This document shows, one piece after another, positions 1 through 64,000 of a stretch of 64,000 bases of DNA. This DNA is from an uncultured Planctomycetia bacterium (GTDB lineage Bacteria; Omnitrophota; Gorgyraeia; Duberdicusellales; 4484-171). Numbering within the stretch: position 1 is the first letter of the stretch; each line of letters opens with the position of its first letter. Both the position numbers and the translations under genes were made by a program. The notes under the pieces are model-generated. The model made no database searches, was not told where the DNA came from, and saw nothing but the letters and a program-made list of their open reading frames with translations. Where the stretch lies: assembly GCA_964629655.1 (NCBI GenBank), contig CAZVQU010000002.1, positions 524,878 through 588,877 on the forward strand, given 5' to 3'.

Positions 1-5
1 CTATC

Positions 6-668
6 CTAGATTATACCACCTTTTTGAGAAAAATTTGAAAACTCCTGCATATCTGCAGCTAAACCTACCTCTAAGATGACCTTTTGCCTGCTTATTGGGT
101 GGGTAAAGTTTAAGTAAAAAGCATGTAGCCCTAGGCGCTTAAACTTAACCTTAAAGTCACGGCGAAAAGCATACTTATCCTCGCCTAATATCGGATGATT
201 AATCTTTGCCAATTGTATTCTTAACTGATTAGTCCGTCCGGTTATCGGAGATAATTCTAAGATACTCCAACCTGAGAGATCTTTTAACACTCTGTAATAA
301 GTCTTTGCATACTTTTTCTTCTCACCAAAATTTCTACCTTCCCGATCAATAATCTCACCCTGCCAAACTCCTTTTCTTTTTTTAAGGTTTCCCTTAACAA
401 AAGCAATATACTTCTTCTCAACCTCCCGTCGCCTAAATTGATCGGTAATCTTTCTCTGTATTTCTAAACTCTTAGAATAAATTACCAAACCGGTAGTCTC
501 TCGGTCCAGGCGGTGACAAGGGAAAACCTCATACCCCCTTTCTCGCTCTAGGAGCGAGGTTAGGGTATACTTCTCTTCTCTTTTAGAAGCCTGGATTAAA
601 ACCTTGACTATCTTATTAACCACAATTAGATAATCATCATCAAATATAATTTTAAACGGATCTTTCAT
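6..668 (-). CDS. RluA-family pseudouridine synthase (no S4 domain)
   Basis: HRLDRETTGLV catalytic-Asp motif typical of the RluA/RsuA family; ~220 aa. Confidence 0.8.
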   Translation of the reverse strand: MKDPFKIIFDDDYLIVVNKIVKVLIQASKREEKYTLTSLLERERGYEVFPCHRLDRETTGLVIYSKSLEIQRKITDQFRRREVEKKYIAFVKGNLKKRKGVWQGEIIDREGRNFGEKKKYAKTYYRVLKDLSGWSILELSPITGRTNQLRIQLAKINHPILGEDKYAFRRDFKVKFKRLGLHAFYLNFTHPISRQKVILEVGLAADMQEFSNFSQKGGII

Positions 669-675
669 AACTTAG

Positions 676-1056
676 CTACAATAATTTTTTCTGCGGTTGA
701 GGGCAATTCTCAACCGGCTTCCCGGTTATTACTAAAATTCCTAAGGAGCTTCCTAGGAAATTTGCTAAAATATCCCAGAATTCAAAGCTACGAAAGGGTA
801 AAAAATACTGTGTTATCTCTACGAATAGCCCTAAACAAAAAGCGTAGAAAAAACTACAAATTTTAGGGTTCTTTACCTCCTTCCGCAGAAAAGTATTTCC
901 GGCTAAAAATGCCAGCAAAAAATAGGTTAAGGTATGAATTACCTTATCCTGTAAGGGAAATAATAATTGCGGTTGGAGTTTAACAGGAAACAAACCAGCA
1001 ACAATAATCAGAAAAGAGTAGATATAAGTGGTGCACCAAGAAAAAAGATAGCGCAT
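676..1056 (-). CDS. VanZ-like small integral membrane protein
   Basis: 126 aa with 3-4 hydrophobic helices; VanZ-like length and pattern. Weak call. Confidence 0.4.
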   Translation of the reverse strand: MRYLFSWCTTYIYSFLIIVAGLFPVKLQPQLLFPLQDKVIHTLTYFLLAFLAGNTFLRKEVKNPKICSFFYAFCLGLFVEITQYFLPFRSFEFWDILANFLGSSLGILVITGKPVENCPQPQKKLL

Positions 1057-1072
1057 GAATTTTAGGAGGGAG

Positions 1073-1432
1073 CTACATCTGCCACCATTGCTGAGTTAGC
1101 TCTTGTCGGTGATATTTAAAAATATAATTGTAAATATCTTCTTTATGATAGTCGGGAATACCTGCGAACTGTATTCCTACTTCTCTTCTACCGGGATAAT
1201 CTTTCTGCCATACTACTTGGCCGGAAAGCTTTATAACCTTATCACTCTCTAAGGTAAGATGAAATTTACTTAGATCTTCAGATAAAAGCTGTGGAGATCT
1301 ATCGAAAATAACCTTTACGCCCTTCATGCTTATGTCTCTAACTACTCCCTTAACCGCTGAAGAGAGTTTATCCTGGACAAACTTCAAGGGAAAAGAAACC
1401 TGAAATCTCATAAATCCTCTCTTCTCATCCAT
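1073..1432 (-). CDS. PilZ-domain protein (putative c-di-GMP receptor)
   Basis: N-terminal R-rich motif (RGFMRFQVSF) followed by DISMKGVKV (DxSxxG), as in PilZ. Confidence 0.55.
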   Translation of the reverse strand: MDEKRGFMRFQVSFPLKFVQDKLSSAVKGVVRDISMKGVKVIFDRSPQLLSEDLSKFHLTLESDKVIKLSGQVVWQKDYPGRREVGIQFAGIPDYHKEDIYNYIFKYHRQELTQQWWQM

Positions 1433-1451
1433 AACAATTTCCGCCTTCTCT

Positions 1452-1838
1452 TTACTCTAAACCTCTTCTCTTTAATGCTTCTTCGATCTTAACCTTCAAA
1501 ATTTCTATTTGGACTGGTTTAACAATATAATCCTCATCGTAAAGTTTAGCAGCTCTTATCTTTGAATCTATATCACCCTTGGCAGTAAGCATTATCACCG
1601 GGATAGATAAGATTCCTTTAGTCTTTTTAATCTTCTCCAGAACCTCAAAACCATCCATCTTCGGCATCATAATATCAAGAAGAATAACGTCTATGTCAGA
1701 AGTTGCAGCAATAGCTATACCTTCTTTACCGCTGGTAGCTATAATCACCTCATAATTTCCGACTAATTCCAAATTAGCCTTTACAAAAAAGGTTAAATCC
1801 TCTTCGTCGTCAATAATTAATACTTTTCTTTCCTTCAT
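1452..1838 (-). CDS. single-domain response regulator (CheY-like receiver)
   Basis: LIIDDEEDL acidic pocket, phospho-acceptor D in ILLDIMMP, and T and K in LTAKGD...IVKP. Confidence 0.85.
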   Translation of the reverse strand: MKERKVLIIDDEEDLTFFVKANLELVGNYEVIIATSGKEGIAIAATSDIDVILLDIMMPKMDGFEVLEKIKKTKGILSIPVIMLTAKGDIDSKIRAAKLYDEDYIVKPVQIEILKVKIEEALKRRGLE

Positions 1839-1877
1839 CCTTCTCCCTCCCCTGCCAGCAGACAGGCTTTCCTTTTG

Positions 1878-1905
1878 ATAATACCACCGGTCCCAAAGAT
1901 GTCAA
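1878..1905 (-). promoter_or_regulatory. sigma70-like promoter upstream of the response-regulator gene (TTGACA-N16-TATTAT on minus strand)
   Basis: Reverse complement of 1900-1905 is TTGACA and of 1878-1883 is TATTAT, with a 16-nt spacer. It lies ~40 nt upstream of the start at 1838 and is preceded by AAAACCC, as in the 4665-4692 promoter. Confidence 0.45.
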
Positions 1906-1922
1906 GAAAAGGGTTTTAAGCC

Positions 1923-4616
1923 TTAGAAAAGAGGCAAAACAATCCTAACTGTAGTACCTTTGCCAAGTTCGCTATCAACAAGCAAAGAGCCATGATTATT
2001 CTCAACAATTGTCTTAGACATTGCCAATCCTAGGCCAGTGCCTTTTTTATCTCTTTTAGTGGTAAAAAATGGCTCAAAGAGTCTGGGGAGGTTCTTTTTG
2101 GCTATGCCCTCTCCAGTATCAATTACTTCAATTACGCACACTCTCCCGCCTCTTGAAAACTCCTCTCCGGAGGCCTTATGAGTTCTGACCCTTATGTCGC
2201 CTCCCTTAGGCATAACATCAATGGCATTCACAAATATATTAAATAAAACCTGCTGCATCTGGTTCTTGTCTATATCGATATGGAGATCTTCTTTGCCAAA
2301 TTCAGTAGTAATCTCTATGTTAACTAAAGAACTTCTATATTTAAGCAAGGAAAGAGTATCGTTGATTAACTCTTGCGGGGTTAACTTCTCAGTTTTAATC
2401 TCCGAAGGCATAGCAAACTTTACTAAGTTACAAACAATAGTATCGGCTCGCAGTGTAGATTCTTTTATCTTCTTTAGAGCAACCTTAATATCTCTATCTT
2501 TGGTTTGTAGTTTTCGCTCTAGGTATTCAGTACCCCCGAGGATGATTCCTAAAGGATTCTTCACTTCATGGGCAACCCCTGAAGAAAATCTTCCTAAAGC
2601 TGCAAGCTTTTCAGACTGGACCAAACCGTATTGGGCTTCCTTTAACTTTTCCGAGGCATGGCTTAGCTCCTCGTTTGCTTTTATACGTTCCTCCTCTACT
2701 CCGATGGCTGAAGCAATAATTCCTAAAAACTTCTTATCTTCACCGCCAAGCACAGGTTCATTCTTGTAAACTCCGCATAAGACACCTACATGTCGGCTAC
2801 GACATTTAACTGCCTTACCAATAAAAGTACGGAATTGATAGAGCGAACAAAATGGGTCTTCACCGACGCAAGAAGAATGCGGCAAATTATATACAATTAA
2901 AGAACCATCTTTCTCCTCTTTTATGACCTCCCCGCAAAGGCTACCAGAGTACTTTCCCTCACTCTCATACCCTGGAGGCGGATTATATTGGCCTATAGAG
3001 TGGTAAGTATTCTCTTTAAGGTCAATTCGATGATAAAAAGCTGAACTCGACACCAAAATGTTGCCACAAAGAGCAACTAAGCGTTGAATATTATCTATGG
3101 AATCAGCTCCCAAATTCAGCAGGCACTCATTTACCTGGCTTAAATGCTGTTCATCTCTTTTACGCTTGATAACCCCGGCTAAAGTAGTTGAGATTGTATT
3201 TAAAAACTCTTCTTCTCTTGCGCCCTGTTTGTGTCCTCTCTCCATGCATACATCTATTACCCCGATTATATTCCCGGCGTATACAATAGGACTGCAATAA
3301 TGAGCCCGGGGTTCTATACCTCTGTTTTTAGCAACCAAGTCTTCCTTGAAACCATCATCAAACTGGAAATCTCCTAAAGCTGCTGCCCGGCCACAAACAC
3401 CTTTGCCAAAAGGAACTCGTCGATACTCCTTTTTTAAGGCTTCGGGGAGCCTGCTTTGAACATTCATTGATAATACCTGAGGCTCTGATCCGACAAGAAA
3501 TATCGCCCCCATACCCAAGGAAGAAAATAATGGCGAGGAGAGAATAATATTAAGAGCACACTTTAAAAACCCATCTAAAGAAATACTTTCCAGTGAAAAA
3601 CGCAAGAGAGAACTTATTGCTGCCTGAGCAAGGTAATTATGGCGAATCTCCTGCTCTTGTTTATCGACCCTGCTAAAATCTTCAAAAGTCTCTATCACAG
3701 CTACAATTTCACCCCTTTTATTCTCGATCGGAAACGAAACCACCTTATAGGTTCCCAGCGCACCTTTAGCAGATGCTTTTACCAAATCCTCCTGGGTCTT
3801 TTTGCTGCTCAAAGCTTTACAGGTTGGACAAACCAAACAGGGCTCCTTAGAAGAAGAACTGAGGAGATTATGACAAACCGAGCCTTCAGAGAAACCTGGA
3901 CCGGTAAACCACTTCTTCATCTGCCTATTCATGTAGAGAATTTCTCGGTTTGAAGATACCAAGGATACTCCAATGTTAATATTATCAATTATGTTCTTAT
4001 ACCCCTCCCCGGTCTTTTTTAATACTTCCTCAACCCGCTGGTGAGTAGTGATATCGACACCAACACTAATAACATATTTACCGGAGCCTTTCTTATTAGA
4101 AACAACGGTATTAGACCACTTTATTAACCTCTTGCTACCATCCTTGCATATCCAACGATCTTCATAATCCTGAGGGAACTCGCCGTGTTTTAAGTCAAAT
4201 AAATCATTCTTGGCAGTATCAGCATCTTTATTTTCTAAAAACAGCTGCCAAAAATGCTTATCTTTAACCTCATCAAAAGTATAACCAGTTATTCGTTCAC
4301 AAGTGTGATTAAAGCGCACGATTTTCCCTGTAGAATCAAAGGCTATTACCAACGATCCCATCTTATCTAGAAGATAAGGAATTAAATCGTAGCTCTTATC
4401 CAACTCGACTTCGAGTTCTTTTTGTTTGCGGTTAACAAGTTGGAAGTAAATGCCCACAGCTATCAGGAAGAAGACTACTGGCAGACGCAACCAGAAGGAA
4501 TGAACCGTAGGATGAAAAACAGCTTGAATAAAGCTGGTTTCTTTAAGAGCAAATGTCTCTACTCCGGCCCAAATAAGCCAATAGGCTGCGCTAAGGATAA
4601 AAGCAAGATTTACCAT
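1923..4616 (-). CDS. multi-sensor histidine kinase (2 N-terminal TM helices, PAS, GAF, HisKA and HATPase_c)
   Basis: H-box HEVKNPLGII; G2-box GTGLGLAMSK; PAS-like segment GKIVRFNHTCERITGYTFDEV; cysteine cluster CLVCPTC; GAF-like middle region. Confidence 0.85.
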   Translation of the reverse strand: MVNLAFILSAAYWLIWAGVETFALKETSFIQAVFHPTVHSFWLRLPVVFFLIAVGIYFQLVNRKQKELEVELDKSYDLIPYLLDKMGSLVIAFDSTGKIVRFNHTCERITGYTFDEVKDKHFWQLFLENKDADTAKNDLFDLKHGEFPQDYEDRWICKDGSKRLIKWSNTVVSNKKGSGKYVISVGVDITTHQRVEEVLKKTGEGYKNIIDNINIGVSLVSSNREILYMNRQMKKWFTGPGFSEGSVCHNLLSSSSKEPCLVCPTCKALSSKKTQEDLVKASAKGALGTYKVVSFPIENKRGEIVAVIETFEDFSRVDKQEQEIRHNYLAQAAISSLLRFSLESISLDGFLKCALNIILSSPLFSSLGMGAIFLVGSEPQVLSMNVQSRLPEALKKEYRRVPFGKGVCGRAAALGDFQFDDGFKEDLVAKNRGIEPRAHYCSPIVYAGNIIGVIDVCMERGHKQGAREEEFLNTISTTLAGVIKRKRDEQHLSQVNECLLNLGADSIDNIQRLVALCGNILVSSSAFYHRIDLKENTYHSIGQYNPPPGYESEGKYSGSLCGEVIKEEKDGSLIVYNLPHSSCVGEDPFCSLYQFRTFIGKAVKCRSRHVGVLCGVYKNEPVLGGEDKKFLGIIASAIGVEEERIKANEELSHASEKLKEAQYGLVQSEKLAALGRFSSGVAHEVKNPLGIILGGTEYLERKLQTKDRDIKVALKKIKESTLRADTIVCNLVKFAMPSEIKTEKLTPQELINDTLSLLKYRSSLVNIEITTEFGKEDLHIDIDKNQMQQVLFNIFVNAIDVMPKGGDIRVRTHKASGEEFSRGGRVCVIEVIDTGEGIAKKNLPRLFEPFFTTKRDKKGTGLGLAMSKTIVENNHGSLLVDSELGKGTTVRIVLPLF

Positions 4617-4664
4617 TCTATATAGCTATTTTGAATTTTTATTAACTAATGCTTATCCAAGGAC

Positions 4665-4692
4665 ATTTTACTCCTTCCTCAAAAGGTGTCAA
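4665..4692 (-). promoter_or_regulatory. sigma70-like promoter upstream of the sensor kinase (TTGACA-N16-TAAAAT on minus strand)
   Basis: Reverse complement of 4687-4692 is TTGACA and of 4665-4670 is TAAAAT, with a 16-nt spacer. It is preceded by TAAAACCCT, shared with the 1878-1905 promoter. Confidence 0.45.
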
Positions 4693-4795
4693 GACAGGGT
4701 TTTACAAAAACAAGTAATTTTCTGCTTTCTGGAATAATTTGATACTCGAAGAATAAAGGTTTACAAGGAAAAAAATAAGTTTTACAATAACCTCT

Positions 4796-5500
4796 ATGCT
4801 TAGTAGCTATCTGAGAGTGCTGAGGGATCTTCTTTTTCCTTGCCTCTGCCTCTGTTGTGAGAAAAAAATCTCTCAAGATTATCTTTGCCGGGAATGCGAG
4901 GAAAAAATAGTCTTTCTGCCTCCTCCCCGCTGTCGCTACTGCTTAAGGCCTTTAGGCATTAACTCATCAGGCTCCTGCCAAGAGTGTTCAAAAAAGATCT
5001 ACCCCTATCAAAGACTCATTAGTGCTACTGTCTACAAAGAGCCTATGACAAGCTTGATACACCTCTTCAAATATAAGAATTGCGATTATCTTGCTGGTTT
5101 TCTCTCTGAGCTGATGGTAAGATACCTAGTGAAAACAGGCTTTAATCCCAATAAACATCAGATCATCGCCCCTGTGCCCCTACATAAAGATAAGCTAAAA
5201 ATAAGGGGTTATAATCAGGCCGGGCTTCTTTCAAAATTGTTATCAAATCATTTTAAAATCTCTTTTAGAGATGATATAATAGGGAATACAGATATCCGGC
5301 CTTCCCAAACTAAACTTCCCAAACAAAAGAGGGGAAAAAATGTCCAAGGGGTATTTGTAGTGCGAGAAGACTTGCAAAATAAGAACATTATTCTGGTAGA
5401 TGATATTTTTACTACTGGCTCAACAGCCAGTGCCTGTTCTCGGGTTTTGAAAGAAAAGGGGGCAGGAAATATTACAGTGTTAACTTTATCAAAGACATAA
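4796..5500 (+). CDS. comFC: ComF-family protein (double zinc-ribbon plus phosphoribosyltransferase fold)
   Basis: N-terminal CxxC x4 (CLCLCCEKK...CRECEEK...CRYC); C-terminal PRTase motif IILVDDIFTTGST. Confidence 0.75.
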   Translation: MLSSYLRVLRDLLFPCLCLCCEKKISQDYLCRECEEKIVFLPPPRCRYCLRPLGINSSGSCQECSKKIYPYQRLISATVYKEPMTSLIHLFKYKNCDYLAGFLSELMVRYLVKTGFNPNKHQIIAPVPLHKDKLKIRGYNQAGLLSKLLSNHFKISFRDDIIGNTDIRPSQTKLPKQKRGKNVQGVFVVREDLQNKNIILVDDIFTTGSTASACSRVLKEKGAGNITVLTLSKT

Positions 5501-5522
5501 TAAAAACTATTGTAATCAGAAA

Positions 5523-6602
5523 ATGAAGATTTTAAGAAATTACATCATCAAAGACTTCATGTCAGTATTTATATTTTCATTCCTTATCTTAAGCATGGTA
5601 ATGCTCATGGGTAATCTAATGAAAGTGTCTGATATGATCGTACGAAAAGGAGTAAGCGTTATTGACGCCTTAAAAATACTCTCTTTTTTCGTCCCCTATC
5701 TTTTAGGTTTTACCATCCCCCTATCTTTTCTAATGGGTGTCTTATTAGTTATGGGCAGGTTAATCGCCGACAATGAGATTGTCGCTATTAGGGTAGCCGG
5801 TATCTCTCTGTTTAAAATCTTGAACATCTTCCTGATCTTAGGATTTATCTTTTCACTCTTTCTCTTCATTCTCAATGACCGGGTAATCCCTGATTTTCAC
5901 TACCGCTACAGAAGCGAAATAAAGAATATCTACTCCAAGAATGTGTCAGCTCTTATCGAACCCGGAGTATTCATGGAACACTTCCAGAATTACATTCTTT
6001 ACGTTGCTGATAAGAATGGTAATAAGTTAAAGAATATCTTTATCTATGAAATTGATGACAAACAGCAGACTACCAAGGTAACCTTTGCCAAGGAAGGTGA
6101 GTTCATTGTCGAAGGAGATATACTAAAGATAAAATTAGAAGAAGGTTTCCGGGATGAGACCGTCTCTAAAGAAGGGAAGATGGAACTCTATCGTCTTAAT
6201 TTTAAAGTATTCTTCATGGATATACCTATTCAGAAACGTGAAAAGGTAAAGGTAAATAAAAAATCCTCGGACATGAGACTTTCAGAGCTTCGGGAAAAGA
6301 TTGCTCTGCTCAACGCTCCGGAATTAAAAGGCGAATTCCATAAAAGAATAAGCTTTTCCTTCTCATGCCTTGCTTTTATTATCCTTGGTTTTGGTATCTC
6401 TTTGGTAGTAAAACACCGAGAAAAATCGATAAATTTCGGTATTGCCTTTTTAACTGCTGGTGTTTACTACTTACTATTTATCCTGGGAGAAGCTCTGCTT
6501 GAATATCGCCACATTCATCCTGCCCTAGGCATGTGGCTACCGAATATAATAGTTATCTCTCTGGGAGGATACCTTATCTTTAGATATGCGCATTCTAGAT
6601 AG
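5523..6602 (+). CDS. lptF: LptF/LptG-family LPS export permease
   Basis: YjgP/YjgQ architecture with N-terminal MKILRNYIIKDF, 6 TM helices and a periplasmic beta-jellyroll insert. Which paralog is lptF and which is lptG is not certain. Confidence 0.65.
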   Translation: MKILRNYIIKDFMSVFIFSFLILSMVMLMGNLMKVSDMIVRKGVSVIDALKILSFFVPYLLGFTIPLSFLMGVLLVMGRLIADNEIVAIRVAGISLFKILNIFLILGFIFSLFLFILNDRVIPDFHYRYRSEIKNIYSKNVSALIEPGVFMEHFQNYILYVADKNGNKLKNIFIYEIDDKQQTTKVTFAKEGEFIVEGDILKIKLEEGFRDETVSKEGKMELYRLNFKVFFMDIPIQKREKVKVNKKSSDMRLSELREKIALLNAPELKGEFHKRISFSFSCLAFIILGFGISLVVKHREKSINFGIAFLTAGVYYLLFILGEALLEYRHIHPALGMWLPNIIVISLGGYLIFRYAHSR

Positions 6603-7674
6603 ATACATAGTAAAAAGCATAAGCTTAGGATACTTGTTTATCCTCTTGGTATTTATAGGGCTCTACTTTGTTGCCGATATATTCACTAACCTCTCTGACA
6701 TTCTAAGAGCAAAAACCCCTCTGCTAATTTTGGCTCAATACTATATTGCTTCTCTGCCATTGATATTCTTAAGAGTGAGCCCTCTGGCCTTACTGATAAG
6801 CACGCTCTACACTTTTGGCGAACTGAATAAGAATAATGAAATCGTAAGCATCAGGGCCTCGGGTTTAAGTATCATCCGAATTGCCTTTCCAATAATATTC
6901 TTTGCCTTATTCCTCTCAGTGGCGACATTCTTTATACAAGAGCAGACTCTTATGCAATCACAGAAGAAGGTTGATGATATAAAAACACAATTCATAAAAA
7001 ATAGCACGATTACCACCGACGAGGAACGAAACCTTGCCTTTACCTCTGGTAACAGGATATTCTTTGTCCAGAGATTTTTACCTAAAAGAGGTATCTTAGA
7101 GAATGTTATAATCTTTAAGGAAGGAGAAGATGGAGGGCTTGAGAAAAAAATAGTCTGCAAAGAAATCGTCTATGAATACGGCTTCTGGATAGCCAAGGAT
7201 ATTGTCGAGTATAGTCTTGATCGAGACGGAAATATATCTGATACTCCCACCTCTTTACCAACCAAGAAAATCAGCCTAAAGGAAAAACCCAAGGAACTGC
7301 TCTTAAAAAGAAGTATTTTCTCTCAGTACTCCTCCCTAAGCCACTTAAAAAAAGAGATCGCCCGGCTAGAAAAGGTAAAAGCCGGTAATCTTCTGGCGAA
7401 TTTAACTATTGATTACTATCAAAAGGTAGCTGAACCCTTTTCGCATCTTTTTATTGTTATTGGTATCTTACCGATAGCCTTAGAAATCAAAAAAAGAAAA
7501 GTAGCCCTCTCCTCCCTGGGGATAGGCTTTATCTTCAGTTTTATCTACTATATTCTCTCCTCTTTTAGCATTGCCTTAGGAAAATCAGGAGTTATCCTGC
7601 CGTTTTTAAGCGTAAGCTTAGCTCCGGCATTCTTTTTAACCGTAGGAATAACCGGCCTTCTTTTAGTCAGATAA
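6586..7674 (+). CDS. lptG: LptF/LptG-family LPS export permease (second paralog, 17-nt overlap with upstream gene)
   Basis: MRILDRYIVKSI N-terminus; same YjgP/YjgQ topology. Confidence 0.65.
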   Translation: MRILDRYIVKSISLGYLFILLVFIGLYFVADIFTNLSDILRAKTPLLILAQYYIASLPLIFLRVSPLALLISTLYTFGELNKNNEIVSIRASGLSIIRIAFPIIFFALFLSVATFFIQEQTLMQSQKKVDDIKTQFIKNSTITTDEERNLAFTSGNRIFFVQRFLPKRGILENVIIFKEGEDGGLEKKIVCKEIVYEYGFWIAKDIVEYSLDRDGNISDTPTSLPTKKISLKEKPKELLLKRSIFSQYSSLSHLKKEIARLEKVKAGNLLANLTIDYYQKVAEPFSHLFIVIGILPIALEIKKRKVALSSLGIGFIFSFIYYILSSFSIALGKSGVILPFLSVSLAPAFFLTVGITGLLLVR

Positions 7675-7678
7675 TTGT

Positions 7679-8797
7679 TTAAACTTTTGAAAGATTTTTA
7701 TATATCCGGGGTATTTGCAACGATAGACGGCTAACGATCTCATAGGGAATAGTACTGGCGGTCTTAGCTAAACTTTCAGCGCTTATCTTCTTACCCTTGC
7801 TCTTTCCGATTAAGGTTACCTCAGTTCCGGTTTTAATATCATCTCTTGAACCTAAGTCAACCATGATATGATCCATGCAGACCCTGCCGGCAAGATTAAA
7901 AAGACTACCCCTGATAATTACCTTACTCTTACCAGATAAAACCCAGGGATAACCATCAGCATAACCAGCCGCTACGGTAGCAATGCTTCTCTTGCCCTTA
8001 GCAATATAATTCCGGCCATAGCTTACGCTGGCCCCTTTATTAATCTTCTTAACAAAGATAACCTTTGATTTTAAAGAAAGAATTGGCTTAACGCTTAAGT
8101 TAAGATCCTTGGCTGGTTTGATTCCATAGAGAATAAGGCCAGGCCTAACCATATTAAAGTGAGCATTGGGATACTTTAATATGCCAATACTATTAGCACA
8201 ATGACTATACTTAAAAGATATCTTCTCTTTGGCTAGTTGTTTAATAAAACTATTGAAAATACCAATCTGATGGTTAGTAAATTTTTTATCACTATCAGCA
8301 ACCGGGAAGTGAGTGTAAATACCTTCTAAGAATAAATTCTTAAAAGTGTTTAATTTTTTAACAAAACCATGGGCTCGATTGTAGTGAATACCTAAGCGGC
8401 CCATACCAGTATCAATCTTTACATGGATTGGTACAACCTTATTTGCTGCTTGGGCGGCGCTATTTAGCTTACGGGCAAAACCTAAGTCAACAACTGTCGG
8501 GGTTATATTGTAACGGATGAAATGGTTAATGAACTCATTTAAGACTACGGTTAAGATAAGAAGTGAACCATCATAGCCATCTTCTCTTAAAGCAATCGCC
8601 TCCTCAATACTGCCCAGCCCGAAAAAATCAACTCCTCCCCGGCCTAATTCTCTGGCTACTGGAAGCAGGCCATGGCCATAGGCAGATTGCTTTATAGTAG
8701 CAACTATTCTTACCCTTGGACCAAGGTATCTTTGAACAACCTTTAGATTATTCCGCAGAGCTCCTAAATCTACCTCTATCCATAACGGTCTAGTCAT
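7679..8797 (-). CDS. alr: alanine racemase
   Basis: PLP-lysine motif VATIKQSAYGHG near the N-terminus; ~370 aa; C-terminal beta domain. Confidence 0.85.
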   Translation of the reverse strand: MTRPLWIEVDLGALRNNLKVVQRYLGPRVRIVATIKQSAYGHGLLPVARELGRGGVDFFGLGSIEEAIALREDGYDGSLLILTVVLNEFINHFIRYNITPTVVDLGFARKLNSAAQAANKVVPIHVKIDTGMGRLGIHYNRAHGFVKKLNTFKNLFLEGIYTHFPVADSDKKFTNHQIGIFNSFIKQLAKEKISFKYSHCANSIGILKYPNAHFNMVRPGLILYGIKPAKDLNLSVKPILSLKSKVIFVKKINKGASVSYGRNYIAKGKRSIATVAAGYADGYPWVLSGKSKVIIRGSLFNLAGRVCMDHIMVDLGSRDDIKTGTEVTLIGKSKGKKISAESLAKTASTIPYEIVSRLSLQIPRIYKNLSKV

Positions 8798-8798
8798 C

Positions 8799-9482
8799 TT
8801 ATTCGGCCCTCTTTCTTATTTGGCAATTTCTAGGATGTAAGTATAACGGCTTAAGCTTATCGAGAGCTTTAAACTTACTCTTATTATAATACAATTCTGC
8901 CAAAGGCATAAGATATTTTGCCGTAGGGAAAATATTCTTGGAATAGAAGTTTAGCTTAGGATTTAGGCTTAAAATTTTATCCCTTAAGTGTGAATCATAG
9001 GTAATAAAAAGATACTCTCTGTCAATCTTGATAAGCTCCTCTAAAGTGATAAGCTTTTCCTTACCCTGTTTAGTTAAATTCCCATTCTTGGCCTTAAAAC
9101 AACTCAGATAAATTAAACCCCGCCTGGCGTCGGAAACAACGGCTAAGTTCCCAGATTTACTCCTTAAGCGATAAGCACAGGAGTAAAATGAGCCAATTGC
9201 GATTACCGGCTTTTCTTTGGCGATTGCAAAGGCCTTAATCACGCTAAAAGATATACGCAGGCCAGTGAATGAACCCGGCCCGGAACCAATCACAAAAGCA
9301 TCAATAGTCGATAAATCTATTTTTCTCTCTCTCATAGCTTTGCCAATATAACTAATGAGCTGAGAAGCACCAAACTTAAGTCTGCGGTTTATATTTATCT
9401 CCTTATCCGCCTCATACCTTATGCATAGGGAAAGATTCTGGCTAGTGGCATCAACCGCCAAAAAGTTTACTCTTTTAAACAT
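8799..9482 (-). CDS. tsaB: tRNA t6A37 threonylcarbamoyl-transferase complex dimerization subunit TsaB (YeaZ)
   Basis: GPGSFTGLRI motif; ASKHA fold without a metal site; adjacent to tsaE. Confidence 0.75.
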   Translation of the reverse strand: MFKRVNFLAVDATSQNLSLCIRYEADKEININRRLKFGASQLISYIGKAMRERKIDLSTIDAFVIGSGPGSFTGLRISFSVIKAFAIAKEKPVIAIGSFYSCAYRLRSKSGNLAVVSDARRGLIYLSCFKAKNGNLTKQGKEKLITLEELIKIDREYLFITYDSHLRDKILSLNPKLNFYSKNIFPTAKYLMPLAELYYNKSKFKALDKLKPLYLHPRNCQIRKRAE

Positions 9483-9945
9483 ATTTTTTATAGATTCTTT
9501 CTAAAGCCTCTAATCTCTTCTTAGGGTAACCCTTAACAGAAAACTTTATATTACGTATATTTTCTCGGGAAAAGACAAACTCTACCTTTATATACTTATC
9601 TAACCTCTCCTTAATCTTGTTTCCCCATTCAATAAGAGTTATTATTCTCTTAGAATAAAGAAAATCATCAATTCCTAAATCAAATATATCACTAAACTCC
9701 AAGCGGTATAGATCAAGGTGATATACTGATAGTTTGTTTAGATCATATTGCCGAAGCAGGGTAAATGAAGGGCTTAGGACTCTTTTTTTATAACCCAAAC
9801 CGGATAACACACCCTTGGTAAAGGTAGTCTTCCCCCCGCCTAAAACCCCTTCTAAGACAACAACGTCTTCTGCCTTTAGGCTCTTAGAGAATAACTTACC
9901 GAAATCAATAGTCTTACTGGCTGAAGTACTTTTTAGCTTAAGCAT
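9475..9945 (-). CDS. tsaE: t6A ATPase TsaE (YjeE)
   Basis: P-loop GGGKTTFTKG; SPSFTL and YHLDLYRL motifs. Confidence 0.75.
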   Translation of the reverse strand: MLKLKSTSASKTIDFGKLFSKSLKAEDVVVLEGVLGGGKTTFTKGVLSGLGYKKRVLSPSFTLLRQYDLNKLSVYHLDLYRLEFSDIFDLGIDDFLYSKRIITLIEWGNKIKERLDKYIKVEFVFSRENIRNIKFSVKGYPKKRLEALERIYKKYV

Positions 9946-9948
9946 ATT

Positions 9949-10857
9949 TTAGAAATGAGTATATCCTTTGACTTCCACCTTGGATATCTTATTGTTATCT
10001 CTTATTTTATAACCGCAAGCTCTGGAAACGATTCTACCGACACAATAAAACTTCTTTTTCAAACAAGAAAGTTTCTTCTCATTTTTATCAATAGTAAAGA
10101 TTAACTCATAATCTTCTCCACGATAAAGGTCTAAGTCTCCTCTAGCAAGAGGAATATCCTTTTTATCTAAAATAGCGCCTTTTTCACTTAGTTTCAACAC
10201 TCGATATAAATCAAGAATAAAGCCATCGCTAATATCAATCATAGAATTTACCTTAAAGTTTCTAGCTAAATATTGAGCTTCTTTTATTCTTGGAGTAAAA
10301 GGTTTATCAAAGGGCCTTTTTCCCAATTTAGAAGTTATAAAGATATAGTCTCCTAGTTTAGCCCCGGAGCGAAGAATCGGTTTTCGGCAACTGCCTACTC
10401 CCCAGACATCTAAAATTAACTGCTCTGAACTTGAAGTATCTCCGCCGACTAATGAAAACTTATACTGCTCGGATAATTTTAAAATTCCCTGCAGTATCTG
10501 CTTTAGATATCTTTTATCTAAGCCCCTTGGTGCAGCTAAAGATACTCCGATAAATTTAGGCACACCGCCGCAAGCTGCAAAGTCAGATAAGACTCTCGCC
10601 ACTGCTCTTTTGCCGATATTCTCAAAGCTGATCTTTTTCCGATTAAAGTGAACCCGGTCAATAAATAAGTCGCTTTTTAAAAGAAGGTTTTGACTTCCGG
10701 CTTTAACCACAGCGCAGTCATCGCCGATGCCAACCGATGAACCCTTAGCCGTCTTTACCTTTTTTCTTAAATAATCAACCCATTCTAGTTCGCTCATGAG
10801 TGATGATATTATAGGGTAAATGTGGTTAAATTCAAAGGAAAATATAAAAATCATCAT
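9949..10857 (-). CDS. thiL: thiamine-monophosphate kinase (AIR-synthase-related fold)
   Basis: GIGDDCAVV, LLLKSDLFIDRVHF and GGDTS motifs. The true start is probably an internal Met (MSELEW...), because the first ~20 codons are hydrophobic junk. Confidence 0.75.
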   Translation of the reverse strand: MMIFIFSFEFNHIYPIISSLMSELEWVDYLRKKVKTAKGSSVGIGDDCAVVKAGSQNLLLKSDLFIDRVHFNRKKISFENIGKRAVARVLSDFAACGGVPKFIGVSLAAPRGLDKRYLKQILQGILKLSEQYKFSLVGGDTSSSEQLILDVWGVGSCRKPILRSGAKLGDYIFITSKLGKRPFDKPFTPRIKEAQYLARNFKVNSMIDISDGFILDLYRVLKLSEKGAILDKKDIPLARGDLDLYRGEDYELIFTIDKNEKKLSCLKKKFYCVGRIVSRACGYKIRDNNKISKVEVKGYTHF

Positions 10858-11122
10858 TGCCCCTAAGGGCTAGGCATGCTACCATGAATAAATAAAAGTT
10901 ACGTCTATTAATTGTTAGGTGAAAAACTTAATTAATATTGGAAAACAAAAAGGAAGGATATTGAAATTGCATTGGTGATGTGAAATACTTAAAAGACAGG
11001 GAAACACGTGCTGAACCTGTTTCGTCAGAACCAGAAAAACATATGTTACATGGTTTAATTCTCAAAATTACAGAGTTATAAATAACCGCTGTCCCATTCA
11101 TATTTAAACTTAACTTAAAGAG

Positions 11123-13075
11123 GTGTCGTTAATGTGCGGAATATGTGGAAAATTTGAATTTGCTTCTAATCAATCAGCAAATCAATCAATAATTGAAAAA
11201 ATGACTACTACCTTGAAACATCGTCCAAGCACGCAAAGTATATTTATGAATGGAAATATTGGTTTCGGGCTTATAACAAATTGTTGCGGCAGTAAAAGAG
11301 AAACTAAATGCTCTGGCTGTGTCTGTGCGGGCCTTGACAATACAGCTAATGCAGAAAAAAGAATAAGGTTTACCGCAAAAGATAAAGAACTACTACTGGT
11401 GTATGAAGGCGAATTATACAACTTTCATGAATTAAAAACGGATATAAATCAGAAGGGGCACTCTTTAAAAACAAACTCAAAAGTAGAAGTTATCCTACAT
11501 CTTTATGAGGAATACGGAGTTGATTGCATCCGGTATTTAAACGGAATATTCGCCTTGGCGATTTGGGATAAAAAAACTAGATCATTATTACTGGCCCGAG
11601 ACAGATTTGGAAGTAAACCCCTGTATTATACAATACAATCTGGCTGGATGAGTTTCGGATCAGAGATAAAAGCTATCTTAGCAGATCCGAATTGCAAGAA
11701 AAGTATAAATTTCTCCGGTTTACATGACTATTTGTCTTACAACTACGTTCCTTCTCCGAAAACCTTAATTAACGACATCAACATGATTCCTCCGGGACAT
11801 GTATTGTTATGTTCCGAAAACAAAATAAGTTTACAAGAGTATTGGAAACCAGAGGAAAATGTTGAACAGCTAAGAGACGAATCGTATTTCCTAGATTCTC
11901 TCTACGATAAGCTAAAAAAATCAGTCTTGCAACAATTAGATCAGGAAAAATCCATAGGGCTTTTTTTTAGTGGTGGATTAGATTCCAGTTCTCTTGCATA
12001 TTTAGTAAACAGCGTAAAAAAAAATGTCAAATTAAAAGGTTTCTATGCATCCTTCCGGGAATCGAAATATGATCCTTCACAGACTGTTTTATTTGCTGCC
12101 AAAAAACTAAACATAGATTGCACCAGAGTAATCATTAATCCAGACATATGTAATCTGCTTCCAAAAATTATTTGGCATCGGGATAATTTAGCGGCTGACC
12201 CATCTGTACTCGCTACATATCTCGTTGCCGACCACATTAAACATAACACATCTTTAGAAGTAGCATTCAGCGGATCAGGTTCTGATGAAACACTGGGCGG
12301 ATTTAATACTTATTTAGGTGATGTAGCAAGCTATTACTATCGCCGTCTAGTTCCTAAATTCTTAAGGAAGAACACTGCAAAAATTGCAAGTAAACTTTCT
12401 ATTTCTAATTGGCCGGTTAGCTTGCGTTTTAAAATAAAGCATCTTTTAATGGGAGCGCAATACGATGACATAGATAGAACCCATTATTTTTGGCGGCGCT
12501 GCTTTAGTGAGCAAGAAAAAAGAAAATTGTATGTTAGTGAATTACGGAAAGATATTTCTCATGATTCTTTTGATATATACAAAAAAGAGACACGCCAAAT
12601 AGAAAGTATAACAGATTTTAATAAACTTATTTGTGCCGATTTCAAGATACTTTCTCCGGGATTATTGCAGCCGATATTCGAGTGCGCAAATAGAGCAACA
12701 GGATTAAAAATTAGATCGCCGTTTTTGGATAATTCCTTGCTGGATTTTATATTATCTATACCATTTAACTTAAAAGTCAACAAACTAGAATCAAAATATT
12801 TGCTCAAAAAATTAATGCGTGGTAGGCTCCCACATAAAATTATATATGGCCCAAAAAAAGGACTCAGCGTGCCTGTAGGGTTATGGATAAAGAAAGAAGC
12901 TAAAGGTATTGTCACAGATTATCTTTCCGAAACGAATCTAAAAAGATTGGGCTATTTTGACGTAACATATGTTCAGAACTTATTAAACAAGCATTTCTCA
13001 GGAAACGAGGATAACACTTTTAAAATATGGTCGCTTTTTAACTTTTGCATTTGGCACAGCTTGTTTTTTAAATAA
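11123..13075 (+). CDS. asnB: asparagine synthetase (glutamine-hydrolysing) family protein
   Basis: MCGICG Ntn-glutamine amidotransferase nucleophile; PP-loop SGGLDSS. The functional start is most likely the ATG immediately before Cys, 3 codons into the tracked ORF. Confidence 0.8.
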   Translation: MSLMCGICGKFEFASNQSANQSIIEKMTTTLKHRPSTQSIFMNGNIGFGLITNCCGSKRETKCSGCVCAGLDNTANAEKRIRFTAKDKELLLVYEGELYNFHELKTDINQKGHSLKTNSKVEVILHLYEEYGVDCIRYLNGIFALAIWDKKTRSLLLARDRFGSKPLYYTIQSGWMSFGSEIKAILADPNCKKSINFSGLHDYLSYNYVPSPKTLINDINMIPPGHVLLCSENKISLQEYWKPEENVEQLRDESYFLDSLYDKLKKSVLQQLDQEKSIGLFFSGGLDSSSLAYLVNSVKKNVKLKGFYASFRESKYDPSQTVLFAAKKLNIDCTRVIINPDICNLLPKIIWHRDNLAADPSVLATYLVADHIKHNTSLEVAFSGSGSDETLGGFNTYLGDVASYYYRRLVPKFLRKNTAKIASKLSISNWPVSLRFKIKHLLMGAQYDDIDRTHYFWRRCFSEQEKRKLYVSELRKDISHDSFDIYKKETRQIESITDFNKLICADFKILSPGLLQPIFECANRATGLKIRSPFLDNSLLDFILSIPFNLKVNKLESKYLLKKLMRGRLPHKIIYGPKKGLSVPVGLWIKKEAKGIVTDYLSETNLKRLGYFDVTYVQNLLNKHFSGNEDNTFKIWSLFNFCIWHSLFFK

Positions 13076-13189
13076 ATATACTTCTGGCGCTGGTATGATC
13101 AAATTTAAACTTGATCACATGTTGAATGGTGTATTTATAATTTGTTGTGCTAACAAAGGATAGGACAGCGAAAACATCCCCTGTAATAC

Positions 13190-13519
13190 TTATGAGCGAA
13201 TCATTACCAACAACATTTTGAAATTTTCTATAGCCTTTAAGGCATGGGGCTTATTTGCTGGTAAAATAATCATCTGACCAGATTCTACGTTATTCAGTTC
13301 ACCGGAAATTGTAATTTCTGCTTTGCCAGAAAGAATATGGACCATAGCATCAAAGGGAGCAGTATGTTCACTTAAGGCTTGTCCTTTACTAAAAGCAAAT
13401 AATGTTACGGTTCCGGTTTCTTTCTTTATTAAAGTCCTACTTACGATTGATCCATCTTGATAATCCACTAAATCATTCATATTTTCTAATTTTGCCTCTT
13501 GTCCCACATTCTCCTCCAA
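13190..13519 (-). CDS. cupin-domain protein
   Basis: ~109 aa; HTAPFDAMVHILSGKAEITISGE pattern of the cupin_2 barrel. Confidence 0.5.
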   Translation of the reverse strand: MEENVGQEAKLENMNDLVDYQDGSIVSRTLIKKETGTVTLFAFSKGQALSEHTAPFDAMVHILSGKAEITISGELNNVESGQMIILPANKPHALKAIENFKMLLVMIRS

Positions 13520-13524
13520 TTTAT

Positions 13525-14007
13525 TTAATTCGGCCTTACGTAAAGAATTATTTTATGATTACCTTTAATGCTCGGATACTCGGTCCCGACTTTATTAAAA
13601 CCATGGCTGTTGAGCATATAATGCATAATATAATTATCCGAGCGCACTGTTGTGTAAACGCTCGCTCCGTTAAGCTGATTAATCATTGCCTCAAGCAATT
13701 TTCGGCCGAAACCTTTACCTCTTGATTCCGGTTTTGCATACATCCAACCCATTTCTAGTTCATAGCTACTCGCAATATCACTACACCCGGCTTTCTCAAA
13801 AATACTATTTTTGTATTGTTGGTAAAAACGTTTGATTGCGCTAACAGCTACCAGAGAAGGATCTTTGAGAAAGAAAAGCTTTTTTGCTCTTCTGACTCTC
13901 TCCTTTAATCCACTAGGGTCTACTTCACCGCCCTGATTAACCAGGCTGACGAATTCATTTATTTCCTGATCCAAACATTCACTTGGTAGCTTTATAATAA
14001 GTTCCAC
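13525..14007 (-). CDS. GNAT-family N-acetyltransferase
   Basis: RGKGFGRKLLEAM acetyl-CoA pyrophosphate-binding motif (motif A). Confidence 0.6.
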   Translation of the reverse strand: MELIIKLPSECLDQEINEFVSLVNQGGEVDPSGLKERVRRAKKLFFLKDPSLVAVSAIKRFYQQYKNSIFEKAGCSDIASSYELEMGWMYAKPESRGKGFGRKLLEAMINQLNGASVYTTVRSDNYIMHYMLNSHGFNKVGTEYPSIKGNHKIILYVRPN

Positions 14008-14009
14008 CG

Positions 14010-15041
14010 CTACCCTAAAACCTTCTTTATATTCTTACCAAACGGAGGGCTAATTACTCCCTTATCGCTGACTATGGCAGTAATTAGTTTATTAGGGGTT
14101 ACGTCAAAGGCAGGATTATAAACCTTTACTCTCTTAGGGGCAACTTCTACTCTGTTGACTAACTTCCTTACCTCATCTTTATTTCTCTCTTCAATCGGAA
14201 TCGATTTTCCGCTCTTTAACTTTAAGTCAAAGGTACTAAAAGGAGCTACTATATAAAAAGGAATCTTATGATGCTTAGCTAATATTGCTAAGCCATAAGT
14301 GCCAATCTTATTGGCAGCATCACCATTAGCAGCAATTCTATCGGCCCCGACAAAAATCCTGTCAATTTTTCCCTGTTTCATTAAAATTGCCGCCATATTA
14401 TCACAGATAACAGTTGTTGGAACTCCTCTTTTATTTAGCTCCCAAGCACTCAGCCGTGAACCCTGTAGCAGAGGTCTGGTTTCGTCAGTATAAACTCCTA
14501 TATCCTTATAGAGCTCATGGGCCTTATAAATAACCGCCAAAGCTGTTCCATTTCCGGAAGTAGCCAGAAATCCGGCATTACAATGAGTTAGAATTCTATC
14601 GCCTTTTTTTATAAGCTTAACTCCCTGATTAGCCATCCGCTCACAAAGTAAGATATCTTCTGAGTTAATTGCCTGAGCTTCTTTCAAAATCTTATTCTTT
14701 ATGCAAGCTATACTATTATTCTTATTTTTTGATACAGCTTTCTCTAGTCTTTCTAAAGCCCAAGCTAAATTAACTGCTGTCGGGCGGCAGGATTTAAGGC
14801 TCTTTGAAGCTCTCTGAAACTGGCTTAAGAATTTCTTCTTAGTTAAAGATTTATTCTTAAAATGTATATAAAGACAGTAAGCTGCAAAGACTCCGATTAA
14901 GGGAGCACCCCTTACTTGGAGCTCTCCTATAGCCTTGTAACCGCCACTTAAATTCTTACACTCTTTCCAAACCTCTTTTAAGGGGAGTTTGGTTTGATCA
15001 ATATAGAATAAACGCTTATTTTTAAACTTTATAGCTCGCAT
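14010..15041 (-). CDS. eIF-2B alpha/beta/delta-like isomerase (methylthioribose-1-phosphate isomerase MtnA or ribose-1,5-bisphosphate isomerase)
   Basis: Family-typical QTKLP...GAPLIGV N-terminus and C-terminal GADRIAANGD...NKIGTY. The two subfamilies cannot be separated by eye. Confidence 0.75.
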   Translation of the reverse strand: MRAIKFKNKRLFYIDQTKLPLKEVWKECKNLSGGYKAIGELQVRGAPLIGVFAAYCLYIHFKNKSLTKKKFLSQFQRASKSLKSCRPTAVNLAWALERLEKAVSKNKNNSIACIKNKILKEAQAINSEDILLCERMANQGVKLIKKGDRILTHCNAGFLATSGNGTALAVIYKAHELYKDIGVYTDETRPLLQGSRLSAWELNKRGVPTTVICDNMAAILMKQGKIDRIFVGADRIAANGDAANKIGTYGLAILAKHHKIPFYIVAPFSTFDLKLKSGKSIPIEERNKDEVRKLVNRVEVAPKRVKVYNPAFDVTPNKLITAIVSDKGVISPPFGKNIKKVLG

Positions 15042-15103
15042 TTTGATTTTATTATTCGAAAATTTTGGAAGACCTATCGTTTTGAAGATGAAATAAAGAG
15101 TAA

Positions 15104-15484
15104 CTATTTCCTGATAAACCTATTGATACAGTCAATTAGCTCCTCAGGATCAAAGGGTTTGTTCAAAAAAGCTTGAGCACCCATTCCGTGAACCTTATTC
15201 CTTAATTCCTCTCCTTGCTGAGCAGTTAGCACTATAACCGGTATATTATTGGTATATGTTGACCTTTTTAAATTTTCTAAAACAAAAAATCCTCCACCGG
15301 CAGGCAAACCCAAATCCAGAATTACTAAATCCACCTTTTCTTTTTGGGCCTGGCTTGTACCTTGCAGCCCGTCATTGGCAATAAAAGTTGCGTACCCTCG
15401 GGATTTCAGCAAAATCGATAAACCAGACGCTAATTCATTCTCGTCTTCAATAATCAATATTTTCTTAGCTGTTTCTTCGCCCAT
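15104..15484 (-). CDS. single-domain response regulator
   Basis: ILIIEDE, VILDLGLP (phospho-Asp), VLTAQ and KPF motifs. Confidence 0.8.
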   Translation of the reverse strand: MGEETAKKILIIEDENELASGLSILLKSRGYATFIANDGLQGTSQAQKEKVDLVILDLGLPAGGGFFVLENLKRSTYTNNIPVIVLTAQQGEELRNKVHGMGAQAFLNKPFDPEELIDCINRFIRK

Positions 15485-16487
15485 TTTTAGACCTTGCCCC
15501 TCCCCTTAAATCACATGGCAACAACACAATAAATTTACTACCCTTACCGGCCCAATCCTCAGCCCAGACTTTTCCCTTGTGAAATTCAATAATATCCTTA
15601 GTAATCGCAAGCCCAAGGCCAGTACCCTCTTTTTGATTATTAACTCTTTCAAATTTATCAAATATTTTTGATAATTTGTCGTTAGGTATACTTGGTCCGC
15701 TATTCATGCACTCTAATCTAAGCAAATTATTCTCAAAAAAAGCTTTCAAGCTCACTGAACCACCCTGGGGAGTATATTTCGCAGCATTACCGATGAGATT
15801 ATTCAGAACTTGATTAATTTTATCCTTATCCCCCCACAAAAATAACTGGTCATTAGCGATTTCCTTATCTACCTTTATGGATTTCTCACGAAACAAACCA
15901 TCAAATTCTTTAGCCTGCTCATTCAATATCTGCGAAAAATTGCACAACTCTCTCTTACCGCCAACCATCCTGGCTTCAATCTTATGTAAGTCTAGAAGAT
16001 CGGTTATCAAACGGCTCATCCTGTCTATTACGCTACGGCAGATGTTAAGAACTTTTTTCTGCTCACTGGTTATGTTGCCTGCTATACCCTTTAACATATT
16101 AAATATACTTAGCCGGATAGTAGCAAGAGGGTTTTTGAGCTCATGCGAGACCGTGGCAACAAATTTTGATTTTAATTGATCGCTGTGTTTTGCCCGGGCG
16201 GCATAAACAATGATTCTAGTTAAAATGCTTCTTATAACCGAGTACCCTATATAGAAACCACAAACAGAGATCAAAATAGTTACGGCTAACATAAAGCCGA
16301 TCTCACCGATGAGAATATCAAGAGTAAACAATCTATTCACTAAAATATAGAAGAACACCAAAAAAGGCACTATGCTCATCAGAGAAAAAGCTACATTAAA
16401 TTTACGGCGAGGGTCTCCTTTTAGCTCCTGCAGTACTAATTTTAATGACTGATCATCAATTTTTTTCTTTTCCATGCTCTCCTCCAA
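15465..16487 (-). CDS. sensor histidine kinase (2 TM helices, HisKA, HATPase_c); 20-nt overlap with the response regulator
   Basis: H-box SHELKNPLATI; N-box LIGNAAKYT; G2 GTGLGLAITKD. Confidence 0.8.
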   Translation of the reverse strand: MEESMEKKKIDDQSLKLVLQELKGDPRRKFNVAFSLMSIVPFLVFFYILVNRLFTLDILIGEIGFMLAVTILISVCGFYIGYSVIRSILTRIIVYAARAKHSDQLKSKFVATVSHELKNPLATIRLSIFNMLKGIAGNITSEQKKVLNICRSVIDRMSRLITDLLDLHKIEARMVGGKRELCNFSQILNEQAKEFDGLFREKSIKVDKEIANDQLFLWGDKDKINQVLNNLIGNAAKYTPQGGSVSLKAFFENNLLRLECMNSGPSIPNDKLSKIFDKFERVNNQKEGTGLGLAITKDIIEFHKGKVWAEDWAGKGSKFIVLLPCDLRGGARSKNGRRNS

Positions 16488-16615
16488 TATTGATGAATAT
16501 TCCTTTTCAAGCTCATTATAAGCCTGAAACGCTCCTTTTCAAACAAATTATTTAGTAGATTTAATACCCAAATAATCCCCTGTCACTATTAGAAAAAGGG
16601 CTATTTTGGCGCCTT

Positions 16616-17377
16616 TTACCGCTTAGACCTTAGAATTCCAGGGAATAATAGATTTATATTAGTAGAAATGGCCTGTTTTAGGTTTTTTTCGCTAATTCCC
16701 TTAATTTCAGCTGCTTCTTTGTAGGTCTTATCAATATCCAAAGGCGTTGAGGGCTTACCTGCAACCCGCATATAAGGAGAATCAGTCTCAAGAATTAGCT
16801 TATCTAAAGGGCAGCTCTTTAAAGATTGGGTAATTTCTTCCTTTTTTCTTAGGATATTAAGAGAAAAGGATACAAATCCTCTTCTTTCAACGATCTTAGC
16901 TAAAAAGTCCTGACTGTATGAGAAACAATGAAACACCACCGTTTCATAACTTGAGTAAAACTTATCTAAGATATCTAAAATCTTGGTATCTTGCCAGCGA
17001 TTATGTATCATAACCGGCAGGTCCTTATTTTTAGCTAACTCAATAAAGGCAGCTAGAATATCTTCTTGCAGCTGGACAGGGGAGTCAGCTTTATAATCTA
17101 AACCGATCTCACCGATAGCTATTACCTTCTTATTGTCATCAATAAGCTTATCATAGTCTCTAATTACTGTCGGTGAGAAGCTCTTTCCTGAGAAGGGATG
17201 GAATCCCAAGGCGCTATACACAAAATCATGCTTACTTGAGACCTCTAAAGATACTTTAGAACTATTTAAATCAATGCTGGAGTCAATAAAACAATATTCG
17301 CCCTTAGAAGATGACATTACATCCTCTCTGGTAATTTTAGAGAGTGAATTAAGGTGGCAATGTGAATCAATCAACAT
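16616..17377 (-). CDS. tatD: TatD-family metal-dependent hydrolase
   Basis: MLIDSHCHLN start; HxH plus E/H/D metal ligands spread through ~253 aa. Confidence 0.8.
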   Translation of the reverse strand: MLIDSHCHLNSLSKITREDVMSSSKGEYCFIDSSIDLNSSKVSLEVSSKHDFVYSALGFHPFSGKSFSPTVIRDYDKLIDDNKKVIAIGEIGLDYKADSPVQLQEDILAAFIELAKNKDLPVMIHNRWQDTKILDILDKFYSSYETVVFHCFSYSQDFLAKIVERRGFVSFSLNILRKKEEITQSLKSCPLDKLILETDSPYMRVAGKPSTPLDIDKTYKEAAEIKGISEKNLKQAISTNINLLFPGILRSKR

Positions 17378-18917
17378 CTATACGCGGAAAAAGAGGTGAC
17401 TCTTTTTTTATTGAGAAACTTAATTTACTACCCCAGGAACTCTCCCCATGGGAGAAAGACTTAGCCTCTAAACCTAGCTGCCTGTATATTGACTCTGAAA
17501 CCTTAGGCGTAACCGGATAAATATATAAAGCAACTATTCTGATTCCTTCACAAAGCCCGGCTAAGAAGTCTTTTATCTCACCTATTTTCTTCTCTTTCCA
17601 GAGAATCCAAGGCTTAGTATCTTCAATATACTTATTCATCACCCGAATGAAGGCGAATATCTCCTCTAGGGCCAGAGAAAACCGGCAATTATCCATATGA
17701 GTAGTATAGTTCTTATTTAAGTTCTCTAAACAACTCCTAAACTCTCCTGGCGCTTTAGTGCTTGAAGAGACCTCGGCCTCTAAATACTTCTCAGCCATAT
17801 TTAAAGTCCTGAAGACTAAATTACCTAAATCATTAGCTAAGTCAGAGTTGGTTCTATTCACTAAAGCAGCCCAGGAAAAACTTCCGTCTAGGCCTACCGG
17901 GATCTCTCTAAGCAAAAAATAGCGAAAAGCATCTACAGCTGCATCCTGACTACCGCCTAAAGATGCACTTAAGCTTGAGAGAAGCTCTAGGGGATTAACA
18001 ATATTTCCTCGAGACTTAGAGATCTTTTCTTCATCCTTTCTCCACCAGCCGTGGGCAAATATTATTTTTGGCGGCTCGATATCTAAAGCTTTTAACATTA
18101 TCGGCCAAAATATAGCATGGTGCCTTAAAATATCCTTACCGATGAAATGGATATCTGCCGGCCATAACTTTTTAAACTTATCATTCTTAAAAAAACAGCC
18201 AGCTGCGCTAATGTAATTAATTAGAGCATCAAACCAAACATAGACTACATAATTATCATCAAGAGGAAAATCTATACCCCAGGATACTCTACTTCTTGGC
18301 CGGGATATACAAAGATCTTCTAAAGAATTATTATTTAGGAATCCTAATACTTCATTGTAGCGTATCTTAGGCCTAACAGATGAAGGATTGTTCTTTAGAT
18401 GTTTTTTTAACCACTGCTCATACTTAGATAGCTTAAAAAAGTAATTCTCCTCTTCGATTTCCTCTACTTCCCGCTTACACTCCACACAGCCGCTGGCTTC
18501 TTTAACTTGGGCCCCGGTCCAGAATGACTCACAAGGAATACAATAGAAGGCCTTATACTTATCTTTATAAATATCTCCCTTCTTCTCTAGGGTAGTTATA
18601 ACTTTTCTCACCACATCGATATGATAATCATCAGTGGTACGGATAAAAGAATCATAAGAAATATTTAGCATAGCCCATAGGCCCTTGAAAACTTCTGCTC
18701 CTTTATCAACAAAAGCCTTAACCTCATTTTCGCTAGCTACAGCGGCCTGCTTTATCTTCTCACCATGTTCATCAGTACCAGTAAGGAAAAAAACCTCATC
18801 GGCCTTTGCCCGCTCATAACGAGCCATGCTATCAGCTATAATATTAGTATAGGCGTGGCCAATATGAGGATCAGCATTTACATAATAAAGGGGTGTAGTG
18901 AGGTAAGACTTACGCAT
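17367..18917 (-). CDS. metG: methionyl-tRNA synthetase (short form)
   Basis: HIGH motif (PHIGHAYT); KMSKS-like KISKSRGN; zinc knuckle CIPCE...CVEC. Confidence 0.9.
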   Translation of the reverse strand: MRKSYLTTPLYYVNADPHIGHAYTNIIADSMARYERAKADEVFFLTGTDEHGEKIKQAAVASENEVKAFVDKGAEVFKGLWAMLNISYDSFIRTTDDYHIDVVRKVITTLEKKGDIYKDKYKAFYCIPCESFWTGAQVKEASGCVECKREVEEIEEENYFFKLSKYEQWLKKHLKNNPSSVRPKIRYNEVLGFLNNNSLEDLCISRPRSRVSWGIDFPLDDNYVVYVWFDALINYISAAGCFFKNDKFKKLWPADIHFIGKDILRHHAIFWPIMLKALDIEPPKIIFAHGWWRKDEEKISKSRGNIVNPLELLSSLSASLGGSQDAAVDAFRYFLLREIPVGLDGSFSWAALVNRTNSDLANDLGNLVFRTLNMAEKYLEAEVSSSTKAPGEFRSCLENLNKNYTTHMDNCRFSLALEEIFAFIRVMNKYIEDTKPWILWKEKKIGEIKDFLAGLCEGIRIVALYIYPVTPKVSESIYRQLGLEAKSFSHGESSWGSKLSFSIKKESPLFPRIDVD

Positions 18918-19704
18918 TCTCCTTAAAAAAAATCTTCTCTATCCTGCCGTCTTCCAGCTCAACATAAGCAAGCCTTTTTAAGACATTTACTGAGACAACC
19001 TTTCCCTTACCTTGGGCAGTCTCAATAGTCTGCCCTTCTTTAGGCAAGCCTTTAGATAAATCCCGGTAGTTCTTGTACTCATAAAAAAGACAGCACATCA
19101 ACCGGCCGCAAATACCGGAAATCTTTCCCGAGCTTAAAGGTAGCTTCTGGACCTTAGCCATCTTCATACTTACCGGCTCAAAATTCTTTAAAAATCTCAT
19201 GCAGCACAATTTTTGTCCGCAGGGACCGACTCCGCCAAAAAGGCGAGCCTCATCTCTTACACCAATCTGGCGCATCTCGATACGGATCTTAAATATCTTA
19301 GCTAACTCTTTAACTAACTCCCGAAAATCTACTCTTCCTTCAGAAGTGAAGTAAAAAACTATCTTCTTCTTATCAAATGAATACTCACTATCAACTAGCT
19401 TCATAGCCAGCTTATACTCCCGAACCTTACGAGCACATAGACGCATAGCATCTTTGGCTTCTCTCTCATTATTCTTTATCTGTTTTAAATCTTCAGGGGA
19501 TAATTTGCGGACTATATTTTTAACAACTCTCTCCTTAGCCTCAACCTTAGGACAGAGGTTCACATCATTGACCTCAATAACCTCACCATAGTCAACACCA
19601 CGGTCAGCCTCAATAAGAACATAGTCATGTACGGCTATATCTTCGGTAACCTGATAGGTCATAAGTTGACCAGCTTCTCTTAATCTTACTAAAGCAACTC
19701 TCAT
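18910..19704 (-). CDS. PSP1 C-terminal domain protein (RicT/YaaT-like)
   Basis: Sits between holB and metG as in Bacillus tmk-holB-yaaT; conserved Cys pairs (GPCGQKLCCMRF, CGRLMCC) typical of RicT. Confidence 0.7.
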   Translation of the reverse strand: MRVALVRLREAGQLMTYQVTEDIAVHDYVLIEADRGVDYGEVIEVNDVNLCPKVEAKERVVKNIVRKLSPEDLKQIKNNEREAKDAMRLCARKVREYKLAMKLVDSEYSFDKKKIVFYFTSEGRVDFRELVKELAKIFKIRIEMRQIGVRDEARLFGGVGPCGQKLCCMRFLKNFEPVSMKMAKVQKLPLSSGKISGICGRLMCCLFYEYKNYRDLSKGLPKEGQTIETAQGKGKVVSVNVLKRLAYVELEDGRIEKIFFKENA

Positions 19705-19707
19705 CTC

Positions 19708-20481
19708 TTAAAGTTTTAAACGAATCAAATTAAGGGCTAAATTCATATTTACGCTCTTCACCGCCCCGTAAATCTTCAAAATATCCTTTAAAATACTATC
19801 TATTTGGCTTAGGCTATATGGAGCTAAGATTATCTCACCTTCTAAGGCCTGAGGCAACTGATTATTTCCCAACCCGGTTTTAGAGATTAAGCTCTGGCGT
19901 AAGACCATAATCAGGGTCCAAAGAAAGGAGGAAAACCTCTTACGGTCGCTAAAGCGCAAGTCTTGGCCTTTTAAAAAACTAAAAACACTCCCCTTTATGC
20001 TCTCATCAACCTCTTCTTCCCTAGAAGGCAAGAATATCCGGCGGCAACGCGAAATTATTGTTGGCAGCAAACCATCTAATTTAGAGGCTGAAATTGCTAT
20101 AAAAGAATTCTTGGGCGGCTCCTCAAGAGTCTTGAGGAAAGCATTAGCTGCAGCCGGTGTTAAGGCTTGAGCATTATTTATAATCATGATCTTCCTTCTT
20201 AATCGAAAACTCTTCAAAGAAAAGAAGCGCATGCCCTCTCTTATTGACTCAATCTTTATTGAAAAACCGTCCGGTGAAATAGTAAAGAGATCAGGATGGT
20301 TACCGTCTTCTATCCTCTTGCAATCCCAACAACTATCACAAAAGTCTAACCTTTCAGTGCAGCTGATTAACTTAGCAACATCTACGATTGCCTTATCATC
20401 CTCACCAACAAAAAGGTAAGATGTCCCAAGAAGGTCTCTTTTCTTTAAAATTTGAAAGTAATTTAAAATATCCTCTCTCAA
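19708..20481 (-). CDS. holB: DNA polymerase III delta-prime subunit
   Basis: Degenerate P-loop; zinc module CDSCWDCKRIEDGNHPD; SRC motif (IISRCRRI); LKTLEEPP box. Confidence 0.75.
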   Translation of the reverse strand: MREDILNYFQILKKRDLLGTSYLFVGEDDKAIVDVAKLISCTERLDFCDSCWDCKRIEDGNHPDLFTISPDGFSIKIESIREGMRFFSLKSFRLRRKIMIINNAQALTPAAANAFLKTLEEPPKNSFIAISASKLDGLLPTIISRCRRIFLPSREEEVDESIKGSVFSFLKGQDLRFSDRKRFSSFLWTLIMVLRQSLISKTGLGNNQLPQALEGEIILAPYSLSQIDSILKDILKIYGAVKSVNMNLALNLIRLKL

Positions 20482-21089
20482 AGCACTCTCTTCAGTTGTT
20501 TCTCGATACGCTCATAGATTTGCGGCAGGCTATCGCAGGCATCAACTATCTTTACCCGGCGGGGATACTTTTTGGCTAGCTGTAAATACCCCTTGCGCAA
20601 GCGGTTATGAAAGCTCAACGCTCTCGACTCAATACGGTCTTTACTCTTTAGCCTGGCTAAGCCTACTTTTGGCGGCACATCAAGGACTAAAGTTAAATTA
20701 GGAACTACACCCAATGAAAACATCTTAACAGAGCTTTCAACAATCTTGCCTAAACCTAAGGCAAGCCCCTGGTAGGCAAGAGTTGAATCAAAGAAACGGT
20801 CACAAATAATAAAGTCATATTTTTTAAAATCCCCTTTTAACTTTTCTTCAATAAGTTGAGTCCGGGCAGCAAGATAAAGAAGTAACTCAGTATGAGCAGA
20901 TAACTTTTTATTCTTCTTATCAAGAAGGATCTTTCTTATCTTCTCACCGACCTGGGTTGAACCCGGCTCCCGGTGGACCTTAAAAGAAGCTTTCCTCTTC
21001 CGCAGGAGCTTGGCAATAAACTTAATAACGCTACTCTTGCCACTACCTTCTAAGCCTTCAATGGTGATAAAAAAACCTCTTCTTTTCAC
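20478..21089 (-). CDS. tmk: thymidylate kinase
   Basis: P-loop EGLEGSGKSS; DRFFDSTLAYQG LID/NMP-binding region. Confidence 0.85.
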   Translation of the reverse strand: MKRRGFFITIEGLEGSGKSSVIKFIAKLLRKRKASFKVHREPGSTQVGEKIRKILLDKKNKKLSAHTELLLYLAARTQLIEEKLKGDFKKYDFIICDRFFDSTLAYQGLALGLGKIVESSVKMFSLGVVPNLTLVLDVPPKVGLARLKSKDRIESRALSFHNRLRKGYLQLAKKYPRRVKIVDACDSLPQIYERIEKQLKRVL

Positions 21090-22495
21090 AGCTTACTCCT
21101 CCAGGTAGTCCCATCTTTTGTATCCTCTAAGATTATGCCCCGTTCCTCCAGTTTCTCCCGTATATCGTCAGCATCTTGATAATTTTTCTGCCGCTTATAG
21201 TCAGAACGTATCTTTATCAGTTTCTCGATATCCTGTTTTGAGATTTCGTTAGGCTCTTCTTTAAAAAAGTCCAAACAAAGCACATCAGCTATTTCCTTAA
21301 TAGTCTCTAAGGCATATTTAGATTTGACCTCTTTGAATTCAACTTCACTATCGATTGTTTTATTGCAGGCATTGACTAAATCAAATAAAACCGCTAAGGC
21401 TTTGGGCATATTAAAATCATCATCCATGGCCTCAATGAATTGCTCTTTAAATGGTGCTATGAACCCGGTACCACCTTGGACTTTCTTATCCAGATGTATC
21501 GTTTGATAATTTTTCTCTAACTTATCCTTTAAGATAACTATCCTCTCATAAGCCTTCCCTGCCTCTTCCATTTTTCTATCAGAGAAATCCACTGAGCTAG
21601 AGTAGTGAGCCTGGAGATAAAATATCTTTAAAATATCTGCTGAATATTTTTCTACTGCATCCTGGATAGTAACAAAATTCCCTAAAGACTTAGCCATCTT
21701 CTGGTTATTAATAGTTAAAAGGCCGTGGTGTATCCAATAATTAGCAAAAACCTTATCGGTCAAAGCTTCAGCCTGGGCACACTCATTCTCATGGTGGGGA
21801 AAGATCAAATCTCTTCCTCCGCCATGGATATCTAAGGTATCAGTTTTTAAGTATTTCTGGCTCATAACTGAGCATTCAATATGCCAACCCGGCCTGCCCG
21901 GCCCCCAAGGACTCTCCCAGGAAGGTTCTCCTTCTTTAGCCTTCTTCCAGAGAGCAAAGTCTAAAGAGTCTTCTTTGGCCTCATCCTTTGATATTCTTAC
22001 ACCCTCTTTCATCTTATCAATACTCTGGCCGGAGAGTTTACCGTAATCCTTAAACTTTCTCACGCTAAAGTAGACTCCGCTATCAGTAGTATAAGCACAC
22101 CCTCTATCAATTAACTTTTCAATATACTTAATCATATCCCCTACATTCTCAGTAGCTCGGGGTTCTTTATCGGCCTTACTAATACCTAGAGCTCCTAAAT
22201 CCTGATAGTAGCTATCAATATACTGACTAACTAAATCCTGCCAATTGACTCCTAACTCCTTAGCCCGATTTATAATCTTATCATCAATATCAGTGATATT
22301 TCTTATAAACTGAACCTTATAACCCCGATACTTTAAGTATCTCCTGATGACTTCAAACACATAAAGACTTCTGGCGTGGCCGATATGACAATCATCGTAG
22401 ACAGTCACACCGCAAACATACATCTTCACCATGCCTTCTTCCTGAGGATTGAAAAGGTCTTTAGTCTTGGTTAAGGAGTTATGAATCTTTAGCAT
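21086..22495 (-). CDS. cysS: cysteinyl-tRNA synthetase
   Basis: HIGH (CHIGHARS); KMSKS (KMAKSLGN); Zn-binding Cys (CGVTVYD). Confidence 0.9.
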   Translation of the reverse strand: MLKIHNSLTKTKDLFNPQEEGMVKMYVCGVTVYDDCHIGHARSLYVFEVIRRYLKYRGYKVQFIRNITDIDDKIINRAKELGVNWQDLVSQYIDSYYQDLGALGISKADKEPRATENVGDMIKYIEKLIDRGCAYTTDSGVYFSVRKFKDYGKLSGQSIDKMKEGVRISKDEAKEDSLDFALWKKAKEGEPSWESPWGPGRPGWHIECSVMSQKYLKTDTLDIHGGGRDLIFPHHENECAQAEALTDKVFANYWIHHGLLTINNQKMAKSLGNFVTIQDAVEKYSADILKIFYLQAHYSSSVDFSDRKMEEAGKAYERIVILKDKLEKNYQTIHLDKKVQGGTGFIAPFKEQFIEAMDDDFNMPKALAVLFDLVNACNKTIDSEVEFKEVKSKYALETIKEIADVLCLDFFKEEPNEISKQDIEKLIKIRSDYKRQKNYQDADDIREKLEERGIILEDTKDGTTWRSKL

Positions 22496-22496
22496 C

Positions 22497-22982
22497 TTAC
22501 TTCTTTTTACGTTTCTTTAAAGAAACAAAGGCAAAACAACTAATACTATTCTTGCTACCTAAGATATTCAGTCCTTCTTTGGATTTAAATTTTACATTTA
22601 TCTTAGCAGTTGATAGGAGTTTGTTCAAAGACTTAGTAATCTTTCCCTTGTAAGGAAAGAGCCGCGGCTTGTCAGTAACAACAACAATATCCAGATTACC
22701 AATAGTGTATTTACCCTTTACCTTCTTTAAGATAAAGCTTAGGATCTCCTTGCTGTCGATTCCTTTTGACTTCTTGTTCTGCGGTGGGAAGTAATCGCCG
22801 ATATCACCTAAGCCAGCCGCTCCACAGAGAGCATCACTTACTGCATGTAATACTACGTCACCATCGGAGACCGCTATCAAGCTAAAGCTAGAGGCAATCT
22901 TAGCTCCGCCAAGGATTAAATCCTTGTCTTTCTTGCTTAAGTGGTGAACGTCAAAACCTAAACCTACCTTATAGTCTTTCAT
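22497..22982 (-). CDS. ispF: 2-C-methyl-D-erythritol 2,4-cyclodiphosphate synthase
   Basis: GFDVHHL metal site; AVSDALCGAAGLGDIGDYFP signature. Confidence 0.85.
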   Translation of the reverse strand: MKDYKVGLGFDVHHLSKKDKDLILGGAKIASSFSLIAVSDGDVVLHAVSDALCGAAGLGDIGDYFPPQNKKSKGIDSKEILSFILKKVKGKYTIGNLDIVVVTDKPRLFPYKGKITKSLNKLLSTAKINVKFKSKEGLNILGSKNSISCFAFVSLKKRKKK

Positions 22983-23637
22983 TACTGATTATTTTAGCTA
23001 GTTTAAAATCTCTTGGGTAAGTTACCTTGAAATTAAAGATATCCCCATAAACTACCTTTACTGGCTTACCGATAGTCTCTAACATTTGGGCATCGTCAGT
23101 TAGGTCCCTCTTTCTGAACTTCTTATAAGCTTGAAGAATTACATCCTTCTTAAAACCTTGCGGAGTTTGGATAAGATAAACATCTTCTCTGTCTAAAGTC
23201 TTCTTTACAAGGCCCTCCTTTACTAATTTAAGAGTATCCGGACATCTCAAACCGCAAATTACTGCCAGATGTTTTTTTAATTCCTTTAATATCTCAAGAA
23301 TTATTTTCTTAGTTACAAAAGGCCTGGCGGCATCATGGATAAGAACATACTCTGTATCCTTACTTAGGGCTAATAAGCCTTTAAATACCGAATCGGCTCT
23401 CCTTGCCCCGCCTTCGGCTAAGGTGATGGATTTATCCCTGATCTGCTTTTTGGCTAAAGGAAAATTCTCTTTCCTTAAGACCAATACAATCTCTCCTACC
23501 CCCCTTATACTCTTAAAGATTGAAAGGGCTTTACAAAAGAGAGGCTTGCCGGATAATCTTAAAGTAGCTTTATCCCCCTTAGCTAGTCTCTTGCCCTTAC
23601 CAGCTGAGACTATAACTACACCTACTTTTGATGCCAT
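22969..23637 (-). CDS. ispD: 2-C-methyl-D-erythritol 4-phosphate cytidylyltransferase
   Basis: VVIVSAGKGKRL nucleotide-binding loop; overlaps ispF by 14 nt, the typical ispDF pair. Confidence 0.85.
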   Translation of the reverse strand: MASKVGVVIVSAGKGKRLAKGDKATLRLSGKPLFCKALSIFKSIRGVGEIVLVLRKENFPLAKKQIRDKSITLAEGGARRADSVFKGLLALSKDTEYVLIHDAARPFVTKKIILEILKELKKHLAVICGLRCPDTLKLVKEGLVKKTLDREDVYLIQTPQGFKKDVILQAYKKFRKRDLTDDAQMLETIGKPVKVVYGDIFNFKVTYPRDFKLAKIISNERL

Positions 23638-23658
23638 AAGAATTATTCTAAACCTTTT

Positions 23659-24648
23659 TTATCCAGCTAGCTTTGTAAACACGATTCTACCGCTGGAACT
23701 CTGCAGCACTGAGGTAACCTCAATATTAACAGTTTTACCTACCAAGCGCCGGGAGTTCTCCACCACTACCATGGTTCCGTCTTCTAAGTAACCTACGGCT
23801 TGATTATGCTCTTTACCCTCTTTAATAAGCTTTAAAGAAAATCTCTGTCCGGCGACAAAGGTCGGCTTTAAGGCATTAGCAAGATCATTAATGTTCAAGA
23901 CCTTTACTCCCTGAAGTTGGGCAATGCGGTTTAAATTATAGTCGGTAGTTAAAACCTCAGCATCTGTAGTTTGAGCTAACTTTATAATCTTCTCGTCAAC
24001 ACTCTTTACACTGTCAACATTCTGATCAGATATTTCTACATCAATGTTTGGCTCTTTCTTTAAAGAGTGAAGAATTTCAATCCCCCTCTTGCCTTTTTGA
24101 CGCTTCATATGGTCGGTAGAATCTGCTAAAGCATGAAGCTCGTTGAGGACAAACCGAGGAACAACAAATCTTGCTTCGATAAAGCCAGTCTTGACAATAT
24201 CAAGTATTCTTCCATCAATAATGCTACTAGTGTCAACAACCATAGATTCTTCTCTCTGGCTTTGGCGTTTAAACTTAACATAGGGAATTACTAAGCTAAA
24301 CTCATCTTTGCCTTTAACACCTAAAGTAAGCCCAAGATATACAAATATAAAGGTAACAATTAGCTTAATATTCTGCATTATCTCAGTCGGAAAATCTCCC
24401 CGAAAGCGGAATTGATCCAGGGTCGCACCGAAAATCCAGGCAATTATAAGACCAAGGATTATTCCAAAGACTGAGCTGGAGAGTCCTTTTAAGGATGCCC
24501 GGCGGGTGAAAGTCTCGAAAGTAACCAGAATTACACCACCGATAAAACCTAAACCAGCATAGATAAGGGGATTCACTCCGCCTAATGAATAACCTATCCC
24601 GGTAAAGATAAGGACAAAAAATATTCTTAAAAAAATTAAACCCATCAT
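23659..24648 (-). CDS. PIN/TRAM-domain membrane protein (YacL-like)
   Basis: N-terminal 3-4 TM helices, central PIN-like acidic residues and C-terminal TRAM-like beta domain; conserved neighbour of radA/ispD in Firmicutes. Confidence 0.6.
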   Translation of the reverse strand: MMGLIFLRIFFVLIFTGIGYSLGGVNPLIYAGLGFIGGVILVTFETFTRRASLKGLSSSVFGIILGLIIAWIFGATLDQFRFRGDFPTEIMQNIKLIVTFIFVYLGLTLGVKGKDEFSLVIPYVKFKRQSQREESMVVDTSSIIDGRILDIVKTGFIEARFVVPRFVLNELHALADSTDHMKRQKGKRGIEILHSLKKEPNIDVEISDQNVDSVKSVDEKIIKLAQTTDAEVLTTDYNLNRIAQLQGVKVLNINDLANALKPTFVAGQRFSLKLIKEGKEHNQAVGYLEDGTMVVVENSRRLVGKTVNIEVTSVLQSSSGRIVFTKLAG

Positions 24649-24721
24649 AAAAACCTCCTTAATGAAACTTAGATTTTCTCAAAGAAAGCCTGTAGTTAAC
24701 CGATTCGACTCTGCTCAAGGT

Positions 24722-24784
24722 CAATGCTGAGTATTCTCGAAGCATTGAATTGATCCTGAGCACAGTCCTGACAACGATCAGGAC
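24722..24784 (-). other. two stem-loops in the radA to yacL-like intergenic space (no U-tract)
   Basis: Inverted repeats CAATGCT(N12)AGCATTG at 24722-24747 and GTCCTGA(N6)TCAGGAC at 24765-24784; the second overlaps the radA stop codon. Confidence 0.35.
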
Positions 24785-26154
24785 ACAGCCAAAGGATCTT
24801 GTTTAAATTTGCCAGAGCTACTAAACACATCCTTAACAACATCACGCAAACTTGAAAACCCGTGGACCTTGAGGTTAAACTTCTTATCCACCTCCTTTAG
24901 ATTCACCTCAGGAATTATGCAGTGTTTAAAATTAGCTCTCTCGACTTCCTTTAACCTTAAATTTATATTGTTAACTCTTCTTAGCTCTCCGGCTAAGCCG
25001 ACTTCTCCGATAAAAACACTACTTGAAGGTATATTTCTCTCTTTAAAACTGGAAATAATAGCCATAACTGCTCCTAAATCTGCTGCCGGATCACTTATCT
25101 TTAGGCCTCCGGCAACGTTTAAGAAAATATCTTCGCTAGATAAGGAAAGTTTTGCTCTCTTTTCAATTATAGCTACCATAAGAGAAAAACGATTGAAATC
25201 AAAACCTAGGCTTCTTCTGCGGGCTACCCCGAAGTTAGCTCTGCTAACTAAAGACTGAAGCTCAATAAGTAATGGCCGCAGACCTTCGATAACACAAATC
25301 ACACAACTGCCTGAGAAAGACTGTTCACGGTGAGGAAGAAATATATCATTCATCTTCTTAACTTCCCTTAAGCCGGTAGATTTCATCTCAAATACAGCAA
25401 TATCACCGGTAGAACCAAACCTGTTCTTTATTGACCGCAAAATCCGGTAGTTAGAGAGATTTTCTCCTTCAAAATACAGAACGCAATCTACAATATGCTC
25501 TAATAATTTTGGCCCGGCGATCGAGCCTTCCTTAGTGACATGGCCGACTAAAAAGATAACTACCCCTAAGGACTTAGCAATCTGAGTAAGATAATCAGCG
25601 CAACCTCTAACCTGGGAAACGCTGCCCTTGCTTCCTTCACAAGATAAGGTGTGGACTACCTGGATAGAATCTATTACTACAAATTTAAACTTCTCTTTTT
25701 TAATATACTCAAAGATATCTTCAACTCTATCTTCACCAACTATATAAATATTATCTAATTGGCTTTTGCCTAACCTTTTGGCCCTAAGGCCTATCTGCTG
25801 CGGAGACTCTTCGGCACTAACGTAAAGGGTTTTTTCCTTTAAAGAAAGAGAAGAACTAACCTCTAAGAGAAGTGTCGACTTGCCCACCCCGGGAGCTCCA
25901 CCAACAAGAATTATCTCTCCCTCAACTAAGCCGCCGCCTAAGATTCGATCAAACTCATCTAAACCGGTAGGAATTCTCCCCAAATCCTCTCCGTCAATAT
26001 CTCTAAGAAGCTTGGGCGGACTCTTTTCTCTTAATCGTTTCTTGGTGCCTTTTCGTTCTTCTGCCTCTTTGGCAAAAGTCTCCCAGCCTCCACAAAGAGG
26101 ACACTTGCCTAACCACTTAACTGACTTATAACCACATTCGGAACAACTAAACAT
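24778..26154 (-). CDS. radA: DNA repair protein RadA (Sms)
   Basis: N-terminal C4 zinc finger (CSECGY...CPLCGGW); Walker A GAPGVGKST; KNRFG motif; Lon-like C-terminal domain. Confidence 0.9.
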   Translation of the reverse strand: MFSCSECGYKSVKWLGKCPLCGGWETFAKEAEERKGTKKRLREKSPPKLLRDIDGEDLGRIPTGLDEFDRILGGGLVEGEIILVGGAPGVGKSTLLLEVSSSLSLKEKTLYVSAEESPQQIGLRAKRLGKSQLDNIYIVGEDRVEDIFEYIKKEKFKFVVIDSIQVVHTLSCEGSKGSVSQVRGCADYLTQIAKSLGVVIFLVGHVTKEGSIAGPKLLEHIVDCVLYFEGENLSNYRILRSIKNRFGSTGDIAVFEMKSTGLREVKKMNDIFLPHREQSFSGSCVICVIEGLRPLLIELQSLVSRANFGVARRRSLGFDFNRFSLMVAIIEKRAKLSLSSEDIFLNVAGGLKISDPAADLGAVMAIISSFKERNIPSSSVFIGEVGLAGELRRVNNINLRLKEVERANFKHCIIPEVNLKEVDKKFNLKVHGFSSLRDVVKDVFSSSGKFKQDPLAVS

Positions 26155-26215
26155 ACTTTTAACTATGGTAGGGGAGTATATAGATTTAAGAAGACTTCAA
26201 TATCCCTACTCTTTC

Positions 26216-26932
26216 CTATTTTTTCTTCTTTCTAGATTGCTTTGGCTTATGTAATAGCTTCCAAGGGTGACTCTTCAAATCTGCAAGAAACTCCTCAGTG
26301 GTCTGGTATAAAGAGTCATCGTAAAGCAGCCGGCCTATTGTTCCCTGCTTATTCCTCATATCCTTGACTACCCCTTTTATATCTAAACTTATATCTTCTA
26401 TATTAAGTAGTATATTCTCAAAAGAAGTCTTAATCTTACCTTCTTTTACAAACTGCTCTACCTCCTTCATTGTTTTATTAAAGGTGGCAAAAAGGCCAAA
26501 CAGAGGTACTGGTGAGATTCCCTCAAGAACATCTCCCCCATTTATATAGGCTGTTGCCTCCTCGGGTGGATTAATTTCTAAGTATTTCTCACCAAACAAA
26601 CTCAAGCTATTAATAAAAAACTGTGAATTTTTGGGAATCTTTACTCCCTTCTCTACCTTAGCATGAACATAGACCTTAGGCTTATTCCCTTCTTCCTTAA
26701 TTTTAACTTTTTTGACCTCACCGACATCTACACCGCAAAAACGAATTGGCGAAGACGGACGCAAGCCTTCGGAAAAATCAAATTTAACAATTACAACATA
26801 ACTGCCTTTAAAGATATTCACTTCTTTCATCGAAATAAGGGTAAGAAAGAATAGCCCGAAGGCAACCAGGAAAAAACTACCTAATTTTATATAAGAAAAA
26901 CTTTTCTTTTTGTCCCATAGATTTATTGCCAT
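26216..26932 (-). CDS. mlaD: MCE-domain protein (MlaD-like)
   Basis: Single N-terminal TM helix plus MCE beta-barrel; follows mlaE and mlaF. Confidence 0.6.
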   Translation of the reverse strand: MAINLWDKKKSFSYIKLGSFFLVAFGLFFLTLISMKEVNIFKGSYVVIVKFDFSEGLRPSSPIRFCGVDVGEVKKVKIKEEGNKPKVYVHAKVEKGVKIPKNSQFFINSLSLFGEKYLEINPPEEATAYINGGDVLEGISPVPLFGLFATFNKTMKEVEQFVKEGKIKTSFENILLNIEDISLDIKGVVKDMRNKQGTIGRLLYDDSLYQTTEEFLADLKSHPWKLLHKPKQSRKKKK

Positions 26933-26945
26933 TCATACCCCCTCT

Positions 26946-27734
26946 TTAAACTTCCATCTCCCTTATCGGGCCGCCGGAAGTCCCTTTTAAAAACTGAATT
27001 AACCTCTCATCTTTGGACTTCTTTAAATCATTCTTATCTCCCTCAAAGATGATTCTTCCTCCTAATAAAAACGCTAAACGATCAGCGAGCCTTAAGCCAA
27101 CTTCTAAGTCATGAGTTACTACTACCGAAGTAATAGCCAGGCGCCGGTGAAGGTCTTCAATCAAATTCACTATTTTATCCACAGCAATAGGGTCAATTCC
27201 GGTAGTCGGCTCATCGTAAATTATAATTTTGGGATTGTAGATGACTGCCCTGGCTATGGCTACCCTTTTCCTCATGCCTCCACTCAACTCATAAGGATAC
27301 ATATCCTCTATGCCTTCTAAGCCAACCAAGGCTAGAGTCTCAGTTACTTTTCTCCTTATTTCAGATTTTTTTAGCTTTGTATGCTGGTAAAAGAAAAAGC
27401 CGACATTCTCCTCTATGGTTAAAAAATCAAAAAGGGCACTGCCTTGAAAAACTAGACCAAATTGCAATCTGATTTTTTCCAGCTTCTTCTTAGCTAACTG
27501 GGTAATATCTACACCATCAATACCAATAGTCCCTGAATCCGGCCTTATCAATCCCAGGATGTTTTTAAGCAGGACTGTCTTGCCGGCGCCGCTGCGTCCA
27601 ATCAACAGGTAGTTCTCGCCCTTATTTACCGTAAGGGTAACTCCTTTAAGAATCTGCTTTTGGCCAAAAGTTCTATAAATGTTCCGTATTTTTATCATAC
27701 CCAAGTAAAGTAGAAAAGTGCCGTTAAAATACAA
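26946..27734 (-). CDS. mlaF: ABC transporter ATP-binding protein (MlaF-like)
   Basis: Walker A GRSGAGKT; signature LSGGMRKRVAIARA; Walker B IIIYDEPT. Confidence 0.75.
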   Translation of the reverse strand: MYFNGTFLLYLGMIKIRNIYRTFGQKQILKGVTLTVNKGENYLLIGRSGAGKTVLLKNILGLIRPDSGTIGIDGVDITQLAKKKLEKIRLQFGLVFQGSALFDFLTIEENVGFFFYQHTKLKKSEIRRKVTETLALVGLEGIEDMYPYELSGGMRKRVAIARAVIYNPKIIIYDEPTTGIDPIAVDKIVNLIEDLHRRLAITSVVVTHDLEVGLRLADRLAFLLGGRIIFEGDKNDLKKSKDERLIQFLKGTSGGPIREMEV

Positions 27735-28459
27735 TCAGTAATAATAATAAGCATAAAAGACCTTACTACTGAATGAGTCACTGCACGTGAAACATCAGTA
27801 GATGAAAAAGGCCTAAATCCCTCATAGCAAGAGATAAAAGCAATCACGCTGCCAAAACAAACACTCTTGGCAAGACCGCTTAAGATGTCTTTAAATTTTA
27901 AGGCATCAAGAGTCATTCTAAAATAAAGACCAGCCGGAATAGCAAATTTCGTTGACCCGATTACGTAGCCACCGACAATACCTAAAAAATCAGCATAGAT
28001 AATTAGGATTGGCATACAAACAAGCAAGGCGATGAATTTTGGAACTACCAAATAATCTATAGGCTCTACCCCTAATGCTTCTAAAGCATCCACCTGCTCG
28101 CTGATCTTCATTGATCCAATACCGGCGGTAATAGAAGCACCGCTTCTAGCAGCTACAATCAAAGCACCGATTACCGGACCTAATTCTCTTACCAAAGAAA
28201 GAGCTACCAAAGATGCTAGTTGGATCTCGGAACTAAGTTGTTGTAATTGATAGGCGGTTTGAAAAGCAATTATCATTCCGATGAAGAAAGCAATCAAGGA
28301 GACTAAGGGAAAACTATCAATGCCAATGAAAATTACCTCTCGAACTAAAGACCTGAGATCTCTTTTCTTGGTAAATAGCCACCAGAAGATATTCTTTATA
28401 AAAAAGCTAATGCTTCCTATATAGTGGAATAACTGTCCTAACCCGTTAATTAATCCCAT
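27695..28459 (-). CDS. mlaE: ABC transporter permease (MlaE-like)
   Basis: ~254 aa with 5-6 TM helices and MlaE-family conserved loops. Confidence 0.7.
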   Translation of the reverse strand: MGLINGLGQLFHYIGSISFFIKNIFWWLFTKKRDLRSLVREVIFIGIDSFPLVSLIAFFIGMIIAFQTAYQLQQLSSEIQLASLVALSLVRELGPVIGALIVAARSGASITAGIGSMKISEQVDALEALGVEPIDYLVVPKFIALLVCMPILIIYADFLGIVGGYVIGSTKFAIPAGLYFRMTLDALKFKDILSGLAKSVCFGSVIAFISCYEGFRPFSSTDVSRAVTHSVVRSFMLIIITDCILTALFYFTWV

Positions 28460-29343
28460 CAGAAATCCTTTCTCTTTTCAAATCTTAAAGTAGTTCCTTT
28501 TTCTTCCATCTTCAATCTCAAAAACTTATCATCTTTCCAATTATAACGCAGCTCGGTCTGAGGCCCTAACCCTTTTTCTCCTCCGTCAGTATCTACAAAG
28601 ACACCTAACTTCTCATCAATCTGCTTCTTAAGCCCTACACTTTCATTATCCCCGGAGAATAGCTGCCATTGATCAATAAAAACCTTCTGAGGATTATATT
28701 CTGCTCCCGGTAGTATATTAGAGAAATCCCGCAGATCTAATACCCCTTTGATTTCTACAACATTGCCATTTTTAAGGACGAGTTGGGAGTCGGTAATATT
28801 CAATACCGGCAACCTTCCTAAAAAGTCTATCCGTAAATAGGTAAATTCTTTACCCTTGTACTTGCCGCCACCTACCACCAAATAACCGCTGGTAAGAAAA
28901 CTGCTGATGCCACCCCAAGCCCTGACCTTTATATTTACCTCACCCTCTAGGAATGAGGAATTTTCCTTCCATCTGCCCTCAAGATCAAAATTAAGCTCAT
29001 TCCTGACTAAGTCAACCTGGCCGCTAGCGATGAATTGAGGTGAATAAATGTAAGGAATAACGGCAATGGCTTCGCTCAAAGCTAATCTCGCTCTTACCCA
29101 GGGTATACCTTTATCATTAAAGGTAAGATTGCTGCCGCCCACTTCCAATATCAAAGAACTATTATCTCTATCTAATCCAAAGATAAATTCGCCACTAACT
29201 TCACAACTCCCAAGATTAAAATCGACAAGCTTTACTTGATTTTTGATCAAGTCGATCTCGACTAAATCCTGACTAGCCGCAAAGGAATTGCCGCAAACCA
29301 AACAAAGAACTAACAGGGAGATGGCAAGAGACCCTTTCCTCAT
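28459..29343 (-). CDS. hypothetical exported protein, co-transcribed between clpC and mlaE
   Basis: Signal peptide MRKGSLAISLLVLCLVCGNSFAAS; no recognisable motif; 4-nt overlap with clpC and 1-nt overlap with mlaE. Confidence 0.4.
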   Translation of the reverse strand: MRKGSLAISLLVLCLVCGNSFAASQDLVEIDLIKNQVKLVDFNLGSCEVSGEFIFGLDRDNSSLILEVGGSNLTFNDKGIPWVRARLALSEAIAVIPYIYSPQFIASGQVDLVRNELNFDLEGRWKENSSFLEGEVNIKVRAWGGISSFLTSGYLVVGGGKYKGKEFTYLRIDFLGRLPVLNITDSQLVLKNGNVVEIKGVLDLRDFSNILPGAEYNPQKVFIDQWQLFSGDNESVGLKKQIDEKLGVFVDTDGGEKGLGPQTELRYNWKDDKFLRLKMEEKGTTLRFEKRKDF

Positions 29344-31790
29344 TCAAATTTCAATATCTCCCCTTTACGTGTTATCTTTATCTTTATGGTCTCGCCCTCT
29401 TTCCTGTCTTTCAACTTTTTACTAAAGCTTCCCTTTATTATATCCTCAGCTAAAGGATCCTCCAGGAACCTCTGGATAACTCTCTTTAAAGGCCGAGCTC
29501 CAAAGACCGGATCAAAACCCTTCTCAATAAAGAACTCTCTAGACTTAGGTGTTAACGCTACCTCAAAACCCTGTTCAACGATTCGTTGGTTTACATAGGA
29601 AATCTCAATATCTATTATCTTCTCTAGATTCTTCTTGGTTAGGGCCCTAAACACAGTGATCTCATCTAAGCGATTCAGAAACTCAGGCTTGAAGGTTTTT
29701 TTAACCTCTTCCATCAGCACACTCTTCATCTGGTCATGGCTAATGTCCTCGCTGACTTCCTTGAAGCCTAAAGAACCTTTCTTTCTTATAACTTCAGCTC
29801 CGACATTAGAGGTCATAATAAGAATTGTGTTGCGAAAATCAACTCTTCGGCCATAGCTGTCAGTAAGCCTTCCCTCTTCTAAAATTTGTAATAAGAGGTT
29901 AAAGACATCTGGATGAGCCTTCTCGATTTCATCTAGAAGAACTACTGAATATGGCCGGCGCCTTACCCTCTCAGTCAACTGGCCACCCTCTTCGTAACCG
30001 ACATATCCCGGAGGAGCACCAATTAAACGCGAGACATTAAACTTCTCCATATACTCACTCATGTCTAATTGAATTAGGGCCTCTTCATTACCAAACATAA
30101 ACTCTGCTAAAGCCCGAGCCAGGAGAGTCTTGCCTACACCAGTCGGGCCTAAAAACATGAATGAACCTATCGGCCGACGTGGCTCTTTTATCCCGGCCCT
30201 AGCTCTTTTAACTGAACGGGAAATTGCATCAATTGCTTCACTCTGGCCGACTACTCTTGAAACCAGCTCTTCCTCTATCTTCATCAGCTTAGCTGATTCT
30301 CTCTCTTCTAATCGATAAATAGGCACTCCGGTAATCTGAGATACTAACTGGGCGATCTCTTCTTCTCCTACCTCAGGAGTAATTTGGTCTCTCTTCTTGC
30401 CCCACTCTTTTCTTAAGCCTTCTAATTTAATCCGCAGGGTCTTTTCCTCATCTCTTAAGCGAGCAGCTTTTTCAAAGTCCTGTTGTTTTATCAAGGCTTC
30501 TTTCTCAGTAACTATATTAGTCAACCTCTCTTCTAGCTCCTTTATTTCATTAGGGGCAGTCAGGACTGAGAGGCGCGACTTTGCTCCGGCTTCATCAATT
30601 AAGTCTATGGCTTTATCAGGAAGAAACCTTCCTGAAATATACCTATCGCTTAGCTTAGCCGCAGCTTGGAGTGCTTCATCAGCAAACTTTACCCGGTGAT
30701 GAGCTTCATACTTATCTCTTAGGCCAGATAAAATCTTTACTGCCTCCTCAACCGTATTAGCCTCAACAAATATCGGCTGGAATCTCCTCTCTAGAGCTGA
30801 ATCTTTCTCAATATGTTTTCGATACTCATCAAGAGTAGTCGCTCCCACACATTGAATTTCACCGCGAGAAAGAGCAGGCTTCAAGATATTCGAAGCGTCA
30901 ATTGCTCCTTCGGCAGCCCCGGCTCCTACTAGAGTATGCATCTCATCGATGAAAATGATAACATCCTTAGAACGCTTTATCTCTTCCATAACTGCTTTTA
31001 TTCTCTCTTCGAATTGGCCACGGTATTTTGTACCGGCGATCATCAAAGCTAAATCCAAAACTACTATCCTCTTTTCTCTTAAAACCTCGGGGACATCGCC
31101 CTTAACTATATCCTGGGCTAACCCTTCAACTATAGCGGTCTTGCCTACGCCAGCTTCTCCCAGGAGAACCGGATTATTCTTGGTCCGCCGAGATAAGATT
31201 TGAATAACCCTTTCTATCTCCGCCTTTCTTCCAATTACCGGATCGAGTTTTCCTTCTTTAGTTAACTTAGTCAAATCCCGGCCAAAAGAATCCAGAGCCG
31301 GAGTCTTTGAGGCAGTTTGATTACTGCTGCTTCCGGTAGGTTGTGGATGAGCGCTCCCGCCTAGGAGGACAGATATCTCTTTTCTTACTCCCTTTAAATC
31401 TACTCCGGCTGAAAACAGTACTTGAGAGGCAGCTCCCTCTTCTTCACGTAATAGACCTAAAAGTATGTGCTCGGTTCCGATGTAATTATGGCTTAAGCCC
31501 CGGGCTTCTTCTGCGGCAAGCTCTAAAGCCTTTTTTGACCGGGGAGTAAAAGGGATATCGCCAAGAACCGAGCCTACGCTTCCGGCTGAAACTAACTTTT
31601 CAATCTCAATCCTTAAACGTTCTAGATCTACTCCTAAATTTTGCAAAACCGCACAAGCCACTCCTTCTCCTTCTCGAATTAAACCTAAGAGTACATGTTC
31701 GGTTCCGATATAATCATGGTTAAATCTACGGGCTTCTTCTTTTGCTAAAACTAAAACTTTTCTTGCTCTTTCAGTGAATCGATTAAACAT
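29340..31790 (-). CDS. clpC: ATP-dependent Clp protease ATP-binding subunit ClpC
   Basis: Two Clp_N repeats, AAA1 Walker A GEAGVGKTA, UVR coiled-coil, AAA2 GPTGVGKTLLA; 816 aa. Confidence 0.9.
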   Translation of the reverse strand: MFNRFTERARKVLVLAKEEARRFNHDYIGTEHVLLGLIREGEGVACAVLQNLGVDLERLRIEIEKLVSAGSVGSVLGDIPFTPRSKKALELAAEEARGLSHNYIGTEHILLGLLREEEGAASQVLFSAGVDLKGVRKEISVLLGGSAHPQPTGSSSNQTASKTPALDSFGRDLTKLTKEGKLDPVIGRKAEIERVIQILSRRTKNNPVLLGEAGVGKTAIVEGLAQDIVKGDVPEVLREKRIVVLDLALMIAGTKYRGQFEERIKAVMEEIKRSKDVIIFIDEMHTLVGAGAAEGAIDASNILKPALSRGEIQCVGATTLDEYRKHIEKDSALERRFQPIFVEANTVEEAVKILSGLRDKYEAHHRVKFADEALQAAAKLSDRYISGRFLPDKAIDLIDEAGAKSRLSVLTAPNEIKELEERLTNIVTEKEALIKQQDFEKAARLRDEEKTLRIKLEGLRKEWGKKRDQITPEVGEEEIAQLVSQITGVPIYRLEERESAKLMKIEEELVSRVVGQSEAIDAISRSVKRARAGIKEPRRPIGSFMFLGPTGVGKTLLARALAEFMFGNEEALIQLDMSEYMEKFNVSRLIGAPPGYVGYEEGGQLTERVRRRPYSVVLLDEIEKAHPDVFNLLLQILEEGRLTDSYGRRVDFRNTILIMTSNVGAEVIRKKGSLGFKEVSEDISHDQMKSVLMEEVKKTFKPEFLNRLDEITVFRALTKKNLEKIIDIEISYVNQRIVEQGFEVALTPKSREFFIEKGFDPVFGARPLKRVIQRFLEDPLAEDIIKGSFSKKLKDRKEGETIKIKITRKGEILKFE

Positions 31791-32859
31791 CTTCTCCTCC
31801 TAACTTCTTCCTTAGAATTTCTGCTCTTATATAATCTCTTTCTCTCTCTTTTAATGACTTTGACTCTATTTTTTGCAAATGTGCCGGTTGAATTATAATA
31901 AAAAGACTATTTATTACCTCTCGACCCCGGCCTTTTGAGGATAAATCCGTATTTTTAATTATACCTAAATCTAACCCTAAACACAAGACAGAAAGGTGGC
32001 TTAAGGCCTCTCGGCTACTAATTAACCGGCTATTTCTCAAAATCCCTAAAGCTCTCCAAACGCTATCCTCAAGACTTATCTTGTGTTTCTTAAGCAGAGT
32101 ATTGCGAGCGTCGTTCTCTTGAGCTTTAACTTGATTTACTACCCCGATTAAATTATCAATCAGCTCTGTCTCGGAAAGTCCCAGGCTGGCCTGATTGGAA
32201 ATCTGGAAAAAGTTCCCGAGAGCTTGAGTCCCTTCGCCAAATAACCCCCGGGTAGTAAATGATATCCGGGTTAACAATTCTAATATCTTGTTTATCCGTT
32301 TAGTAAGAGTAAGTGCCGGCAAATGCAACATACACGATGCCCTTAGAGCCGTACCGACATTGGTAGGACAAGCAGTTAAATAGCCTAGATCAGATAAAAA
32401 AGAAAAAGGAATCTTCTTGGCTAAATCCTTGTCAATCTCCTCTGATATCTGCCAACACTTCTTTAAATCAAAGCCTGAAAGTATGACTTGGGAACGAAGA
32501 TGATCCTCTTCGTTAATCATAATTGAAATCTTCTCATCGCCTGATGCTATCAAGCCCTTCTCCTTACTGGCAACAGCATGCTCCTGGCTTATTAAGTGCC
32601 GCTCAAGCAAAAACTGACTATCCAAAGCACTCAGCTCAGCCATATTCACAAAAGTGCTGTTTTTTAACCTATTCACCTGGGGATAAGCTTCTCTTACCTT
32701 ATCCAAAACTTCCTTTTTTTGAGCATTGTTTGCCCGAGAAGGAAACGGCAAGTCGGTAATATTGCGAGCTAGACGAACTCGGGAAGAGAAGACTATCTCA
32801 GCCTCCGGCCCCTTACCATTTAGCCAACCATCCTTGTTTTTAAGAAAATATTCAAACAT
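31783..32859 (-). CDS. mcsB: protein-arginine kinase McsB
   Basis: Phosphagen-kinase C-terminal domain with CPTNVGT motif; located between mcsA and clpC. Confidence 0.85.
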   Translation of the reverse strand: MFEYFLKNKDGWLNGKGPEAEIVFSSRVRLARNITDLPFPSRANNAQKKEVLDKVREAYPQVNRLKNSTFVNMAELSALDSQFLLERHLISQEHAVASKEKGLIASGDEKISIMINEEDHLRSQVILSGFDLKKCWQISEEIDKDLAKKIPFSFLSDLGYLTACPTNVGTALRASCMLHLPALTLTKRINKILELLTRISFTTRGLFGEGTQALGNFFQISNQASLGLSETELIDNLIGVVNQVKAQENDARNTLLKKHKISLEDSVWRALGILRNSRLISSREALSHLSVLCLGLDLGIIKNTDLSSKGRGREVINSLFIIIQPAHLQKIESKSLKERERDYIRAEILRKKLGGEDV

Positions 32860-33382
32860 CCTTCTTGGGATTTAATTTTTTTCTTTTCTTGCCTAATTCT
32901 TTTATTTGGTCTCTTAGCTTAGCAGCCTCTTCATACTCCTCAAGCTGGATAGCCCGACGCAGACGCTGATGCAATTCAGCAACCTTTAGTTGGCCGGAAA
33001 CCTTCTTGTCTAAACTAACCGGAGCCTTACCGGTATGAGTAGTCGCGCTATGAATTTTTTTTAACAAAGGCAGAAGAAATCTACGAAAAGTCTCATAGCA
33101 TTTTCCGCAACCCAGCCTCCCTGTTTTCTTAAAATCCTCATAGCTAAGACCACAAGAAGGACACCTTAATAAACCACGCTCAGAGGGCAAACTGCCTACC
33201 ATATCAGCAAGACTACCGAGAAAACCGGATATGTTAAGATGCTTATTCAGCTCATTAGTCTTAGCCTGAGCACAAACCTGACAAATATGCATCTCAACAA
33301 CCTTGTCGTTAATAATCTCGGTGAGATGGACTGTAGCATTAGTTTTATTGCAGATGTCACAAACCATATTTCTCCCTTTCAT
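32852..33382 (-). CDS. mcsA: McsA (zinc-finger plus UVR-domain activator of McsB)
   Basis: CDICN...CQVC and CPSCG...CGKC zinc fingers; C-terminal UVR motif (EEAAKLRDQI). Confidence 0.75.
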   Translation of the reverse strand: MKGRNMVCDICNKTNATVHLTEIINDKVVEMHICQVCAQAKTNELNKHLNISGFLGSLADMVGSLPSERGLLRCPSCGLSYEDFKKTGRLGCGKCYETFRRFLLPLLKKIHSATTHTGKAPVSLDKKVSGQLKVAELHQRLRRAIQLEEYEEAAKLRDQIKELGKKRKKLNPKKDV

Positions 33383-34257
33383 TAAAGAGTATACTTAACC
33401 CCTCCGGTCTTAATAACCTTCTGGAATTCCTTCATCATTATCTTAGTAGTCTTACCGGGCTTAGCATCACCGATTGCCCTGCCGTCAACCCTTACTACCG
33501 GAACAATTTCAGCCGCAGTTCCGGTTAAGAAACACTCATCGCTGATAAAAAGTTCGTGACGGGTAAGCACATGTTCATGAGTAGGTATCTTCTTTTTTCT
33601 GGCAATATCTAATACCGTATCGCGAGTGATACCCCTTAAAGTCCCCATGCATTGAGGCGGAGTATAGAGTTCTCCCTTCTTAACTACGAAGATATTATCT
33701 CCGGTACACTCAGCAACATACCCTAAGTGATCAAGCATCAAAGCTTCCTGGCAGCCAGAGTTTATAGCCTCGATCTTAGCTAATATATTATTCAGATAGT
33801 TTAAGGATTTTATTTGCGGATTTAGAGCCTCGCAGATATTCCTTATGGTCGGAACAGTAATTATCTCCATACCTTTATCGTATAATTTCTTGGGATAAAA
33901 GTTGATTTTATCGGTAATTATAACTACTGTCTCATGACCTTTGCACTTTCTGGGGTCCAAGCCTAGATCACCTTGACCTCGGGAGACTACTACCCGAATA
34001 TAGGCATCTTTTAGACCGTTAGCTTTAAGGGTCTTGATTACAGCCTGGACCATCTCCTTTTTAGAGAAAGGAATCTTTAGCATAATCGAATGAGCTGATT
34101 CGAATAATCTATCGATATGCTCCTTTAGTTTAAAGACTAAAGAGCTATAAGAACGTATTCCTTCGAATACGCCATCTCCGTATAAAAACCCATGGTCAAA
34201 TACCGAAATTTTTGCATCTTTTTTATCTACCAGCTCTCCGTTCAAATAAATCTTCAT
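33382..34257 (-). CDS. ilvE: branched-chain amino acid aminotransferase (class IV PLP fold)
   Basis: DHGFLYGDGVFEG N-terminal motif; class IV aminotransferase length (291 aa). Confidence 0.8.
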   Translation of the reverse strand: MKIYLNGELVDKKDAKISVFDHGFLYGDGVFEGIRSYSSLVFKLKEHIDRLFESAHSIMLKIPFSKKEMVQAVIKTLKANGLKDAYIRVVVSRGQGDLGLDPRKCKGHETVVIITDKINFYPKKLYDKGMEIITVPTIRNICEALNPQIKSLNYLNNILAKIEAINSGCQEALMLDHLGYVAECTGDNIFVVKKGELYTPPQCMGTLRGITRDTVLDIARKKKIPTHEHVLTRHELFISDECFLTGTAAEIVPVVRVDGRAIGDAKPGKTTKIMMKEFQKVIKTGGVKYTL

Positions 34258-34300
34258 CGATTACCTCCTTTAATGCCTACAAAGCCACTTCCAGCAAACC

Positions 34301-34966
34301 TCACTCGATCTCACCGTCTTTAATAAATACCCTGTTCTTAGCACACTTAGCTAACTCTAAATTGTGAGTAACTAAAATTATTGTCTTATTCTTTTCTTTA
34401 TTTAACTTATTGAATAGAGTGACTACTTTTTCCTGAGATTCTTTATCCAGATTTCCCGTAGGTTCATCGCAAAGAATAACCTCAGGGTCATTAACCAAAG
34501 CCCGAGCCAAGGCCACTCTCTGCTTTTGCCCTCCGCTTAACTGCGAAGGAAAAGCCTTCTTCTTATCCTCTATCCCTAAGTATTTTAACAAGTCTTCTAT
34601 GGTTTTTAAAGAGTATTTTCGTCTATTTAAATCCAGGGCTAAAGTAATGTTTTCAAGGATATTTAACTCCTCTATAAGGTGATAAAACTGAAAAACAAAC
34701 CCGATATGCTTATTTCTCCATATTGAGAGCTCTTTGTCCTTCATTTTGTAGATATTTCTGCCCTTAAAAAGCACCTGGCCCCTGGTAGGAGAATCTAAAC
34801 CACCTAAGCTATGAAGCAAGGTAGACTTGCCTGCTCCCGAAGGGCCAACTATAGCCAGGTAATTTCCGGACTCAAGAGATATTGACACTGCCTTTAAAGC
34901 CTGAATTTTCTCCTCGCCGCTACAATACTCTTTGGTTAAAGAATTTACTTTAAATAACTCACTCAT
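34301..34966 (-). CDS. ABC transporter ATP-binding protein (LolD/MacB/FtsE-like)
   Basis: Walker [10 protein letters not shown]; signature [14 protein letters not shown]; Walker B ILCDEPT. Confidence 0.8.
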
Positions 34967-36116
34967 AACGTAAAGCCTCGGAAGGCTGCATTCTGGCTGC
35001 TCTCATTGCCGGAACCAAGCTAAAGATAAAAGATAAAACTATTCCAACTAAAACGATCAAACCGACATCCCGGTAATTTATTGCCATTGGCAAGTACTCA
35101 ATGTAGTAAATCTCCTGGGGTAACTTTATGAAAGGAAATTTCTCTAAGCCGATGCACAGGCCTAAACCTAAAACTGTCCCTGATAAGGTACCGATAAATC
35201 CTAAGAGCAGGCCTTGTAAGCTAAATATTCTTGAAATCCTCTTGCGGGTAAAACCTAAAGATTTTAAAATTCCAATATCTTTAGTCTTCTCTACTACCCC
35301 TACAGTCAGAGTAGCAAAGATATTAAAAGCAGCGACTAGGATAATTAGGCTTAGAATAATAAACATTACTAACTTCTCCAGCTGCAAGGCTGAGAAAAAG
35401 GCCTGATTAGACTCCATCCAGGTAGATACGAACACGTCCTGGCCAAATTCAGCTGATATCTTGTTCTTGATTTGGGAAGCCTTATAAGGATCATTTATCC
35501 TTACCCCCAAAAAGAGAAGGTAATTAGAAGAGAGACTTTTGGCATTCTCTAAGCCAGTGATAAGGTAATTGTTATCAATATCATAGAGGCCGACCTTAAA
35601 AGTTCCTCTTACAGCTGCCTCTTGCAATTGCATTTTTTTCTTCAGGGGGTAGAACTCTATTTTATCTAAAATAAAAAACCTTCTCCTTAAGCCTTCACCG
35701 ACAAAAAAGCCCTCAGAGGCTGTTTCTCTAGTAATGTATTGATAGACCATTTGACTCTCTCCTTTATCTTGAAAGTCAACTCCCTTAACTGCTAAAGGAA
35801 GCACTAGCTTGTCAAACTTAGCAAAAACTTGGGTCTGAAGCGATATTGATGCAGTTTCCACATCTTCCCAAGTCTCTAGCTTTTTTTCAATTTCCGGTAA
35901 CTGCTCCTGATCTAGGCACTCTATAGTTAAATGCTGATTAAAACGCATTAACCGATCCATTAAGTCTCGGTCAAAACCGTTCATTACCGAGATAACTACG
36001 ATTAAAGTAGCTACGCCTAGAGCGATGCCTAAGCAAGAGACGATTCCGATAAAGGAAACATGCCTAGCTTTTCCGCGAAAAAGATAGCGCCGTGCCAGAA
36101 ATAGTTCAGGTATCAT
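34959..36116 (-). CDS. ABC transporter permease with FtsX/MacB-like periplasmic domain (LolC/E-like)
   Basis: 4 TM helices with a large periplasmic loop after TM1; FtsX-type C-terminal TM bundle. Confidence 0.75.
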   Translation of the reverse strand: MIPELFLARRYLFRGKARHVSFIGIVSCLGIALGVATLIVVISVMNGFDRDLMDRLMRFNQHLTIECLDQEQLPEIEKKLETWEDVETASISLQTQVFAKFDKLVLPLAVKGVDFQDKGESQMVYQYITRETASEGFFVGEGLRRRFFILDKIEFYPLKKKMQLQEAAVRGTFKVGLYDIDNNYLITGLENAKSLSSNYLLFLGVRINDPYKASQIKNKISAEFGQDVFVSTWMESNQAFFSALQLEKLVMFIILSLIILVAAFNIFATLTVGVVEKTKDIGILKSLGFTRKRISRIFSLQGLLLGFIGTLSGTVLGLGLCIGLEKFPFIKLPQEIYYIEYLPMAINYRDVGLIVLVGIVLSFIFSLVPAMRAARMQPSEALRYE

Positions 36117-37530
36117 TAGGTAACGGTTTAAGGAGAGGAAAGAGAATTACATCCCTTATCGAAGGTTGATTAAGCAGAAGCATTACCAGCCTATCCATGC
36201 CTATTCCCAAGCCAGTAGCCGGAGGCATTCCATATTCTAAGCTAAGCAAGAAGTCATTGTCGATTTTCTTGGGCAGCTCCTCTTCTACTTTTAATTGTTT
36301 ATTAAAACGTGCTTTTTGCTCGAGGGGGTCATTTAACTCTGAGTAGGCATTAGCGACCTCAAGCCCTCCGATAAATAATTCAAACCTTTCCACTATACAA
36401 GGATTATCTTTTTTCTGCTTAGCTAAAGGAGAAGTCCAGGTGAAGAAATCAGTAATAAACGCCGGCTTATCGGCAGGATAGTTTTTCTCAACCAGCTCCT
36501 CAGTTATATTAAGAATTTGGCTGCGGCTTAAGCCTTTAGCCAGTTTGAGCTTCTTGCTTATCTTTTCTAACATTACTTCCTGAGAATCGCTTGTCTTTAT
36601 CTCAAATTCCTTATTGAAAAGCTCGGCAAAAGAAATTCTCTGCCAAGGTGGAGTAAAATCTATTTTTTTTCCTTGAAATTCTAAGATTAATGAAGAATTC
36701 ATCTCTTGAGCCAGATAGGAGAATAGATCTTCACAAACCTTCATCATATGCTCATAATTCTCATAAGCGCAATAGGCCTCAAGCATAGTAAACTCAGGAT
36801 TATGCCTGGTAGAAACCCCCTCATTGCGAAAGCTTCTATTTATCTCGTATATTTTTTCCAAGCCTCCGACTAAAAGACGCTTTAAATAAAGCTCAGGGGC
36901 AATTCTAAGATAGACATCGCTGTTAGTAGCATTATGAAAGGTTTCAAAAGGCCGGCCAGCTGCTCCACCGGCAATTTGATGCAGCATTGGGGTCTCAACC
37001 TCCATGTACTTAAGACGGTTGAAGAAATCTCTGGTTAGAGAGATTATCTTTGAACGCTTCATAAAGACTTCTCTAACTTCAGGGTTAGAGATTAGATCAA
37101 GATAGCGCTGGCGATACCTCACCTCTACATCTTTTAATCCATGCCATTTCTCCGGTAGAGGCCGAAGGGCCTTAGCTAGAAGTTTGATTTCACTAACTAA
37201 TATTGTTGACTCACCGGTACGGGTAGTAAACAATTTACCCTTAACGCCGATGATATCTCCGATATCGATTTCCTTGAAAAGCTGGAAAATTTCACCCAAA
37301 CTATTAGCCTGAGCATAAATCTGTATTTTCCCGGTATGATCACTAATATGAGCAAAACCGGACTTACCATGCTCACGCTTGGTAACCAACCTTCCGGCAA
37401 CTGAAGCCTCTTTCTCCTCTTTGAAAGAATCTAGAATCTCCTTGATGGCCAAAGGCTTAGGAAAATCGGTCACCTCAAAAGGAAAACCGAACTTCTCTGA
37501 GATCCTCTTTAGTTTTTCTTCTGCTTCCAT
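36106..37530 (-). CDS. lysS: lysyl-tRNA synthetase (class II)
   Basis: N-terminal OB anticodon-binding domain; motif 2 FRNEG; motif 3 GLGIGMDRLVMLL. Confidence 0.9.
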   Translation of the reverse strand: MEAEEKLKRISEKFGFPFEVTDFPKPLAIKEILDSFKEEKEASVAGRLVTKREHGKSGFAHISDHTGKIQIYAQANSLGEIFQLFKEIDIGDIIGVKGKLFTTRTGESTILVSEIKLLAKALRPLPEKWHGLKDVEVRYRQRYLDLISNPEVREVFMKRSKIISLTRDFFNRLKYMEVETPMLHQIAGGAAGRPFETFHNATNSDVYLRIAPELYLKRLLVGGLEKIYEINRSFRNEGVSTRHNPEFTMLEAYCAYENYEHMMKVCEDLFSYLAQEMNSSLILEFQGKKIDFTPPWQRISFAELFNKEFEIKTSDSQEVMLEKISKKLKLAKGLSRSQILNITEELVEKNYPADKPAFITDFFTWTSPLAKQKKDNPCIVERFELFIGGLEVANAYSELNDPLEQKARFNKQLKVEEELPKKIDNDFLLSLEYGMPPATGLGIGMDRLVMLLLNQPSIRDVILFPLLKPLPNDT

Positions 37531-37596
37531 AACTTATAGATTATATATAATATATCTATTACTGTCAAATTAAATCCCTGCTTACCTATATTAACC

Positions 37597-38505
37597 CTAA
37601 TTAAACAAATGACAATAGACAAAGTGGCCGGGCTCAACCTCTTTTCTTATAGATTCCTGCTTGCATTCAGGTTTTTTAAGCCGACAGCGCGAGAAAAAAG
37701 GACAACCGTCAAGACGATCAATATCTTCTTTTAAGTATTTTAGCTTCTGCTGAGAAGCTTGTTTTAGTAATTTGGTGTAAGGATGAAGCGGATTATCATA
37801 GATTAAATTCCTGGGGCCATATTCCATGATTTTGCCCCGGTACATAATAAAGCAATAGTGAGATATCTTCTTTAATAATTTAAGGTTATGAGAGATAAAC
37901 AGAAAAGTTACTCCTAACTCTTTCTGCAACTTAATCAACAGCTTCATAATTTTAGAAGCTGTTGTAACATCTAGGCTCGATGTTGGCTCATCAAGAATCA
38001 CTAACGGCGGCCGGTTAATAAGGCTACGAGCGATACAAACTCTTTGAATTTGTCCGCCGCTTAGCTGATGCGGTACTCTCTCGGTTACATCCTCATCTAG
38101 TTCCACCTCGGCTAAAGCTTTTTTAATAAGCGCTCTGCTTTCGGATTTGGTTATTTTTTTATAAACAGTTAAAGCCTCATATAAAGAATAAAATATAGTA
38201 CAGCGGGGATCAAGGCTGGCAAAAGGATTTTGAAAAACAATCTGAATATTCTTACGTATGACTTTCTGGTCCCTTGGCAAGGCTATATCCTTGTCCTTAA
38301 AATAAATGTTCCCTGCTTTAGGCCGATAAAACCCTAAGATTGTCTTAGCTAAGGTAGTCTTACCGCAACCACTTTCGCCGGCTAGAGAAGTCACTAACCC
38401 CTTTTTTAAAAAGACGTCTACCCCATCTAAAGCCTTAACAGTCTTGCCTTTCTGCAAGAAATGAACCTTTAGGTTCTCTGTAGTTAAAATTTTATAATCC
38501 TCCAT
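37597..38505 (-). CDS. oligopeptide/dipeptide ABC ATP-binding protein (OppF/DppF-like)
   Basis: Walker A GESGCGKTT; signature LSGGQIQRVCIARS; C-terminal oligopeptide-ABC extension with Cys cluster. Confidence 0.8.
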   Translation of the reverse strand: MEDYKILTTENLKVHFLQKGKTVKALDGVDVFLKKGLVTSLAGESGCGKTTLAKTILGFYRPKAGNIYFKDKDIALPRDQKVIRKNIQIVFQNPFASLDPRCTIFYSLYEALTVYKKITKSESRALIKKALAEVELDEDVTERVPHQLSGGQIQRVCIARSLINRPPLVILDEPTSSLDVTTASKIMKLLIKLQKELGVTFLFISHNLKLLKKISHYCFIMYRGKIMEYGPRNLIYDNPLHPYTKLLKQASQQKLKYLKEDIDRLDGCPFFSRCRLKKPECKQESIRKEVEPGHFVYCHLFN

Positions 38506-38509
38506 CGGC

Positions 38510-39295
38510 TTATCCTTCTAACTGGGAAAATGAGTCTAGCAAACTCTTAGTGTAATCATCTTGGGGATTTGCAAATAGCTCTTCTCTTGGCTTTATCTCT
38601 CTGACCCTGCCCTGATAAAGAACTACCACCCGATCACACAAGGTTTTTACCAAATCAAGGTTGTGGGTGATAAAAATTATAGTTAGTTTAAGTTCATCTC
38701 TTAGCTCTTTGAATAAATGAACTATCTGACTTTCAATAGTTACATCCAAAGAACTTGTAGGTTCATCAGCGATTAATATAGTCGGCTTTAAAGCTATGGC
38801 TACGGCAATAGCTATCCTCTGCAATTGCCCGCCGCTTAACTGATGCGGATAACTCTTTAATATTCTCTCCGGCTCTCTGACTCTAGTTTTTTCTAAGCAA
38901 TCAAAAATGATTTTTTCTCTCTCACCTTTACTGTTTATATTTAATTTGCTTTGAAGAATCTCTTGGAATTGATAACTAATGCTTAAGACCGGGTTAAAGG
39001 TACTAGCCGGCTCTTGAAAGATTAGACCGATTTGATTGCCCCTTAAGATTTCTGATTCTTTTTCTTCTGCTTTGAAGATATTTTTGTTCTGAAAAATTAT
39101 CTGACCCTCGGCCTTGCTGTCAGAAGGGAGAAGATTCAAAATTGAAAGGGCAAGAGTGCTCTTTCCGCTGCCGGATTCACCGACTATACCTAAGATTTCA
39201 CCCTCTTTAACTGTCCAGCTAACCTTCTTTAGGGCATCAACGTATTTGGTTTTGCTCTTGTAAGAGACCCTTAAATCTTTTACCTCTAAAATCAT
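38510..39295 (-). CDS. oligopeptide/dipeptide ABC ATP-binding protein (OppD/DppD-like)
   Basis: Walker A GESGSGKST; signature LSGGQLQRIAIAVA. Confidence 0.8.
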   Translation of the reverse strand: MILEVKDLRVSYKSKTKYVDALKKVSWTVKEGEILGIVGESGSGKSTLALSILNLLPSDSKAEGQIIFQNKNIFKAEEKESEILRGNQIGLIFQEPASTFNPVLSISYQFQEILQSKLNINSKGEREKIIFDCLEKTRVREPERILKSYPHQLSGGQLQRIAIAVAIALKPTILIADEPTSSLDVTIESQIVHLFKELRDELKLTIIFITHNLDLVKTLCDRVVVLYQGRVREIKPREELFANPQDDYTKSLLDSFSQLEG

Positions 39296-40347
39296 AATAT
39301 CCTTCTTTTAGGGTCTAATATATCCCTTAAACTATCTCCCAACATATTAAAACAAACAACCGTAACTACGATAAATAAACCGGGGACTAAAATCCAGGGA
39401 AAGAGACGAATATTTACTATACCCATGGCTGAACTTAGTAGGTTTCCCCAGCTTGCTTCCGGCTCCTGGATTCCTAAACCAATAAGGCTTAAGCCAGCCT
39501 CACCTAAGATGTAAGCCGGTATACGCAAGACTATGGCTACCAGGGCATAAGAAAGAGTATGAGGAAGGATATGACGAATGATTATTTTAAAATGGCTAAG
39601 ACCGATTGCTTTGGCAGCATAAACATATTCATTCTCACGCAAGGATATAGCCATACCGCGGATAATACGAGCTGTAGCAGCCCAGCCGATAAAGGAGAGA
39701 ATAACTATAATTAAAAGATAGACTTGAGTCGAAGTTAAATTAGGGGGAAATGATGCCCGCAGAGCCAGCATAAGATAAAAAGAAGGAATCATCATTACCA
39801 TCTCACAAATCCGCATAGTAAAGTTATCTACCCTTCCGCCAAAGTATCCCGATAAGCCTCCGATGATTAAACCGATGAATAAAGATATGGCAGCACCGAT
39901 TAATCCTATCGAGAGTGAGATCCTTCCCCCATAGAGAATACGAGTGAAGATATCTCTTCCCTTTAAATCTGCTCCTAAAAGATATATTTTGCCTTTGCCC
40001 ACACCGAATAGATGTCGGTCAGTCTCCCAGAACCCTAAAAGCTTATACTTAAAGCCTTTGGTGAAGAATTTAATCGGGTAGATCTTACTCTTATCTTCCT
40101 GATAAACTCTCTGGTAGTACTGATTACTCTTATAGGTCTGTCGATAAATGAACGGTCCGAATTGTCTCTTCTCAAGGTTTAGAAAATGTATCTTTGTCGG
40201 CGGTGCATAGGAGTGCAAGACGTCGTCGTCATCGTAAGGATAAGGAGCAAAGAAAGGGGCAAAAATTACTGAAAAATAAAGCAAAACCAAGACAAATAGG
40301 GCTATCCGGCCTATTTTATTCTTGATAATTTCTTTTAAGATTCTCAT
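39292..40347 (-). CDS. oligopeptide/dipeptide ABC permease (OppC/DppC-like)
   Basis: BPD_transp_1 fold with ~6 TM helices and N-terminal OppC-type extension. Confidence 0.8.
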   Translation of the reverse strand: MRILKEIIKNKIGRIALFVLVLLYFSVIFAPFFAPYPYDDDDVLHSYAPPTKIHFLNLEKRQFGPFIYRQTYKSNQYYQRVYQEDKSKIYPIKFFTKGFKYKLLGFWETDRHLFGVGKGKIYLLGADLKGRDIFTRILYGGRISLSIGLIGAAISLFIGLIIGGLSGYFGGRVDNFTMRICEMVMMIPSFYLMLALRASFPPNLTSTQVYLLIIVILSFIGWAATARIIRGMAISLRENEYVYAAKAIGLSHFKIIIRHILPHTLSYALVAIVLRIPAYILGEAGLSLIGLGIQEPEASWGNLLSSAMGIVNIRLFPWILVPGLFIVVTVVCFNMLGDSLRDILDPKRRIL

Positions 40348-40350
40348 AGT

Positions 40351-41328
40351 TTAAGTCTTCTCGTATCTTATTCTCGGGTCAAAGTAAGCAAGAAGAATAT
40401 CAGCAACTAAATTACCTAAGATAAGCAAAGCTCCTCCGGCTAAAACTGAGCCCATAACTAAATATATATCTTGGGAACGCACAGCCTCCAAAGTTACTAC
40501 CCCTAAACCCGGCCAGCCAATAATAATCTCAACTAAGGCAGCTCCGCTTAAAAGAGCAGAAAATTGATAACCAAAAATAGTAATCATCGGATTTAAAGCA
40601 TTCTTTAAAGCATGAACATAAAGAATTCTCACCTTTGGAAGCCCTCTGGCTTTTGCTCCTAGGATATAAGGAGAACCTAAGACCTCTAGGAGATTTGCTC
40701 TCATTATTCTCTGGAGGACACAAATACTTCCCAATGAGAGAACTAAGGTAGGAATGATTAAGTGCTTTCCAATATCAATTATCTTACCGAGAAGGCTAAA
40801 TTCCTCAAATCTTATCGAGCGCATCCCTCCTAAAGGAAGCCAACCGGTAAAAGTAGCCAGATAAAGAAATATAAAGGCCAAGAAAAAAGAAGGGGCAGAT
40901 ATACCCAAATAAGAAGTAAACGATAAGAATCGATCAGTGAATTTATTTCGCTTTAGGGCAGCGATTACCCCTAAAGGAATAACAAATATCCAGGTAAAGA
41001 TAAGTGATGATAATGAAAGTATAAAGGTGTTAAAGAGGCGGGATGAAACAACATCAAAGACTTTAGCCTTAAAAGAAAACGAATAGCCAAAATCTCCTTT
41101 TAGGATATTTCTTAGCCATACGAAGTATTGAACCATAAGAGGCTTATCAAGATGAAACTTTTGCTCATATAGCTGGATAGCTTCTTGGGAAACCTGGGGA
41201 TTAAGCCTTAATTTGTCTAGGAAATCTCCGGGGGCAATCTGGATAAAAAGGAATGTAAGGAAGGTTATCCCTAAGAGTAAGGGCAAGGAAAAAATTAGTC
41301 TTTTTAAGATAAAACGGCCCATAGACAA
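40351..41328 (-). CDS. oligopeptide/dipeptide ABC permease (OppB/DppB-like)
   Basis: BPD_transp_1 fold with EAA-like loop; 325 aa. Confidence 0.8.
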   Translation of the reverse strand: MSMGRFILKRLIFSLPLLLGITFLTFLFIQIAPGDFLDKLRLNPQVSQEAIQLYEQKFHLDKPLMVQYFVWLRNILKGDFGYSFSFKAKVFDVVSSRLFNTFILSLSSLIFTWIFVIPLGVIAALKRNKFTDRFLSFTSYLGISAPSFFLAFIFLYLATFTGWLPLGGMRSIRFEEFSLLGKIIDIGKHLIIPTLVLSLGSICVLQRIMRANLLEVLGSPYILGAKARGLPKVRILYVHALKNALNPMITIFGYQFSALLSGAALVEIIIGWPGLGVVTLEAVRSQDIYLVMGSVLAGGALLILGNLVADILLAYFDPRIRYEKT

Positions 41329-41375
41329 TGACTGGGAAGAGCCCCCTTGGCTAAAGCTTCGAAGATAAAAAGCGT

Positions 41376-41675
41376 TTACACAACCATTGCCAGAGGGAAA
41401 ATCGCCGGTTTATGAAACCTTATTCCTGCTTGCCACTCATCAGGAGTTTTACCACACCAGCGTACAATCCCTTTTAACAACAAAGGTTTATCAGTATTAG
41501 TGCAAAGGTCTATACGTAAATGGGTACCTTCGGGTAAGGCTTCAGCGCTAGTTAACCCGGCTCCGGCTGCACCTATGTCATGACATTTAATTCCCATAGG
41601 CGTATTGGTGTTGCCGACACACGAGCCTAGCAAAGCACAGGAATACCTCTCAAATGTTCTTTTCTCTCTAACCAT
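41376..41675 (-). CDS. small PilZ-domain protein
   Basis: REKRTFERY (RxxxR) followed by DIGAAGAGL (DxSxxG-like); 99 aa. Confidence 0.5.
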   Translation of the reverse strand: MVREKRTFERYSCALLGSCVGNTNTPMGIKCHDIGAAGAGLTSAEALPEGTHLRIDLCTNTDKPLLLKGIVRWCGKTPDEWQAGIRFHKPAIFPLAMVV

Positions 41676-41727
41676 TAAATACCACCTTTTTCATTCTATC
41701 ACAGTTCATATTTTTTTTCTACCATTA

Positions 41728-42126
41728 TTAGCTATCTTGCCACCAAATTTCCTTTCTTAGCTGATCACCAAAGTTGCTATCGAGATATGAAAGGATTCTT
41801 ACCCTATCCATGTCCCTTATTTTTGTAAATATAATACCGCTATAAGGGATATCTTCTGTCCTCTTCGCCCAAACTACCTTACCTAAAGCATCAATCTCAC
41901 TGGGTTCACCAGGAATATTAATAATTAACTTTACCTCCTCTCCAACCAGTGGGATGCTTGGCGAGCTTATCATAATCCCTTTTAAACTTAAATCCAGTAT
42001 TTTTGCTTCCCAAACCTTATTAGAAGTTGGAAAGGTATAGTCTAGAGGTATATCCACTCCCCAACGATACCCCATTCTTGTTTGATCCCTTCTTTCTTCT
42101 CTTCTCTCTTGTTTCATCTCTCTCAC
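41728..42126 (-). CDS. small PilZ-domain protein, GTG start overlapping the giant-gene stop (GTGA)
   Basis: R-rich N-terminus (RREERRDQTR) followed by ILDLSLKGIMI (DxSxxG); translationally coupled to the giant ORF. Confidence 0.5.
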   Translation of the reverse strand: MREMKQERREERRDQTRMGYRWGVDIPLDYTFPTSNKVWEAKILDLSLKGIMISSPSIPLVGEEVKLIINIPGEPSEIDALGKVVWAKRTEDIPYSGIIFTKIRDMDRVRILSYLDSNFGDQLRKEIWWQDS

Positions 42127-45100
42127 TCCTCTTCAAAAGTATCCCCGCTTTCCGAGTCAGGCCTAAAGAAAGGATCTGATTTTACCATTTTCGCTAGCAA
42201 GATCCACAATGATAACGGAAAACACAAAAGCCCTATCCAAGAATATACTTCGGGCACGGAAAAAGCCTGTAATAAAATATTATCTTGTGTTGTCTGAACA
42301 AATAGATCAATTTGACCTCCAATAAGCAATTCCGTAATAAGTATACTTAAGAGGGCAGCTGCAGGAAATATAGCTGCAGTTTCTAAAGCAATTCTTATTG
42401 CTCGCGTCTTTACGACATGCTTGATAGTTATGAAAATCGCTATGCCTAGAACAAATCCAACTGTTGCAATAATAATAGTCGTGCTACCTGAAGAACCAAA
42501 TTTAGATATCGTATGGTGTATATTTGAAATATGGAATGTCTGCCCTAAAGAAATATGAGGGTCGGTTAAAAGATAGTTTAAAGGAGCGTATCGCTCGGAG
42601 TGGAGGCTTTTTTCAATTCCAAGCAGACCTCCAGGAATCCACTGCACAAAAAGAGAAATAGCGCTCAACGGGAGAACAAAACCCAAAAATTGTACAATAC
42701 GACTTATATTACGCTTTAAACTTACAAATGATGCCATCGGAGAGGCGGCGGTGGCTTCATTCCCCACCGGCGAGCTGCCCCGTCGAGACTTTGTGCGTAC
42801 TACATCCGGGCTATTCGCTTTACGGACAGAATAAATCGCTGTTGGCGCAGACTCAGTGTTGTTTTCGATATTGGCCAGATATGTCCTTCCTCGAAATATT
42901 TCGGCAGTCACATCCATTTTTCCTTTTAACCTAAGAATATCTTCAGCTGCATCTAACGAATCCCCAAAGGCAGAATTCCAAACCAAGGCAAGGCCATCTG
43001 GCTTAAGAAGTGTTGGAAGACCCTGGGCAAACCGCCTCAAAATGGCCCCGTCATAATCATTATCCTCCCACTCCTCAAGGCTCTGACGGACTCTAGGACC
43101 GTCTGGGTAATACGTTGGCATATTCCAAATAATCCGATCAAATTTTTTATTGAAGACAGGCGTTCCCTCTGCAGAAATAATATTGTCATGTATCTTAGCT
43201 TCTACTTTAAAACCCGCAAGTCTACCAGACGCTCTTGTATTCGCAACTTCAAAAGGATTAATGCCGACGGCATAAATCTTTCGTGCTGTCCGCAATGAAA
43301 CAAACCAGGCGTCAAGGCCGTTGCCTGAACCACCGACTAAAACATCATGATCTTTGCGGACATCAAGTTTTTGGTTGACCGCCCTTAGATACTCCCAGTC
43401 GCAAAGAGAGTTTGATCCCGGATGATAGACAGTAGGAAAAACAGGGAGAATAGCATGATGCATATGGGCAGGATCTACTTCATTCAGAATAGACCCCCTT
43501 TCAACCTCTAAGCCGAATTTACTGGTATAAAATGGGTTGATATAAGGAAATCGTTCTTTCTTCTCAACCGTTACATAGATATACGGAACCCAGCGCGGCC
43601 GACGTTCAATCGCTCCGACAATCCCCCTCCGTTCTTCATAGGCAATTAAAGCTTTGTCTGTTTTCTGTATAACCTCAATAAAAGCATTCCATTTTGCCAC
43701 AGCCTTGGGATCACCCAACTGAGGCACGTCAAAATAGTATTCGCTGAAGTCCAGGTAGTGCGGTTTTCGCATCTTCTGATCAACCTGATAGCTGGCAGGG
43801 AGGACCGGATAAATGGCAATAAGATAGCCACGGTTGTCATACACAAGCTCATGATCTGTCGTATCAAAAAGCTCATAGGGTAGGATCTCTAATCCCTTCG
43901 GGGCTTTGTCTTTTTCTTTCAATGCAGGAACACGAATTCTATGAATTCTAAGACCATTCTCTTTTGTTGTGGAGATAAGCAGGGATTTATGAAGCTCCAA
44001 AACAGACAAGATATCCCAAGCAGGCATCCTTTTGACTTTTCCTGCAGCAGATTTATTCGAGCCTAAGGATGATCTCGATTGCTTCGACTCCACCGGCGAG
44101 CTGGACTGTACTTCCAATTTTGTTGGTTCTCTTTGAACATTGATTCTTGTGTCAAATTCTTCCGAAATCAGAAAAGTTTCATTAGCTGAAGAAACAATCA
44201 CAGATACTATTTTTTCAGTAATGTCGCTCATTTCTGGATGCTGCAGAACATTATAAATAATAGTTTCTATGCCCGGCCAGAAATCTTTCCCCACGAATTT
44301 CAAATCATGCCGTTTGAGCGCTGCTTCTAAGGTGTCAACGATAGTTTGTTTGCTTAGATCTAAAACCTCGATCAGAACTTCTTTTTTTAACTCTTCGAAT
44401 TTTTTTCTCAACTCTTCATCTTGACCTTTCGAAGCTATCAATTGTTCACTCAACCTTCTGCCGATAAATATGAACGGTGTAGTTTCTCTCGAAATAGATA
44501 AATCGCCCTTAACATAGAACCAATGCCACTCTTCTTGATCCGGTAAGCCATAAATATGCCTAGCAAGATCTTGGTTGGATAATGCATTAAATGCTGCCGT
44601 GGGTAGAATGACTATGTAGCCCCCGTTGTCAACATCTGTATAAACCTGAATATCTTCCGCCTCATTACCAATCCACATAGACTTATCATCTCCGGGAGGA
44701 GCAAACTTGCTACGCAAAATAGAAGTCATAAAATCATCTCCTTTAGCAAATCTTGCTAAAACGAGATTCTCTTCTGGGTCTTGACGAACATAGCAAGAAC
44801 CTGGGTAAGGCACGTTTGCAATTGGCTCCCTTCTTGTTCTAGACCGTATAAAATCAAATAATCTCATCGCTTCTTCTCTTGTAAGAGCAGGCTTTAACGC
44901 ATCTACAAACGCCTGCTCAAAAGCATCCCCGCCTTTGATATAGCTTAGGGAAGCTAACCTTTTTGCCGCATTCCATAACTCCTGTAATATTACCTTTTCT
45001 ACTCCCAACGGCGAGCTGGTTTGTAGACTGGTTGTTGTTGTATTTTTTTGCTGACCCAGCACCGAGCTGTCCCGGATTGAATCATCATTTTGAAGCCTTC

Positions 45101-48100
45101 TCTCAACCTCCGAGAATAACTTTCTGTAAAAACCATCACTACAAACCAATGTCTCTACATGTCCAAGACCACTCCCAATAAAGCTCATTTCAGCAGCTGC
45201 CGCAGGATACCAGTACTTTTTAACTATTTCGCTTGCTATGCATACTATAGTAGATTTTCCTATGCCATACCCTAAATGAGCAGTAGCGGTATCTACACTA
45301 ATAATAATCGTACTAAAATACATCCAGTATTTGAGAAATTTCTCTTGTCCATTTCTTAACATTGATCCCGAAGGTAAAAGAAACACCCAATCTCTGAACT
45401 CTCTGCCCAGATAACGATAGAAATCATCATAAGAATAAAATCTACCATCCAAACTCTCTATCGTTAAAGCAGTTTTCATTCCAAAGTTTTCTGCTAAAAA
45501 CCTTGCTATTCTTACACTACTTTTCCAATCCAGACTACGAGCCTTACTTTTTGACCTGCCATTAATAAAAATAAAATCTTCGCCTATTCCAATACCTATG
45601 TTTTCCAATTCTCTTCTGGCCACAATGCTTTCTTTGCTACCGTGATTAATAAATAAAGAATTGGAAGGATAGCCCATTAAGGATAACCCTAATTCATGAC
45701 CCAGATTGAAATCACGATAATACTGACAGTGCCTTATGCTTGCATTCTTACCACTCAATTCCCATATATGTCTATAATTTCTGGCAAGGCCTGGCGGAAG
45801 TAACAAATCCTCATGACTTAAAATAGCTAAATCAAATTCAGCCATCCCATTAATAGCTCTTATTGTATTATCCCAATTACATTTCCCGTTATCTTTTAAT
45901 ACAGGCAGAGGGATAAACATTTCTCCCTGTTTTTCCCAAATAAAGGGATTTCTGGTAACCATAGTTATCCTTGCATGAGGATACGCTACTAAAAACTGTG
46001 CTGACAAAGGTCCATTGAATATAATCTCATCACCGATATGTCTTTCGGGCATGAAGAATAGCACTTTATTTAATTCTCCATACCTTTCCCGCATAATTAC
46101 GCGTAATCGTTCAATACTCCTTCCGCTCATCACCGACGAGCTAGATTTTGTACTGCCTATCAATAATAATTTCGTGATTCCTAAGTCAGCTTTGACAACT
46201 TCTAGTTGGATCTTGGATAATCTAAACTTTTCATAAAAAATCTTACCCCAGAGCATCTGCTTCATAATATCTTGAGATAGTGGATGTTTAAGCAAAAGTG
46301 GGCATAAATTTTTTAGTAATTCCTCTATAAGTGTAGTCTGTGCAAGTCCAAGGCTAATCTGTCCTTTATCATCTTTCAAATAATTGTATTCATCCCTGTA
46401 AAAAGTTAACCACCTTCCTAATTTTATATCCTCTTGACTAAAATTTGGTGAAAGCTTAGTGAATTCTTCTGCTAAGGTAATTATCGATCTAATCTCTTCA
46501 ATGAATGCTTTAACTTTAATATTAAAAGGGAGTTCTTCAAACCGTTCGCCTATCCGTAAACATATAGCTGAAAGCATGCCTCTTTCTTTTAAAAGGATAA
46601 AATTAACCAGGTCGATCCATAAAGCACCCTCGTCATCAACATGACCAACCATAAATACCCCTTTTCTTCTTTCGCCTGTCTGCATATCTTTCAAGAAAAA
46701 GATCCAGCGAGTACAAATCCGTTCATCTTGCCATTCCCGTAAAATATTTTTCTTATGTCTATTGATTTGTTCTTTCGATAACTCTCTTTCTTTGTTTGTT
46801 TCTAAATCAATTTCCTCTAACTTAGTATGAACAACCATTTCATCGCTTAGCTCTTCTAAGCTCGTAGAAAATTCCAATTGAAATTTCTTACCATCTTTTG
46901 CAGTAATGATCTCTTTATCCATCCCTCTAACAGCCATAAGAATAGTTTCGGTACACTTTGGTAAAGTTAACTGCATAAGACAGTCGATAATACTTATTTT
47001 TGAACGGATTTCTTGCTCAGGATAGATGCTATATCGGCCCACCATTTGTTCAGGCGATAATCTTGCCTCTCGATCTGCCTCTATCCCATTTAGCTCTTTT
47101 TGCCAAATTTGTCTACAATCTTCTAAAAATTTATTTACCTCTCTTCCATCATTCACTTTAAGAAAGTTTTCCAATAGCCAATCAAATGAATCCTGGAATA
47201 AACTGAGTGTCTCTAACTCCTGCTCAATAAACCTCGCTACGAAAACAACTCTGCTTTCATTCCATATTACTTCTCTCAATTTTGTTTTCATGATCCCTAT
47301 TTCTTTATCAGTGATATGTCCCTCAATGGCACTGACTAACCGTTTGTCTAGACATCCTAGGGGATTTAGAAAACGTACATATTCTGCAACAATATCGGAA
47401 TCTATCCTAACCTGAACGCTAAATAATGTGGGAACATTGATATGCACTAATGGCGACCGGTTTTGTAAATCCGCTATCAATTGTCTCATTTCAATTTCAG
47501 TCATAGATGCCTCTTCTAAATCCTCTACTAAATTAATACAATCTTCTTGCGCAGGAAGTAGAAGCACCTTTTGAGCCTCACTGCTATCTTGCAATGCTTC
47601 AGGTGTAACTTCATCAATCAGCCCCCACTCTACGTATTTATCTAATTGCTTAACGCTTAATGTACGTGGTAAAGTCAAATTTTCTATAATTTTACTTCGC
47701 AGTGTCTTTTTGGCTTTTTGTTCACTAACTTCTGCCACCGACGAGCTGGTTTTCGCAGATTTACACACAGGTAAATCGCAGCGAACGGACTTTCCGGATA
47801 AATTATTAATCGCTTCTAAATATTCATTAAGTAAGTCTCCATTTTGAGAATCATTATCGCGCCAAACAGAAAGTTGTTCCTTAGTAAAAGAGTGTATGGA
47901 TTTTCTTTCAATATCCACAGATACTGCTTCTTTTAATATAGGGGCATTCTTCCCTACAACCGAAATACCTCCTAAGACTTCTTGAGTTAATCCATAATCT
48001 TTGCTAAACTTCTCAGCAAAACTACTCCTAATCTGCCTAAACAATTTGGCAATATTCCTAGTGAATTCTCCACATAAAACAAACATAGCATCAATGTCTG

Positions 48101-51100
48101 AATCTATAGCACATGTAGTTTTAACAGTTGAACCGAACATAAAAGACTTGTTCTTATCAACCGAGGTAGGAACCATCTGTTCAAATTTTCTCAAAATTGC
48201 AATCACTGCAATAACATTGCGTAAAACCTCTCTGCTTTGGCCCCATTGTAGTTTTGTACCCCACCGATAGCCCCCCTTATACTGTATAGTGTAATAAGTT
48301 GCCGGGAACTGATACAATGACGAGAGTAATCTGGCTTCTAGCCCAAAATCAAAAGTTTCTGAAAGACTTCTTCCTTTTACCTTAACCGATGAGCTGGAAA
48401 GGTCTCCAACAATTCTAGCTGATGGTTGTTGCTCCATCCGCAGATCATTAATGCGCTGACTCTTTGAGGACTCATCCGATGGCAGGGTTATTGTAAATGT
48501 TGTTCCTCTATCCTTTTGACTGGCAACATCTATTGCCCCGCCATGTTTTTCAATAATACCTTGCACAATCGACAACCCTAAGCCGGTTCCTTTATGTTTT
48601 TTTGTGGTAAAGAACTTTTGAAACAACCTTTTCTGCACTGACTTTTCGATCCCGCTACCATTATCGCTAAAGGTTATTCTGATGCTTGCCTCTATTTTTT
48701 TAACCGCAATGGATATTTCTGGATTATTATTGCCTTCCAAGGCATCAATAGCATTGCTGATAAGATTTAAGAAAATAGAAAATATATCATTTCTGACAGA
48801 ATATATCCATATATTAGAAGCGATATTAATCTCTACTTGCATATTATCTTCTTTCACTTTATGCCCAAACAACTTGGCTATGGTATTAATCTCCTCCATT
48901 AAATTAAAAGATTCCTTTTTAGGAGCTTTGCCGTTAGCACAGCGAATTAGATCAGCAAGTATCCTCTTTATCCTGTACAACCTACTTACCGTAACACGAA
49001 CTAACTCATCGCAACATTTAATAATATCTTTTCCGTCTTCTTCATCGCAGGTCATTTGCGCTAATTGCATTGTTTCTGACATGGATGATAAAGCATTCTT
49101 AATATCATGAGCTGCGGTTAGCGCAGGATCTCTTATGACAACGGGAATCCCTTTTCCTTTAGTAGTAAGCCATTCTTGAACAATTTTATTGGTGTCGCTT
49201 ACAGCAGCAGTTATATGACTAAAGTGAGCTTCTGCCCCAACAAGAGTAATCTGGCCTGCCTCTATATCCTTTTCTAAAGCGCTTATAGGCCTGCCTATTC
49301 TCATCGTATGCCTCTTTAGCATCTTTACTGAGCTAAGCACCCACTCTTTAGCCACCTTTGACGAGCTAACCCCAACAGCTGAAGAAATCGAAGAACTACC
49401 CCCAGCCGCTATCCTTATTGCTTTACTTATAATCCTATTGGCCCCATCTATATCCTCTGTGGCTTTCTGTACAGCGCTAGAGCTTTGTCTTGAATCGTGC
49501 CCACGTCTTTTATCAACTAAAGATACATACGAGATGGTATGCCCTTCGGGAGGATAGGGATGCGGAAAGCCTAATTTTCCAAAAGCAACACCTTCCTTGA
49601 TGTCCCTCTGCCAATATAGCTGATCCTCTGGCAACCCCAAGAATTCCTCTTCAAACTCATAGATAAAACTCGTAGCCGCACTAACATAATAGTCATATAG
49701 CCACTGCGGGGTATAGCGTAGATTAGCAATGCCAAAAAGCTTATCTCTGAGCCTGGTCAAGACTCGTAAATTCTGAGGATATTTATCGGAAATCTGGCTG
49801 TAGTCAAAAAGGACAACTTCACCCATTAGGTTACGGCCGTAGTTAAACAGGTAGAAATCACTGTTAAAAACCCCTCTGCGCCACTCTGCTAAAATCGCTT
49901 CGAAGTACGCATCAATAAGCCTTTCGCCTTCTTCTGGAGAAACTAGGTATAAAAGACCTGCGCTCGTTTCGTCGGCATCGCCCAATACCTCAACAAATTC
50001 TTGGATTACCCTATTCCCGTGAATAAATATCTTGGCGCCGACACCATCCAGACGCTCTCGAGCAATTCTCAATTCATTCCTCGCCCAGATAGCAATGGAC
50101 TCGCCATCCATAAGCCACTTCTCCACAAGACAAGTACCACTGACCAAAAAGACCCTGTTAAAAACTGAGCCGCTATTGCTTATCAACAGCCTGTTTTTAC
50201 GGCGTAGCGCCCTCTTCAGTAAAATCCGCTCAATCCCCCTTGCACTGTTTTCTGCTTGTACCGTTGAGCTGGACCTTACTTGTGTCTTGCATTTCTCCAA
50301 ATCATCAAGTTGACCGAATGTGTTATCCCGACGAACAGACTGTATACGCTTTAGATGAAAAATTACGTATCTTGTTACTATCCACAGGAAAAGTCTTGGT
50401 AGAAACGGGAGATAATAATAGTTTGTTTTTAACACTCCTTCATCTTTGTACATAAATAGTGGTGCATGCCAATCCTCAAAATCGTCAATTTCAATATCAA
50501 ATCCTTGTTTCTTAATTTGGTTTCTTAGAAAATCTACTTTTGGCCCAACAGCAAGCTGGTATGACGGTGCGTCTGTATATCCTTTTGCATTAGTCAGCAT
50601 TTTGGCGACTTTTAAAACTAACGCTATGGATAAAGAAAACCCTGATAAAACCAAACCAGGTATAAAACCGATAAACCAGACGTTTTCAAATTTGGCGGCG
50701 GCAAAAGCCATTAAGGAAGCAACGGATAATCCAATTAAAAAATAGTACAGTCCGCTTCTGAACAAAACCCTTGAGGATAGTAAATCCCTAGGTAATTCGG
50801 CCAAATCTTTCACCGGCGAGGCGGCAGTAACAGAAGTCTCAAGGGGTATTAGACTGGCGCGCTTAAGCGCTTCTAAATAGACGCCATGATATTCGGGCGA
50901 ATCAAAATCAAATGAACAATTATCTTTGCTGCTTGTCCATTTATAAAGCTGGCTCCCCAGAGGGTCTGAATATTGCTGAGTACTAAAACCAAGTATTTTT
51001 CCATCAGGCACTATATCTAAATGCGAAAATTCTGAAGCATTATCTTTGTATGGACGAATAAGCAACTCGCCATTGCTTTTAAGCTTTGTGGAAAGGACTT

Positions 51101-54100
51101 TTAGCTTTAAGGAATTGATAATCGGCCTATTTATCTTAGAACCAGAACCAATAACTACTATTTTATCAAAAGAGTTATTTGGAAAATGTTCAAACATATC
51201 ATTTACATCGGCCCGAATAGTTACTACATTCTTATTTTCCAAAGCTCTAGCCATTTTCTGTGTAGGTAATATTCCTCTTTCAAATTGTTCTGCAAACTGA
51301 TAATAAGGCGCGCTATAGATATCGCTGATAATAAAGGCCTTATTGGGATGTGCTTTTGCCAGTACCGCTTCAAAACAAGTTTCTCCACTTGCAACAAATA
51401 TAATCAGTTCATCCATTCGCTGGAGCAGTAGTGAAGCAGGATCTAGAAAATCCACCACTTTTGAAATTGCTCCAGCATCGTTACCTTGCTGCTCTAAATA
51501 TGCCTTTGTCCTAACAATAGGACTAGCCCCGCCATTTGCCGGGCTTAACGAACCCGGCGAGCTGGCCCCTCTGATACTCCCTACGCCATCAAAAGTAACT
51601 GCCCCGCTGACAAACTCATCGTTGAGATAACCCTCAAATCTCCAGGCTAACTCATTTTGAATAGTCCAGTCGTCAGCATTAGGATCATTGATAAGGCCGG
51701 AAATGGTTCGAGGACAAATGCTCTCTCTCCTGATAACATCCTTTTTGCCAGATGGTCGGTGAAACATCCTATTTTCTGTGCCTCCCCGAATCGCCGGAGA
51801 AACAGCCCCTTCTGGAATATTGACTTTACGAGGAACCTTCTTTAGTGTCATTATTACCAACTTTTCTGACCTTAGCTTTTCTACTGATACATGGTTATCA
51901 ATTCTCCAGTGTTTAGACCTATGATGGCCTCTCCTTTTTCGTTCTCTCCTACCCATAACCCTAGAAAGCTCGAATTTTTTAATACTATCTATTGCTAATG
52001 TTCTAGAATCGTTCAAGCTAGCAAGTACGGTTTTGATCTGACGTCCAGTTATATAAATGACAGAAAGAGCATTTATATTGTCAGGATTAAGGTACATATG
52101 TACTTCTTTGATAAATCTTTCTAGCGTGCAGTATTCTGGATCGTAAAAAGCATGGTCCAGGCTGCTAATTGAATCGGATTTCGGTTCATTCCAATGCTCA
52201 AACCAAGGAGGAGAGAATGTAATCTTATCGAAAACTATACCTGGGCTTATTTTTTCGAATAAATCTGATTCTATTACATCGGACACTAATCCAAACTCTC
52301 TATAATTTTCCCTGGCCAAATTGACTGCTTCCGGATTAATATCTACACCGAGTACATAAGATCGCCCTAATTGATAAGCCTTTATTCCTATGATTCCACT
52401 GCCTGTACCCATATCTAAAACTCTATCACCGGGCCCAATAATATTCTCCAACTCCCAGGCGAGTAATTCACCCATCTGGACATTATGGTAGTGCGGATCC
52501 AAGACTGCTGGACTTACCCATAGTCGTCCCCCGATAACGGGGATATATTTTCTCTTCCAGCCGTTGAGAGAATCAACCAGCGAGCTAGAACTAGTAATTT
52601 TATCTTTGATCACATTTTCCAAGCGTGTTCTCCAATTAGCAGCCTGGATATTGACAAAGTAAGGTAGTTCTCCAAAAACCTTCTGATCTTTATTGTCTCC
52701 AATAATAATGGTATCACCTTGCAATGATAGTTCTTTATCTCTTGCGATAAATACATCTGATAACGTTTGACCGCTAAAGTAGTCCTGGCTATCCAATTCA
52801 AAGTAATTTGCCATTATAACTTCAAATTGCCCTTGAGTTAAAATACCCTCTTCTTGTATTCTTTCAAGGTACGCCTCAATAACTTCTCCAACACCAACAG
52901 AACATATACCGAAAACGCAGTCAGGATTATGCTCGAGAATTATTCGCACAGCCTCATGGAACTCCGGATTCGGTTTAATGCGAATGACTATCTCATCAAG
53001 ATGTATTTCTCTTAAAAGCATCCTGTAAAACGTAGCTTTATTTCCTGATGTTGGGAATCTGTTAGAGTAAAGCCTCAAAGCAGCCAACTTTACAGTATCA
53101 GCTGCAAGCATGATAGAATAATAGATTTTACCTATTGGGCTTGCTTCCTCTATCCTCTCAAACCGCAGCGCAAAAAATGCTCCTGTAAAAGCTCTAGAAA
53201 TATAGGCCATTGTTTGATCGAAATCAACGACGACGCCCTTAAAGCCACGAAAGCGCTCCTTAACTAACTTTCTTGTAAGCGTTCCTTTCCTAGTACACAC
53301 CGATGAGCTGGAATAAGATTGAACGGAAATTCTTTCAGATTCACTTAGTATCTGCCGCAATGAATTCTTAATATTCCTCGCTTCATCTTTATGCCCCCTG
53401 CGCCAAGGAATGATATTTCTATATGAACCCGGCCTATAAGAGATTATTTTAGGCTTATACCGTAAAACACGCTCCAAAGAAGCATTAAGCGTAGCCTGGC
53501 CCTGATCGCTCCAAAACTTGGCTAAGGAATGCTCAAGCGCAGATAAGCTTAAACCGCTTTCCGCCTTGTGCTTGCTGACAATGGCTTTCGTAATATATTG
53601 GATAATTTTCGCTACTTCATAAATCTCACGGATTCTCGCAAAACCATATTCAATATGCATATACTCTTGGCCAGAGATGGAAACGTTTTTCGCCCTATTT
53701 TTACGGATTGAAGCTACTTTGACCCCATTTTGTATGCCATCATTACTGATAAAAGCTATTACTGCGGCTAACATTAATTTCGATGCCTCTTTCTTAACAC
53801 CCCATTCATGAAATCGATCCCAATCTTTTCTAGGTATTCCTAAATTAAACTGTACTGAGTGAGTATCGCTATTGGGAATATTTGTATACTCGAGAACAGT
53901 TTTAGCTAATAAATCGATTTGGGTTCTAAAACTCCAGGATGGACGAAAATTAAATTCTAAATATCCAAAAGGATCTCTATAGAAGGGTAATACGTCAACT
54001 CTCTCCCTAATGGTCTCATCAGAAATCCTGGACAATATATCTTCTTTTGTTTTATACTTTCTGCGTAATTCAAGTTCTCCGCCAATTGGCATTCCCAGCC

Positions 54101-57100
54101 TCGCTTCCCTTTGTTCGCACTCTCTCACCACTCTATGGTCTATACCAAAACGTATTGCATCTAATGCGCCTGGCAACATTTCAGCAGGTAACAATCTAAT
54201 TGAAGACGAACTGGTAAACAACGCATCAAGAACTTTTAAATATTCCTGAAGCAACAACTTGTCCGATGGTTGATTCATGAGCCATGCATTTAGCATTCTT
54301 CTTGAGAAAGGATATATCATTGCTTTATGTGCGTATCTGAAGTTTATATCGGTTCTCCAGCACTCCTGGGAATACATGATATGGCGCAGACGCTTAAAAT
54401 TTAGTCCACAGGCCCCAAACCGATGGGCAAAGCTCATCTTGATTTCATCCATAAGCCCACTTACCATATCCCTCTCCTCTACTCCAAGTTCTCTGTTAAC
54501 TGCAAGCATGGCGTCCACATCGGATTCTAAATCGCTTGCTTGATGAATTGTAGACCCTAAGATAAACGAACTATTCTTATCGAATAACCCCGGAATGATA
54601 TCATCTGTCGCGCGTAAAACAGCTATTAAAGCAATTATGTTACGCAATGATTCTCGGCAGTACGGTTCTTGTTTGTCAATACCTCTTCTCCCTCTTTTTG
54701 AATCTTGAACCCACTCTATCAAATAAATTTCTCTCTTTTTCCCTGCGTAGCCTATACTCACCGCATTTCGCTTAAGATTATATAAAGCAGTTAACAATTT
54801 ATACTCCAGTTTAAAATACTCATATAAGTCCGGGATAATAAAATTACCTAATCCGCTATTGCCAACCGCCACCGACGAGCTGGAGGATTCTTTATCTTCC
54901 ATAAGTCCTGCTTTATCTTTAGCACAAAATTCCAATAAAATTTCTTTATCTCTGTCTCGTACCGGCGAGCTGGTCTGGTTGTATCTTGAAACATCCGGCA
55001 GACTGTCATGATTGCGGATAGTATAAGTTAAATATCCCCATCTTTCCGGATAATGGCTAATGTAGTGGGAGGTAACCTTTTCAACCTCAAGCCAAGAAAA
55101 TCGTTTAAGATAGGGAGAAATTACCTTATCAAAAAAGCTGAGCGCGTTATCGTCAGCACCGTCATGATCGAAGAATCCACCGAGTAACAACTGACCGCCG
55201 GGAAAATTAGCCAAAAGATCAATAACCTTCTCATTAACCTCCTTGAGGTAAGTCGGACCCAGGTTAGCAAGAATAATCGGCTCATGGATGTCGAACTTTC
55301 CAGCCTCAAAGATTAAACGCGAAAATTCTTTTACTAAATCTAGCTGTATTAACCTGAACGTATGCCCAAGCTGGATACCATTAATGCCAATGCTACGACC
55401 AATATTTACTTTCATTTTTTCAATAGCAAGAACTTTCTCCGCTCCTAGTTTTCTAGCCATTATTTCATGTGTTGCCAGTTGACCATATCCTACCCCTATT
55501 ACGGCTCTACCGGTAAAGTCCATACGCATCATGGCCCTTGCCATACTCAAGCTGGTACCGTGATAATCCCGTCCGCCAAATATGCCCTGCCCGACTTCGC
55601 TATAGTTAACCTCTGTTACAATCAGTAAATGTTTTTTTGCCCTATCTCTTACTTTGAAAGGTAATTCCTTTTTGTGTTGCTCGCGAATGATAAACACTGG
55701 GCCTATCTGAATAACGTTCCACCAGTGAAGCCTTCTTTTAATGGCTCTCTGCAGTACTCGGAATTCTTCTGAGTTAATATCGGCTCCGACTTTCCGCACC
55801 GACGAGCTGGAACTAAAGGATAAGGTTTGTAAGCTTTCTATTAAAGGATTTCCTATATGGTTTTGAGGATTGTCAAGGTAGCGGTAGGTTACATATATAT
55901 AGGTAAACGGTCCGGCTCTGATTTCTATAGTATTGTCTATTTTATCTAAAGTTATTACTATATTTTTGTTTAGGCGAATCCTAAACAGCTTCTGCTTGAG
56001 GACAGTCCTTAACCACCCTTTAAACTGGCCGACTAACTTTAAAAAAAGGGCAGGCGGAAAGACCCCACCAGCCACGGAAGAGGTAACCTTTCCTTGAACC
56101 TGCCCTTTTATACCATTATACCTTTTTAAATTACCGAAAAAGAGAATTTTATTAAATATTTTAAGTAGCGTCCTAGATTGAAATCTAGCTCCAACCGGTG
56201 AGCTACTCTTTGTCTGTGGTTTTTTAACTTTTTTAATTATGCACTTGCGATATGAATGTAACATCTGTTTAAATGTCCTAATTAGAAGCTGGAAATCCTG
56301 ATTAATTTCTTCTTTTTGCCCATTTATATTCTGAACAGCTAGAGCATCTACGCTAAAAAAGTCTGTTCCCTGAACAAAGTCTAAACTTATAAGCCATACT
56401 GAGCCTGCATATAGAATAATCCGATTAGCTATGTACTCTCCTGCTAGTTTTACAAACACTATAATGCAAAGAATTGAAGTTGATAGGATTTCTTTTCTCA
56501 TCGTTTCCATTGAATCAGCAGGCTTATTAGCGTTTGGTTTTTCCACCGGTGAGCTGGAAAGGCCTGAACTGGGAAATAAAACTTCTAATGGCTTAACCTC
56601 GCCCCTTACTTCCTGAATAACTGGCCCCTTATACCCGCGATTAATCAAACTCCCTATATATTTAAGTAATGGTATGGTTCCCTCTGGATGATTGATAGGC
56701 AAGTGGTCATCCATTATGCCCATATTTTGATTGATATGGGTACTGCGCAGCGGTATGCCCGATTTTAGTATGGCCTCTTCTAAAGGACGAGCTTTGTCCA
56801 AGGAGAGATTTGCGTGGGCGATATCAAAAGTAATGCCAAAATACTCTCTCTCCTCAAGGCTCAATTGCTCATAAATCCTTAGAGCTGCAGCTACAAATTC
56901 ATCGTTAGTATGATAAACGCAGCCTTTCAGAAAACTATTGATATCTGAGACAGGATATGGATTATAGCGGCTGTTTTCAAGACCAACAGTAATTTGATTT
57001 CGCGTTGCCTGTTGGATAAAATGGACTATTCCGTCTGTGTCAGAAGGATTGAAAAGATGCAGGGTAATAAGACCCATGCCCAACTCCTTCGCTACCCTTA

Positions 57101-60100
57101 AGGTTTGGTCAAAGTGATTTTCATCCTTTAAAGGATCGGGAAAACGAACAGTATTGTTTTTATCCTCAAATTCTAGCCAAGGAGCGTGAACTATTAATTC
57201 CATAGTATTGTCTTTTGCAACATCTCTTATCTTCCTAAGATCTGAATCCTGCAATCCGTTAGGATCAATCACATATACACCATATTGCCAAAGCCGCTTG
57301 CCACTAGAGTCAAGATAAATCTCAACAGCGCCGAATCCTCTCTCCCTTACTTCCTTAATGGTATCTACAATATGTTGAGTTGAATCGTATTCGTGACAAG
57401 ACTTCTTCCAAGGCCAGAACAGTTGAGATGCACCTAAGATGAGTCCGGAGTCTTTCAGCTTAGCTAAAGTTATCGAGCTACCAGAGGCAGTTTTGTCCAC
57501 CGACAGTGGTCTGAAATGAGAGTGAATTTTTTCATCAGCCATGTAGACAAATAAGGCTGAGCTTTCCGGACGTGCAGACAAATACTTTAAATGTTTTTTA
57601 ACCACTTCATGGTCTTTTCGAAAGCAAACAGCTGACAATATTTTATCCAAAAATACTTCTGATCGCTCTGCCCCAAGTTTATTGAGAATCACGCATTCTG
57701 CAACAATTTGTAAAAACCGCTTCAGTTGCTCTAAATCAACTGTCTGGACTATTAACTCTGTTAACAACTCAAGGTCATCTCTCCTTGGACAATTAAACCA
57801 ATATTGTACTACATCGGTAATCGCTACCGGATCATGTTGCTGGCTTCTCTCTAAGATAGATAAGAACCGTTCATCCTCCCTAGCTTGCTCAAGTACAGCA
57901 AATAAATCAGGATGCAGCGTGAAGTTGATGCTACGCAGATATTGAAAGAAGTATATGAACGCTTCTTCTACCTGTGTAATACCACGCTGCACAAAGTGAT
58001 AAGGCCGGGAAGAAGCGAGGCACGATTCAAGCCAATCAGCAGTACTTATAATCTGCTCAAATAGATCTTCGGCTTTTGGTATATGGTGATTGGAAATCTT
58101 CCCCATGACCTCAGTTAACTGCTCAGGCGATAATTCTAAGCTGTGCTGGGCAACTATTTCCTGGACAATTTCTACTGAATATATCGGGTGGGCCTTGCGT
58201 AAATACTGCAATTGCTGCTTGGGAAGTTCACTCGGAGAATTAATCCAGCAAAGCAAGGTATTTGTTGTTTTACCCAAGTCATGAAATAACGCGCACACCC
58301 TTAAGACCTCTCTTTTAGTGCTAGGGAGAAAAAGTTGCTTTGCTAAGTAATCGGCTAAATCTGCTGTGGTTTGAACATGTAACCAAATATGATACGCACC
58401 GATAGGTAGCAATTCCTGTATAATTTTTTTTGCTCTTTCAAAACGACCCAATTCTGTAATGGACGAGCTGGAGAGAATGGCAGCATGCTGAACATCAGAT
58501 GCTGTACATTCCCTTTGTCTGCTCTTTACTTTTGCCGGTATCTTATTAATCCTGGCTTTGTTCAGCTGACCCTTTTTAATCATTATATATACGGTGTTGG
58601 CTGTTCCGCTAATTGACGAGGAAAATTTTTGCTTTTGTCTCACATAAACACGCCAGCCATAGTTCGATTTGGAAAGCGAAAAATCACTAGACGCCTGCGA
58701 AGCACCGGGCTGCCAGTCAGTTTCCAAATCTTTCCTTATATATTCTCTTATAAAATACTCCCACAACCTCATCTCTTCATTATGGATCTCATCTTTTGTT
58801 GTAAATAAACCAGCCTTGCCATTAAGAAAACTATCAACGTTTCTGTACTCACCTTCATCGATGACCAGAAAACCATCGGCTTTTATATTCTTGGCAATAC
58901 GGGAAAGAAAAATTTTATACCTCTTTAACATCACAAATGATGCTTTCTGATAATAAACGTCGATTTTCTTATCTAAACTCATCTTCTCCATATCTTCCGG
59001 TTTATAGGTAATCGAATAGGTTTTGGAAGCTTGGCCAAAAAATGTCCAATCAAAACGTATAGTTACTGAACCATCTAAGTTGTCAATTACTTTGATATTC
59101 TCAGCACCATCGCTTTTAAACCTATTGACTTCCATACTCTCCAATTCCGCAGCTATTTTTAGCTCAATTTCACGCATTCCGCCCATTATGCCGCCTCCGA
59201 AACCACTATGGAATTTGCCTTGTTTATATTCGTTCTTTATCCCTTGATTGTGGTGAAGCCTATGAGATTGGCTATCTTCATCATATAGTAAACACCATAA
59301 ACGATATGCATTCACACGATTTTGTTCGTAAAAATCTACTTGCCTTGCTCCTGTTGCCAAAATAAAGGTAGACCAATCAGCACCTGCGCATCCATAACCT
59401 CCAATAATATCCATAAACTCAAGGTTAACTATTTTTCTTATGCTTGTATAATAGCCAACCAAGAAAAGGTTTAACAGTCCATTTGCTATGGGCCTATGAT
59501 CAAGACCTAGTTCTCTAGCAATCTCTACTTGAGTACCTATATCCTTAACCTCAATAGTCTCTAATATATACCGAAGATACTGAAGTTCTTTTGAAAACTT
59601 ATCTGAGAGCGGTGAAGAACCAGAAAAAAGCAATTTTCCAGTTACCGTAATCTCCCGATTAACTTCTTTCTTTAGACGGTGTAATTCAAATTCAAGGGAA
59701 TTCGGAGACAAATAAAACACTGTTTTTAAACGAGATCTGGCAGTAATAAGTACCCCGTAACTCTCTTCAAATACTTTCTTCTTCCTAAAAATAACTCCTA
59801 AAGATAAAAGATTGCCCACAAAAATACGTTCAGCAGCAACTATCGTATCTATATCTATATTTGGATACTTGGCTAAAGCATTGTAAGTTACTGAATCAAT
59901 CTTATCGTTTAAAAGCTCCGCGTTAATTTCAGGTATGTCGTTAACGTCCAGTATGAAACGCCTGGTTACCATAGTAACAACAAGCCACTTAGTGATTGCC
60001 AACAGATAGTCTCCACGCTGAGAATCTAGCTCTAATATGCCTGATACTTCCCGGTTATAATCTTCGTCGTAGCCGTTTTCTATATATGCTTCTAAAAGAA

Positions 60101-63100
60101 TGACTTTCTCTAAAAGTAAGAATGCATTAGCGGAAAAACAATCTACCTCTCTGTTGACAGCAGAAAGGACACTCCTCCACTGGGCCTTATCAAATCCGGC
60201 TGTAGAAAATATATGCCTTATGCCGCCCTCGGATTTCCGACGGCCCAACATTTCTAAAATAAGCTCTCCTGCCTGTTCATATCTACCGGTTTCGTAGTAA
60301 AAATTAAAGTAGGCTATAATTTCTCGGTAAACACTGATGATCCTTGCCGCATTCCTTGAATCGACTCCGTCCTTTAAATCTGCAATTAGTTTAGGCAACC
60401 TATCTTTTTTTAAAAAATCACAAATCATACTGGATGATGATTCTTCCCAAGAAAGCTCCTCTTTAAATCTATCAGCTACACGAAATGCCCATTGAGGCCT
60501 TGTACTAATAATAGACCTTACCAATTTGTTGATCCTGCTTGCAGGAAGAGCAACATAAAAACCCTTAATCAAAATGAATTTTAATGCCTTTAATAGCCTA
60601 TTATTTGCGACTATGTATGGTTTTAAGTTTGGCGAAGATGACCCTGATATTCTATTTTTTAAACTATTGTCTAAAACTAAATCGTATTCTGGCGTGAAGG
60701 CATATATTTGATGCAAACCAAGAAGATCTTCTACAGGATCCCCTCTTTCTATTAAATTAATCTCTCTTGTCTTCTGATCAGCCCATATCTTAATCTTTAG
60801 ATCTGCTGAAAAACCATGCTCTTTGATGTATAAGGCTTTATACCCTTCAAGAATTAAAACCTCCACATTTCTATCGTTCATAAATACTCTCAAATCATCC
60901 CGTAGAGTATCCCAATCTATCATGCTCCGCAAATCTCCTTCGAGACGATAATCATCAATAGGCACTACCTGCAAATTTACATATCCGGAAAAAATATGTT
61001 TACAAAAGGTAGTTTTTCCAGCGGCAATATCGCCGTCAACGACTACTAAAATACTGCCCTCTGATTCAATTTTATTACTGTGGCTTTTTATTAATGCATA
61101 TATTTTGTTCTTTGCTTCCTTGGCCGGCACTTTTCGGCCAAAGAACATAGGAATACTGGAAGATGATCTCTTTTTATTTAAAACAGCTGCTTTGTCAAAA
61201 ATCCTATCTACATCAAGAGATTCAAATATTTTCCATAAGTCAGCGGCCGTAAATTGTCCTCCCGAAGCTACGAAAGTCCCGATATCGGGTAAATCTTCTC
61301 GATAATAGCCATGCTCTTTAGATAAAAACTCCGTAGGAACAAATATTCTCTTGTATTCATTACCCTTCCTTAAAATATAAGAATCGTCAAATTTAGAAAT
61401 CATACGCTTTTCAGCAACAAGTATCAAGTCTGCTTCTTTAGCTACGGAAGGAGAGCAGAATTTTCTTTGTCTCCCGTAAAGAAAATCTTCCATAATTCTA
61501 CTGTAAAAACCTTTGGCAATTAAGGATTGCCTCATCTCTTCAATGACAAGAAAGTGAGTTTTGCGGTCAATAGGCGCCGGCTGTCTTGTCCCGCAGGAAT
61601 CTATCTCGATCTCTCTGTCCGAAACCTTAAGCCTAAGATAATATTCCAATAAAGCACTCCTGAACATATTCGATGTACATACGGTAAGTATAGACACAGG
61701 CAAAGATACTTCATTTTTTAACATAGACGAGCTGGAGTGAGCTTTGATTGCCTCAGATACCACTTGGCTGAATACATCGGAATGGCTATTCCTGATAAGC
61801 GTGTGTAAAAAATCATGCTCTATTAATTCTGTTTTCCTACCTAACAACGCATCGAAAATATTTGAAAGGATACTCCTAGCATATTCGCTATCTAATGTTT
61901 GATCATCCAAACGAGATATCTTATGCAGGAAGGCTTTTAACTTATCTAAATTCTCCCTATTGATATGGCAATATAACTTCTCTAATAATATAATTCTCTC
62001 TTTTTCTTCGGCTGAAATAATTTCGCCCACAATACTAAGAATATCTTCTGCCTCATCAAGAACCTTTCCTCCCTTTGAATCTATTAATGCTAAGAGCTGT
62101 TCAATCTCAAAAAGCTCTTTATATTCTCCAGCTCTGGATAAAATTCTCCTGGCTTCTTCTTCATCCGGGACATCTTTTAACAACAGCTCCTTAAGCGCTT
62201 CATAATAAAACCATGCGGCGGTAATGTTATTTTTTAAATCCTCATCGGCCTCCTCTTCTGCCAAATTAAACTGTTCTTCTGCCTCTTTATAGAATTTAAG
62301 ATCTGCATAGAGACAAGCAAGTTGATAGTGTAACTTTGCCCTTACAAGAGGGCTCTTCTCCTGGACTATCCTGCGCAAATACTCATCCTTCATTGTGGCA
62401 TAGACCACCTCCACAATCTTTCTTTCGTAAGGCCGAGAAACATAATATGGCATAGTAACTGTCCTGGCATCATCAGATATCGATAGTTCGTGTAAAAGCG
62501 GAAGCCAATTATGCCCATTATCTTCAGTTGAACCAAAGGGTACTGTGGTAAAAGAAATATTCTCATGGATACCGGAAAGGTCTGCTGTGATAAGCCTCAG
62601 GTTTACCTCGCCCTCTGGATTTAGGGGTATATTGCACTTTTCTGCTTCTTGCTGCTCTTTTCTGGTAAGCTTTCTTGCCTCAGGATCATCTGCCTGCAAT
62701 GGATATTCCTGGTCTTCTTTACACTTCTGATGCGAGATGATGCGTGCTGAAAAATCCACCTCTCCATTTGCCTGCCGAACAGCGATTACTCCTTCAGCCG
62801 TACCACCTGCTCCGCCGCAGCCATCCAACTCATTAGCCAAGATAGCATTGACCGGCATCTGGTCGCCATCCCCGATTAAAGAAATCCAGCCGCCACGCCG
62901 GTTGTTGATTTTAAGCTCACCGGTGGTACTTTTAAGTACTTTCTCAAGCCTTAAGGAACCTTTTCTACCCACTCTAGCAAACCCCTCTGCCTCAGTAAAA
63001 AATTCTTTATATTTATCTTCAATATCTTCATATCTAATTTGTAGAGTCTTTAGTGCTTCGTTAATTTCTTTTCGGTGTCTGCCCCTCATAAGCTCAGTCC

Positions 63101-64000
63101 ATCTGATACGCCGTATATCTTCATACCTTCTTGCTTCAGCTATTCTTCGAAGGTTCTCTTCCAACGAAAAATCTATATCTACTCCGCTGTTCTTAGGTGC
63201 GAAAATCTTGTATAGATAGCAGGAATCGGGAAGTAAAATATACCCGCCCTCTTGTGCCTTTTGGATAACCAGATACCTGTGTGAGCCTATAGCAACGCAA
63301 GCAACATAACTAGCAAGATACGATTTTCTGGTTACTTCTAACGGATCATTAGCAGAGTCCATTTTGGGAAACGCATTCGGATCAAATAGCCTGGGCAAGC
63401 CATATACCATACCTATGGTAAGAGTGGATGCCTCATCCCGCGCGCCCTCAGCAGCCATATTTGCATTAACAACCGCTGCCAAGTTATACCATACCTCAGT
63501 AATACGCGTGGCTAATCTATCCGCCCATTTGCTAACCGGCTTCCAGTTTTTCGAACTTCTCATCCACACTTCCAGGGCTGCTAAGCCATACCCATGAACA
63601 AGCTCCGCTTCATCACGGTCAATTGCCTGTATTTTTTCTTCAGATAGTCCTCCCTCTCCCTGCCAAAGGATGTGTTTCTCTCTCACCTCCGCTACTCCAT
63701 AAAGATAGGGACTTATACCAGCTGGAAAGCTATGTTTATACTGCTCGTATAGGGCAGGTGGCTGAGCCTTCATTGGCGAAGAAGTTCTCTTTTCGAGCTT
63801 TTGAACTTCTTCAGGCAAATTCTTGAGAGTAGATAAAGAAGAAGAATTTATAATTTCTATTTGCCAAGTCGGATCATTTTGAAATATTTCTAGACTGTTT
63901 AGCAACCAATCGATAAGCAGAGGTAAATAGTCTGCTTGTAACTGCATAAATTCCTTGATATCGTATTGCGACCTATCTAAAATGTTAAAAGACCTTTTAA
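42123..64000 (-). CDS. giant membrane-anchored multi-enzyme mosaic protein (>7,274 aa; N-terminus beyond window edge)
   Basis: Single stop-free frame of more than 21.8 kb in an AT-rich genome. The frame is still open upstream of the ATG at 63947 through nt 64000. At least 12 recognisable catalytic modules are joined by Ser-run linkers (see domain entries). Confidence 0.85.
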   Translation of the reverse strand, partial: KRSFNILDRSQYDIKEFMQLQADYLPLLIDWLLNSLEIFQNDPTWQIEIINSSSLSTLKNLPEEVQKLEKRTSSPMKAQPPALYEQYKHSFPAGISPYLYGVAEVREKHILWQGEGGLSEEKIQAIDRDEAELVHGYGLAALEVWMRSSKNWKPVSKWADRLATRITEVWYNLAAVVNANMAAEGARDEASTLTIGMVYGLPRLFDPNAFPKMDSANDPLEVTRKSYLASYVACVAIGSHRYLVIQKAQEGGYILLPDSCYLYKIFAPKNSGVDIDFSLEENLRRIAEARRYEDIRRIRWTELMRGRHRKEINEALKTLQIRYEDIEDKYKEFFTEAEGFARVGRKGSLRLEKVLKSTTGELKINNRRGGWISLIGDGDQMPVNAILANELDGCGGAGGTAEGVIAVRQANGEVDFSARIISHQKCKEDQEYPLQADDPEARKLTRKEQQEAEKCNIPLNPEGEVNLRLITADLSGIHENISFTTVPFGSTEDNGHNWLPLLHELSISDDARTVTMPYYVSRPYERKIVEVVYATMKDEYLRRIVQEKSPLVRAKLHYQLACLYADLKFYKEAEEQFNLAEEEADEDLKNNITAAWFYYEALKELLLKDVPDEEEARRILSRAGEYKELFEIEQLLALIDSKGGKVLDEAEDILSIVGEIISAEEKERIILLEKLYCHINRENLDKLKAFLHKISRLDDQTLDSEYARSILSNIFDALLGRKTELIEHDFLHTLIRNSHSDVFSQVVSEAIKAHSSSSMLKNEVSLPVSILTVCTSNMFRSALLEYYLRLKVSDREIEIDSCGTRQPAPIDRKTHFLVIEEMRQSLIAKGFYSRIMEDFLYGRQRKFCSPSVAKEADLILVAEKRMISKFDDSYILRKGNEYKRIFVPTEFLSKEHGYYREDLPDIGTFVASGGQFTAADLWKIFESLDVDRIFDKAAVLNKKRSSSSIPMFFGRKVPAKEAKNKIYALIKSHSNKIESEGSILVVVDGDIAAGKTTFCKHIFSGYVNLQVVPIDDYRLEGDLRSMIDWDTLRDDLRVFMNDRNVEVLILEGYKALYIKEHGFSADLKIKIWADQKTREINLIERGDPVEDLLGLHQIYAFTPEYDLVLDNSLKNRISGSSSPNLKPYIVANNRLLKALKFILIKGFYVALPASRINKLVRSIISTRPQWAFRVADRFKEELSWEESSSSMICDFLKKDRLPKLIADLKDGVDSRNAARIISVYREIIAYFNFYYETGRYEQAGELILEMLGRRKSEGGIRHIFSTAGFDKAQWRSVLSAVNREVDCFSANAFLLLEKVILLEAYIENGYDEDYNREVSGILELDSQRGDYLLAITKWLVVTMVTRRFILDVNDIPEINAELLNDKIDSVTYNALAKYPNIDIDTIVAAERIFVGNLLSLGVIFRKKKVFEESYGVLITARSRLKTVFYLSPNSLEFELHRLKKEVNREITVTGKLLFSGSSPLSDKFSKELQYLRYILETIEVKDIGTQVEIARELGLDHRPIANGLLNLFLVGYYTSIRKIVNLEFMDIIGGYGCAGADWSTFILATGARQVDFYEQNRVNAYRLWCLLYDEDSQSHRLHHNQGIKNEYKQGKFHSGFGGGIMGGMREIELKIAAELESMEVNRFKSDGAENIKVIDNLDGSVTIRFDWTFFGQASKTYSITYKPEDMEKMSLDKKIDVYYQKASFVMLKRYKIFLSRIAKNIKADGFLVIDEGEYRNVDSFLNGKAGLFTTKDEIHNEEMRLWEYFIREYIRKDLETDWQPGASQASSDFSLSKSNYGWRVYVRQKQKFSSSISGTANTVYIMIKKGQLNKARINKIPAKVKSRQRECTASDVQHAAILSSSSITELGRFERAKKIIQELLPIGAYHIWLHVQTTADLADYLAKQLFLPSTKREVLRVCALFHDLGKTTNTLLCWINSPSELPKQQLQYLRKAHPIYSVEIVQEIVAQHSLELSPEQLTEVMGKISNHHIPKAEDLFEQIISTADWLESCLASSRPYHFVQRGITQVEEAFIYFFQYLRSINFTLHPDLFAVLEQAREDERFLSILERSQQHDPVAITDVVQYWFNCPRRDDLELLTELIVQTVDLEQLKRFLQIVAECVILNKLGAERSEVFLDKILSAVCFRKDHEVVKKHLKYLSARPESSALFVYMADEKIHSHFRPLSVDKTASGSSITLAKLKDSGLILGASQLFWPWKKSCHEYDSTQHIVDTIKEVRERGFGAVEIYLDSSGKRLWQYGVYVIDPNGLQDSDLRKIRDVAKDNTMELIVHAPWLEFEDKNNTVRFPDPLKDENHFDQTLRVAKELGMGLITLHLFNPSDTDGIVHFIQQATRNQITVGLENSRYNPYPVSDINSFLKGCVYHTNDEFVAAALRIYEQLSLEEREYFGITFDIAHANLSLDKARPLEEAILKSGIPLRSTHINQNMGIMDDHLPINHPEGTIPLLKYIGSLINRGYKGPVIQEVRGEVKPLEVLFPSSGLSSSPVEKPNANKPADSMETMRKEILSTSILCIIVFVKLAGEYIANRIILYAGSVWLISLDFVQGTDFFSVDALAVQNINGQKEEINQDFQLLIRTFKQMLHSYRKCIIKKVKKPQTKSSSPVGARFQSRTLLKIFNKILFFGNLKRYNGIKGQVQGKVTSSVAGGVFPPALFLKLVGQFKGWLRTVLKQKLFRIRLNKNIVITLDKIDNTIEIRAGPFTYIYVTYRYLDNPQNHIGNPLIESLQTLSFSSSSSVRKVGADINSEEFRVLQRAIKRRLHWWNVIQIGPVFIIREQHKKELPFKVRDRAKKHLLIVTEVNYSEVGQGIFGGRDYHGTSLSMARAMMRMDFTGRAVIGVGYGQLATHEIMARKLGAEKVLAIEKMKVNIGRSIGINGIQLGHTFRLIQLDLVKEFSRLIFEAGKFDIHEPIILANLGPTYLKEVNEKVIDLLANFPGGQLLLGGFFDHDGADDNALSFFDKVISPYLKRFSWLEVEKVTSHYISHYPERWGYLTYTIRNHDSLPDVSRYNQTSSPVRDRDKEILLEFCAKDKAGLMEDKESSSSSVAVGNSGLGNFIIPDLYEYFKLEYKLLTALYNLKRNAVSIGYAGKKREIYLIEWVQDSKRGRRGIDKQEPYCRESLRNIIALIAVLRATDDIIPGLFDKNSSFILGSTIHQASDLESDVDAMLAVNRELGVEERDMVSGLMDEIKMSFAHRFGACGLNFKRLRHIMYSQECWRTDINFRYAHKAMIYPFSRRMLNAWLMNQPSDKLLLQEYLKVLDALFTSSSSIRLLPAEMLPGALDAIRFGIDHRVVRECEQREARLGMPIGGELELRRKYKTKEDILSRISDETIRERVDVLPFYRDPFGYLEFNFRPSWSFRTQIDLLAKTVLEYTNIPNSDTHSVQFNLGIPRKDWDRFHEWGVKKEASKLMLAAVIAFISNDGIQNGVKVASIRKNRAKNVSISGQEYMHIEYGFARIREIYEVAKIIQYITKAIVSKHKAESGLSLSALEHSLAKFWSDQGQATLNASLERVLRYKPKIISYRPGSYRNIIPWRRGHKDEARNIKNSLRQILSESERISVQSYSSSSVCTRKGTLTRKLVKERFRGFKGVVVDFDQTMAYISRAFTGAFFALRFERIEEASPIGKIYYSIMLAADTVKLAALRLYSNRFPTSGNKATFYRMLLREIHLDEIVIRIKPNPEFHEAVRIILEHNPDCVFGICSVGVGEVIEAYLERIQEEGILTQGQFEVIMANYFELDSQDYFSGQTLSDVFIARDKELSLQGDTIIIGDNKDQKVFGELPYFVNIQAANWRTRLENVIKDKITSSSSLVDSLNGWKRKYIPVIGGRLWVSPAVLDPHYHNVQMGELLAWELENIIGPGDRVLDMGTGSGIIGIKAYQLGRSYVLGVDINPEAVNLARENYREFGLVSDVIESDLFEKISPGIVFDKITFSPPWFEHWNEPKSDSISSLDHAFYDPEYCTLERFIKEVHMYLNPDNINALSVIYITGRQIKTVLASLNDSRTLAIDSIKKFELSRVMGRRERKRRGHHRSKHWRIDNHVSVEKLRSEKLVIMTLKKVPRKVNIPEGAVSPAIRGGTENRMFHRPSGKKDVIRRESICPRTISGLINDPNADDWTIQNELAWRFEGYLNDEFVSGAVTFDGVGSIRGASSPGSLSPANGGASPIVRTKAYLEQQGNDAGAISKVVDFLDPASLLLQRMDELIIFVASGETCFEAVLAKAHPNKAFIISDIYSAPYYQFAEQFERGILPTQKMARALENKNVVTIRADVNDMFEHFPNNSFDKIVVIGSGSKINRPIINSLKLKVLSTKLKSNGELLIRPYKDNASEFSHLDIVPDGKILGFSTQQYSDPLGSQLYKWTSSKDNCSFDFDSPEYHGVYLEALKRASLIPLETSVTAASPVKDLAELPRDLLSSRVLFRSGLYYFLIGLSVASLMAFAAAKFENVWFIGFIPGLVLSGFSLSIALVLKVAKMLTNAKGYTDAPSYQLAVGPKVDFLRNQIKKQGFDIEIDDFEDWHAPLFMYKDEGVLKTNYYYLPFLPRLFLWIVTRYVIFHLKRIQSVRRDNTFGQLDDLEKCKTQVRSSSTVQAENSARGIERILLKRALRRKNRLLISNSGSVFNRVFLVSGTCLVEKWLMDGESIAIWARNELRIARERLDGVGAKIFIHGNRVIQEFVEVLGDADETSAGLLYLVSPEEGERLIDAYFEAILAEWRRGVFNSDFYLFNYGRNLMGEVVLFDYSQISDKYPQNLRVLTRLRDKLFGIANLRYTPQWLYDYYVSAATSFIYEFEEEFLGLPEDQLYWQRDIKEGVAFGKLGFPHPYPPEGHTISYVSLVDKRRGHDSRQSSSAVQKATEDIDGANRIISKAIRIAAGGSSSISSAVGVSSSKVAKEWVLSSVKMLKRHTMRIGRPISALEKDIEAGQITLVGAEAHFSHITAAVSDTNKIVQEWLTTKGKGIPVVIRDPALTAAHDIKNALSSMSETMQLAQMTCDEEDGKDIIKCCDELVRVTVSRLYRIKRILADLIRCANGKAPKKESFNLMEEINTIAKLFGHKVKEDNMQVEINIASNIWIYSVRNDIFSIFLNLISNAIDALEGNNNPEISIAVKKIEASIRITFSDNGSGIEKSVQKRLFQKFFTTKKHKGTGLGLSIVQGIIEKHGGAIDVASQKDRGTTFTITLPSDESSKSQRINDLRMEQQPSARIVGDLSSSSVKVKGRSLSETFDFGLEARLLSSLYQFPATYYTIQYKGGYRWGTKLQWGQSREVLRNVIAVIAILRKFEQMVPTSVDKNKSFMFGSTVKTTCAIDSDIDAMFVLCGEFTRNIAKLFRQIRSSFAEKFSKDYGLTQEVLGGISVVGKNAPILKEAVSVDIERKSIHSFTKEQLSVWRDNDSQNGDLLNEYLEAINNLSGKSVRCDLPVCKSAKTSSSVAEVSEQKAKKTLRSKIIENLTLPRTLSVKQLDKYVEWGLIDEVTPEALQDSSEAQKVLLLPAQEDCINLVEDLEEASMTEIEMRQLIADLQNRSPLVHINVPTLFSVQVRIDSDIVAEYVRFLNPLGCLDKRLVSAIEGHITDKEIGIMKTKLREVIWNESRVVFVARFIEQELETLSLFQDSFDWLLENFLKVNDGREVNKFLEDCRQIWQKELNGIEADREARLSPEQMVGRYSIYPEQEIRSKISIIDCLMQLTLPKCTETILMAVRGMDKEIITAKDGKKFQLEFSTSLEELSDEMVVHTKLEEIDLETNKERELSKEQINRHKKNILREWQDERICTRWIFFLKDMQTGERRKGVFMVGHVDDEGALWIDLVNFILLKERGMLSAICLRIGERFEELPFNIKVKAFIEEIRSIITLAEEFTKLSPNFSQEDIKLGRWLTFYRDEYNYLKDDKGQISLGLAQTTLIEELLKNLCPLLLKHPLSQDIMKQMLWGKIFYEKFRLSKIQLEVVKADLGITKLLLIGSTKSSSSVMSGRSIERLRVIMRERYGELNKVLFFMPERHIGDEIIFNGPLSAQFLVAYPHARITMVTRNPFIWEKQGEMFIPLPVLKDNGKCNWDNTIRAINGMAEFDLAILSHEDLLLPPGLARNYRHIWELSGKNASIRHCQYYRDFNLGHELGLSLMGYPSNSLFINHGSKESIVARRELENIGIGIGEDFIFINGRSKSKARSLDWKSSVRIARFLAENFGMKTALTIESLDGRFYSYDDFYRYLGREFRDWVFLLPSGSMLRNGQEKFLKYWMYFSTIIISVDTATAHLGYGIGKSTIVCIASEIVKKYWYPAAAAEMSFIGSGLGHVETLVCSDGFYRKLFSEVERRLQNDDSIRDSSVLGQQKNTTTTSLQTSSPLGVEKVILQELWNAAKRLASLSYIKGGDAFEQAFVDALKPALTREEAMRLFDFIRSRTRREPIANVPYPGSCYVRQDPEENLVLARFAKGDDFMTSILRSKFAPPGDDKSMWIGNEAEDIQVYTDVDNGGYIVILPTAAFNALSNQDLARHIYGLPDQEEWHWFYVKGDLSISRETTPFIFIGRRLSEQLIASKGQDEELRKKFEELKKEVLIEVLDLSKQTIVDTLEAALKRHDLKFVGKDFWPGIETIIYNVLQHPEMSDITEKIVSVIVSSANETFLISEEFDTRINVQREPTKLEVQSSSPVESKQSRSSLGSNKSAAGKVKRMPAWDILSVLELHKSLLISTTKENGLRIHRIRVPALKEKDKAPKGLEILPYELFDTTDHELVYDNRGYLIAIYPVLPASYQVDQKMRKPHYLDFSEYYFDVPQLGDPKAVAKWNAFIEVIQKTDKALIAYEERRGIVGAIERRPRWVPYIYVTVEKKERFPYINPFYTSKFGLEVERGSILNEVDPAHMHHAILPVFPTVYHPGSNSLCDWEYLRAVNQKLDVRKDHDVLVGGSGNGLDAWFVSLRTARKIYAVGINPFEVANTRASGRLAGFKVEAKIHDNIISAEGTPVFNKKFDRIIWNMPTYYPDGPRVRQSLEEWEDNDYDGAILRRFAQGLPTLLKPDGLALVWNSAFGDSLDAAEDILRLKGKMDVTAEIFRGRTYLANIENNTESAPTAIYSVRKANSPDVVRTKSRRGSSPVGNEATAASPMASFVSLKRNISRIVQFLGFVLPLSAISLFVQWIPGGLLGIEKSLHSERYAPLNYLLTDPHISLGQTFHISNIHHTISKFGSSGSTTIIIATVGFVLGIAIFITIKHVVKTRAIRIALETAAIFPAAALLSILITELLIGGQIDLFVQTTQDNILLQAFSVPEVYSWIGLLCFPLSLWILLAKMVKSDPFFRPDSESGDTFEEE
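42170..42710 (-). other. giant protein: C-terminal 4-5 TM helix membrane anchor
   Basis: Hydrophobic stretches IVQFLGFVLPLSAISLFVQWI, TTIIIATVGFVLGIAIFITI, IALETAAIFPAAALLSILITELLIGG and WIGLLCFPLSLWILLA. Confidence 0.6.
42860..43350 (-). other. giant protein: small-domain SAM methyltransferase module (amino-MTase type)
   Basis: Motif I VLVGGSGNGLDAW; motif IV IWNMPTY (NPPY-like). Confidence 0.5.
45080..46070 (-). other. giant protein: GT9 (heptosyltransferase-like) glycosyltransferase module
   Basis: N-terminal MPERHIGDEIIFNGPL; C-terminal ISVDTATAHLGYGIGKSTIVCI, resembling GT9 DSGPMHLAAALGTPTVALFG. Confidence 0.55.
47930..48230 (-). other. giant protein: minimal nucleotidyltransferase (Pol-beta-like) module 2
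   Basis: FMFGSTVKTTCAIDSDIDAMFV (GS-x9-DxD motif). Confidence 0.5.
48470..49280 (-). other. giant protein: GHKL/histidine-kinase-like ATPase module
   Basis: N-box LISNAIDAL; G1 SDNGSGI; F-box LFQKFFTTK; G2 GTGLGLSIVQG. The upstream dimerization/His region (EAHFSHITAA) is not a canonical H-box. Confidence 0.65.
50600..50770 (-). other. giant protein: internal TM hairpin (2 helices) in mid-protein
   Basis: LYYFLIGLSVASLMAFAAA and FIGFIPGLVLSGFSLSIALVL. Confidence 0.5.
51980..52460 (-). other. giant protein: HemK/PrmC-like amino-methyltransferase module
   Basis: Motif I VLDMGTGSGIIG; motif IV FSPPW (NPPY class). Confidence 0.6.
52600..53240 (-). other. giant protein: HAD-superfamily phosphatase module
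   Basis: Motif I VVVDFDQTM (DxDxT); motif IV IIIGDNKDQ. Confidence 0.5.
54350..54680 (-). other. giant protein: minimal nucleotidyltransferase module 1
   Basis: ILGSTIHQASDLESDVDAML (GS-x9-DxD). Confidence 0.5.
56600..57420 (-). other. giant protein: xylose-isomerase-like TIM-barrel (sugar-phosphate isomerase/epimerase) module
   Basis: GFGAVEIY, IVHAPW, ITVGLEN, FDIAHAN and STHINQN, the conserved strand-end pattern of AP_endonuc_2/xylose isomerase-like barrels. Confidence 0.55.
57950..58430 (-). other. giant protein: HD-domain phosphohydrolase module
   Basis: IWLHV...LRVCALFHDLGK (H...HD motif) with downstream His/Asp. Confidence 0.55.
60650..61080 (-). other. giant protein: P-loop NTPase/kinase module
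   Basis: Walker A VVDGDIAAGKTTF followed by a hydrophobic strand ending in D (Walker B-like, VLILEGY). Confidence 0.45.
61240..61700 (-). other. giant protein: low-molecular-weight protein-tyrosine-phosphatase/ArsC-like module
   Basis: P-loop ILTVCTSNMFRS matches C-x5-R(S/T), the LMW-PTP signature at the domain N-terminus. Confidence 0.5.

What the first reader, a model, noticed from the sequence alone, without database searches (positions are those of the whole stretch)
41376..49280. Signalling hardware wired into the giant gene: embedded GHKL/histidine-kinase ATPase plus two translationally coupled PilZ genes
The giant ORF contains a complete HATPase_c module with N, G1, F and G2 boxes but no canonical H-box. 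Its TGA stop overlaps the GTG start of a PilZ-domain gene (GTGA at 42123-42126). A second PilZ gene follows 52 nt later. PilZ domains are c-di-GMP receptors, so the two PilZ paralogs may control the giant enzyme array or gate the downstream transporter. No GGDEF or EAL gene is in the window. A third PilZ gene (1073-1432) sits beside a PAS/GAF kinase and response regulator.
Basis: partly seen in the sequence, partly recalled or inferred. Interest (0 to 1): 0.6.

Follow-up and report, generated by a model that had tools for sequence, protein, structure and literature searches.

The report
PilZ pair behind an Omnitrophota giant gene
Two small c-di-GMP receptor (PilZ) genes and an embedded histidine-kinase module sit at the end of a giant multi-enzyme gene of an Omnitrophota-type bacterium; the sequence features are real, but this layout has already been described for these giant genes, so it is a new example and not a discovery.

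Summary
The minus-strand ORF 42123-63947 (7,274 aa in the window, at least 8,774 aa on an identical contig) carries a HATPase_c domain at 48474-48791. Two PilZ genes (41728-42117, 41376-41675) follow it, then oppBCDF. A third PilZ gene lies beside a PAS-GAF kinase and a receiver.

Two details are wrong. An H-box is present (AAHDIKNALSS, His4947) and aligns onto the phospho-His of ZraS. pilZ2 most likely starts at ATG 42117, 5 nt after the giant stop, not at the overlapping GTG.

In 13 related loci pilZ2-pilZ1-oppBCDF-lysS is conserved. The gap to the giant gene ranges from -4 nt to 5.9 kb, and the giant 3' regions are unrelated.

West-Roberts et al. 2023 already report pilZ genes and binding-protein-dependent transporters downstream of most Omnitrophota giant genes, and HATPase_c among their commonest domains. 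This is therefore a new member of a known kind.

Most likely reading: PilZ2 is a MapZ-like stand-alone c-di-GMP adaptor and PilZ1 a divergent paralog. The partner is not established: synteny favours the Opp transporter, and the giant protein or its secretion apparatus is possible.

Side leads: a palindrome and duplicated pilZ2 5' ends mark a cassette hotspot, and Ser-rich linkers delimit the giant's modules.

The parts
42123..63947 (-). Giant multi-enzyme ORF. 7,274 aa lie in the window and the N-terminus runs off the window at 64000. Pfam finds glpX-like FBPase, HD, xylose-isomerase-like TIM barrel, SAM methyltransferase and HATPase_c.
   Evidence: At least 8,774 aa on the identical contig L001. 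Sequence identical in 6 assemblies.
48399..49352 (-). Histidine-kinase module (aa 4866-5183) between two Ser-rich linkers. The DHp+CA core is aa 4936-5161 (48465-49142).
   Evidence: PDB phmmer: ZraS 9jfj E 6.4e-23, YF1/FixL 4gcz, KinB 3d36. NCBIfam AtoS/ZraS-like, below equivalog cut-offs. Linkers.
49083..49115 (-). H-box AAHDIKNALSS. The phospho-acceptor candidate is His4947 (codon 49107-49109), and the motif fits H-[E/D]-x-x-N.
   Evidence: Aligned on the H-box of ZraS, FixL and KinB. Pfam HisKA is only 13.7 bits, below its 26.9 cut-off.
48474..48791 (-). HATPase_c catalytic domain with N, G1, F and G2 boxes.
   Evidence: Pfam PF02518, E 2e-25 / 3e-26. Box positions.
48078..48134 (-). Pol-beta-type nucleotidyltransferase motif GSx(11)DSDID, in the next module downstream of the kinase.
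   Evidence: Weak Pfam NTP_transf_2 hit, E 0.016. Motif read directly.
50616..50750 (-). Pair of hydrophobic, TM-like segments (aa 4400-4444) about 420 aa upstream of the kinase module.
   Evidence: Kyte-Doolittle 19-aa scan, peaks 1.88 and 2.07. This is a heuristic only.
42183..42707 (-). C-terminal cluster of about 4 TM-like segments (aa 7081-7255) that ends the giant protein just before pilZ2.
   Evidence: Kyte-Doolittle scan, peaks 1.9-2.6. Sequence shown.
42115..42131 (-). Junction GAGGAG-TGA-GAGAG-ATG. It holds the pilZ2 Shine-Dalgarno sequence, the giant stop (42123-42125), the alternative GTG (42124-42126) and the likely pilZ2 ATG (42115-42117).
   Evidence: Relatives keep AGGTGAG(G/A)GAGATG, with the same TGA, even where the giant gene ends kilobases away.
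41728..42117 (-). pilZ2: 129 aa from the ATG (132 aa from the GTG). RxxxR = R14-R18 (42064-42078) and DLSLKG = D42-G47 (41977-41994). It folds as a beta-barrel plus a C-terminal helix.
   Evidence: Pfam PilZ E 4.6e-14. Motifs invariant or nearly invariant in 24 homologs. AF2 pLDDT 82. Foldseek hits BcsA-PilZ, MotI, MapZ, PlzD, Alg44 and YcgR.
41376..41675 (-). pilZ1: 99 aa, a divergent PilZ. RxxxR = R6-R10 (41646-41660) and DIGAAG = D33-G38 (41562-41579), with Ser replaced by Gly. Conserved Cys13/19/31/58/74 and His32.
   Evidence: Pfam PilZ 31.5 bits against a 22.5 cut-off. 17-sequence alignment. AF2 model unusable, pLDDT 39.
37597..41328 (-). oppB (40351-41328), oppC (39292-40347), oppD (38510-39295) and oppF (37597-38505): permeases and ATPases of an Opp/Dpp/Nik-family ABC importer. 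No substrate-binding protein gene is in the window.
   Evidence: Pfam. NCBIfam hits are all below equivalog cut-offs. 80-98% aa identity to relatives.
1073..4616 (-). Separate signalling operon: PAS-GAF-HisKA-HATPase_c kinase (1923-4616), REC-only protein (1452-1838) and PilZ3 (1073-1432; KRGFMR and DISMKG motifs).
57993..58379 (-). HD domain of the giant protein (aa 1857-1985). It carries H / HD / H / HH / D ligands and a C-terminal ADxxxxxxxxRPY motif, is HD-GYP-like, and lacks GYP.
   Evidence: Pfam HD E 1e-7. The best PDB match is the HD-GYP enzyme V-cGAP3, 5z7c, E 1.6e-4. Sequence.

Best explanation
This is the 3' end of an Omnitrophota-type giant multi-enzyme gene locus (the 'Archaeovorin' / multi-enzyme class) with its usual downstream genes.

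Shown:
1. One module of the giant protein (aa 4866-5183), set off by Ser-rich SSSxV linkers, is a sensor-less class-I histidine-kinase transmitter core. It has a DHp helix with His4947 in an H-D-x-x-N H-box and a complete CA domain.
2. The giant ORF ends in a cluster of about 4 TM-like segments. Five nucleotides later pilZ2 begins, with its Shine-Dalgarno sequence inside the giant's last codons. pilZ1 follows after 52 nt and oppBCDF after a further 47 nt, with no terminator-like site between them.
3. PilZ2 is a stand-alone PilZ with conserved RxxxR and DxSxxG motifs and a MapZ-like barrel-plus-helix fold. PilZ1 is a shorter, Cys-rich paralog with DxGxxG.
4. pilZ2-pilZ1-oppBCDF-lysS is conserved in related populations. 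A giant gene is always upstream, but at variable distance and with unrelated 3' sequence.

Inferred:
- PilZ2, and perhaps PilZ1 acting as its partner, binds c-di-GMP made elsewhere. GGDEF modules are reported in many such giant proteins, but none lies in this window.
- Like MapZ, MotI or YcgR, it then docks on a protein partner.
- By synteny the most likely partner is the adjacent SBP-less Opp-type importer, probably its OppD/OppF ATPases. That would tie uptake of prey-derived peptides or muropeptides to the c-di-GMP state.
- In this strain the pilZ genes are probably also co-transcribed and translationally coupled with the giant gene.
- The kinase module is an independent signalling or regulatory module of the giant protein. 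It probably acts as a dimer, after processing or by pairing of two giant chains, and it has no demonstrated link to the PilZ genes.

The confidence of 0.6 combines two levels: about 0.9 for the identity of the parts and for membership of the known locus type, and about 0.35 for the Opp transporter being the partner.
For: - Domain calls.
- H-box and DHp+CA alignment to ZraS, FixL and KinB.
- PilZ2 motif conservation in 24 homologs (R14, G16, R18, D42, G47 invariant; S44 at least 90%).
- PilZ2 model pLDDT 82, with Foldseek hits exclusively to c-di-GMP-binding PilZ domains at E 1e-5 to 1e-3.
- PilZ1 alignment.
- Junction sequence and ortholog starts.
- No terminator-like site in 41000-43000.
- Synteny. 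pilZ2-pilZ1-oppBCDF is present in L008, L009, L010, L011, L012, L014, L016/L017, L018 and in L023, L024, L025, L027, L028, L029, L030.
- Giant genes of 36,007, 14,105, 25,848, at least 9,555 and at least 4,885 aa end 103 nt to 5.9 kb upstream of pilZ2.
- Neighbours are 80-98% identical, but the giant 3' ends share nothing.
- Omnitrophota affiliation comes from MAG locus L007.
- Published precedent. West-Roberts et al. 2023, sections 8 and 11 and Fig. 7C, report pilZ and binding-protein-dependent transporters downstream of most giant genes, and list HATPase_c and GGDEF among common domains. [quoted passage not shown]
Against: - No binding or interaction data exist. The partner assignment rests on gene order alone, in a compact genome where about 20 same-strand genes follow each other, so adjacency is weak evidence.
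- No precedent for a PilZ protein controlling an Opp-type importer turned up in one open-access literature search.
- pilZ2 can be separated from pilZ1/opp: by a Fic gene in L008 and by HEAT/PD40 genes in L013, and extra pilZ2 copies occur in L025 and L026.
- PilZ1 lacks the motif serine, and its fold could not be modelled.
- No c-di-GMP synthase or EAL gene is in the window.
- The kinase module has no nearby receiver and no close relatives (about 30% identity at best), so its activity is unproven.
- TM calls are from a hydropathy heuristic only.
Confidence: 0.6

Rival explanations
1. The PilZ proteins regulate the giant protein itself or its export. c-di-GMP, possibly made by GGDEF modules of the giant protein, is read by PilZ2 and PilZ1. 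They then dock on cytoplasmic modules or the C-terminal membrane anchor of the giant protein, or on the GspE/PilB-type ATPase of the T2SS/T4P-like system encoded upstream of giant genes. The analogies are the PilZ domain of BcsA at the membrane face and PilZ-PilB in type IV pilus assembly.
For: - A giant gene lies upstream of pilZ2 in every locus with enough upstream sequence.
- West-Roberts et al. propose this link.
- In this window the giant ORF ends in a TM cluster 5 nt before pilZ2.
- The top structural hit for PilZ2 is the BcsA PilZ domain, which follows the last TM helix of BcsA.
- The weak best sequence hit is Xanthomonas PilZ of type IV fimbriae, E 0.68, not significant.
Against: - PilZ2 is 71-84% conserved, yet the giant 3' regions, including the C-terminal anchor, are unrelated between close relatives. 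A conserved docking site at the giant C-terminus is therefore unlikely.
- The distance to the giant stop varies from -4 nt to 5.9 kb.
- No GGDEF domain and no secretion ATPase lie in the window.
Confidence: 0.3
2. There is no dedicated coupling. The PilZ genes are general c-di-GMP effectors that happen to lie in a long co-directional housekeeping cluster (opp, lysS, lolED, ilvE, mcsAB, clpC). The giant gene, and the cassettes between it and pilZ2, are insertions into a hypervariable site next to that cluster.
For: - The conserved block extends through lysS-lolE-lolD-ilvE-mcsA-mcsB at 73-93% identity.
- The region upstream of pilZ2 is a hotspot with variable cassettes and duplicated pilZ2 5' ends.
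- A third PilZ gene and two other two-component pairs in the window show that such genes are common in this genome.
Against: - West-Roberts et al. report the pilZ-after-giant-gene pattern across the phylum, not only in this genus.
- The pilZ2 5' leader is copied onto the cassette genes, which suggests shared regulation and not mere proximity.
Confidence: 0.2
3. The embedded HATPase_c is a pseudokinase or a GHKL ATPase of another kind (an anti-sigma-type Ser kinase, or a chaperone- or MutL-like ATPase). This is what the first reader's 'no H-box' remark implied.
For: - Pfam HisKA reaches only 13.7 bits against a 26.9 cut-off.
- There is no sensor domain, no adjacent receiver and no close orthologs.
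- Within the H-box, Glu is replaced by Asp and the usual Pro by Ala.
Against: - A full-length DHp+CA alignment to 20+ solved histidine kinases places His4947 on the phospho-acceptor His.
- The H-[E/D]-x-x-N motif and all of the N, G1, F and G2 boxes are intact.
- The His-to-N-box spacing of about 118 aa is typical of histidine kinases (own knowledge).
- The best NCBIfam hits are AtoS, PnpS and ZraS, from the H-box to the C-terminus.
Confidence: 0.1

Closest known systems
Omnitrophota giant-gene loci ('Archaeovorin'-type / multi-enzyme giants): West-Roberts et al. 2023, bioRxiv 10.1101/2023.11.21.568195; Nielsen & Lui 2026, bioRxiv 10.64898/2026.06.07.730766
   Same: - A giant ORF tiled with metabolic and regulatory enzyme domains (FBPase, methyltransferase, HD, HATPase_c) and with TM segments.
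- It is followed immediately by small pilZ genes and then by binding-protein-dependent transporter genes.
- The giant sequence is extremely divergent between relatives.
   Different: - The part seen here is at least 8,774 aa; its full length is unknown, and the papers focus on proteins of >=10,000 or >30,000 aa.
- The transporter here belongs to the Opp/Dpp/Nik family and has no binding-protein gene nearby, whereas the 2023 paper describes carbohydrate import systems.
- No GGDEF domain, SecA-like domain or upstream T2SS can be seen within the window.
MapZ (PA4608) of Pseudomonas aeruginosa, a stand-alone PilZ adaptor (PDB 5xly, 5y4r, 1ywu)
   Same: A single-domain protein of about 125 aa with an N-terminal RxxxR loop, a six-strand barrel carrying DxSxxG and a C-terminal helix. 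The structural match covers the whole protein (TM 0.65-0.69).
   Different: - Sequence identity is only 17-19%.
- MapZ's partner is the chemotaxis methyltransferase CheR1, and no CheR gene is here.
- PilZ2 belongs to a paralog pair and sits next to an ABC importer.
PilZ domain of cellulose synthase BcsA (PDB 4p00) and MotI/DgrA (5vx6)
   Same: These are the best Foldseek hits (E about 1e-5). They share the c-di-GMP-binding barrel. In BcsA the PilZ domain follows the last TM helix, as pilZ2 follows the giant protein's TM anchor in this strain.
   Different: In BcsA the PilZ domain is fused to the enzyme it gates. Here it is a separate gene, and the adjacency to the giant gene's end is not conserved.
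NtrB/ZraS/AtoS-type class-I histidine kinases (HisKA + HATPase_c)
   Same: A DHp helix with H-[E/D]-x-x-N, and a CA domain with N, G1, F and G2 boxes. It aligns with ZraS at E 6e-23.
   Different: - It is embedded 4,900+ aa into a giant polypeptide.
- It has no PAS/HAMP or periplasmic sensor and no cognate receiver next to it.
- The H-box has Asp and Ala where Glu and Pro are usual.
- Identity to any known kinase is only about 30%.

Membership tests
PilZ domain c-di-GMP receptors (PF07238) | Profile match above Pfam's gathering score | tested here: met
   PilZ2 53.0 bits, PilZ1 31.5 bits and PilZ3 57.5 bits, against a cut-off of 22.5.
PilZ domain c-di-GMP receptors (PF07238) | N-terminal RxxxR motif | tested here: met
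   PilZ2 has R14-M-G-Y-R18, with R14 and R18 invariant in 24 homologs. PilZ1 has R6-T-F-E-R10, with R10 invariant and R6 at least 90%. PilZ3 has R5-G-F-M-R9.
PilZ domain c-di-GMP receptors (PF07238) | D/NxSxxG motif about 20-30 residues after RxxxR | tested here: inconclusive
   Met in PilZ2 (DLSLKG: D42 and G47 invariant, S44 at least 90%) and in PilZ3 (DISMKG). Not met in PilZ1, which has DIGAAG: Gly replaces Ser in 15 of 17 family members, and only 2 have Ser.
PilZ domain c-di-GMP receptors (PF07238) | Six-stranded beta-barrel fold | tested here: inconclusive
   PilZ2: AF2 pLDDT 82, six strands plus a C-terminal helix, and the 47 best Foldseek PDB hits are PilZ domains. PilZ1: model pLDDT 39, unusable. 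PilZ3 was not modelled.
PilZ domain c-di-GMP receptors (PF07238) | Actual binding of c-di-GMP | not testable with these tools
   Needs ITC, DRaCALA or a co-crystal.
Class-I (HisKA-type) histidine kinase transmitter | HATPase_c domain with N, G1, F and G2 boxes | tested here: met
   PF02518, E 3e-26. Boxes located at aa 5059-5128.
Class-I (HisKA-type) histidine kinase transmitter | DHp domain with a phospho-acceptor His in an H-box | tested here: met
   His4947 in AAHDIKNALSS aligns with the H-box His of ZraS, FixL and KinB in full DHp+CA alignments (E 6e-23 to 2e-18). The Pfam HisKA profile alone is below threshold, at 13.7 against 26.9 bits, so the H-box is divergent but present.
Class-I (HisKA-type) histidine kinase transmitter | Cognate receiver domain (two-component partner) | tested here: not met
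   No Response_reg hit in the 7,274 aa seen. The two REC-only genes in the window each sit beside their own kinase. The unseen N-terminal part was not tested.
Omnitrophota giant-gene locus (West-Roberts et al. 2023) | Giant ORF with many enzyme domains and TM segments, in an Omnitrophota genome | tested here: met
   At least 8,774 aa with FBPase_glpX, HD, AP_endonuc_2, methyltransferase and HATPase_c domains and TM-like segments. A 450-aa module is 56% identical to a giant ORF of an Omnitrophota MAG. Syntenic relatives carry giants of 14,105-36,007 aa. Taxonomy is inferred, not read from the source record.
Omnitrophota giant-gene locus (West-Roberts et al. 2023) | One or more small pilZ genes immediately downstream, then binding-protein-dependent transporter genes | tested here: met
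   for the window; for relatives.
Omnitrophota giant-gene locus (West-Roberts et al. 2023) | T2SS/T4P-like secretion locus upstream; SecA-like and C39/S8 peptidase domains in the giant | not testable with these tools
   The 5' end of the giant gene and its upstream region lie outside the window. The NCBI source contig could not be retrieved.
Opp/Dpp/Nik (PepT-family) ABC importer | Two BPD_transp_1 permeases, two ABC ATPases with an oligo_HPY tail, and a family-5 substrate-binding protein | tested here: inconclusive
   The permeases and ATPases are present. All NCBIfam equivalog scores are below cut-off, so the substrate is unknown. No substrate-binding protein gene is in the window or in the relatives' loci.

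The most novel reading that the evidence does not exclude
The stretch between the end of the giant gene and pilZ2 is a dedicated cassette-exchange site.

- A 21-nt palindrome (GGTTGAGG-N5-CCTCAACC) occurs in frame inside giant genes, at a conserved junction peptide (..WLRTVLNRE..LFRIRLN). It also occurs about 20 nt upstream of the pilZ2 ribosome-binding site.
- Recombination at these palindromes, and in the first 19-57 codons of pilZ2, would swap giant-gene 3' ends. It would also stack lipoprotein (TPR/PD40) cassettes, each inheriting the pilZ2 leader and therefore its regulation.
- On this reading, the arrangement in this window, where the giant ORF reads straight to the conserved TGA 5 nt before pilZ2, is the 'empty' or fused state of that site.
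- An alternative reading of the same element is an undescribed structured RNA leader or operator that controls pilZ2-pilZ1-opp.
Probability: 0.2. Interest if true: 0.65.

Novelty: new member of a known kind. Interest (0 to 1): 0.33.

Why it matters
Giant Omnitrophota genes are among the largest known genes, and how they are regulated, exported or processed is unknown. The conserved pilZ pair is one of the few handles on their regulation. This locus adds a clean, multiply assembled example. It also refines the published pattern in four ways:
- The invariant unit is pilZ2-pilZ1-oppBCDF, not giant-pilZ.
- PilZ2 keeps a canonical c-di-GMP site under selection, while PilZ1 has a systematic Ser-to-Gly change plus conserved cysteines.
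- The embedded kinase has a real H-box and sits in a linker-bounded module.
- The gap upstream of pilZ2 is a recombination hotspot.

None of this overturns current views. It gives testable partners (OppD/OppF against giant modules or the secretion ATPase) for a c-di-GMP pathway in an uncultivated predatory or episymbiotic lineage.

Tried and rejected
- Single genome-contig scan with the giant C-terminal 600 aa. It returned only one locus (L007), which shares just one 450-aa module, so it was useless for pilZ synteny.
- tblastn of the whole giant protein against the relatives' loci. Only a 40-90-aa junction peptide matched. The kinase module is not in the last 10 kb of the relatives' giant genes.
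- HMMER search of the kinase module against 1.84 billion representatives. Only generic sensor kinases at 26-40% identity were found, with no orthologous module.
- PDB sequence searches with the PilZ2 and PilZ1 profiles. Nothing was significant; the best hit was Xanthomonas PilZ at E 0.68.
- AF2 model of PilZ1. It came out at pLDDT 39, so no fold search was run on it.
- Rfam on three relatives' loci at E<=1. No hits, so the pilZ2 leader is not a known riboswitch, including the c-di-GMP-I and -II classes.
- Promoter and terminator scan of 41000-43000. No terminator, and promoter-like sites were no more frequent than in shuffles.
- Attempts to reach the NCBI source contig (598,929 nt) for the giant gene's full length and 5' context, through exact look-ups of PilZ2 and LysRS.
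- Literature search for a PilZ protein controlling an ABC importer. No relevant precedent was found.
- My first reading of RRDQTR as the PilZ2 RxxxR motif was dropped. The alignment shows that the conserved motif is R14-M-G-Y-R18.
- The idea that the giant HD domain is a bona fide HD-GYP enzyme was downgraded. The metal ligands and the RPY motif are present, but GYP is absent and the match to V-cGAP3 is weak.

Full report
WHAT IS THERE. The window is dominated by minus-strand genes. An uninterrupted ORF runs from 63947 down to a TGA at 42123-42125 (7,274 codons). The reading frame stays open upstream to the window edge. On an otherwise identical Logan contig the same gene is called at 8,774 aa and is still cut by the contig end. 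The giant gene is therefore larger than the window shows. Six independent assemblies reproduce the last 1-10.7 kb of the gene, both small genes and the start of oppB with zero mismatches, so the junction is not an assembly artefact.

Pfam finds only scattered domains in the giant protein:
- glpX-type FBPase, about aa 159-299
- HD, aa 1857-1974
- xylose-isomerase-like TIM barrel, aa 2198-2451
- SAM methyltransferase, about aa 3830-3920
- HATPase_c, aa 5053-5158, E 3e-26

Downstream lie two PilZ genes, then oppB, oppC, oppD, oppF, lysS, lolE/lolD-like genes, ilvE, mcsA, mcsB and clpC.

THE KINASE MODULE. The statement that there is no H-box is not correct. A 306-aa query around the domain aligns from aa 4936 to 5161 with the complete DHp+CA cores of solved kinases: ZraS 9jfj at E 6.4e-23, YF1/FixL 4gcz at 1.2e-18 and KinB 3d36 at 1.7e-18. 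In these alignments AAHDIKNALSS lies on AHEIRNPLSS, and His4947 falls on the phospho-acceptor.

The motif keeps the H-[E/D]-x-x-N signature. It differs from the usual form by Asp for Glu and Ala for Pro, which is why Pfam HisKA scores only 13.7 bits. NCBIfam gives AtoS, PnpS and ZraS as the best but sub-threshold models. A full HMMER pass over 1.84 billion representatives found only ordinary sensor kinases at 26-40% identity. The module is therefore a divergent, orphan member of the class-I kinases.

No sensor domain and no receiver were found in the 7,274 aa. A recurrent Ser-rich motif, SSS-x(0-2)-V, occurs 13 times between aa 2464 and 6615, against 0.6 expected from shuffles (the DNA repeat families D1-D3 are its coding trace). 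Copies at aa 4861 and 5184 bracket the kinase module. The next module (5190-5400) carries a pol-beta nucleotidyltransferase motif. The protein thus looks like a string of linker-separated modules, and the kinase is one of them. A hydropathy scan suggests a TM pair at aa 4400-4444 and a cluster of about four TM segments at aa 7081-7255, just before the stop.

THE PILZ GENES. All three small proteins exceed Pfam's PilZ gathering score.

PilZ2:
- 37 homologs at 52-84% identity were recovered.
- In an alignment of 24, R14, G16, R18, W19, D42, L43 and G47 are invariant and S44 is nearly so. The functional motifs are therefore R14-MGY-R18 and D42-LSLK-G47.
- The AlphaFold model (pLDDT 82; six strands plus a long C-terminal helix) matches only c-di-GMP-binding PilZ domains: BcsA 4p00, MotI 5vx6, MapZ 5xly, PlzD 2rde, Alg44 and YcgR, at E 1e-5 to 1e-3.
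- MapZ is the best whole-protein analog.

PilZ1:
- Its family (17 sequences, 64-93% identity) keeps R6/R10, D33 and G38.
- It has Gly instead of the motif Ser in 15 of 17 members.
- It carries conserved Cys13/19/31/58/74 and His32.
- Its model failed (pLDDT 39).

PilZ3 has KRGFMR and DISMKG. It sits in a PAS-GAF kinase / REC-only / PilZ3 / VanZ-like operon.

No GGDEF or EAL domain occurs in any ORF of the window (regex).

THE JUNCTION. On the coding strand the sequence reads ..GAA GAG GAG TGA GAGAG ATG AAA... The GTG that overlaps the stop is one possible start. The ATG at 42117 is more likely: it has GAGGAG 8 nt upstream, and it aligns with the ATG of every ortholog, all of which share the leader AGGTGAG(G/A)GAGATG. 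Gene callers split between 132 and 129 aa. With a 5-nt gap and the Shine-Dalgarno sequence inside the giant's last codons, termination-reinitiation coupling is plausible in this strain. pilZ1 follows after 52 nt with its own AAGGTGG, and oppB after 47 nt. No terminator-like hairpin was found in 41000-43000.

COMPARATIVE EVIDENCE. Contexts of PilZ2 homologs and a metagenome scan gave 13 distinct related loci.
- Their housekeeping genes are very close to the window's: OppB 94-98%, LysRS 87-93%.
- PilZ2 (69-83%) and PilZ1 (65-85%) evolve faster.
- pilZ2-pilZ1-oppBCDF(-lysS-lolED-ilvE-mcsAB) is conserved in all but two loci. Exceptions and variants: a Fic gene between the two pilZ genes in L008/L009; HEAT and PD40 genes after pilZ2 in L013; extra pilZ2 copies in L025 and L026.
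- Wherever 10 kb of upstream sequence exists, a giant gene is there (36,007, 14,105, 25,848, at least 9,555 and at least 4,885 aa).
- That giant gene ends 103 nt (L018), about 570 nt (L010/L016), 4.6 kb (L008) or 5.9 kb (L011) before pilZ2.
- The last 10 kb of these giant genes share nothing with ours beyond a 40-90-aa junction peptide.
- An Omnitrophota MAG (L007) shares one 450-aa module at 56% identity inside an ORF that is open over all 21 kb fetched.

Three conclusions follow:
- The pilZ genes are a conserved fixture of the locus.
- They are most rigidly tied to the transporter.
- The tight coupling to the giant stop is specific to this strain.

COMPARISON WITH THE LITERATURE. West-Roberts et al. 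[quoted passage not shown] They report binding-protein-dependent transporters further downstream (section 11 and Fig. 7C). They list HATPase_c and GGDEF among the 20 commonest domains, and they report FBPase, methyltransferases and TM regions in 'Archaeovorins'.

Nielsen & Lui 2026 find PF02518 in 136 of 779 Pfam-positive proteins of >=10 kaa. In their data it sits in a co-occurrence module with methyltransferase and HD domains, and both of those domains are also found in our protein. They also recapitulate the flanking pattern.

The finding is therefore a further instance of a described arrangement. Its mechanism remains untested in the literature as well.

MECHANISM. Shown:
- The domain identities.
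- The conserved c-di-GMP-binding residues of PilZ2.
- The operon-like spacing.
- The synteny.

Inferred:
- PilZ2 is a MapZ/MotI-type adaptor that binds c-di-GMP and then a protein partner.
- PilZ1 is a specialised paralog. It may be a co-adaptor, or it may be redox- or metal-sensitive.
- By gene order the partner is most likely the SBP-less Opp-type importer. Its family is clear, but its substrate is not.
- The giant protein or its secretion ATPase is the main alternative.
- I found no evidence connecting the kinase module to the PilZ genes.

A weak additional lead concerns the giant's HD domain. It best matches the HD-GYP enzyme V-cGAP3 (5z7c, E 1.6e-4) and keeps the H/HD/H/HH/D ligands and the ..AD..RPY motif, but it has no GYP. 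It could be a cyclic-dinucleotide phosphodiesterase-like module, which would place c-di-NMP turnover inside the giant protein.

SIDE OBSERVATIONS. In relatives, pilZ2 is preceded by a conserved leader that contains a 21-nt palindrome, GGTTGAGG-N5-CCTCAACC. The same palindrome occurs in frame inside their giant genes, where it encodes ..ERLRTVLNRE... There it is followed by a second palindrome, GTTTAGG-N5-CCTAAAC, which encodes LFRIRLN.

In L010/L016 and L018 the internal copy and the pre-pilZ2 copy are identical over the 21-nt palindrome. Across 18 distinct copies, 88% of positions pair. The pair just outside my search pattern is a standard pair in 17 of 18 copies, spread over GC, AU and GU. 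The outer stem is paired by construction of the search.

In L008 and L011 the leader plus the first 19-57 codons of pilZ2 are duplicated in front of inserted lipoprotein cassettes (TPR, PD40). This leaves truncated pilZ2 ORFs, P0037 and P0038, the latter seen on 27 contigs.

Reading from the internal palindrome into the pilZ2 leader would stop at the same conserved TGA that ends our giant ORF (derived from the sequences). That is compatible with recombination at this site. Our window keeps only a degenerate copy inside the giant gene (55968-56024) and one exact copy at 695-715.

VERDICT. The pattern is already published. Interest is modest (0.33). The recombination/leader element is the most novel thread left open.

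Noticed in passing
L008 9955-9975, L010 9958-9978 and 5045-5065, L018 9957-9977 and 5684-5704, L011 329/5476/7611/9961; window 695-715 and 55968-56024: A 21-nt palindrome, GGTTGAGG-N5-CCTCAACC, lies about 20 nt upstream of the pilZ2 ribosome-binding site in relatives. It also occurs in frame inside their giant genes, where it encodes ..ERLRTVLNRE.. and is followed by a second palindrome, GTTTAGG-N5-CCTAAAC, encoding LFRIRLN. The top of the stem varies with compensatory changes. No Rfam family matches. The window has one exact copy at the 3' end of the VanZ-like ORF next to PilZ3, and a degenerate pair inside the giant gene. It could be an operator, an RNA hairpin or a recombination site.
   Followed up: partly
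L008 6636-6700 and 8780-8900; L011 5306-5488 and 7650-7895; L027, L028; proteins P0037, P0038: The pilZ2 leader plus its first 19-57 codons (..EQxRMGHRW..) is duplicated in front of inserted genes between the giant gene and pilZ2. In L008 these are PD40 and TPR lipoproteins, whose own signal peptide MNKKFLINYLICFLLLCGC follows the pilZ2-derived N-terminus. The duplications leave truncated pilZ2 ORFs that are widespread (P0038 is on 27 contigs). This looks like a cassette-insertion hotspot.
   Followed up: partly
window 44092-56565 (giant aa 2464-6615): The Ser-rich motif SSS-x(0-2)-V recurs 13 times against 0.6 expected from shuffles. It is visible at DNA level as the repeat CACCGACGAGCTGG on the + strand. 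It separates recognisable modules (kinase, nucleotidyltransferase, methyltransferase and others). The copies are candidate inter-module linkers or processing sites of a polyprotein. West-Roberts et al. note that cleavage points are unknown.
   Followed up: partly
window 57993-58379 (giant aa 1857-1985): The HD domain's best solved relative is the HD-GYP phosphodiesterase V-cGAP3 (5z7c, E 1.6e-4). The H / HD / H / HH / D ligands and the ADxxxxxxxxRPY motif are present, but the GYP motif is missing. It may be a cyclic-dinucleotide phosphodiesterase-like module inside the giant protein.
   Followed up: partly
window 41376-41675 (PilZ1) and alignment A2: The PilZ1 family has five conserved cysteines (C13, C19, C31, C58, C74) and His32. 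C31 and H32 lie directly before the Asp of the c-di-GMP motif, and the motif Ser is replaced by Gly. This suggests a metal- or redox-dependent PilZ variant.
   Followed up: no
window vs L008, L010, L011, L016, L018: Genomes whose LysRS (87-93%) and OppB (96-98%) are nearly identical to the window's have giant genes whose last 10 kb share no detectable similarity with ours, apart from a 40-90-aa junction peptide. This points to extreme turnover or mosaicism of the giant gene's 3' part within what looks like one genus.
   Followed up: partly
window 42183-42707 and 50616-50750: The giant protein ends in a cluster of about four hydrophobic, TM-like segments followed by an acidic tail (..DSESGDTFEEE). 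It also has a tight TM pair about 420 aa upstream of the kinase module. The calls come from a hydropathy heuristic only.
   Followed up: no
window 37597-41328 and relatives: The oppBCDF genes have no substrate-binding-protein gene in the window or in any related locus. In some relatives other genes are inserted: a nucleotidyltransferase/HEPN toxin-antitoxin pair after oppF (L008, L009, L014), or a bAvd/23S_rRNA_IVP-like gene between oppC and oppD (L014).
   Followed up: no
window 15104-16487: This is a second small two-component pair, a HisKA-HATPase_c kinase of 340 aa plus a REC-only protein of 126 aa. Both receivers in the window lack output domains.
   Followed up: no
window 41065 (inside oppB): Four independent Logan assemblies break at exactly this position. 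The break probably reflects co-occurring strains that share the nearly identical oppB but differ upstream.
   Followed up: no

Follow-up and report, generated by a model that had tools for sequence, protein, structure and literature searches.

Serine-run junctions between the modules of a probable giant multi-enzyme, membrane-anchored protein from an Omnitrophota bacterium

Multi-enzyme giant proteins of the Omnitrophota are known yet poorly understood: at issue are whether the polypeptide stays whole or is cleaved, by what steps such proteins were assembled in evolution and where their domains begin and end. West-Roberts et al. 2023 (bioRxiv 10.1101/2023.11.21.568195) described Omnitrophota giants that carry FBPase, PGM, aldolase, PPDK, HATPase_c and HAD domains together with TM helices, and proposed that giant proteins are cleaved post-translationally, at points that are unknown. 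A 39,678-aa protein of V. archaeovorus LiM is cited in that preprint, which also relays the usage of Seymour 2023, where giant proteins have at least 7,000 aa. A later preprint (bioRxiv 10.64898/2026.06.07.730766), whose catalogue starts at a threshold of 10,000 aa, defined a 'multi-enzyme' class of giants, placed 46% of Omnitrophota long proteins in a 'TM-only' pattern and described a Pfam Module 1 made of MTase, HATPase_c, HAD and HD domains. Here, we analyzed a 64,000-nt stretch of DNA (the window) whose minus strand contains what is probably a genuine single Omnitrophota gene belonging to the phylum's described giant multi-enzyme, membrane-anchored proteins. Judged by sequence comparison, this type of gene has already been described for the Omnitrophota, and the feature that appears undescribed, so far as we found, is an unusually uniform serine-rich junction between its modules.

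In a six-phase ORF scan of the window, the minus strand was free of stop codons from 42126 to 63998 (7,291 codons), where the frame runs into the right-hand window edge. The runner-up among stop-free frames in any of the six phases has 900 codons. Together with its stop codon at 42123-42125 (-), the entire frame occupies 42123..63998 (-). Because stops are expected in about 7% of random codons at the base composition of the window (GC content 39%), the frame cannot be due to chance (about 10^-230 by our own arithmetic). The single giant stop-free gene of more than 21.8 kb announced in the preliminary description is therefore real as a reading frame. Residues are numbered from the codon at 63998 (residue 1), so that the first in-frame ATG, which is the candidate true start, corresponds to residue 18 (63945..63947, -) and the ATG-initiated ORF (42123..63947, -) encodes 7,274 aa. 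An AAGGA motif lies 4-5 nt upstream of this ATG, with the same spacing as for the gene at 38510-39295, and such motifs precede about half of the window's genes. A protein of more than 7,274 aa, as was also claimed, is possible: the frame is open at the window edge, but only 17 open codons lie upstream of the ATG at 63947. A junction motif, TSSPM (residues 72-76), is found just ahead of the first recognisable module. The GlpX-like module described below is internal, not N-terminal, in the three relatives in which its position can be judged, and the genes found in the same syntenic slot in relatives are two to three times longer than this one. A gene beginning at 63947 and a gene extending upstream of nt 64000 are about equally likely.

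The possibility that the giant ORF is an assembly chimera, in which separate genes were erroneously fused, is very improbable. Several public assemblies do break at this slot, indicating that the region is hard to assemble, but 21.9 kb without a stop, a uniform and native composition and the presence of giant ORFs at the same place in the independent assemblies of relatives all argue against it. The GC and GC3 values of the giant gene are like those of the flanking genes. No tandem repeats were found in the giant protein by a repeat search; the sole repeated element of the gene is 15 nt long, and the reading frame is maintained across all junctions. Short-read assemblers normally use k-mers longer than 15 nt, so that a mis-join caused by this repeat is unlikely. 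A foreign origin of individual modules was considered and rejected: the per-module GC3 is 0.31-0.46 versus 0.38 +/- 0.03 for the flanking genes, with no clear outlier and a mildly high value for module M18.

The LysRS encoded in the window is 87-92% identical to proteins from Omnitrophota MAGs, including 'Candidatus Susulua stagnicola' (Ace Lake MAGs, PMC8542988). On this identity, the source is an Omnitrophota bacterium related to 'Ca. Susulua'. The Omnitrophota-like affinity proposed earlier was thus right taxonomically, and it was also right architecturally with respect to the published giant-protein classes. As had been noted too, the giant gene is flanked by ordinary housekeeping genes of a diderm: two PilZ genes, an Opp/Nik-type ABC transporter, LysRS, LolCDE, IlvE, McsA/McsB/ClpC and Mla, and farther away LptFG, Alr, AsnB, MetRS and CysRS.

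The same region was located in relatives with LysRS homologs as anchors. In the closest relative with a long contig (LysRS 91%, JGI Ga0120401_1000008, 290 kb), the slot upstream of PilZ contains a gene called at 25,853 aa; in an NCBI assembly of this lineage the gene is cut at 14,105 aa, giving a length of at least 14,105 aa. A relative with 88% LysRS identity has a slot gene of at least 16,417 aa, cut by the contig start. In 'Ca. Susulua'-type contigs (LysRS 87%), the slot contains no giant gene, and small genes including an RHS fragment are found instead. Several other assemblies simply end at the slot. The nucleotide identity with relatives is 88-89% from the PilZ genes downstream and ceases on reaching the giant gene. 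Over their C-terminal 240-1,585 aa, the slot genes are mutually unrelated, except for one pair (L012/L013, 86% identity), and none is related to the protein of the window. These C-terminal parts consist of HEAT-like repeats and a proline-rich tail, of PD40-like repeats or of a different enzyme array. The array of the slot gene L014 displays motifs that we judged by eye as Nudix, CoaBC-like, transglutaminase-like, CoaE-like and HAD. Taken at the level of sequence, the giant-gene locus is a hypervariable slot.

The translated frame divides into about 25 modules, each of 50-740 aa and all encoded on the minus strand. The preliminary description had read it as a membrane-anchored mosaic of enzymes that are unrelated to each other, and this main reading is right, the enzymes being of small-molecule, phospho-, methyl- and nucleotidyl-transfer types; every motif string that it quoted is present in the translation. 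Its sixteen module labels fared unevenly: about ten have profile support, five rely on motifs, hydropathy or nothing, and one (GT9) failed a direct test. The N-terminal GlpX-like FBPase module, the regular junction motif and the recurrent module M13 had been missed.

The first recognisable module (M01, residues 83-731, 61806..63752) combines a GlpX-like FBPase-fold part with a helical, TPR-like tail. Scanned singly, it matches Pfam FBPase_glpX (4e-11) at residues 176-316 with 42.7 bits, compared with a Pfam cut-off of 27, and the match covers profile positions 46-173 of 307. The AEGARDEA, ANDPxEVT and GAGGTAE motifs are conserved among five giants. M01 is therefore predicted to have the FBPase-family fold, orthology to FBPase being putative. 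It is followed by an LMW-PTP-like module (residues 759-944, 61167..61724, motif CTSNMFRS), for which the match to LMWPc (E=0.002) is below the cut-off and is consistent with the PDB search, where the top match and 4 of 5 matches were LMW-PTPs (E 0.06-1.5). The next module (residues 949-1119, 60642..61154, motif GDIAAGKTT) matches TsaE (8e-4) and dNK (0.016) over the P-loop region only; a P-loop NTPase is consistent with these matches, and the kinase part of the earlier label is unsupported. No profile supports the Rossmann/MTase-like assignment proposed for M06 (MDIIGGYGCAG).

Further downstream, profile searches agreed well with several of the proposed labels. The HD phosphohydrolase module (residues 1847-2172, 57483..58460) matches Pfam HD (4e-7) at residues 1874-1991, and the xylose-isomerase-like TIM barrel (residues 2175-2480, 56559..57476) matches AP_endonuc_2 (5.9e-12) at residues 2215-2468. 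M11 (residues 2734-3037, 54888..55799), described as SAM-MTase-like, is a PrmA-like class I methyltransferase module (NCBIfam 1.1e-7) whose nearest relatives, P0131-P0133, are bona fide PrmA. The HemK-like methyltransferase (residues 3807-4145, 51564..52580) is of the HemK/PrmA/MTS type, with PrmA at 1.4e-12 and NF011529 at 1.5e-20 (match at residues 3845-3990), and the 'NPPY-type' methyltransferase proves to be HemK2/MTQ2-like (TIGR00537, 1.3e-9; residues 6875-7033, motif NMPTYY) within M24 (42777..44096). A further methyltransferase-like label, that of M16 (residues 4150-4400, 50799..51551), corresponds to a weak match to Methyltransf_31 (0.0014). The GHKL/histidine-kinase label applies to module M19 (48399..49358), a complete histidine-kinase core with DHp and HATPase_c (residues ~4953-5180; HATPase_c 2e-25 at residues 5070-5175). 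This module is AtoS/ZraS-like (NCBIfam 4e-38; ZraS in PDB 1.8e-21), the alignments take in both the DHp and the CA domains of AtoS, ZraS and KinB, and strings of the H, N, G1 and G2 boxes (AAHDIKNAL, NLISNAID, DNGSGI and GTGLGL) are all present. No cognate receiver domain was found in Pfam scans of the giant protein.

Two nucleotidyltransferase-like modules had been labelled MNT, a weak but consistent assignment. NT2 (residues 5205-5417, 47748..48386) matches NTP_transf_2 (0.0039), and NT1 (residues 3043-3262, 54213..54872) is its paralog (30% identity, E=3e-25) and has the GS-x10-DxD motif; the homology between them extends from junction to junction. For M14 (residues 3567-3802, 52593..53300), the strings of HAD motifs I and IV occur in the right order (DFDQT ... 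GDNKD), but profile support is lacking: YqeG, a HAD IIIA model, matches only at 0.099, at motif I. The M14 homologs P0123 and P0130 have no Pfam match. M22 (residues 5956-6327, 45018..46133), previously called GT9-like, has no match in Pfam, NCBIfam or PDB, and the identification as a GT9 heptosyltransferase was rejected after comparison with E. coli WaaF/C/Q/U by hhalign (probability 3.5%, 45 columns). Single-sequence AlphaFold models of M14 (pLDDT 34) and M22 (pLDDT 32) were unusable. M18 contains a sub-threshold AceK-kinase-like stretch (9.5e-4), and profile scans detected no family for M05, M06, M13, M21, M22, M23 and the small modules. A defence-system reading was dropped, as PADLOC returned generic MTase and HD matches only. 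In agreement with the earlier statement that well-known giant classes are not represented, the Pfam scan of the 7,291 aa contained neither KS/AT/ACP nor C/A/T domains (PKS, NRPS) and no RTX, cadherin or Ig repeats.

Both membrane segments proposed earlier were recovered in a Kyte-Doolittle scan. The internal two-helix TM hairpin (residues 4417-4461, 50616..50750) consists of charge-free helices at residues 4417-4435 and 4443-4461, and the C-terminal membrane anchor (residues 7079-7291, 42126..42764) contains four hydrophobic helices within residues 7101-7272. Six clear hydrophobic helices, in clusters of two and four, are thus seen by the hydropathy scan alone; a borderline hydrophobic pair at residues 2504-2545 could alter the topology. 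The N-terminus at the candidate start, residue 18, is acidic and not signal-peptide-like, the start itself being uncertain. Because the candidate start has no signal peptide and the helix clusters are even-numbered, the soluble modules would all lie on one side of the membrane. This side should be the cytoplasm, since the modules need ATP, SAM and NTPs. From the hydropathy scan and the candidate start we infer the 'TM-only' pattern, in which TM helices are present and a signal peptide is absent. Were the gene to continue upstream, a signal peptide or extra TM segments there could change the sidedness.

These features bear on the 'archaeovorin'-type interpretation, an extracellular prey-directed effector, which is favoured for many Omnitrophota giants. 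Like the archaeovorin-type giants of West-Roberts et al. 2023, the present protein belongs to the Omnitrophota, is membrane-associated, has FBPase-fold, HATPase_c and candidate HAD-type domains and has domains highly divergent from free-standing enzymes; its GlpX-like module is among the domain types listed for archaeovorins. It differs in that no SecA_DEAD or SecA preprotein-binding domain was found by Pfam at E<=0.1 over the 7,291 aa in the window, although such a domain could be encoded farther upstream, and that no C39/S8 peptidase, attachment, carbohydrate-binding, carbohydrate-degrading, dockerin, CBM or glycoside-hydrolase domain was found by Pfam in the same 7,291 aa. The placement deduced here is cytoplasmic, whereas it is extracellular for archaeovorins. 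The lack of a signal peptide at the candidate start, the even-numbered TM clusters and the requirement of the modules for ATP, SAM or NTPs also speak against an effector, and the 2026 preprint puts the MTase/HATPase/HAD/HD vocabulary in the cytoplasmic-face 'TM-only' class. Such a role is therefore improbable.

The comparison with the 'multi-enzyme' TM-only class (bioRxiv 10.64898/2026.06.07.730766) was more favourable. The phylum, the tiling by many families, the TM helices without signal peptide and the vocabulary of methyltransferase, HATPase_c, HD and, putatively, HAD domains are common to both. Many distinct families (GlpX-like, HD, AP_endonuc_2, PrmA/MTS, HemK2, HATPase_c) are present here, none of them dominating. 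As differences, at least 7.3 kaa lie in the window as against a threshold of 10 kaa, and the Ser-run junctions found here are unmentioned there. With regard to length thresholds, the protein has 7,274-7,291 aa in the window with the frame open at the edge, and the syntenic genes were called at 14,105-25,853 aa.

We favour a genuine single gene encoding one polypeptide in which about 25 modules resembling separate domains would be joined by short serine-run junctions. According to the profile searches, its activities would include those of a GlpX-like phosphatase, of an HD hydrolase and of a TIM barrel of the sugar-isomerase type, together with three to four methyltransferases of class I, the complete core of a histidine kinase and a paralogous pair of pol-beta-type nucleotidyltransferases; an LMW-PTP and a P-loop NTPase have weaker support, as does a HAD phosphatase. 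The product is predicted to be a membrane-tethered, probably cytoplasmic array in which phospho-, methyl- and nucleotidyl-transfer activities are co-expressed and co-localised at fixed stoichiometry. This enzyme mix is compatible with a putative role in modifying phosphorylated sugars, nucleotides or an envelope component.

No close homolog of the giant gene was found by word-index and HMMER searches, the word-index database being apparently devoid of very long proteins. With the first 1,190 aa, the word-index search returned a single protein, known as a fragment of 1,909 aa in a MAG labelled Elusimicrobia. This single homolog is weak evidence of orphan status, because a fragment identical to part of the 25,853-aa protein retrieved nothing in a search of the same kind. 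A scan of GTDB species genomes yielded 4 loci in Elusimicrobia-labelled, Endomicrobiales and Omnitrophota MAGs, with open frames of at least 5,018, 3,936, 1,909 and 799 aa. The GlpX-like and helical module is the sole part common to these loci (~30% identity over ~630 aa). The other modules of the relatives sharing it are PPDK, enolase, PGM, a second GlpX, a class I aldolase and an ICL-like module. The Elusimicrobia- or Endomicrobiales-labelled giants among them (L002, L004/P0001 and L005; ORFs of at least 1,909 to at least 5,018 aa, with TM segments) thus resemble the present protein in this homologous module, but their remaining modules differ and they have no Ser-run junctions. Metagenome scans with the alignment of the GlpX-like module and with the C-terminal fragment of L007 gave no match.

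A second shared module emerged from the HMMER search of residues 2734-3802 against 1.84 billion representatives, which returned only 12 matches, 8 of them at M13 (residues 3267-3562, 53313..54200). All named M13 relatives are Omnitrophota MAG proteins, several being fragments of large proteins, so that the module is Omnitrophota-only so far. An 8-sequence profile of M13 found no relative in Pfam or PDB, and the idea of a glutamine-synthetase/amidoligase-like fold was abandoned on the same result. M13 occurs in different contexts: the module order is TPR-HTH-M13-PrmA-like-GlpX-like in P0122 and M13-MTS-HD in P0126. Because the slot is hypervariable and the vocabulary is common to other Omnitrophota giants in which the order differs, module shuffling is indicated as the mode of evolution.

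The most regular feature of the protein is found at its module borders. At positions given by the borders that profile matches define, about 27-31 of them carry S-S-S-(S/P)-(V/I). Runs of at least three serines number 22 versus 3.5 expected; including the SSP[VIML] variant, 27 motifs were counted versus 3.4 in shuffles, and a broader pattern gave 31. After a serine run comes V, I, L or M, or a P that precedes V. The regularity extends to the DNA: 14 copies of the GC-rich 15-mer YCCAGCTCRYCGGTG, encoding S-S-S-(S/P)-V, were found by motif search between 42765 and 61736 (-), starting at 42765, 44091, 45006, 46131, 47736, 48384, 50259, 53298, 54870, 54960, 55797, 56544, 58458 and 61722. Within 3 mismatches, TCCAGCTCGTCGGTG matches 14 junctions, each of them within the gene and on its coding strand, whereas 0.56 matches are expected from shuffles. 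When codons were resampled with the protein sequence and codon usage fixed, 0.48 matches were expected (maximum 3 in 200 runs) versus the 14 observed. Likewise, CCAGCTCRTC occurs 7 times versus 0.13 expected, and the dicodon AGC-TCG encodes 15 of the 87 Ser-Ser pairs versus 2.5% expected. The GC content of the junction motif is 73%, compared with 39% for the genome, and its codons include TCG, the least used of the Ser codons (12%), and GTG, which accounts for 16% of Val codons. Conservation is limited to about 15 nt, and the flanks are unrelated. A structured RNA at the junction was tested and rejected, as 12 of 14 windows had z-scores of -1.0 to +1.4, with no common fold and no Rfam match.

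The same peptide junctions border M13 in P0122, P0126, P0124 and P0129, and the junction peptide is enriched in P0122 (7 vs 0.7) and P0126 (5 vs 1.1). No such enrichment was seen in the other giants examined, including L014, which occupies the same slot. In the other Omnitrophota proteins with M13, the junction codons are heterogeneous. The only further match to the nucleotide core is a near-identical in-frame junction, ACCAGCTCTCCGGTA, which the closest relative has in its giant gene, a gene that is otherwise unrelated. From these comparisons, the junction peptide is conserved across genomes in a subset of Omnitrophota giants, and its nucleotide uniformity is lineage-specific. Because M13 is bordered alike in independent Omnitrophota proteins despite differing codons, selection would act on the junction peptide. 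No description of the Ser-run junction was found in West-Roberts et al. 2023, in bioRxiv 10.64898/2026.06.07.730766 or in a broad literature search.

Several roles can be envisaged for the junction: a mere linker made uniform by gene conversion, a site of proteolysis, a site of pausing, or a point of recombination. If the S-S-S-(S/P)-(V/I/L/M) junctions were protease sites, the product would be a polyprotein cut into about 25 enzymes, some of them membrane-bound. The junction peptide indeed shows a regularity well beyond that of ordinary flexible linkers (27 vs 3.4 expected), it recurs at the same M13 borders of independent proteins with differing codons, and post-translational cleavage at unknown points is what West-Roberts et al. 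2023 propose for giants. By functional analogy only, MARTX-type effector arrays and viral polyproteins also combine unrelated enzyme modules with short recognisable junctions, but RTX repeats and a cysteine-protease processing domain are absent from the present protein, and there is no sign that it is cleaved. Moreover, profile scans of the 7,291 aa revealed no protease domain, other multi-enzyme giants lack the motif, among them L014, which a close relative has in the same slot, and short Ser-rich interdomain linkers are common and do not require cleavage. We consider a polyprotein unlikely and retain the membrane-tethered multi-enzyme array as the preferred reading.

A different, additional role would be that of a shuffling substrate, in which the GC-rich motif mediates recombination or gene conversion so that modules are gained, lost and duplicated as cassettes. 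The excess of the 15-mer over both the shuffled and the fixed-protein expectations, the AGC-TCG bias, the unrelated flanks, the hypervariable slot and the occurrence of ACCAGCTCTCCGGTA in an unrelated giant gene are in line with this role, as is the sole internal duplication, NT1/NT2, which spans junction to junction. On the other hand, 15 nt is short for RecA-dependent recombination, the window contains no recombinase or mobile-element gene, and selection for specific rare codons, e.g., for translational pausing at domain borders, could mimic the pattern. Shuffling at the junction is accordingly a possible but doubtful addition to the preferred single-gene reading. Taken as a whole, the proposal that the junction is an organising signal and not a passive linker, either as a processing site of a polyprotein of about 25 enzymes or as a recombination junction for cassettes, is to be held only tentatively, and we would not expect it to be true.

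If it were true, the 'cleavage/segmentation points' that are missing according to West-Roberts et al. would be provided by either role, and cassette shuffling at the junction would be a prokaryotic analogue of exon shuffling. The slot is conserved in synteny and easily recognised, and the gene is small enough to handle (~7.3 kaa). Because close relatives have at this slot a 25,853-aa gene, a gene of at least 16,417 aa, the present gene or none, the locus offers a good natural experiment on giant-gene turnover. The junction itself is a defined place at which proteolysis, translational pausing or recombination could be looked for, and, being regular, it shows where such proteins can naturally be divided before they are expressed or their structures predicted.

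The giant-gene slot beside the PilZ/Opp/LysRS flank is occupied by different genes in the relatives. A second enzyme array forms the end of the slot gene of at least 16,417 aa in the relative L014 (L014:1–4546). Motifs read by eye, without a profile search, comprise a Nudix box, a CoaBC-like segment, a transglutaminase-like segment, a CoaE-like P-loop and a HAD motif; the serine-run junctions found at the module borders of the window's giant protein are absent from this array. No giant gene is present in the 'Ca. Susulua'-type relatives (L009–L011:4293–4673); genes for a short RHS/YD-shell fragment, a TPR protein and a Tricorn/PD40-like protein occupy the slot there and could be the leftovers of another large gene. 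L012 (3–1004) and L013 (3–719) are the nearest relatives by LysRS (91–92%), and in both the contig ends within a gene with PD40/TolB-like repeats as its C-terminus. This C-terminus is unrelated to that of the window's giant protein.

The border of the slot also varies. The window's giant gene directly adjoins PilZ and carries its own four-helix anchor at its end, whereas in L007, the closest relative on a long contig, an additional multi-TM gene (171 aa, L007:4772–5287) is sited between the giant gene and PilZ. No sequence similarity was detected between the 171-aa protein and the four-helix anchor. In L016 (LysRS 85%), a Fic/DUF4172 gene sits between the two PilZ genes and an NTase/HEPN pair precedes LysRS (L016:744–1856 and 6091–7117); these are small mobile-type insertions into a flank that is conserved elsewhere. 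An operon encoding McsA-like (UVR), McsB (ATP:guanido phosphotransferase) and ClpC proteins (window 29340–33382, minus strand) adjoins IlvE and is kept beside it across these Omnitrophota (the window and L006–L016). Gram-positive bacteria are the best-known hosts of this arginine-phosphorylation protein-quality-control module.

The 'Elusimicrobia' MAG locus L002 (60% GC), which shares a GlpX-like module, contains an ORF of at least 5,018 aa (L002:6848–21901) with a complete PPDK and an enolase. The C-terminal TIM-barrel domain of this enolase (3954–4241) comes ahead of its N-terminal domain (4350–4459), and its domain order is thus permuted.

A search of 5.8 billion proteins with a 1,584-aa sequence that matches a stretch of the called 25,853-aa protein exactly gave no hits. 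Proteins of very great length are apparently absent from this database, which biases orphan claims on giant genes.

A conventional PAS-GAF histidine kinase (897 aa) is encoded in the window as a gene separate from the giant gene (1923–4616, minus strand). A homologue of giant-protein module M13 (residues 3267–3562) occurs in the stand-alone protein P0127 (656 aa; ENA), in which an N-terminal hydrophobic segment is followed by M13 fused to a histidine-kinase core. This core shares 31% identity with the kinase module of the window's giant protein. The union of M13 with a hydrophobic segment and a histidine-kinase core in P0127 is a hint that the module may serve in sensing or regulation.

Follow-up and report, generated by a model that had tools for sequence, protein, structure and literature searches.

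Uniformly spelled serine-rich junctions between unrelated modules of a giant Omnitrophota-type gene

The giant open reading frame (ORF) at this locus raises the question of why one short nucleotide string should recur, through its synonymous positions, between protein modules that are otherwise unrelated. In the window (the whole stretch of 64,000 nucleotides that was analysed) the ORF runs for 21.8 kb without a stop codon and encodes a patchwork of about 27 enzyme-like and membrane modules that are unrelated to one another, with about 30 junctions of the form [ST]SS[SP][VILM] between them (Table 1). Pfam matches at or above threshold were a GlpX-like FBPase, HD, an AP_endonuc_2 TIM barrel, several methyltransferases and HATPase_c, with LMWPc, NTP_transf_2, AceK-like and TsaE-type P-loop matches below threshold; LMW-PTP-like, P-loop kinase-like and nucleotidyltransferase-like modules were among the weaker assignments. 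The motif is located at module boundaries: the Pfam domains sit between junctions, and in the structure model the kinase-like domain is predicted to fold confidently (pLDDT 80–94), with low-confidence stretches containing two junctions on its sides. The 38 neighbouring genes in the window are all housekeeping genes, and the window contains no tRNA genes.

The initial annotation described a nucleotide-identical 14-mer at 16 or more junctions between positions 42766 and 58472. The motif, its coordinates and its beyond-chance density were borne out, but the count was overstated, since the exact 14-mer CCAGCTCGYCGGTG occurs four times (at 44091, 47736, 54870 and 55797) and its 12-mer core AGCTCGYCGGTG six times; the sites within the range are present, although a further copy at 61722 falls outside it. 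Allowing up to two mismatches gave 15 matches where 0.19 were expected, a number reached in none of 100 shuffles, and 14 of the 15 lay on the minus strand within the giant ORF, all 14 in a single reading frame as had been asserted. No such match was found in the 42 kb of the window outside the giant gene. The shorter core CCAGCTC has 13 copies on the giant gene's coding strand, every one at a junction, and six elsewhere in the window, a number inside the shuffle expectation. When 32 curated junction sites were compared with TCCAGCTCGYCGGTG, 15 had three or fewer mismatches and 17 had five or more, the latter class taking in nearly all junctions of residues 1–1,800. The consensus spelling of SSS[SP]V is TCC AGC TCG YCG GTG.

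Table 1. The giant ORF and its junction sites, with window coordinates and mismatches to the consensus spelling.
Location	Peptide	Spelling	Coordinates	Strand	Remark
Giant ORF, 7,274 aa			42123..63947	-	
After aa 2716	SSSSV	TCC AGC TCG TCG GTG	55797..55811	-	Exact consensus
After aa 3025	SSSSV	TCC AGC TCG TCG GTG	54870..54884	-	Exact consensus; paired with 54960, 30 aa apart
After aa 6618	SSSPV	TCC AGC TCG CCG GTG	44091..44105	-	Exact consensus; N-terminal boundary of module common to L001
After aa 5403	TSSSV	ACC AGC TCG TCG GTG	47736..47750	-	One mismatch
After aa 5938	SSSSV	TCT AGC TCG TCG GTG	46131..46145	-	One mismatch
After aa 2467	SSSPV	TCC AGC TCA CCG GTG	56544..56558	-	One mismatch
After aa 3549	SSSSV	TCC AGC TCA TCG GTG	53298..53312	-	One mismatch
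After aa 2995	TSSPV	ACC AGC TCG CCG GTA	54960..54974	-	Two mismatches
After aa 5187	SSSSV	TCC AGC TCA TCG GTT	48384..48398	-	Two mismatches
After aa 6313	TSSPL	ACC AGC TCG CCG TTG	45006..45020	-	Two mismatches
After aa 7060	GSSPV	GGC AGC TCG CCG GTG	42765..42779	-	Two mismatches; C-terminal boundary of L001-shared module; first half of double junction
	AASPM	GCC GCC TCT CCG ATG	42735..42749	-	Second half of double junction with 42765..42779; L001-type spelling
After aa 741	SSSSM	TCC AGC TCG TCT ATG	61722..61736	-	Two mismatches; GlpX-like/LMW-PTP-like module boundary
After aa 1829	SSSSI	TCC AGC TCG TCC ATT	58458..58472	-	Three mismatches
After aa 4378	AASPV	GCC GCC TCG CCG GTG	50811..50825	-	Identical to L001 consensus
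After aa 4562	SSSTV	TCC AGC TCA ACG GTA	50259..50273	-	Three mismatches
Near aa 4130	GASSPG	GCC AGC TCG CCG GGT	51555..51569	-	Consensus shifted one codon; paired with ASPI at 51516-51530
After aa 3789	SSSSL	AGT TCT AGC TCG CTG	52578..52592	-	AGC TCG core shifted one codon
After aa 2584	SSSPV	AGT AGC TCA CCG GTT	56193..56207	-	Five mismatches
After aa 3249	SSSSI	AGT TCG TCT TCA ATT	54198..54212	-	Free spelling
aa 4822-4863	SSSAV, GSSSI, VSSSK		49356..49484	-	Three-site junction-like cluster; free or partly consensus spelling
After aa 931	SSSSI	TCA TCT TCC AGT ATT	61152..61166	-	Free spelling; LMW-PTP-like/kinase-like boundary; low-confidence stretch of structure model
aa 1103-1106	GSSSPN	TCA TCT TCG CCA AAC	60627..60641	-	Free spelling; L007 homology stops 7-8 codons downstream, ~60610
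After aa 1173	SSSSM	TCA TCA TCC AGT ATG	60426..60440	-	Free spelling
After aa 1446	GSSPL	GGT TCT TCA CCG CTC	59607..59621	-	Free spelling
After aa 1778	FSSSI	TTT TCC TCG TCA ATT	58611..58625	-	Free spelling; 51 aa upstream of next junction
N-terminal	NSSSL, TSSPM		63771..63848	-	Two junction-like sites; free spelling; module 1 homologues start just after, query residues 56-72

Codon choice at the junctions departs strongly from the gene's own usage at each position (TCC, 9/16 against a background of 0.12; AGC, 15/24 against 0.20; TCG, 13/33 and 9/17 against 0.10; CCG, 9/12 against 0.22; GTG, 10/15 against 0.145; each P ~1e-4 to 1e-5), and the junctions chose CCG nine times and CCC never, and GTG ten times and GTC never. 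For the giant gene, the contention that the uniform spelling cannot be put down to amino-acid selection alone is upheld; the sensor kinase cited in its support does spell its SSSS run with TCT/AGT codons (AGT TCT TCT TCT). Within the consensus class, third codon positions show much the same degree of conservation as the first two, a weak point because that class was picked by nucleotide similarity.

The sequences around the junctions show no common descent. Pairwise identity of the flanks was 27.3% and 27.8%, compared with 27.0 ± 0.7% at random in-frame positions, and neither this protein nor that of a second giant ORF, L001, contains internal paralogues, so that the junctions are not the remnant of a decayed or long tandem duplication. 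The same lack of paralogues excludes recent module duplication as proposed in the initial annotation, whose view that the repeats are neither a CRISPR array nor a tandem repeat is upheld.

Eleven giant ORFs were sampled, and a fixed DNA spelling of the junctions was found in four of them; an Omnitrophota MAG was the closest relative found. Single modules of the giant ORF reappear in other giant proteins, in different positions and orders, and the homology begins or ends no more than a few residues from a junction, the blocks starting 5–17 residues past a junction in both partners. Homologues of residues 1–1,173, for example, each cover one junction-bounded module (query 69–734, 737–924 or 926–1101) at unrelated positions in other giant proteins. 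Over 7,118 aa, the L001 giant ORF has in common with the giant ORF only one module (56% identity) and a weak methyltransferase match (33% identity), which are adjacent in L001 and about 2,800 aa apart here, and P0033 joins homologues of modules that are separated by about 4,500 aa in the window. Among giant genes whole modules have been shuffled, and in one recent rearrangement the breakpoint lies next to a junction: the close relative L007 is 86% identical over 496 nt, after which similarity ceases, the break lying beside the Ser run of a freely spelled junction, neither inside that run nor in a consensus-spelled junction. At the two orthologous junctions no conservation of synonymous sites could be demonstrated (5/8 codons identical, baseline 48%, P = 0.31).

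Junction positions are homologous across lineages, whereas the junction string differs by lineage. The L001 junctions read AASP[VL] (GCC GCC TCG CCG GTN/CTG), with TCG at 25/36 positions against a background of 9% (P = 2e-18); those of L003 read G[AS]RLA (GGC [G/T]CG CGG [C/T]TG GCG); and those of L005 read AGAEE. In every lineage the kinase-like module ends in the same conserved terminal motif, and the lineage's own junction comes a few residues further on. In L004 the peptide [SA]SS[AS][VIL] recurs at at least 25 sites in variable AT-rich codons (junction GC3 0.17, expected 0.27), and the retention of SSS[AS]V with free codons indicates independent selection on the peptide itself, a layer that the initial annotation missed. 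Two double junctions of L001 have about 66 identical nucleotides with unrelated modules around them, which shows that junctions are subject to copying. Short inter-junction segments are indeed present in the giant ORF (30 aa, residues 2996–3025; 51 aa, residues 1779–1829), but it is doubtful that they are the scars of deleted modules, because L001 has seven junction pairs spaced 17–18 residues apart as a regular architecture. The idea of shuffling near the linkers fared better, drawing support from the single junction-bounded modules of the relatives, the L007 breakpoint and the L001 copies, although the L007 break lies beside the Ser run.

We tentatively favour, at a probability a little short of even, the explanation that the motif serves as the junction or linker between modules of a multi-enzyme giant protein of the Omnitrophota type, with two layers of conservation and with junctions that evolve in concert through module exchange. 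The first layer would be the peptide, a short stretch of small residues with an aliphatic one after it, which separates independently folding, unrelated modules; it would be held by selection on the protein as a flexible spacer and possibly also as a recognition or processing site. The second would be the 12–15-nt string that spells about half of the junctions, and its uniformity may reflect concerted evolution, probably tied to module exchange, being consistent with exchange of whole modules near junctions. Giant genes would acquire, lose and swap whole modules, the breakpoints falling at or adjoining junctions; each such event, or short-tract copying among junctions by a presumed molecular machinery, would re-install the lineage's current string and keep synonymous sites uniform, while junctions not recently involved would drift at those sites and keep the peptide. 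Against this stand the absence in the giant ORF of homology beyond the 12–15-nt core, the lack of any recombinase, integrase or transposase gene among the neighbours in the 42 kb downstream of the giant ORF, the position of the sole recent breakpoint seen (L007) and the result at the two orthologous junctions. Tracts of 12–15 nt are short for RecA-dependent recombination or gene conversion, and RecA-type gene conversion on 15 nt without flanking homology would be unusual. Moreover, the in-frame heptamer TCGCCGG is common to the giant ORF (five copies) and L001 (ten), where 7-mers of the same composition average about 0.4 and 0.8, even though the shared module is only 56% identical, which looks more like a long-term nucleotide constraint than repeated resetting. 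The third-position conservation would also fit direct selection of the string, with the weakness of class choice given above.

The idea that the pattern arose by chance, from generic codon bias or from an oligonucleotide skew of the whole genome (uptake-sequence-like or Chi-like), or that it is a decayed tandem duplication, is effectively refuted within the window by the match statistics, the empty 42 kb and the unrelated flanks, and the phenomenon recurs, with other strings, in independent MAGs. Part of TCC AGC TC may be a general habit, since three of five SSS runs in the window's ordinary genes are spelled TCY-AGY-TCN, but TCG CCG is no codon-pair habit of the neighbouring genes (1/24 Ser-Pro pairs, against 5/12 at junctions). 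Another reading is kinetic: slow codons (TCG, CCG, GTG; CGG in L003), which end in G although the genome is AT-rich, would pause the ribosome at a domain boundary for folding. Inter-domain positions are proposed sites of such pauses in the literature on rare codons and co-translational folding; TCG and GTG are the rarest Ser (6–10%) and Val (12–14%) codons in the window, and CGG, a rare Arg codon in L003 (11%), occupies 18/21 of its junctions. We nevertheless regard a pause as quite improbable, given that junction codons are on average not rarer than expected (usage 0.22–0.23 against 0.23–0.25), that the common codons AGC, GCC and GGC are also fixed, that L004 and the N-terminal junctions of the giant ORF use the commonest codons TCT and TCA, and that pausing predicts any rare codons and not one ordered string. 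A further reading is a nucleic-acid signal for a lineage-specific trans-acting factor (the core site of a site-specific or short-homology recombinase, or an RNA-processing, DNA-modification, transcription or translation control element), of which the linker peptide would be largely the translation. The preference for one particular codon over any G/C-ending one, the shared TCGCCGG, the raised junction GC3 of three AT-rich to moderate-GC lineages (0.59, 0.68 and 0.86, expected 0.39, 0.43 and 0.52), the likeness in register of three consensus strings (NCC RGC KCG CSG STG) with radically different peptides (SSPV and GSRL) and their short GC-rich palindromes (AGCT, CCGG, GGCGCC, GCGCGC) all point this way. 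Such a signal is unlikely, however: a fixed string is absent from L004, L006, L008 and L010, among the junction peptides or giant ORFs checked, and from about half of the giant ORF's own junctions, so that any signal would be dispensable; local RNA structure or accessibility at the junctions did not differ from random and GC-matched controls; the window had no Rfam match; promoter-like and terminator-like sites were not enriched; and neither a recombinase nor a nuclease gene is present in the vicinity.

The junction motif marks module boundaries in the Omnitrophota-type giant genes, which are poorly understood, and the word "linker" appears in none of the Omnitrophota giant-gene papers searched. 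Giant proteins of Omnitrophota have been proposed to be cleaved, at points described as unknown (bioRxiv 10.1101/2023.11.21.568195), and the junctions could be processing sites at which a host or self-encoded protease cuts the polyprotein at SSS[SP]V and releases the enzymes, the nucleotide uniformity being incidental. This would account for the peptide layer alone and does not conflict with the concerted evolution of junctions favoured above. No peptidase was matched by Pfam in the giant protein, many modules of which carry no annotation, and the sole peptidase-type match in the 38 neighbouring genes is a weak Lon_C (E = 8e-5) in a RadA-like protein; synonymous-site uniformity would be left unexplained, and a Ser-rich run looks equally like a passive flexible linker. 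We hold processing to be somewhat unlikely, while acknowledging in its favour that one short peptide stands at essentially every module boundary, in a version particular to each lineage, and is conserved in L004 without conservation of its nucleotides. In recurring as a lineage-specific peptide, the junction resembles the sites of viral polyproteins and their co-evolving proteases.

The motif at the junctions of the giant open reading frame (ORF) is real and highly non-random. At up to two mismatches it was matched 15 times in the window against 0.19 expected from shuffles; 14 of these matches lie on the coding strand of the giant ORF, in an identical reading frame in all 14 cases, and the other 42.2 kb of the window contain none, against 14 in the gene's 21.8 kb. 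The initial annotation had described at least 16 nucleotide-identical sites, and here the motif itself stands but the count does not, as only four exact copies of the 14-mer CCAGCTCGYCGGTG and six of the 12-mer AGCTCGYCGGTG occur in the window. The core CCAGCTC has 13 coding-strand copies, each at a junction, and six copies elsewhere in the window, a number within the shuffle expectation; in an independent repeat search, the highest-ranking direct-repeat families of the giant gene were those of the junction motif. Spacing between junctions is irregular (30 to ~2,050 nt) and the intervening segments are unrelated, in agreement with the earlier view that this is not a CRISPR-like or tandem array, and the absence of copies from the window's other 42.2 kb speaks against a generic genome-wide skew, an objection foreseen in the initial annotation. 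Within the giant gene's first module an inverted junction string was also observed; it shares 12 identical nt with one junction (rough chance expectation ~0.01) and is in frame as SSPV within an antisense ORF, which was rejected as a gene because its low-complexity translation looks spurious.

Codon choice at the junctions is position-specific and far from the giant gene's own usage (each P ~1e-4 to 1e-5), with TCC used in 9/16 cases (background 0.12), AGC in 15/24 (0.20), TCG in 13/33 and 9/17 (0.10), CCG in 9/12 (0.22) and GTG in 10/15 (0.145). A Ser-Pro codon-pair habit was rejected as an explanation, as TCG CCG accounts for 1 of the 24 Ser-Pro pairs of other genes and for 5 of 12 at junctions. 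Spelling is bimodal among 32 sites, 15 of which lie at three or fewer mismatches from TCCAGCTCGYCGGTG and 17 at five or more, and the freely spelled class takes in nearly all junctions of the first 1,800 residues, where the codons are TCA, TCT and AGT.

At the protein level, the junction peptide is [ST]SS[SP][VILM], for which 32 junction-like sites were curated in the giant protein, with SSSS found 13 times (0.27 expected) and SSSSV five times (0.017 expected). A loose junction pattern occurs once per 220 aa in the giant protein and once per 985 aa in 38 neighbouring genes, so that a handful of the curated sites are chance matches. When representatives were searched exhaustively and without profiles, using the first 1,173 aa as query, 41 proteins were matched. 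The strongest matches each span one module between junctions (query residues 69-734, 737-924 or 926-1101), and in the other proteins, themselves very large (3,278 to 7,953 aa), these modules occupy unrelated positions. BLAST homology blocks begin 5-17 residues past a junction in both partners and often stop just before the next. The kinase-like module (aa ~926-1101), the sole module resolved, folds confidently in an alignment-backed AlphaFold model (pLDDT 80-94), in which the flanking low-confidence stretches hold the SSSSI and SSSPN junctions; a single-sequence AlphaFold run on aa 742-1180 gave no usable model (pLDDT 33). Some junctions are paired, with 10, 10, 13, 28, 30 and 51 residues between two sites in the window. 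Such short segments had been taken for scars of deleted modules; the segments exist, and the scar reading is doubtful, because pairs are regular in L001, the locus of a relative (seven pairs spaced 17-18 residues, three of the seven with nearly the same peptide), and several occur in the window. An architecture of double junctions is no less likely than a scar.

The giant protein is tiled by many enzyme families, none dominant by copy number. Pfam matches comprise a GlpX-like FBPase region, HD, a xylose-isomerase-like TIM barrel (AP_endonuc_2), several methyltransferases and HATPase_c, together with weak matches to LMW-PTP (LMWPc), nucleotidyltransferase (NTP_transf_2), AceK-like kinase and a TsaE-type P-loop; for many modules Pfam gave no match, and the first module showed only weak class II FBPase matches among PDB sequences. 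Self-BLAST of the giant protein found no internal paralogues or repeats, and the gene therefore did not grow by tandem duplication. Identity over 45 nt on each side of the junction cores was 27.3% and 27.8%, versus 27.0 ± 0.7% for random in-frame positions, and a decayed long tandem duplication, the other objection foreseen at the outset, thus fails on both flank identity and the lack of paralogous modules. The neighbours are ordinary housekeeping genes (among them Opp-type and Mla transporters, LptFG, several aminoacyl-tRNA synthetases, McsB-like, ClpC-like, RadA, IspDF and TsaBE), and GC skew is uniformly negative. Neither rRNA nor tRNA genes were detected in the window by Rfam and tRNA scans, and an exact look-up of one neighbouring protein returned no record.

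The sole genome match for the C-terminal part was a MAG of Candidatus Omnitrophota bacterium (L001), in which 21.3 kb of the locus is one open frame. Its protein has in common with the window protein one module (56% identity) and one weak methyltransferase match; the modules on either side are unrelated. This shared module is the best-conserved one, with many invariant blocks, among them PRWVPYIY, LPVFPTVYHPGS, DRIIWNMPTYYP and LEEWEDNDYDG, and a Rossmann-like GxGxG stretch read by eye; neither Pfam, at the thresholds applied, nor PDB sequences gave a match for it. Protein word-index searches with aa 2467-3549 and with the shared module found no match, and giant proteins seem poorly reachable by this type of search. 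Alignment of the shared module against metagenomes yielded a single distant locus (L002), whose ORF contained no junction-like peptide and no repeated oligomer. Viral contigs were also scanned for TCCAGCTCGYCGGTG; at least 90 of 120 matching stretches were single, which is chance-like in GC-rich phage DNA, and no contig with more than one copy was present among the matches listed.

The L001 junction is [AS][AS]SP[VLI], mostly spelled GCC GCC TCG CCG GTN/CTG, with TCG at 25/36 against a background of 9% (P = 2e-18) and GCC at 14/16 against 24%. Other giant proteins with a module in common had further recurrent junction peptides, namely G[AS]RLA in protein P0038 of locus L003 (18 versus ~0.03 expected; CC GGC [G/T]CG CGG [C/T]TG GCG, nearly invariant), AGAEE in P0035 of L005 (6 versus 0.01 expected; GCC GGC GCG GAG GAR) and KP.SPDM.KEKE in P0024 of L008 (three copies and one variant, EKPESPP; spelling variable). 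The L003 gene has 48% GC and CGG is an uncommon Arg codon in it (11%); in L008, two of four junction-like peptides are spelled with the TCG CCG G heptamer of the window and L001, which alone is not significant. The kinase-like module ends in one conserved motif in all lineages with each lineage's own junction a few residues on, and junction positions are therefore homologous and old, their sequences being alike throughout any one genome but differing from genome to genome. In L004, a contig of 36% GC on which three large ORFs follow one another, [SA]SS[AS][VIL] is retained at a minimum of 25 sites with variable AT-rich codons, and the peptide is therefore selected in its own right. Junction GC3 was 0.59 versus 0.39 expected in the window, 0.68 versus 0.43 in L001 and 0.86 versus 0.52 in L003, and was lower than expected in L004 (0.17 versus 0.27). 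In an unbiased count, the most repeated 9-mer was the junction string in the window, L001, L003 and L005, and was not in L002, L004a-c, L006, L008 and L010. Fixed spelling thus adds to the selected peptide a second layer, restricted to some lineages.

Copying and rearrangement at junctions are shown directly in two loci. In L001, two double junctions between unrelated modules carry ~66 identical nt ending at the two junction cores, and in L007, a short contig from a close relative, 86% nucleotide identity with the window extends over 496 nt through a GSSSP junction and similarity is gone 7-8 codons later. The L001 element, CAGTTCGCCGCTGAAAGAAATAGTTGGAGCGACGGTGGTGACGCGAGGCGCCGCCTCGCCGGTTT, encodes SSPLKEIVGATVVTRGAASPV; a third, diverged copy lies near aa 1607, and a putative GCGAGG/CCTCGC stem was seen by eye. 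Past the junction L007 has a short unrelated tail and then a stop codon, and a 1-nt indel creates a TAG inside its kinase-like module; this may reflect a pseudogene, a misassembly or an architecture that genuinely differs.

Coordinates of the features in the window and in the compared loci
Sequence	Feature	Coordinates	Strand	Remarks
Window	Giant ORF	42123-63947	minus	21,825 nt without stop codon; 7,274 aa
Window	Junctions of first 1,829 residues	58458-63947		consensus spelling at 2/9
Window	Later junctions	42123-58457		consensus spelling at most sites, a gradient along the gene
Window	Inverted junction string	62914-62925	+	AGCTCACCGGTG
Window	Junction matching the inverted string	56544-56557
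Window	Antisense ORF	62737-63219
Window	Shared module	42717-44093		aa 6619-7077
Window	TM-like segments	aa 4400-4441 and 7083-7252		six, by crude hydropathy scan
Window	Neighbouring ORFs (at least 150 aa)	1-41328		34/38 on the giant gene's strand
Window	ORF	23659-24648		PIN-domain protein
Window	ORF	28459-29343		no Pfam match
L001	66-nt element, two copies	~11276-11341 and ~19844-19909		100% identical; aa 3759 and 6615
L002 (Ga0180431_10000002)	ORF	~670-11980		3,770 aa; 34%-identical homologue of shared module
L003 (JGI Ga0209726_10000374)	Large ORF	2-11389		3,795 aa; 21 junctions G[AS]RL[AST]
L004 (GCA_016214325.1, JACROS010000038.1)	Three ORFs	24-21001		2,234, 3,278 and at least 1,459 aa; all with SSS-type junctions; ORFs one and two overlap by 23 nt; may be one split giant gene, or a frameshift
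L007 (JGI Ga0302068_109860)	Close relative	1-903
L008 (GCA_041643015.1)	Large ORF	1001-14458		4,485 aa; rich in glycosyltransferase domains

The best reading, which we hold tentatively, is that of a conserved inter-module linker whose uniform spelling would result from concerted evolution, tied to module exchange at or beside the junctions. Against this reading, the core is short, the heptamer TCGCCGG is conserved between lineages, and the sole recent breakpoint seen adjoins a freely spelled junction and is not inside a consensus-spelled one. Nor was recombination machinery found nearby: no integrase, recombinase or transposase was detected in the 42 kb downstream of the giant gene (upstream coverage being 53 nt), and an integron-like system fits poorly, with no recombinase gene in this 42 kb and no inverted-repeat structure at the sites. 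Codons at orthologous junctions were identical in 5/8 cases against a 48% baseline (P = 0.31, an underpowered test). A putative protease site is a possible but rather unlikely account, one that would concern the peptide layer only and is compatible with the linker reading; the junction is a recurrent short peptide at unit boundaries and its sites fall at the ends of homology blocks, but no cognate protease was found in the giant protein or its 38 neighbours. Pfam gave no peptidase family match in the giant protein, in which modules without annotation could hide a protease, and the sole peptidase-type match among the neighbours was a weak Lon_C in the RadA-like protein.

It is less probable, and in our view unlikely, that the junction string acts as a nucleic-acid signal with a co-evolving reader. 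The in-frame TCGCCGG, present five times in the window and ten times in L001 against ~0.4 and ~0.8 for same-composition 7-mers, would favour such a signal, and the likeness of the three consensus strings in register is suggestive only, because the codons are this GC-rich; the Rfam scan of the window was empty, however, and promoter-like and terminator-like sites were not enriched in the giant gene. Local RNA structure at the junctions was rejected as a candidate, minimum free energy and accessibility being the same as in random and GC-matched controls. A translational pause encoded by the spelling appears more doubtful still, as the mean synonymous frequency of junction codons was 0.23 versus 0.25 expected in the window, 0.22 versus 0.24 in L001 and 0.22 versus 0.23 in L003; a rare-codon cluster was likewise rejected, average rarity not being elevated though TCG, GTG and CGG are individually rare. 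Within the window, the 15 matches against 0.19 and the empty 42 kb outside the gene exclude chance or a generic skew, to which we give almost no weight. A broader conjecture, which we rate as improbable, is that giant multi-enzyme ORFs are in-frame cassette arrays in which a lineage-specific core of 12-15 nt, translated as a linker, would serve a dedicated process of short-homology or site-specific recombination or act as an RNA or DNA signal, the string and a trans-acting partner co-evolving. If so, whole enzyme modules could be inserted, deleted and exchanged with the reading frame intact, and co-evolution of string and partner would yield SSSPV, AASPV, GARLA and AGAEE in different lineages.

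Giant ORFs are common and poorly conserved (PMC10066038), and the cleavage points of giant proteins have been stated to be unknown, a lack that blocks module-wise analysis (10.1101/2023.11.21.568195). None of the words linker, junction, cleavage and motif is present in 10.64898/2026.06.07.730766, and "linker" is absent from 10.1101/2023.11.21.568195 and PMC10066038, papers behind a subscription, such as the first description of Velamenicoccus, lying outside this search; since these words are absent and cleavage points were unknown there, a recurrent lineage-specific junction with fixed DNA spelling does not appear to have been described in any of the three. Omnitrophota and related ultra-small bacteria, which may be predators or parasites, have giant ORFs as a signature, and the organisation of these ORFs is largely opaque. 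A recurrent junction offers a simple rule for cutting giant proteins into natural modules for structure prediction and annotation, as well as a concrete candidate processing site, and, because stretches of homology between giant proteins begin and end near the junctions, these may record how giant genes were assembled. Uniformity at the nucleotide level is unusual for a linker and, if it reflects mechanism and not history, would point to a new way of building modular proteins.

MARTX toxins of Vibrio are mosaic arrays of effector domains, released by an internal cysteine protease domain (CPD), with a strain-variable module repertoire arising through recombination and short inter-domain sites that define the modules. 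The window protein resembles them in stringing unrelated modules into one giant protein with short sites between, but it has no detected CPD or other protease domain and no RTX repeats, and MARTX inter-domain sites are not, to our knowledge, noted for uniform synonymous spelling. As in viral polyproteins, one short peptide stands at every boundary of unrelated units and co-varies with lineage, whereas the window gene is bacterial and chromosomal, lies among housekeeping genes, and has no protease found, cleavage being only a candidate; we know of no normal conservation of viral polyprotein sites at synonymous positions. Rickettsia palindromic elements are in-frame selfish repeats inside coding sequence at structurally tolerant positions, and the window motif is likewise a short in-frame nucleotide repeat, the 66-nt element of L001 being reminiscent of them. 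The window motif differs in being 12-15 nt long, not palindromic, confined to one gene and always at domain boundaries; its conservation spans ~15 nt with no structure signal, in place of the >50-nt, often palindromic element with defined ends of a selfish repeat. Like USS/DUS, Chi and KOPS, it is a lineage-specific oligomer of 10-14 nt with conserved wobble positions, tolerated in weakly constrained protein segments, but those are genome-wide at ~1/kb, and a similar density throughout is not seen within the 64-kb window, where the giant gene holds all 14 copies. Rare-codon clusters, which have been proposed to cause co-translational folding pauses, share the inter-domain location and the rare codons TCG, GTG and CGG, whereas the window conserves one ordered string without raised average rarity. 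The window protein also resembles the giant ORFs of Omnitrophota (10.64898/2026.06.07.730766, 10.1101/2023.11.21.568195, PMC10066038), which are likewise very long single ORFs with many Pfam families (methyltransferase, HATPase_c, HD), none of them dominant, putative TM-like segments and poor conservation between genomes, the best relative being in an Omnitrophota MAG. Although its 7,274 aa fall short of the 10,000-aa cut-off of 10.64898/2026.06.07.730766, the window protein fits the "multi-enzyme metabolic cluster" class and "Pfam module 1" of the long proteins described there; its domain content and architecture also fit Archaeovorin-type giants (10.1101/2023.11.21.568195), and at 21,825 nt its ORF exceeds the 20 kb set for single ORFs in PMC10066038.
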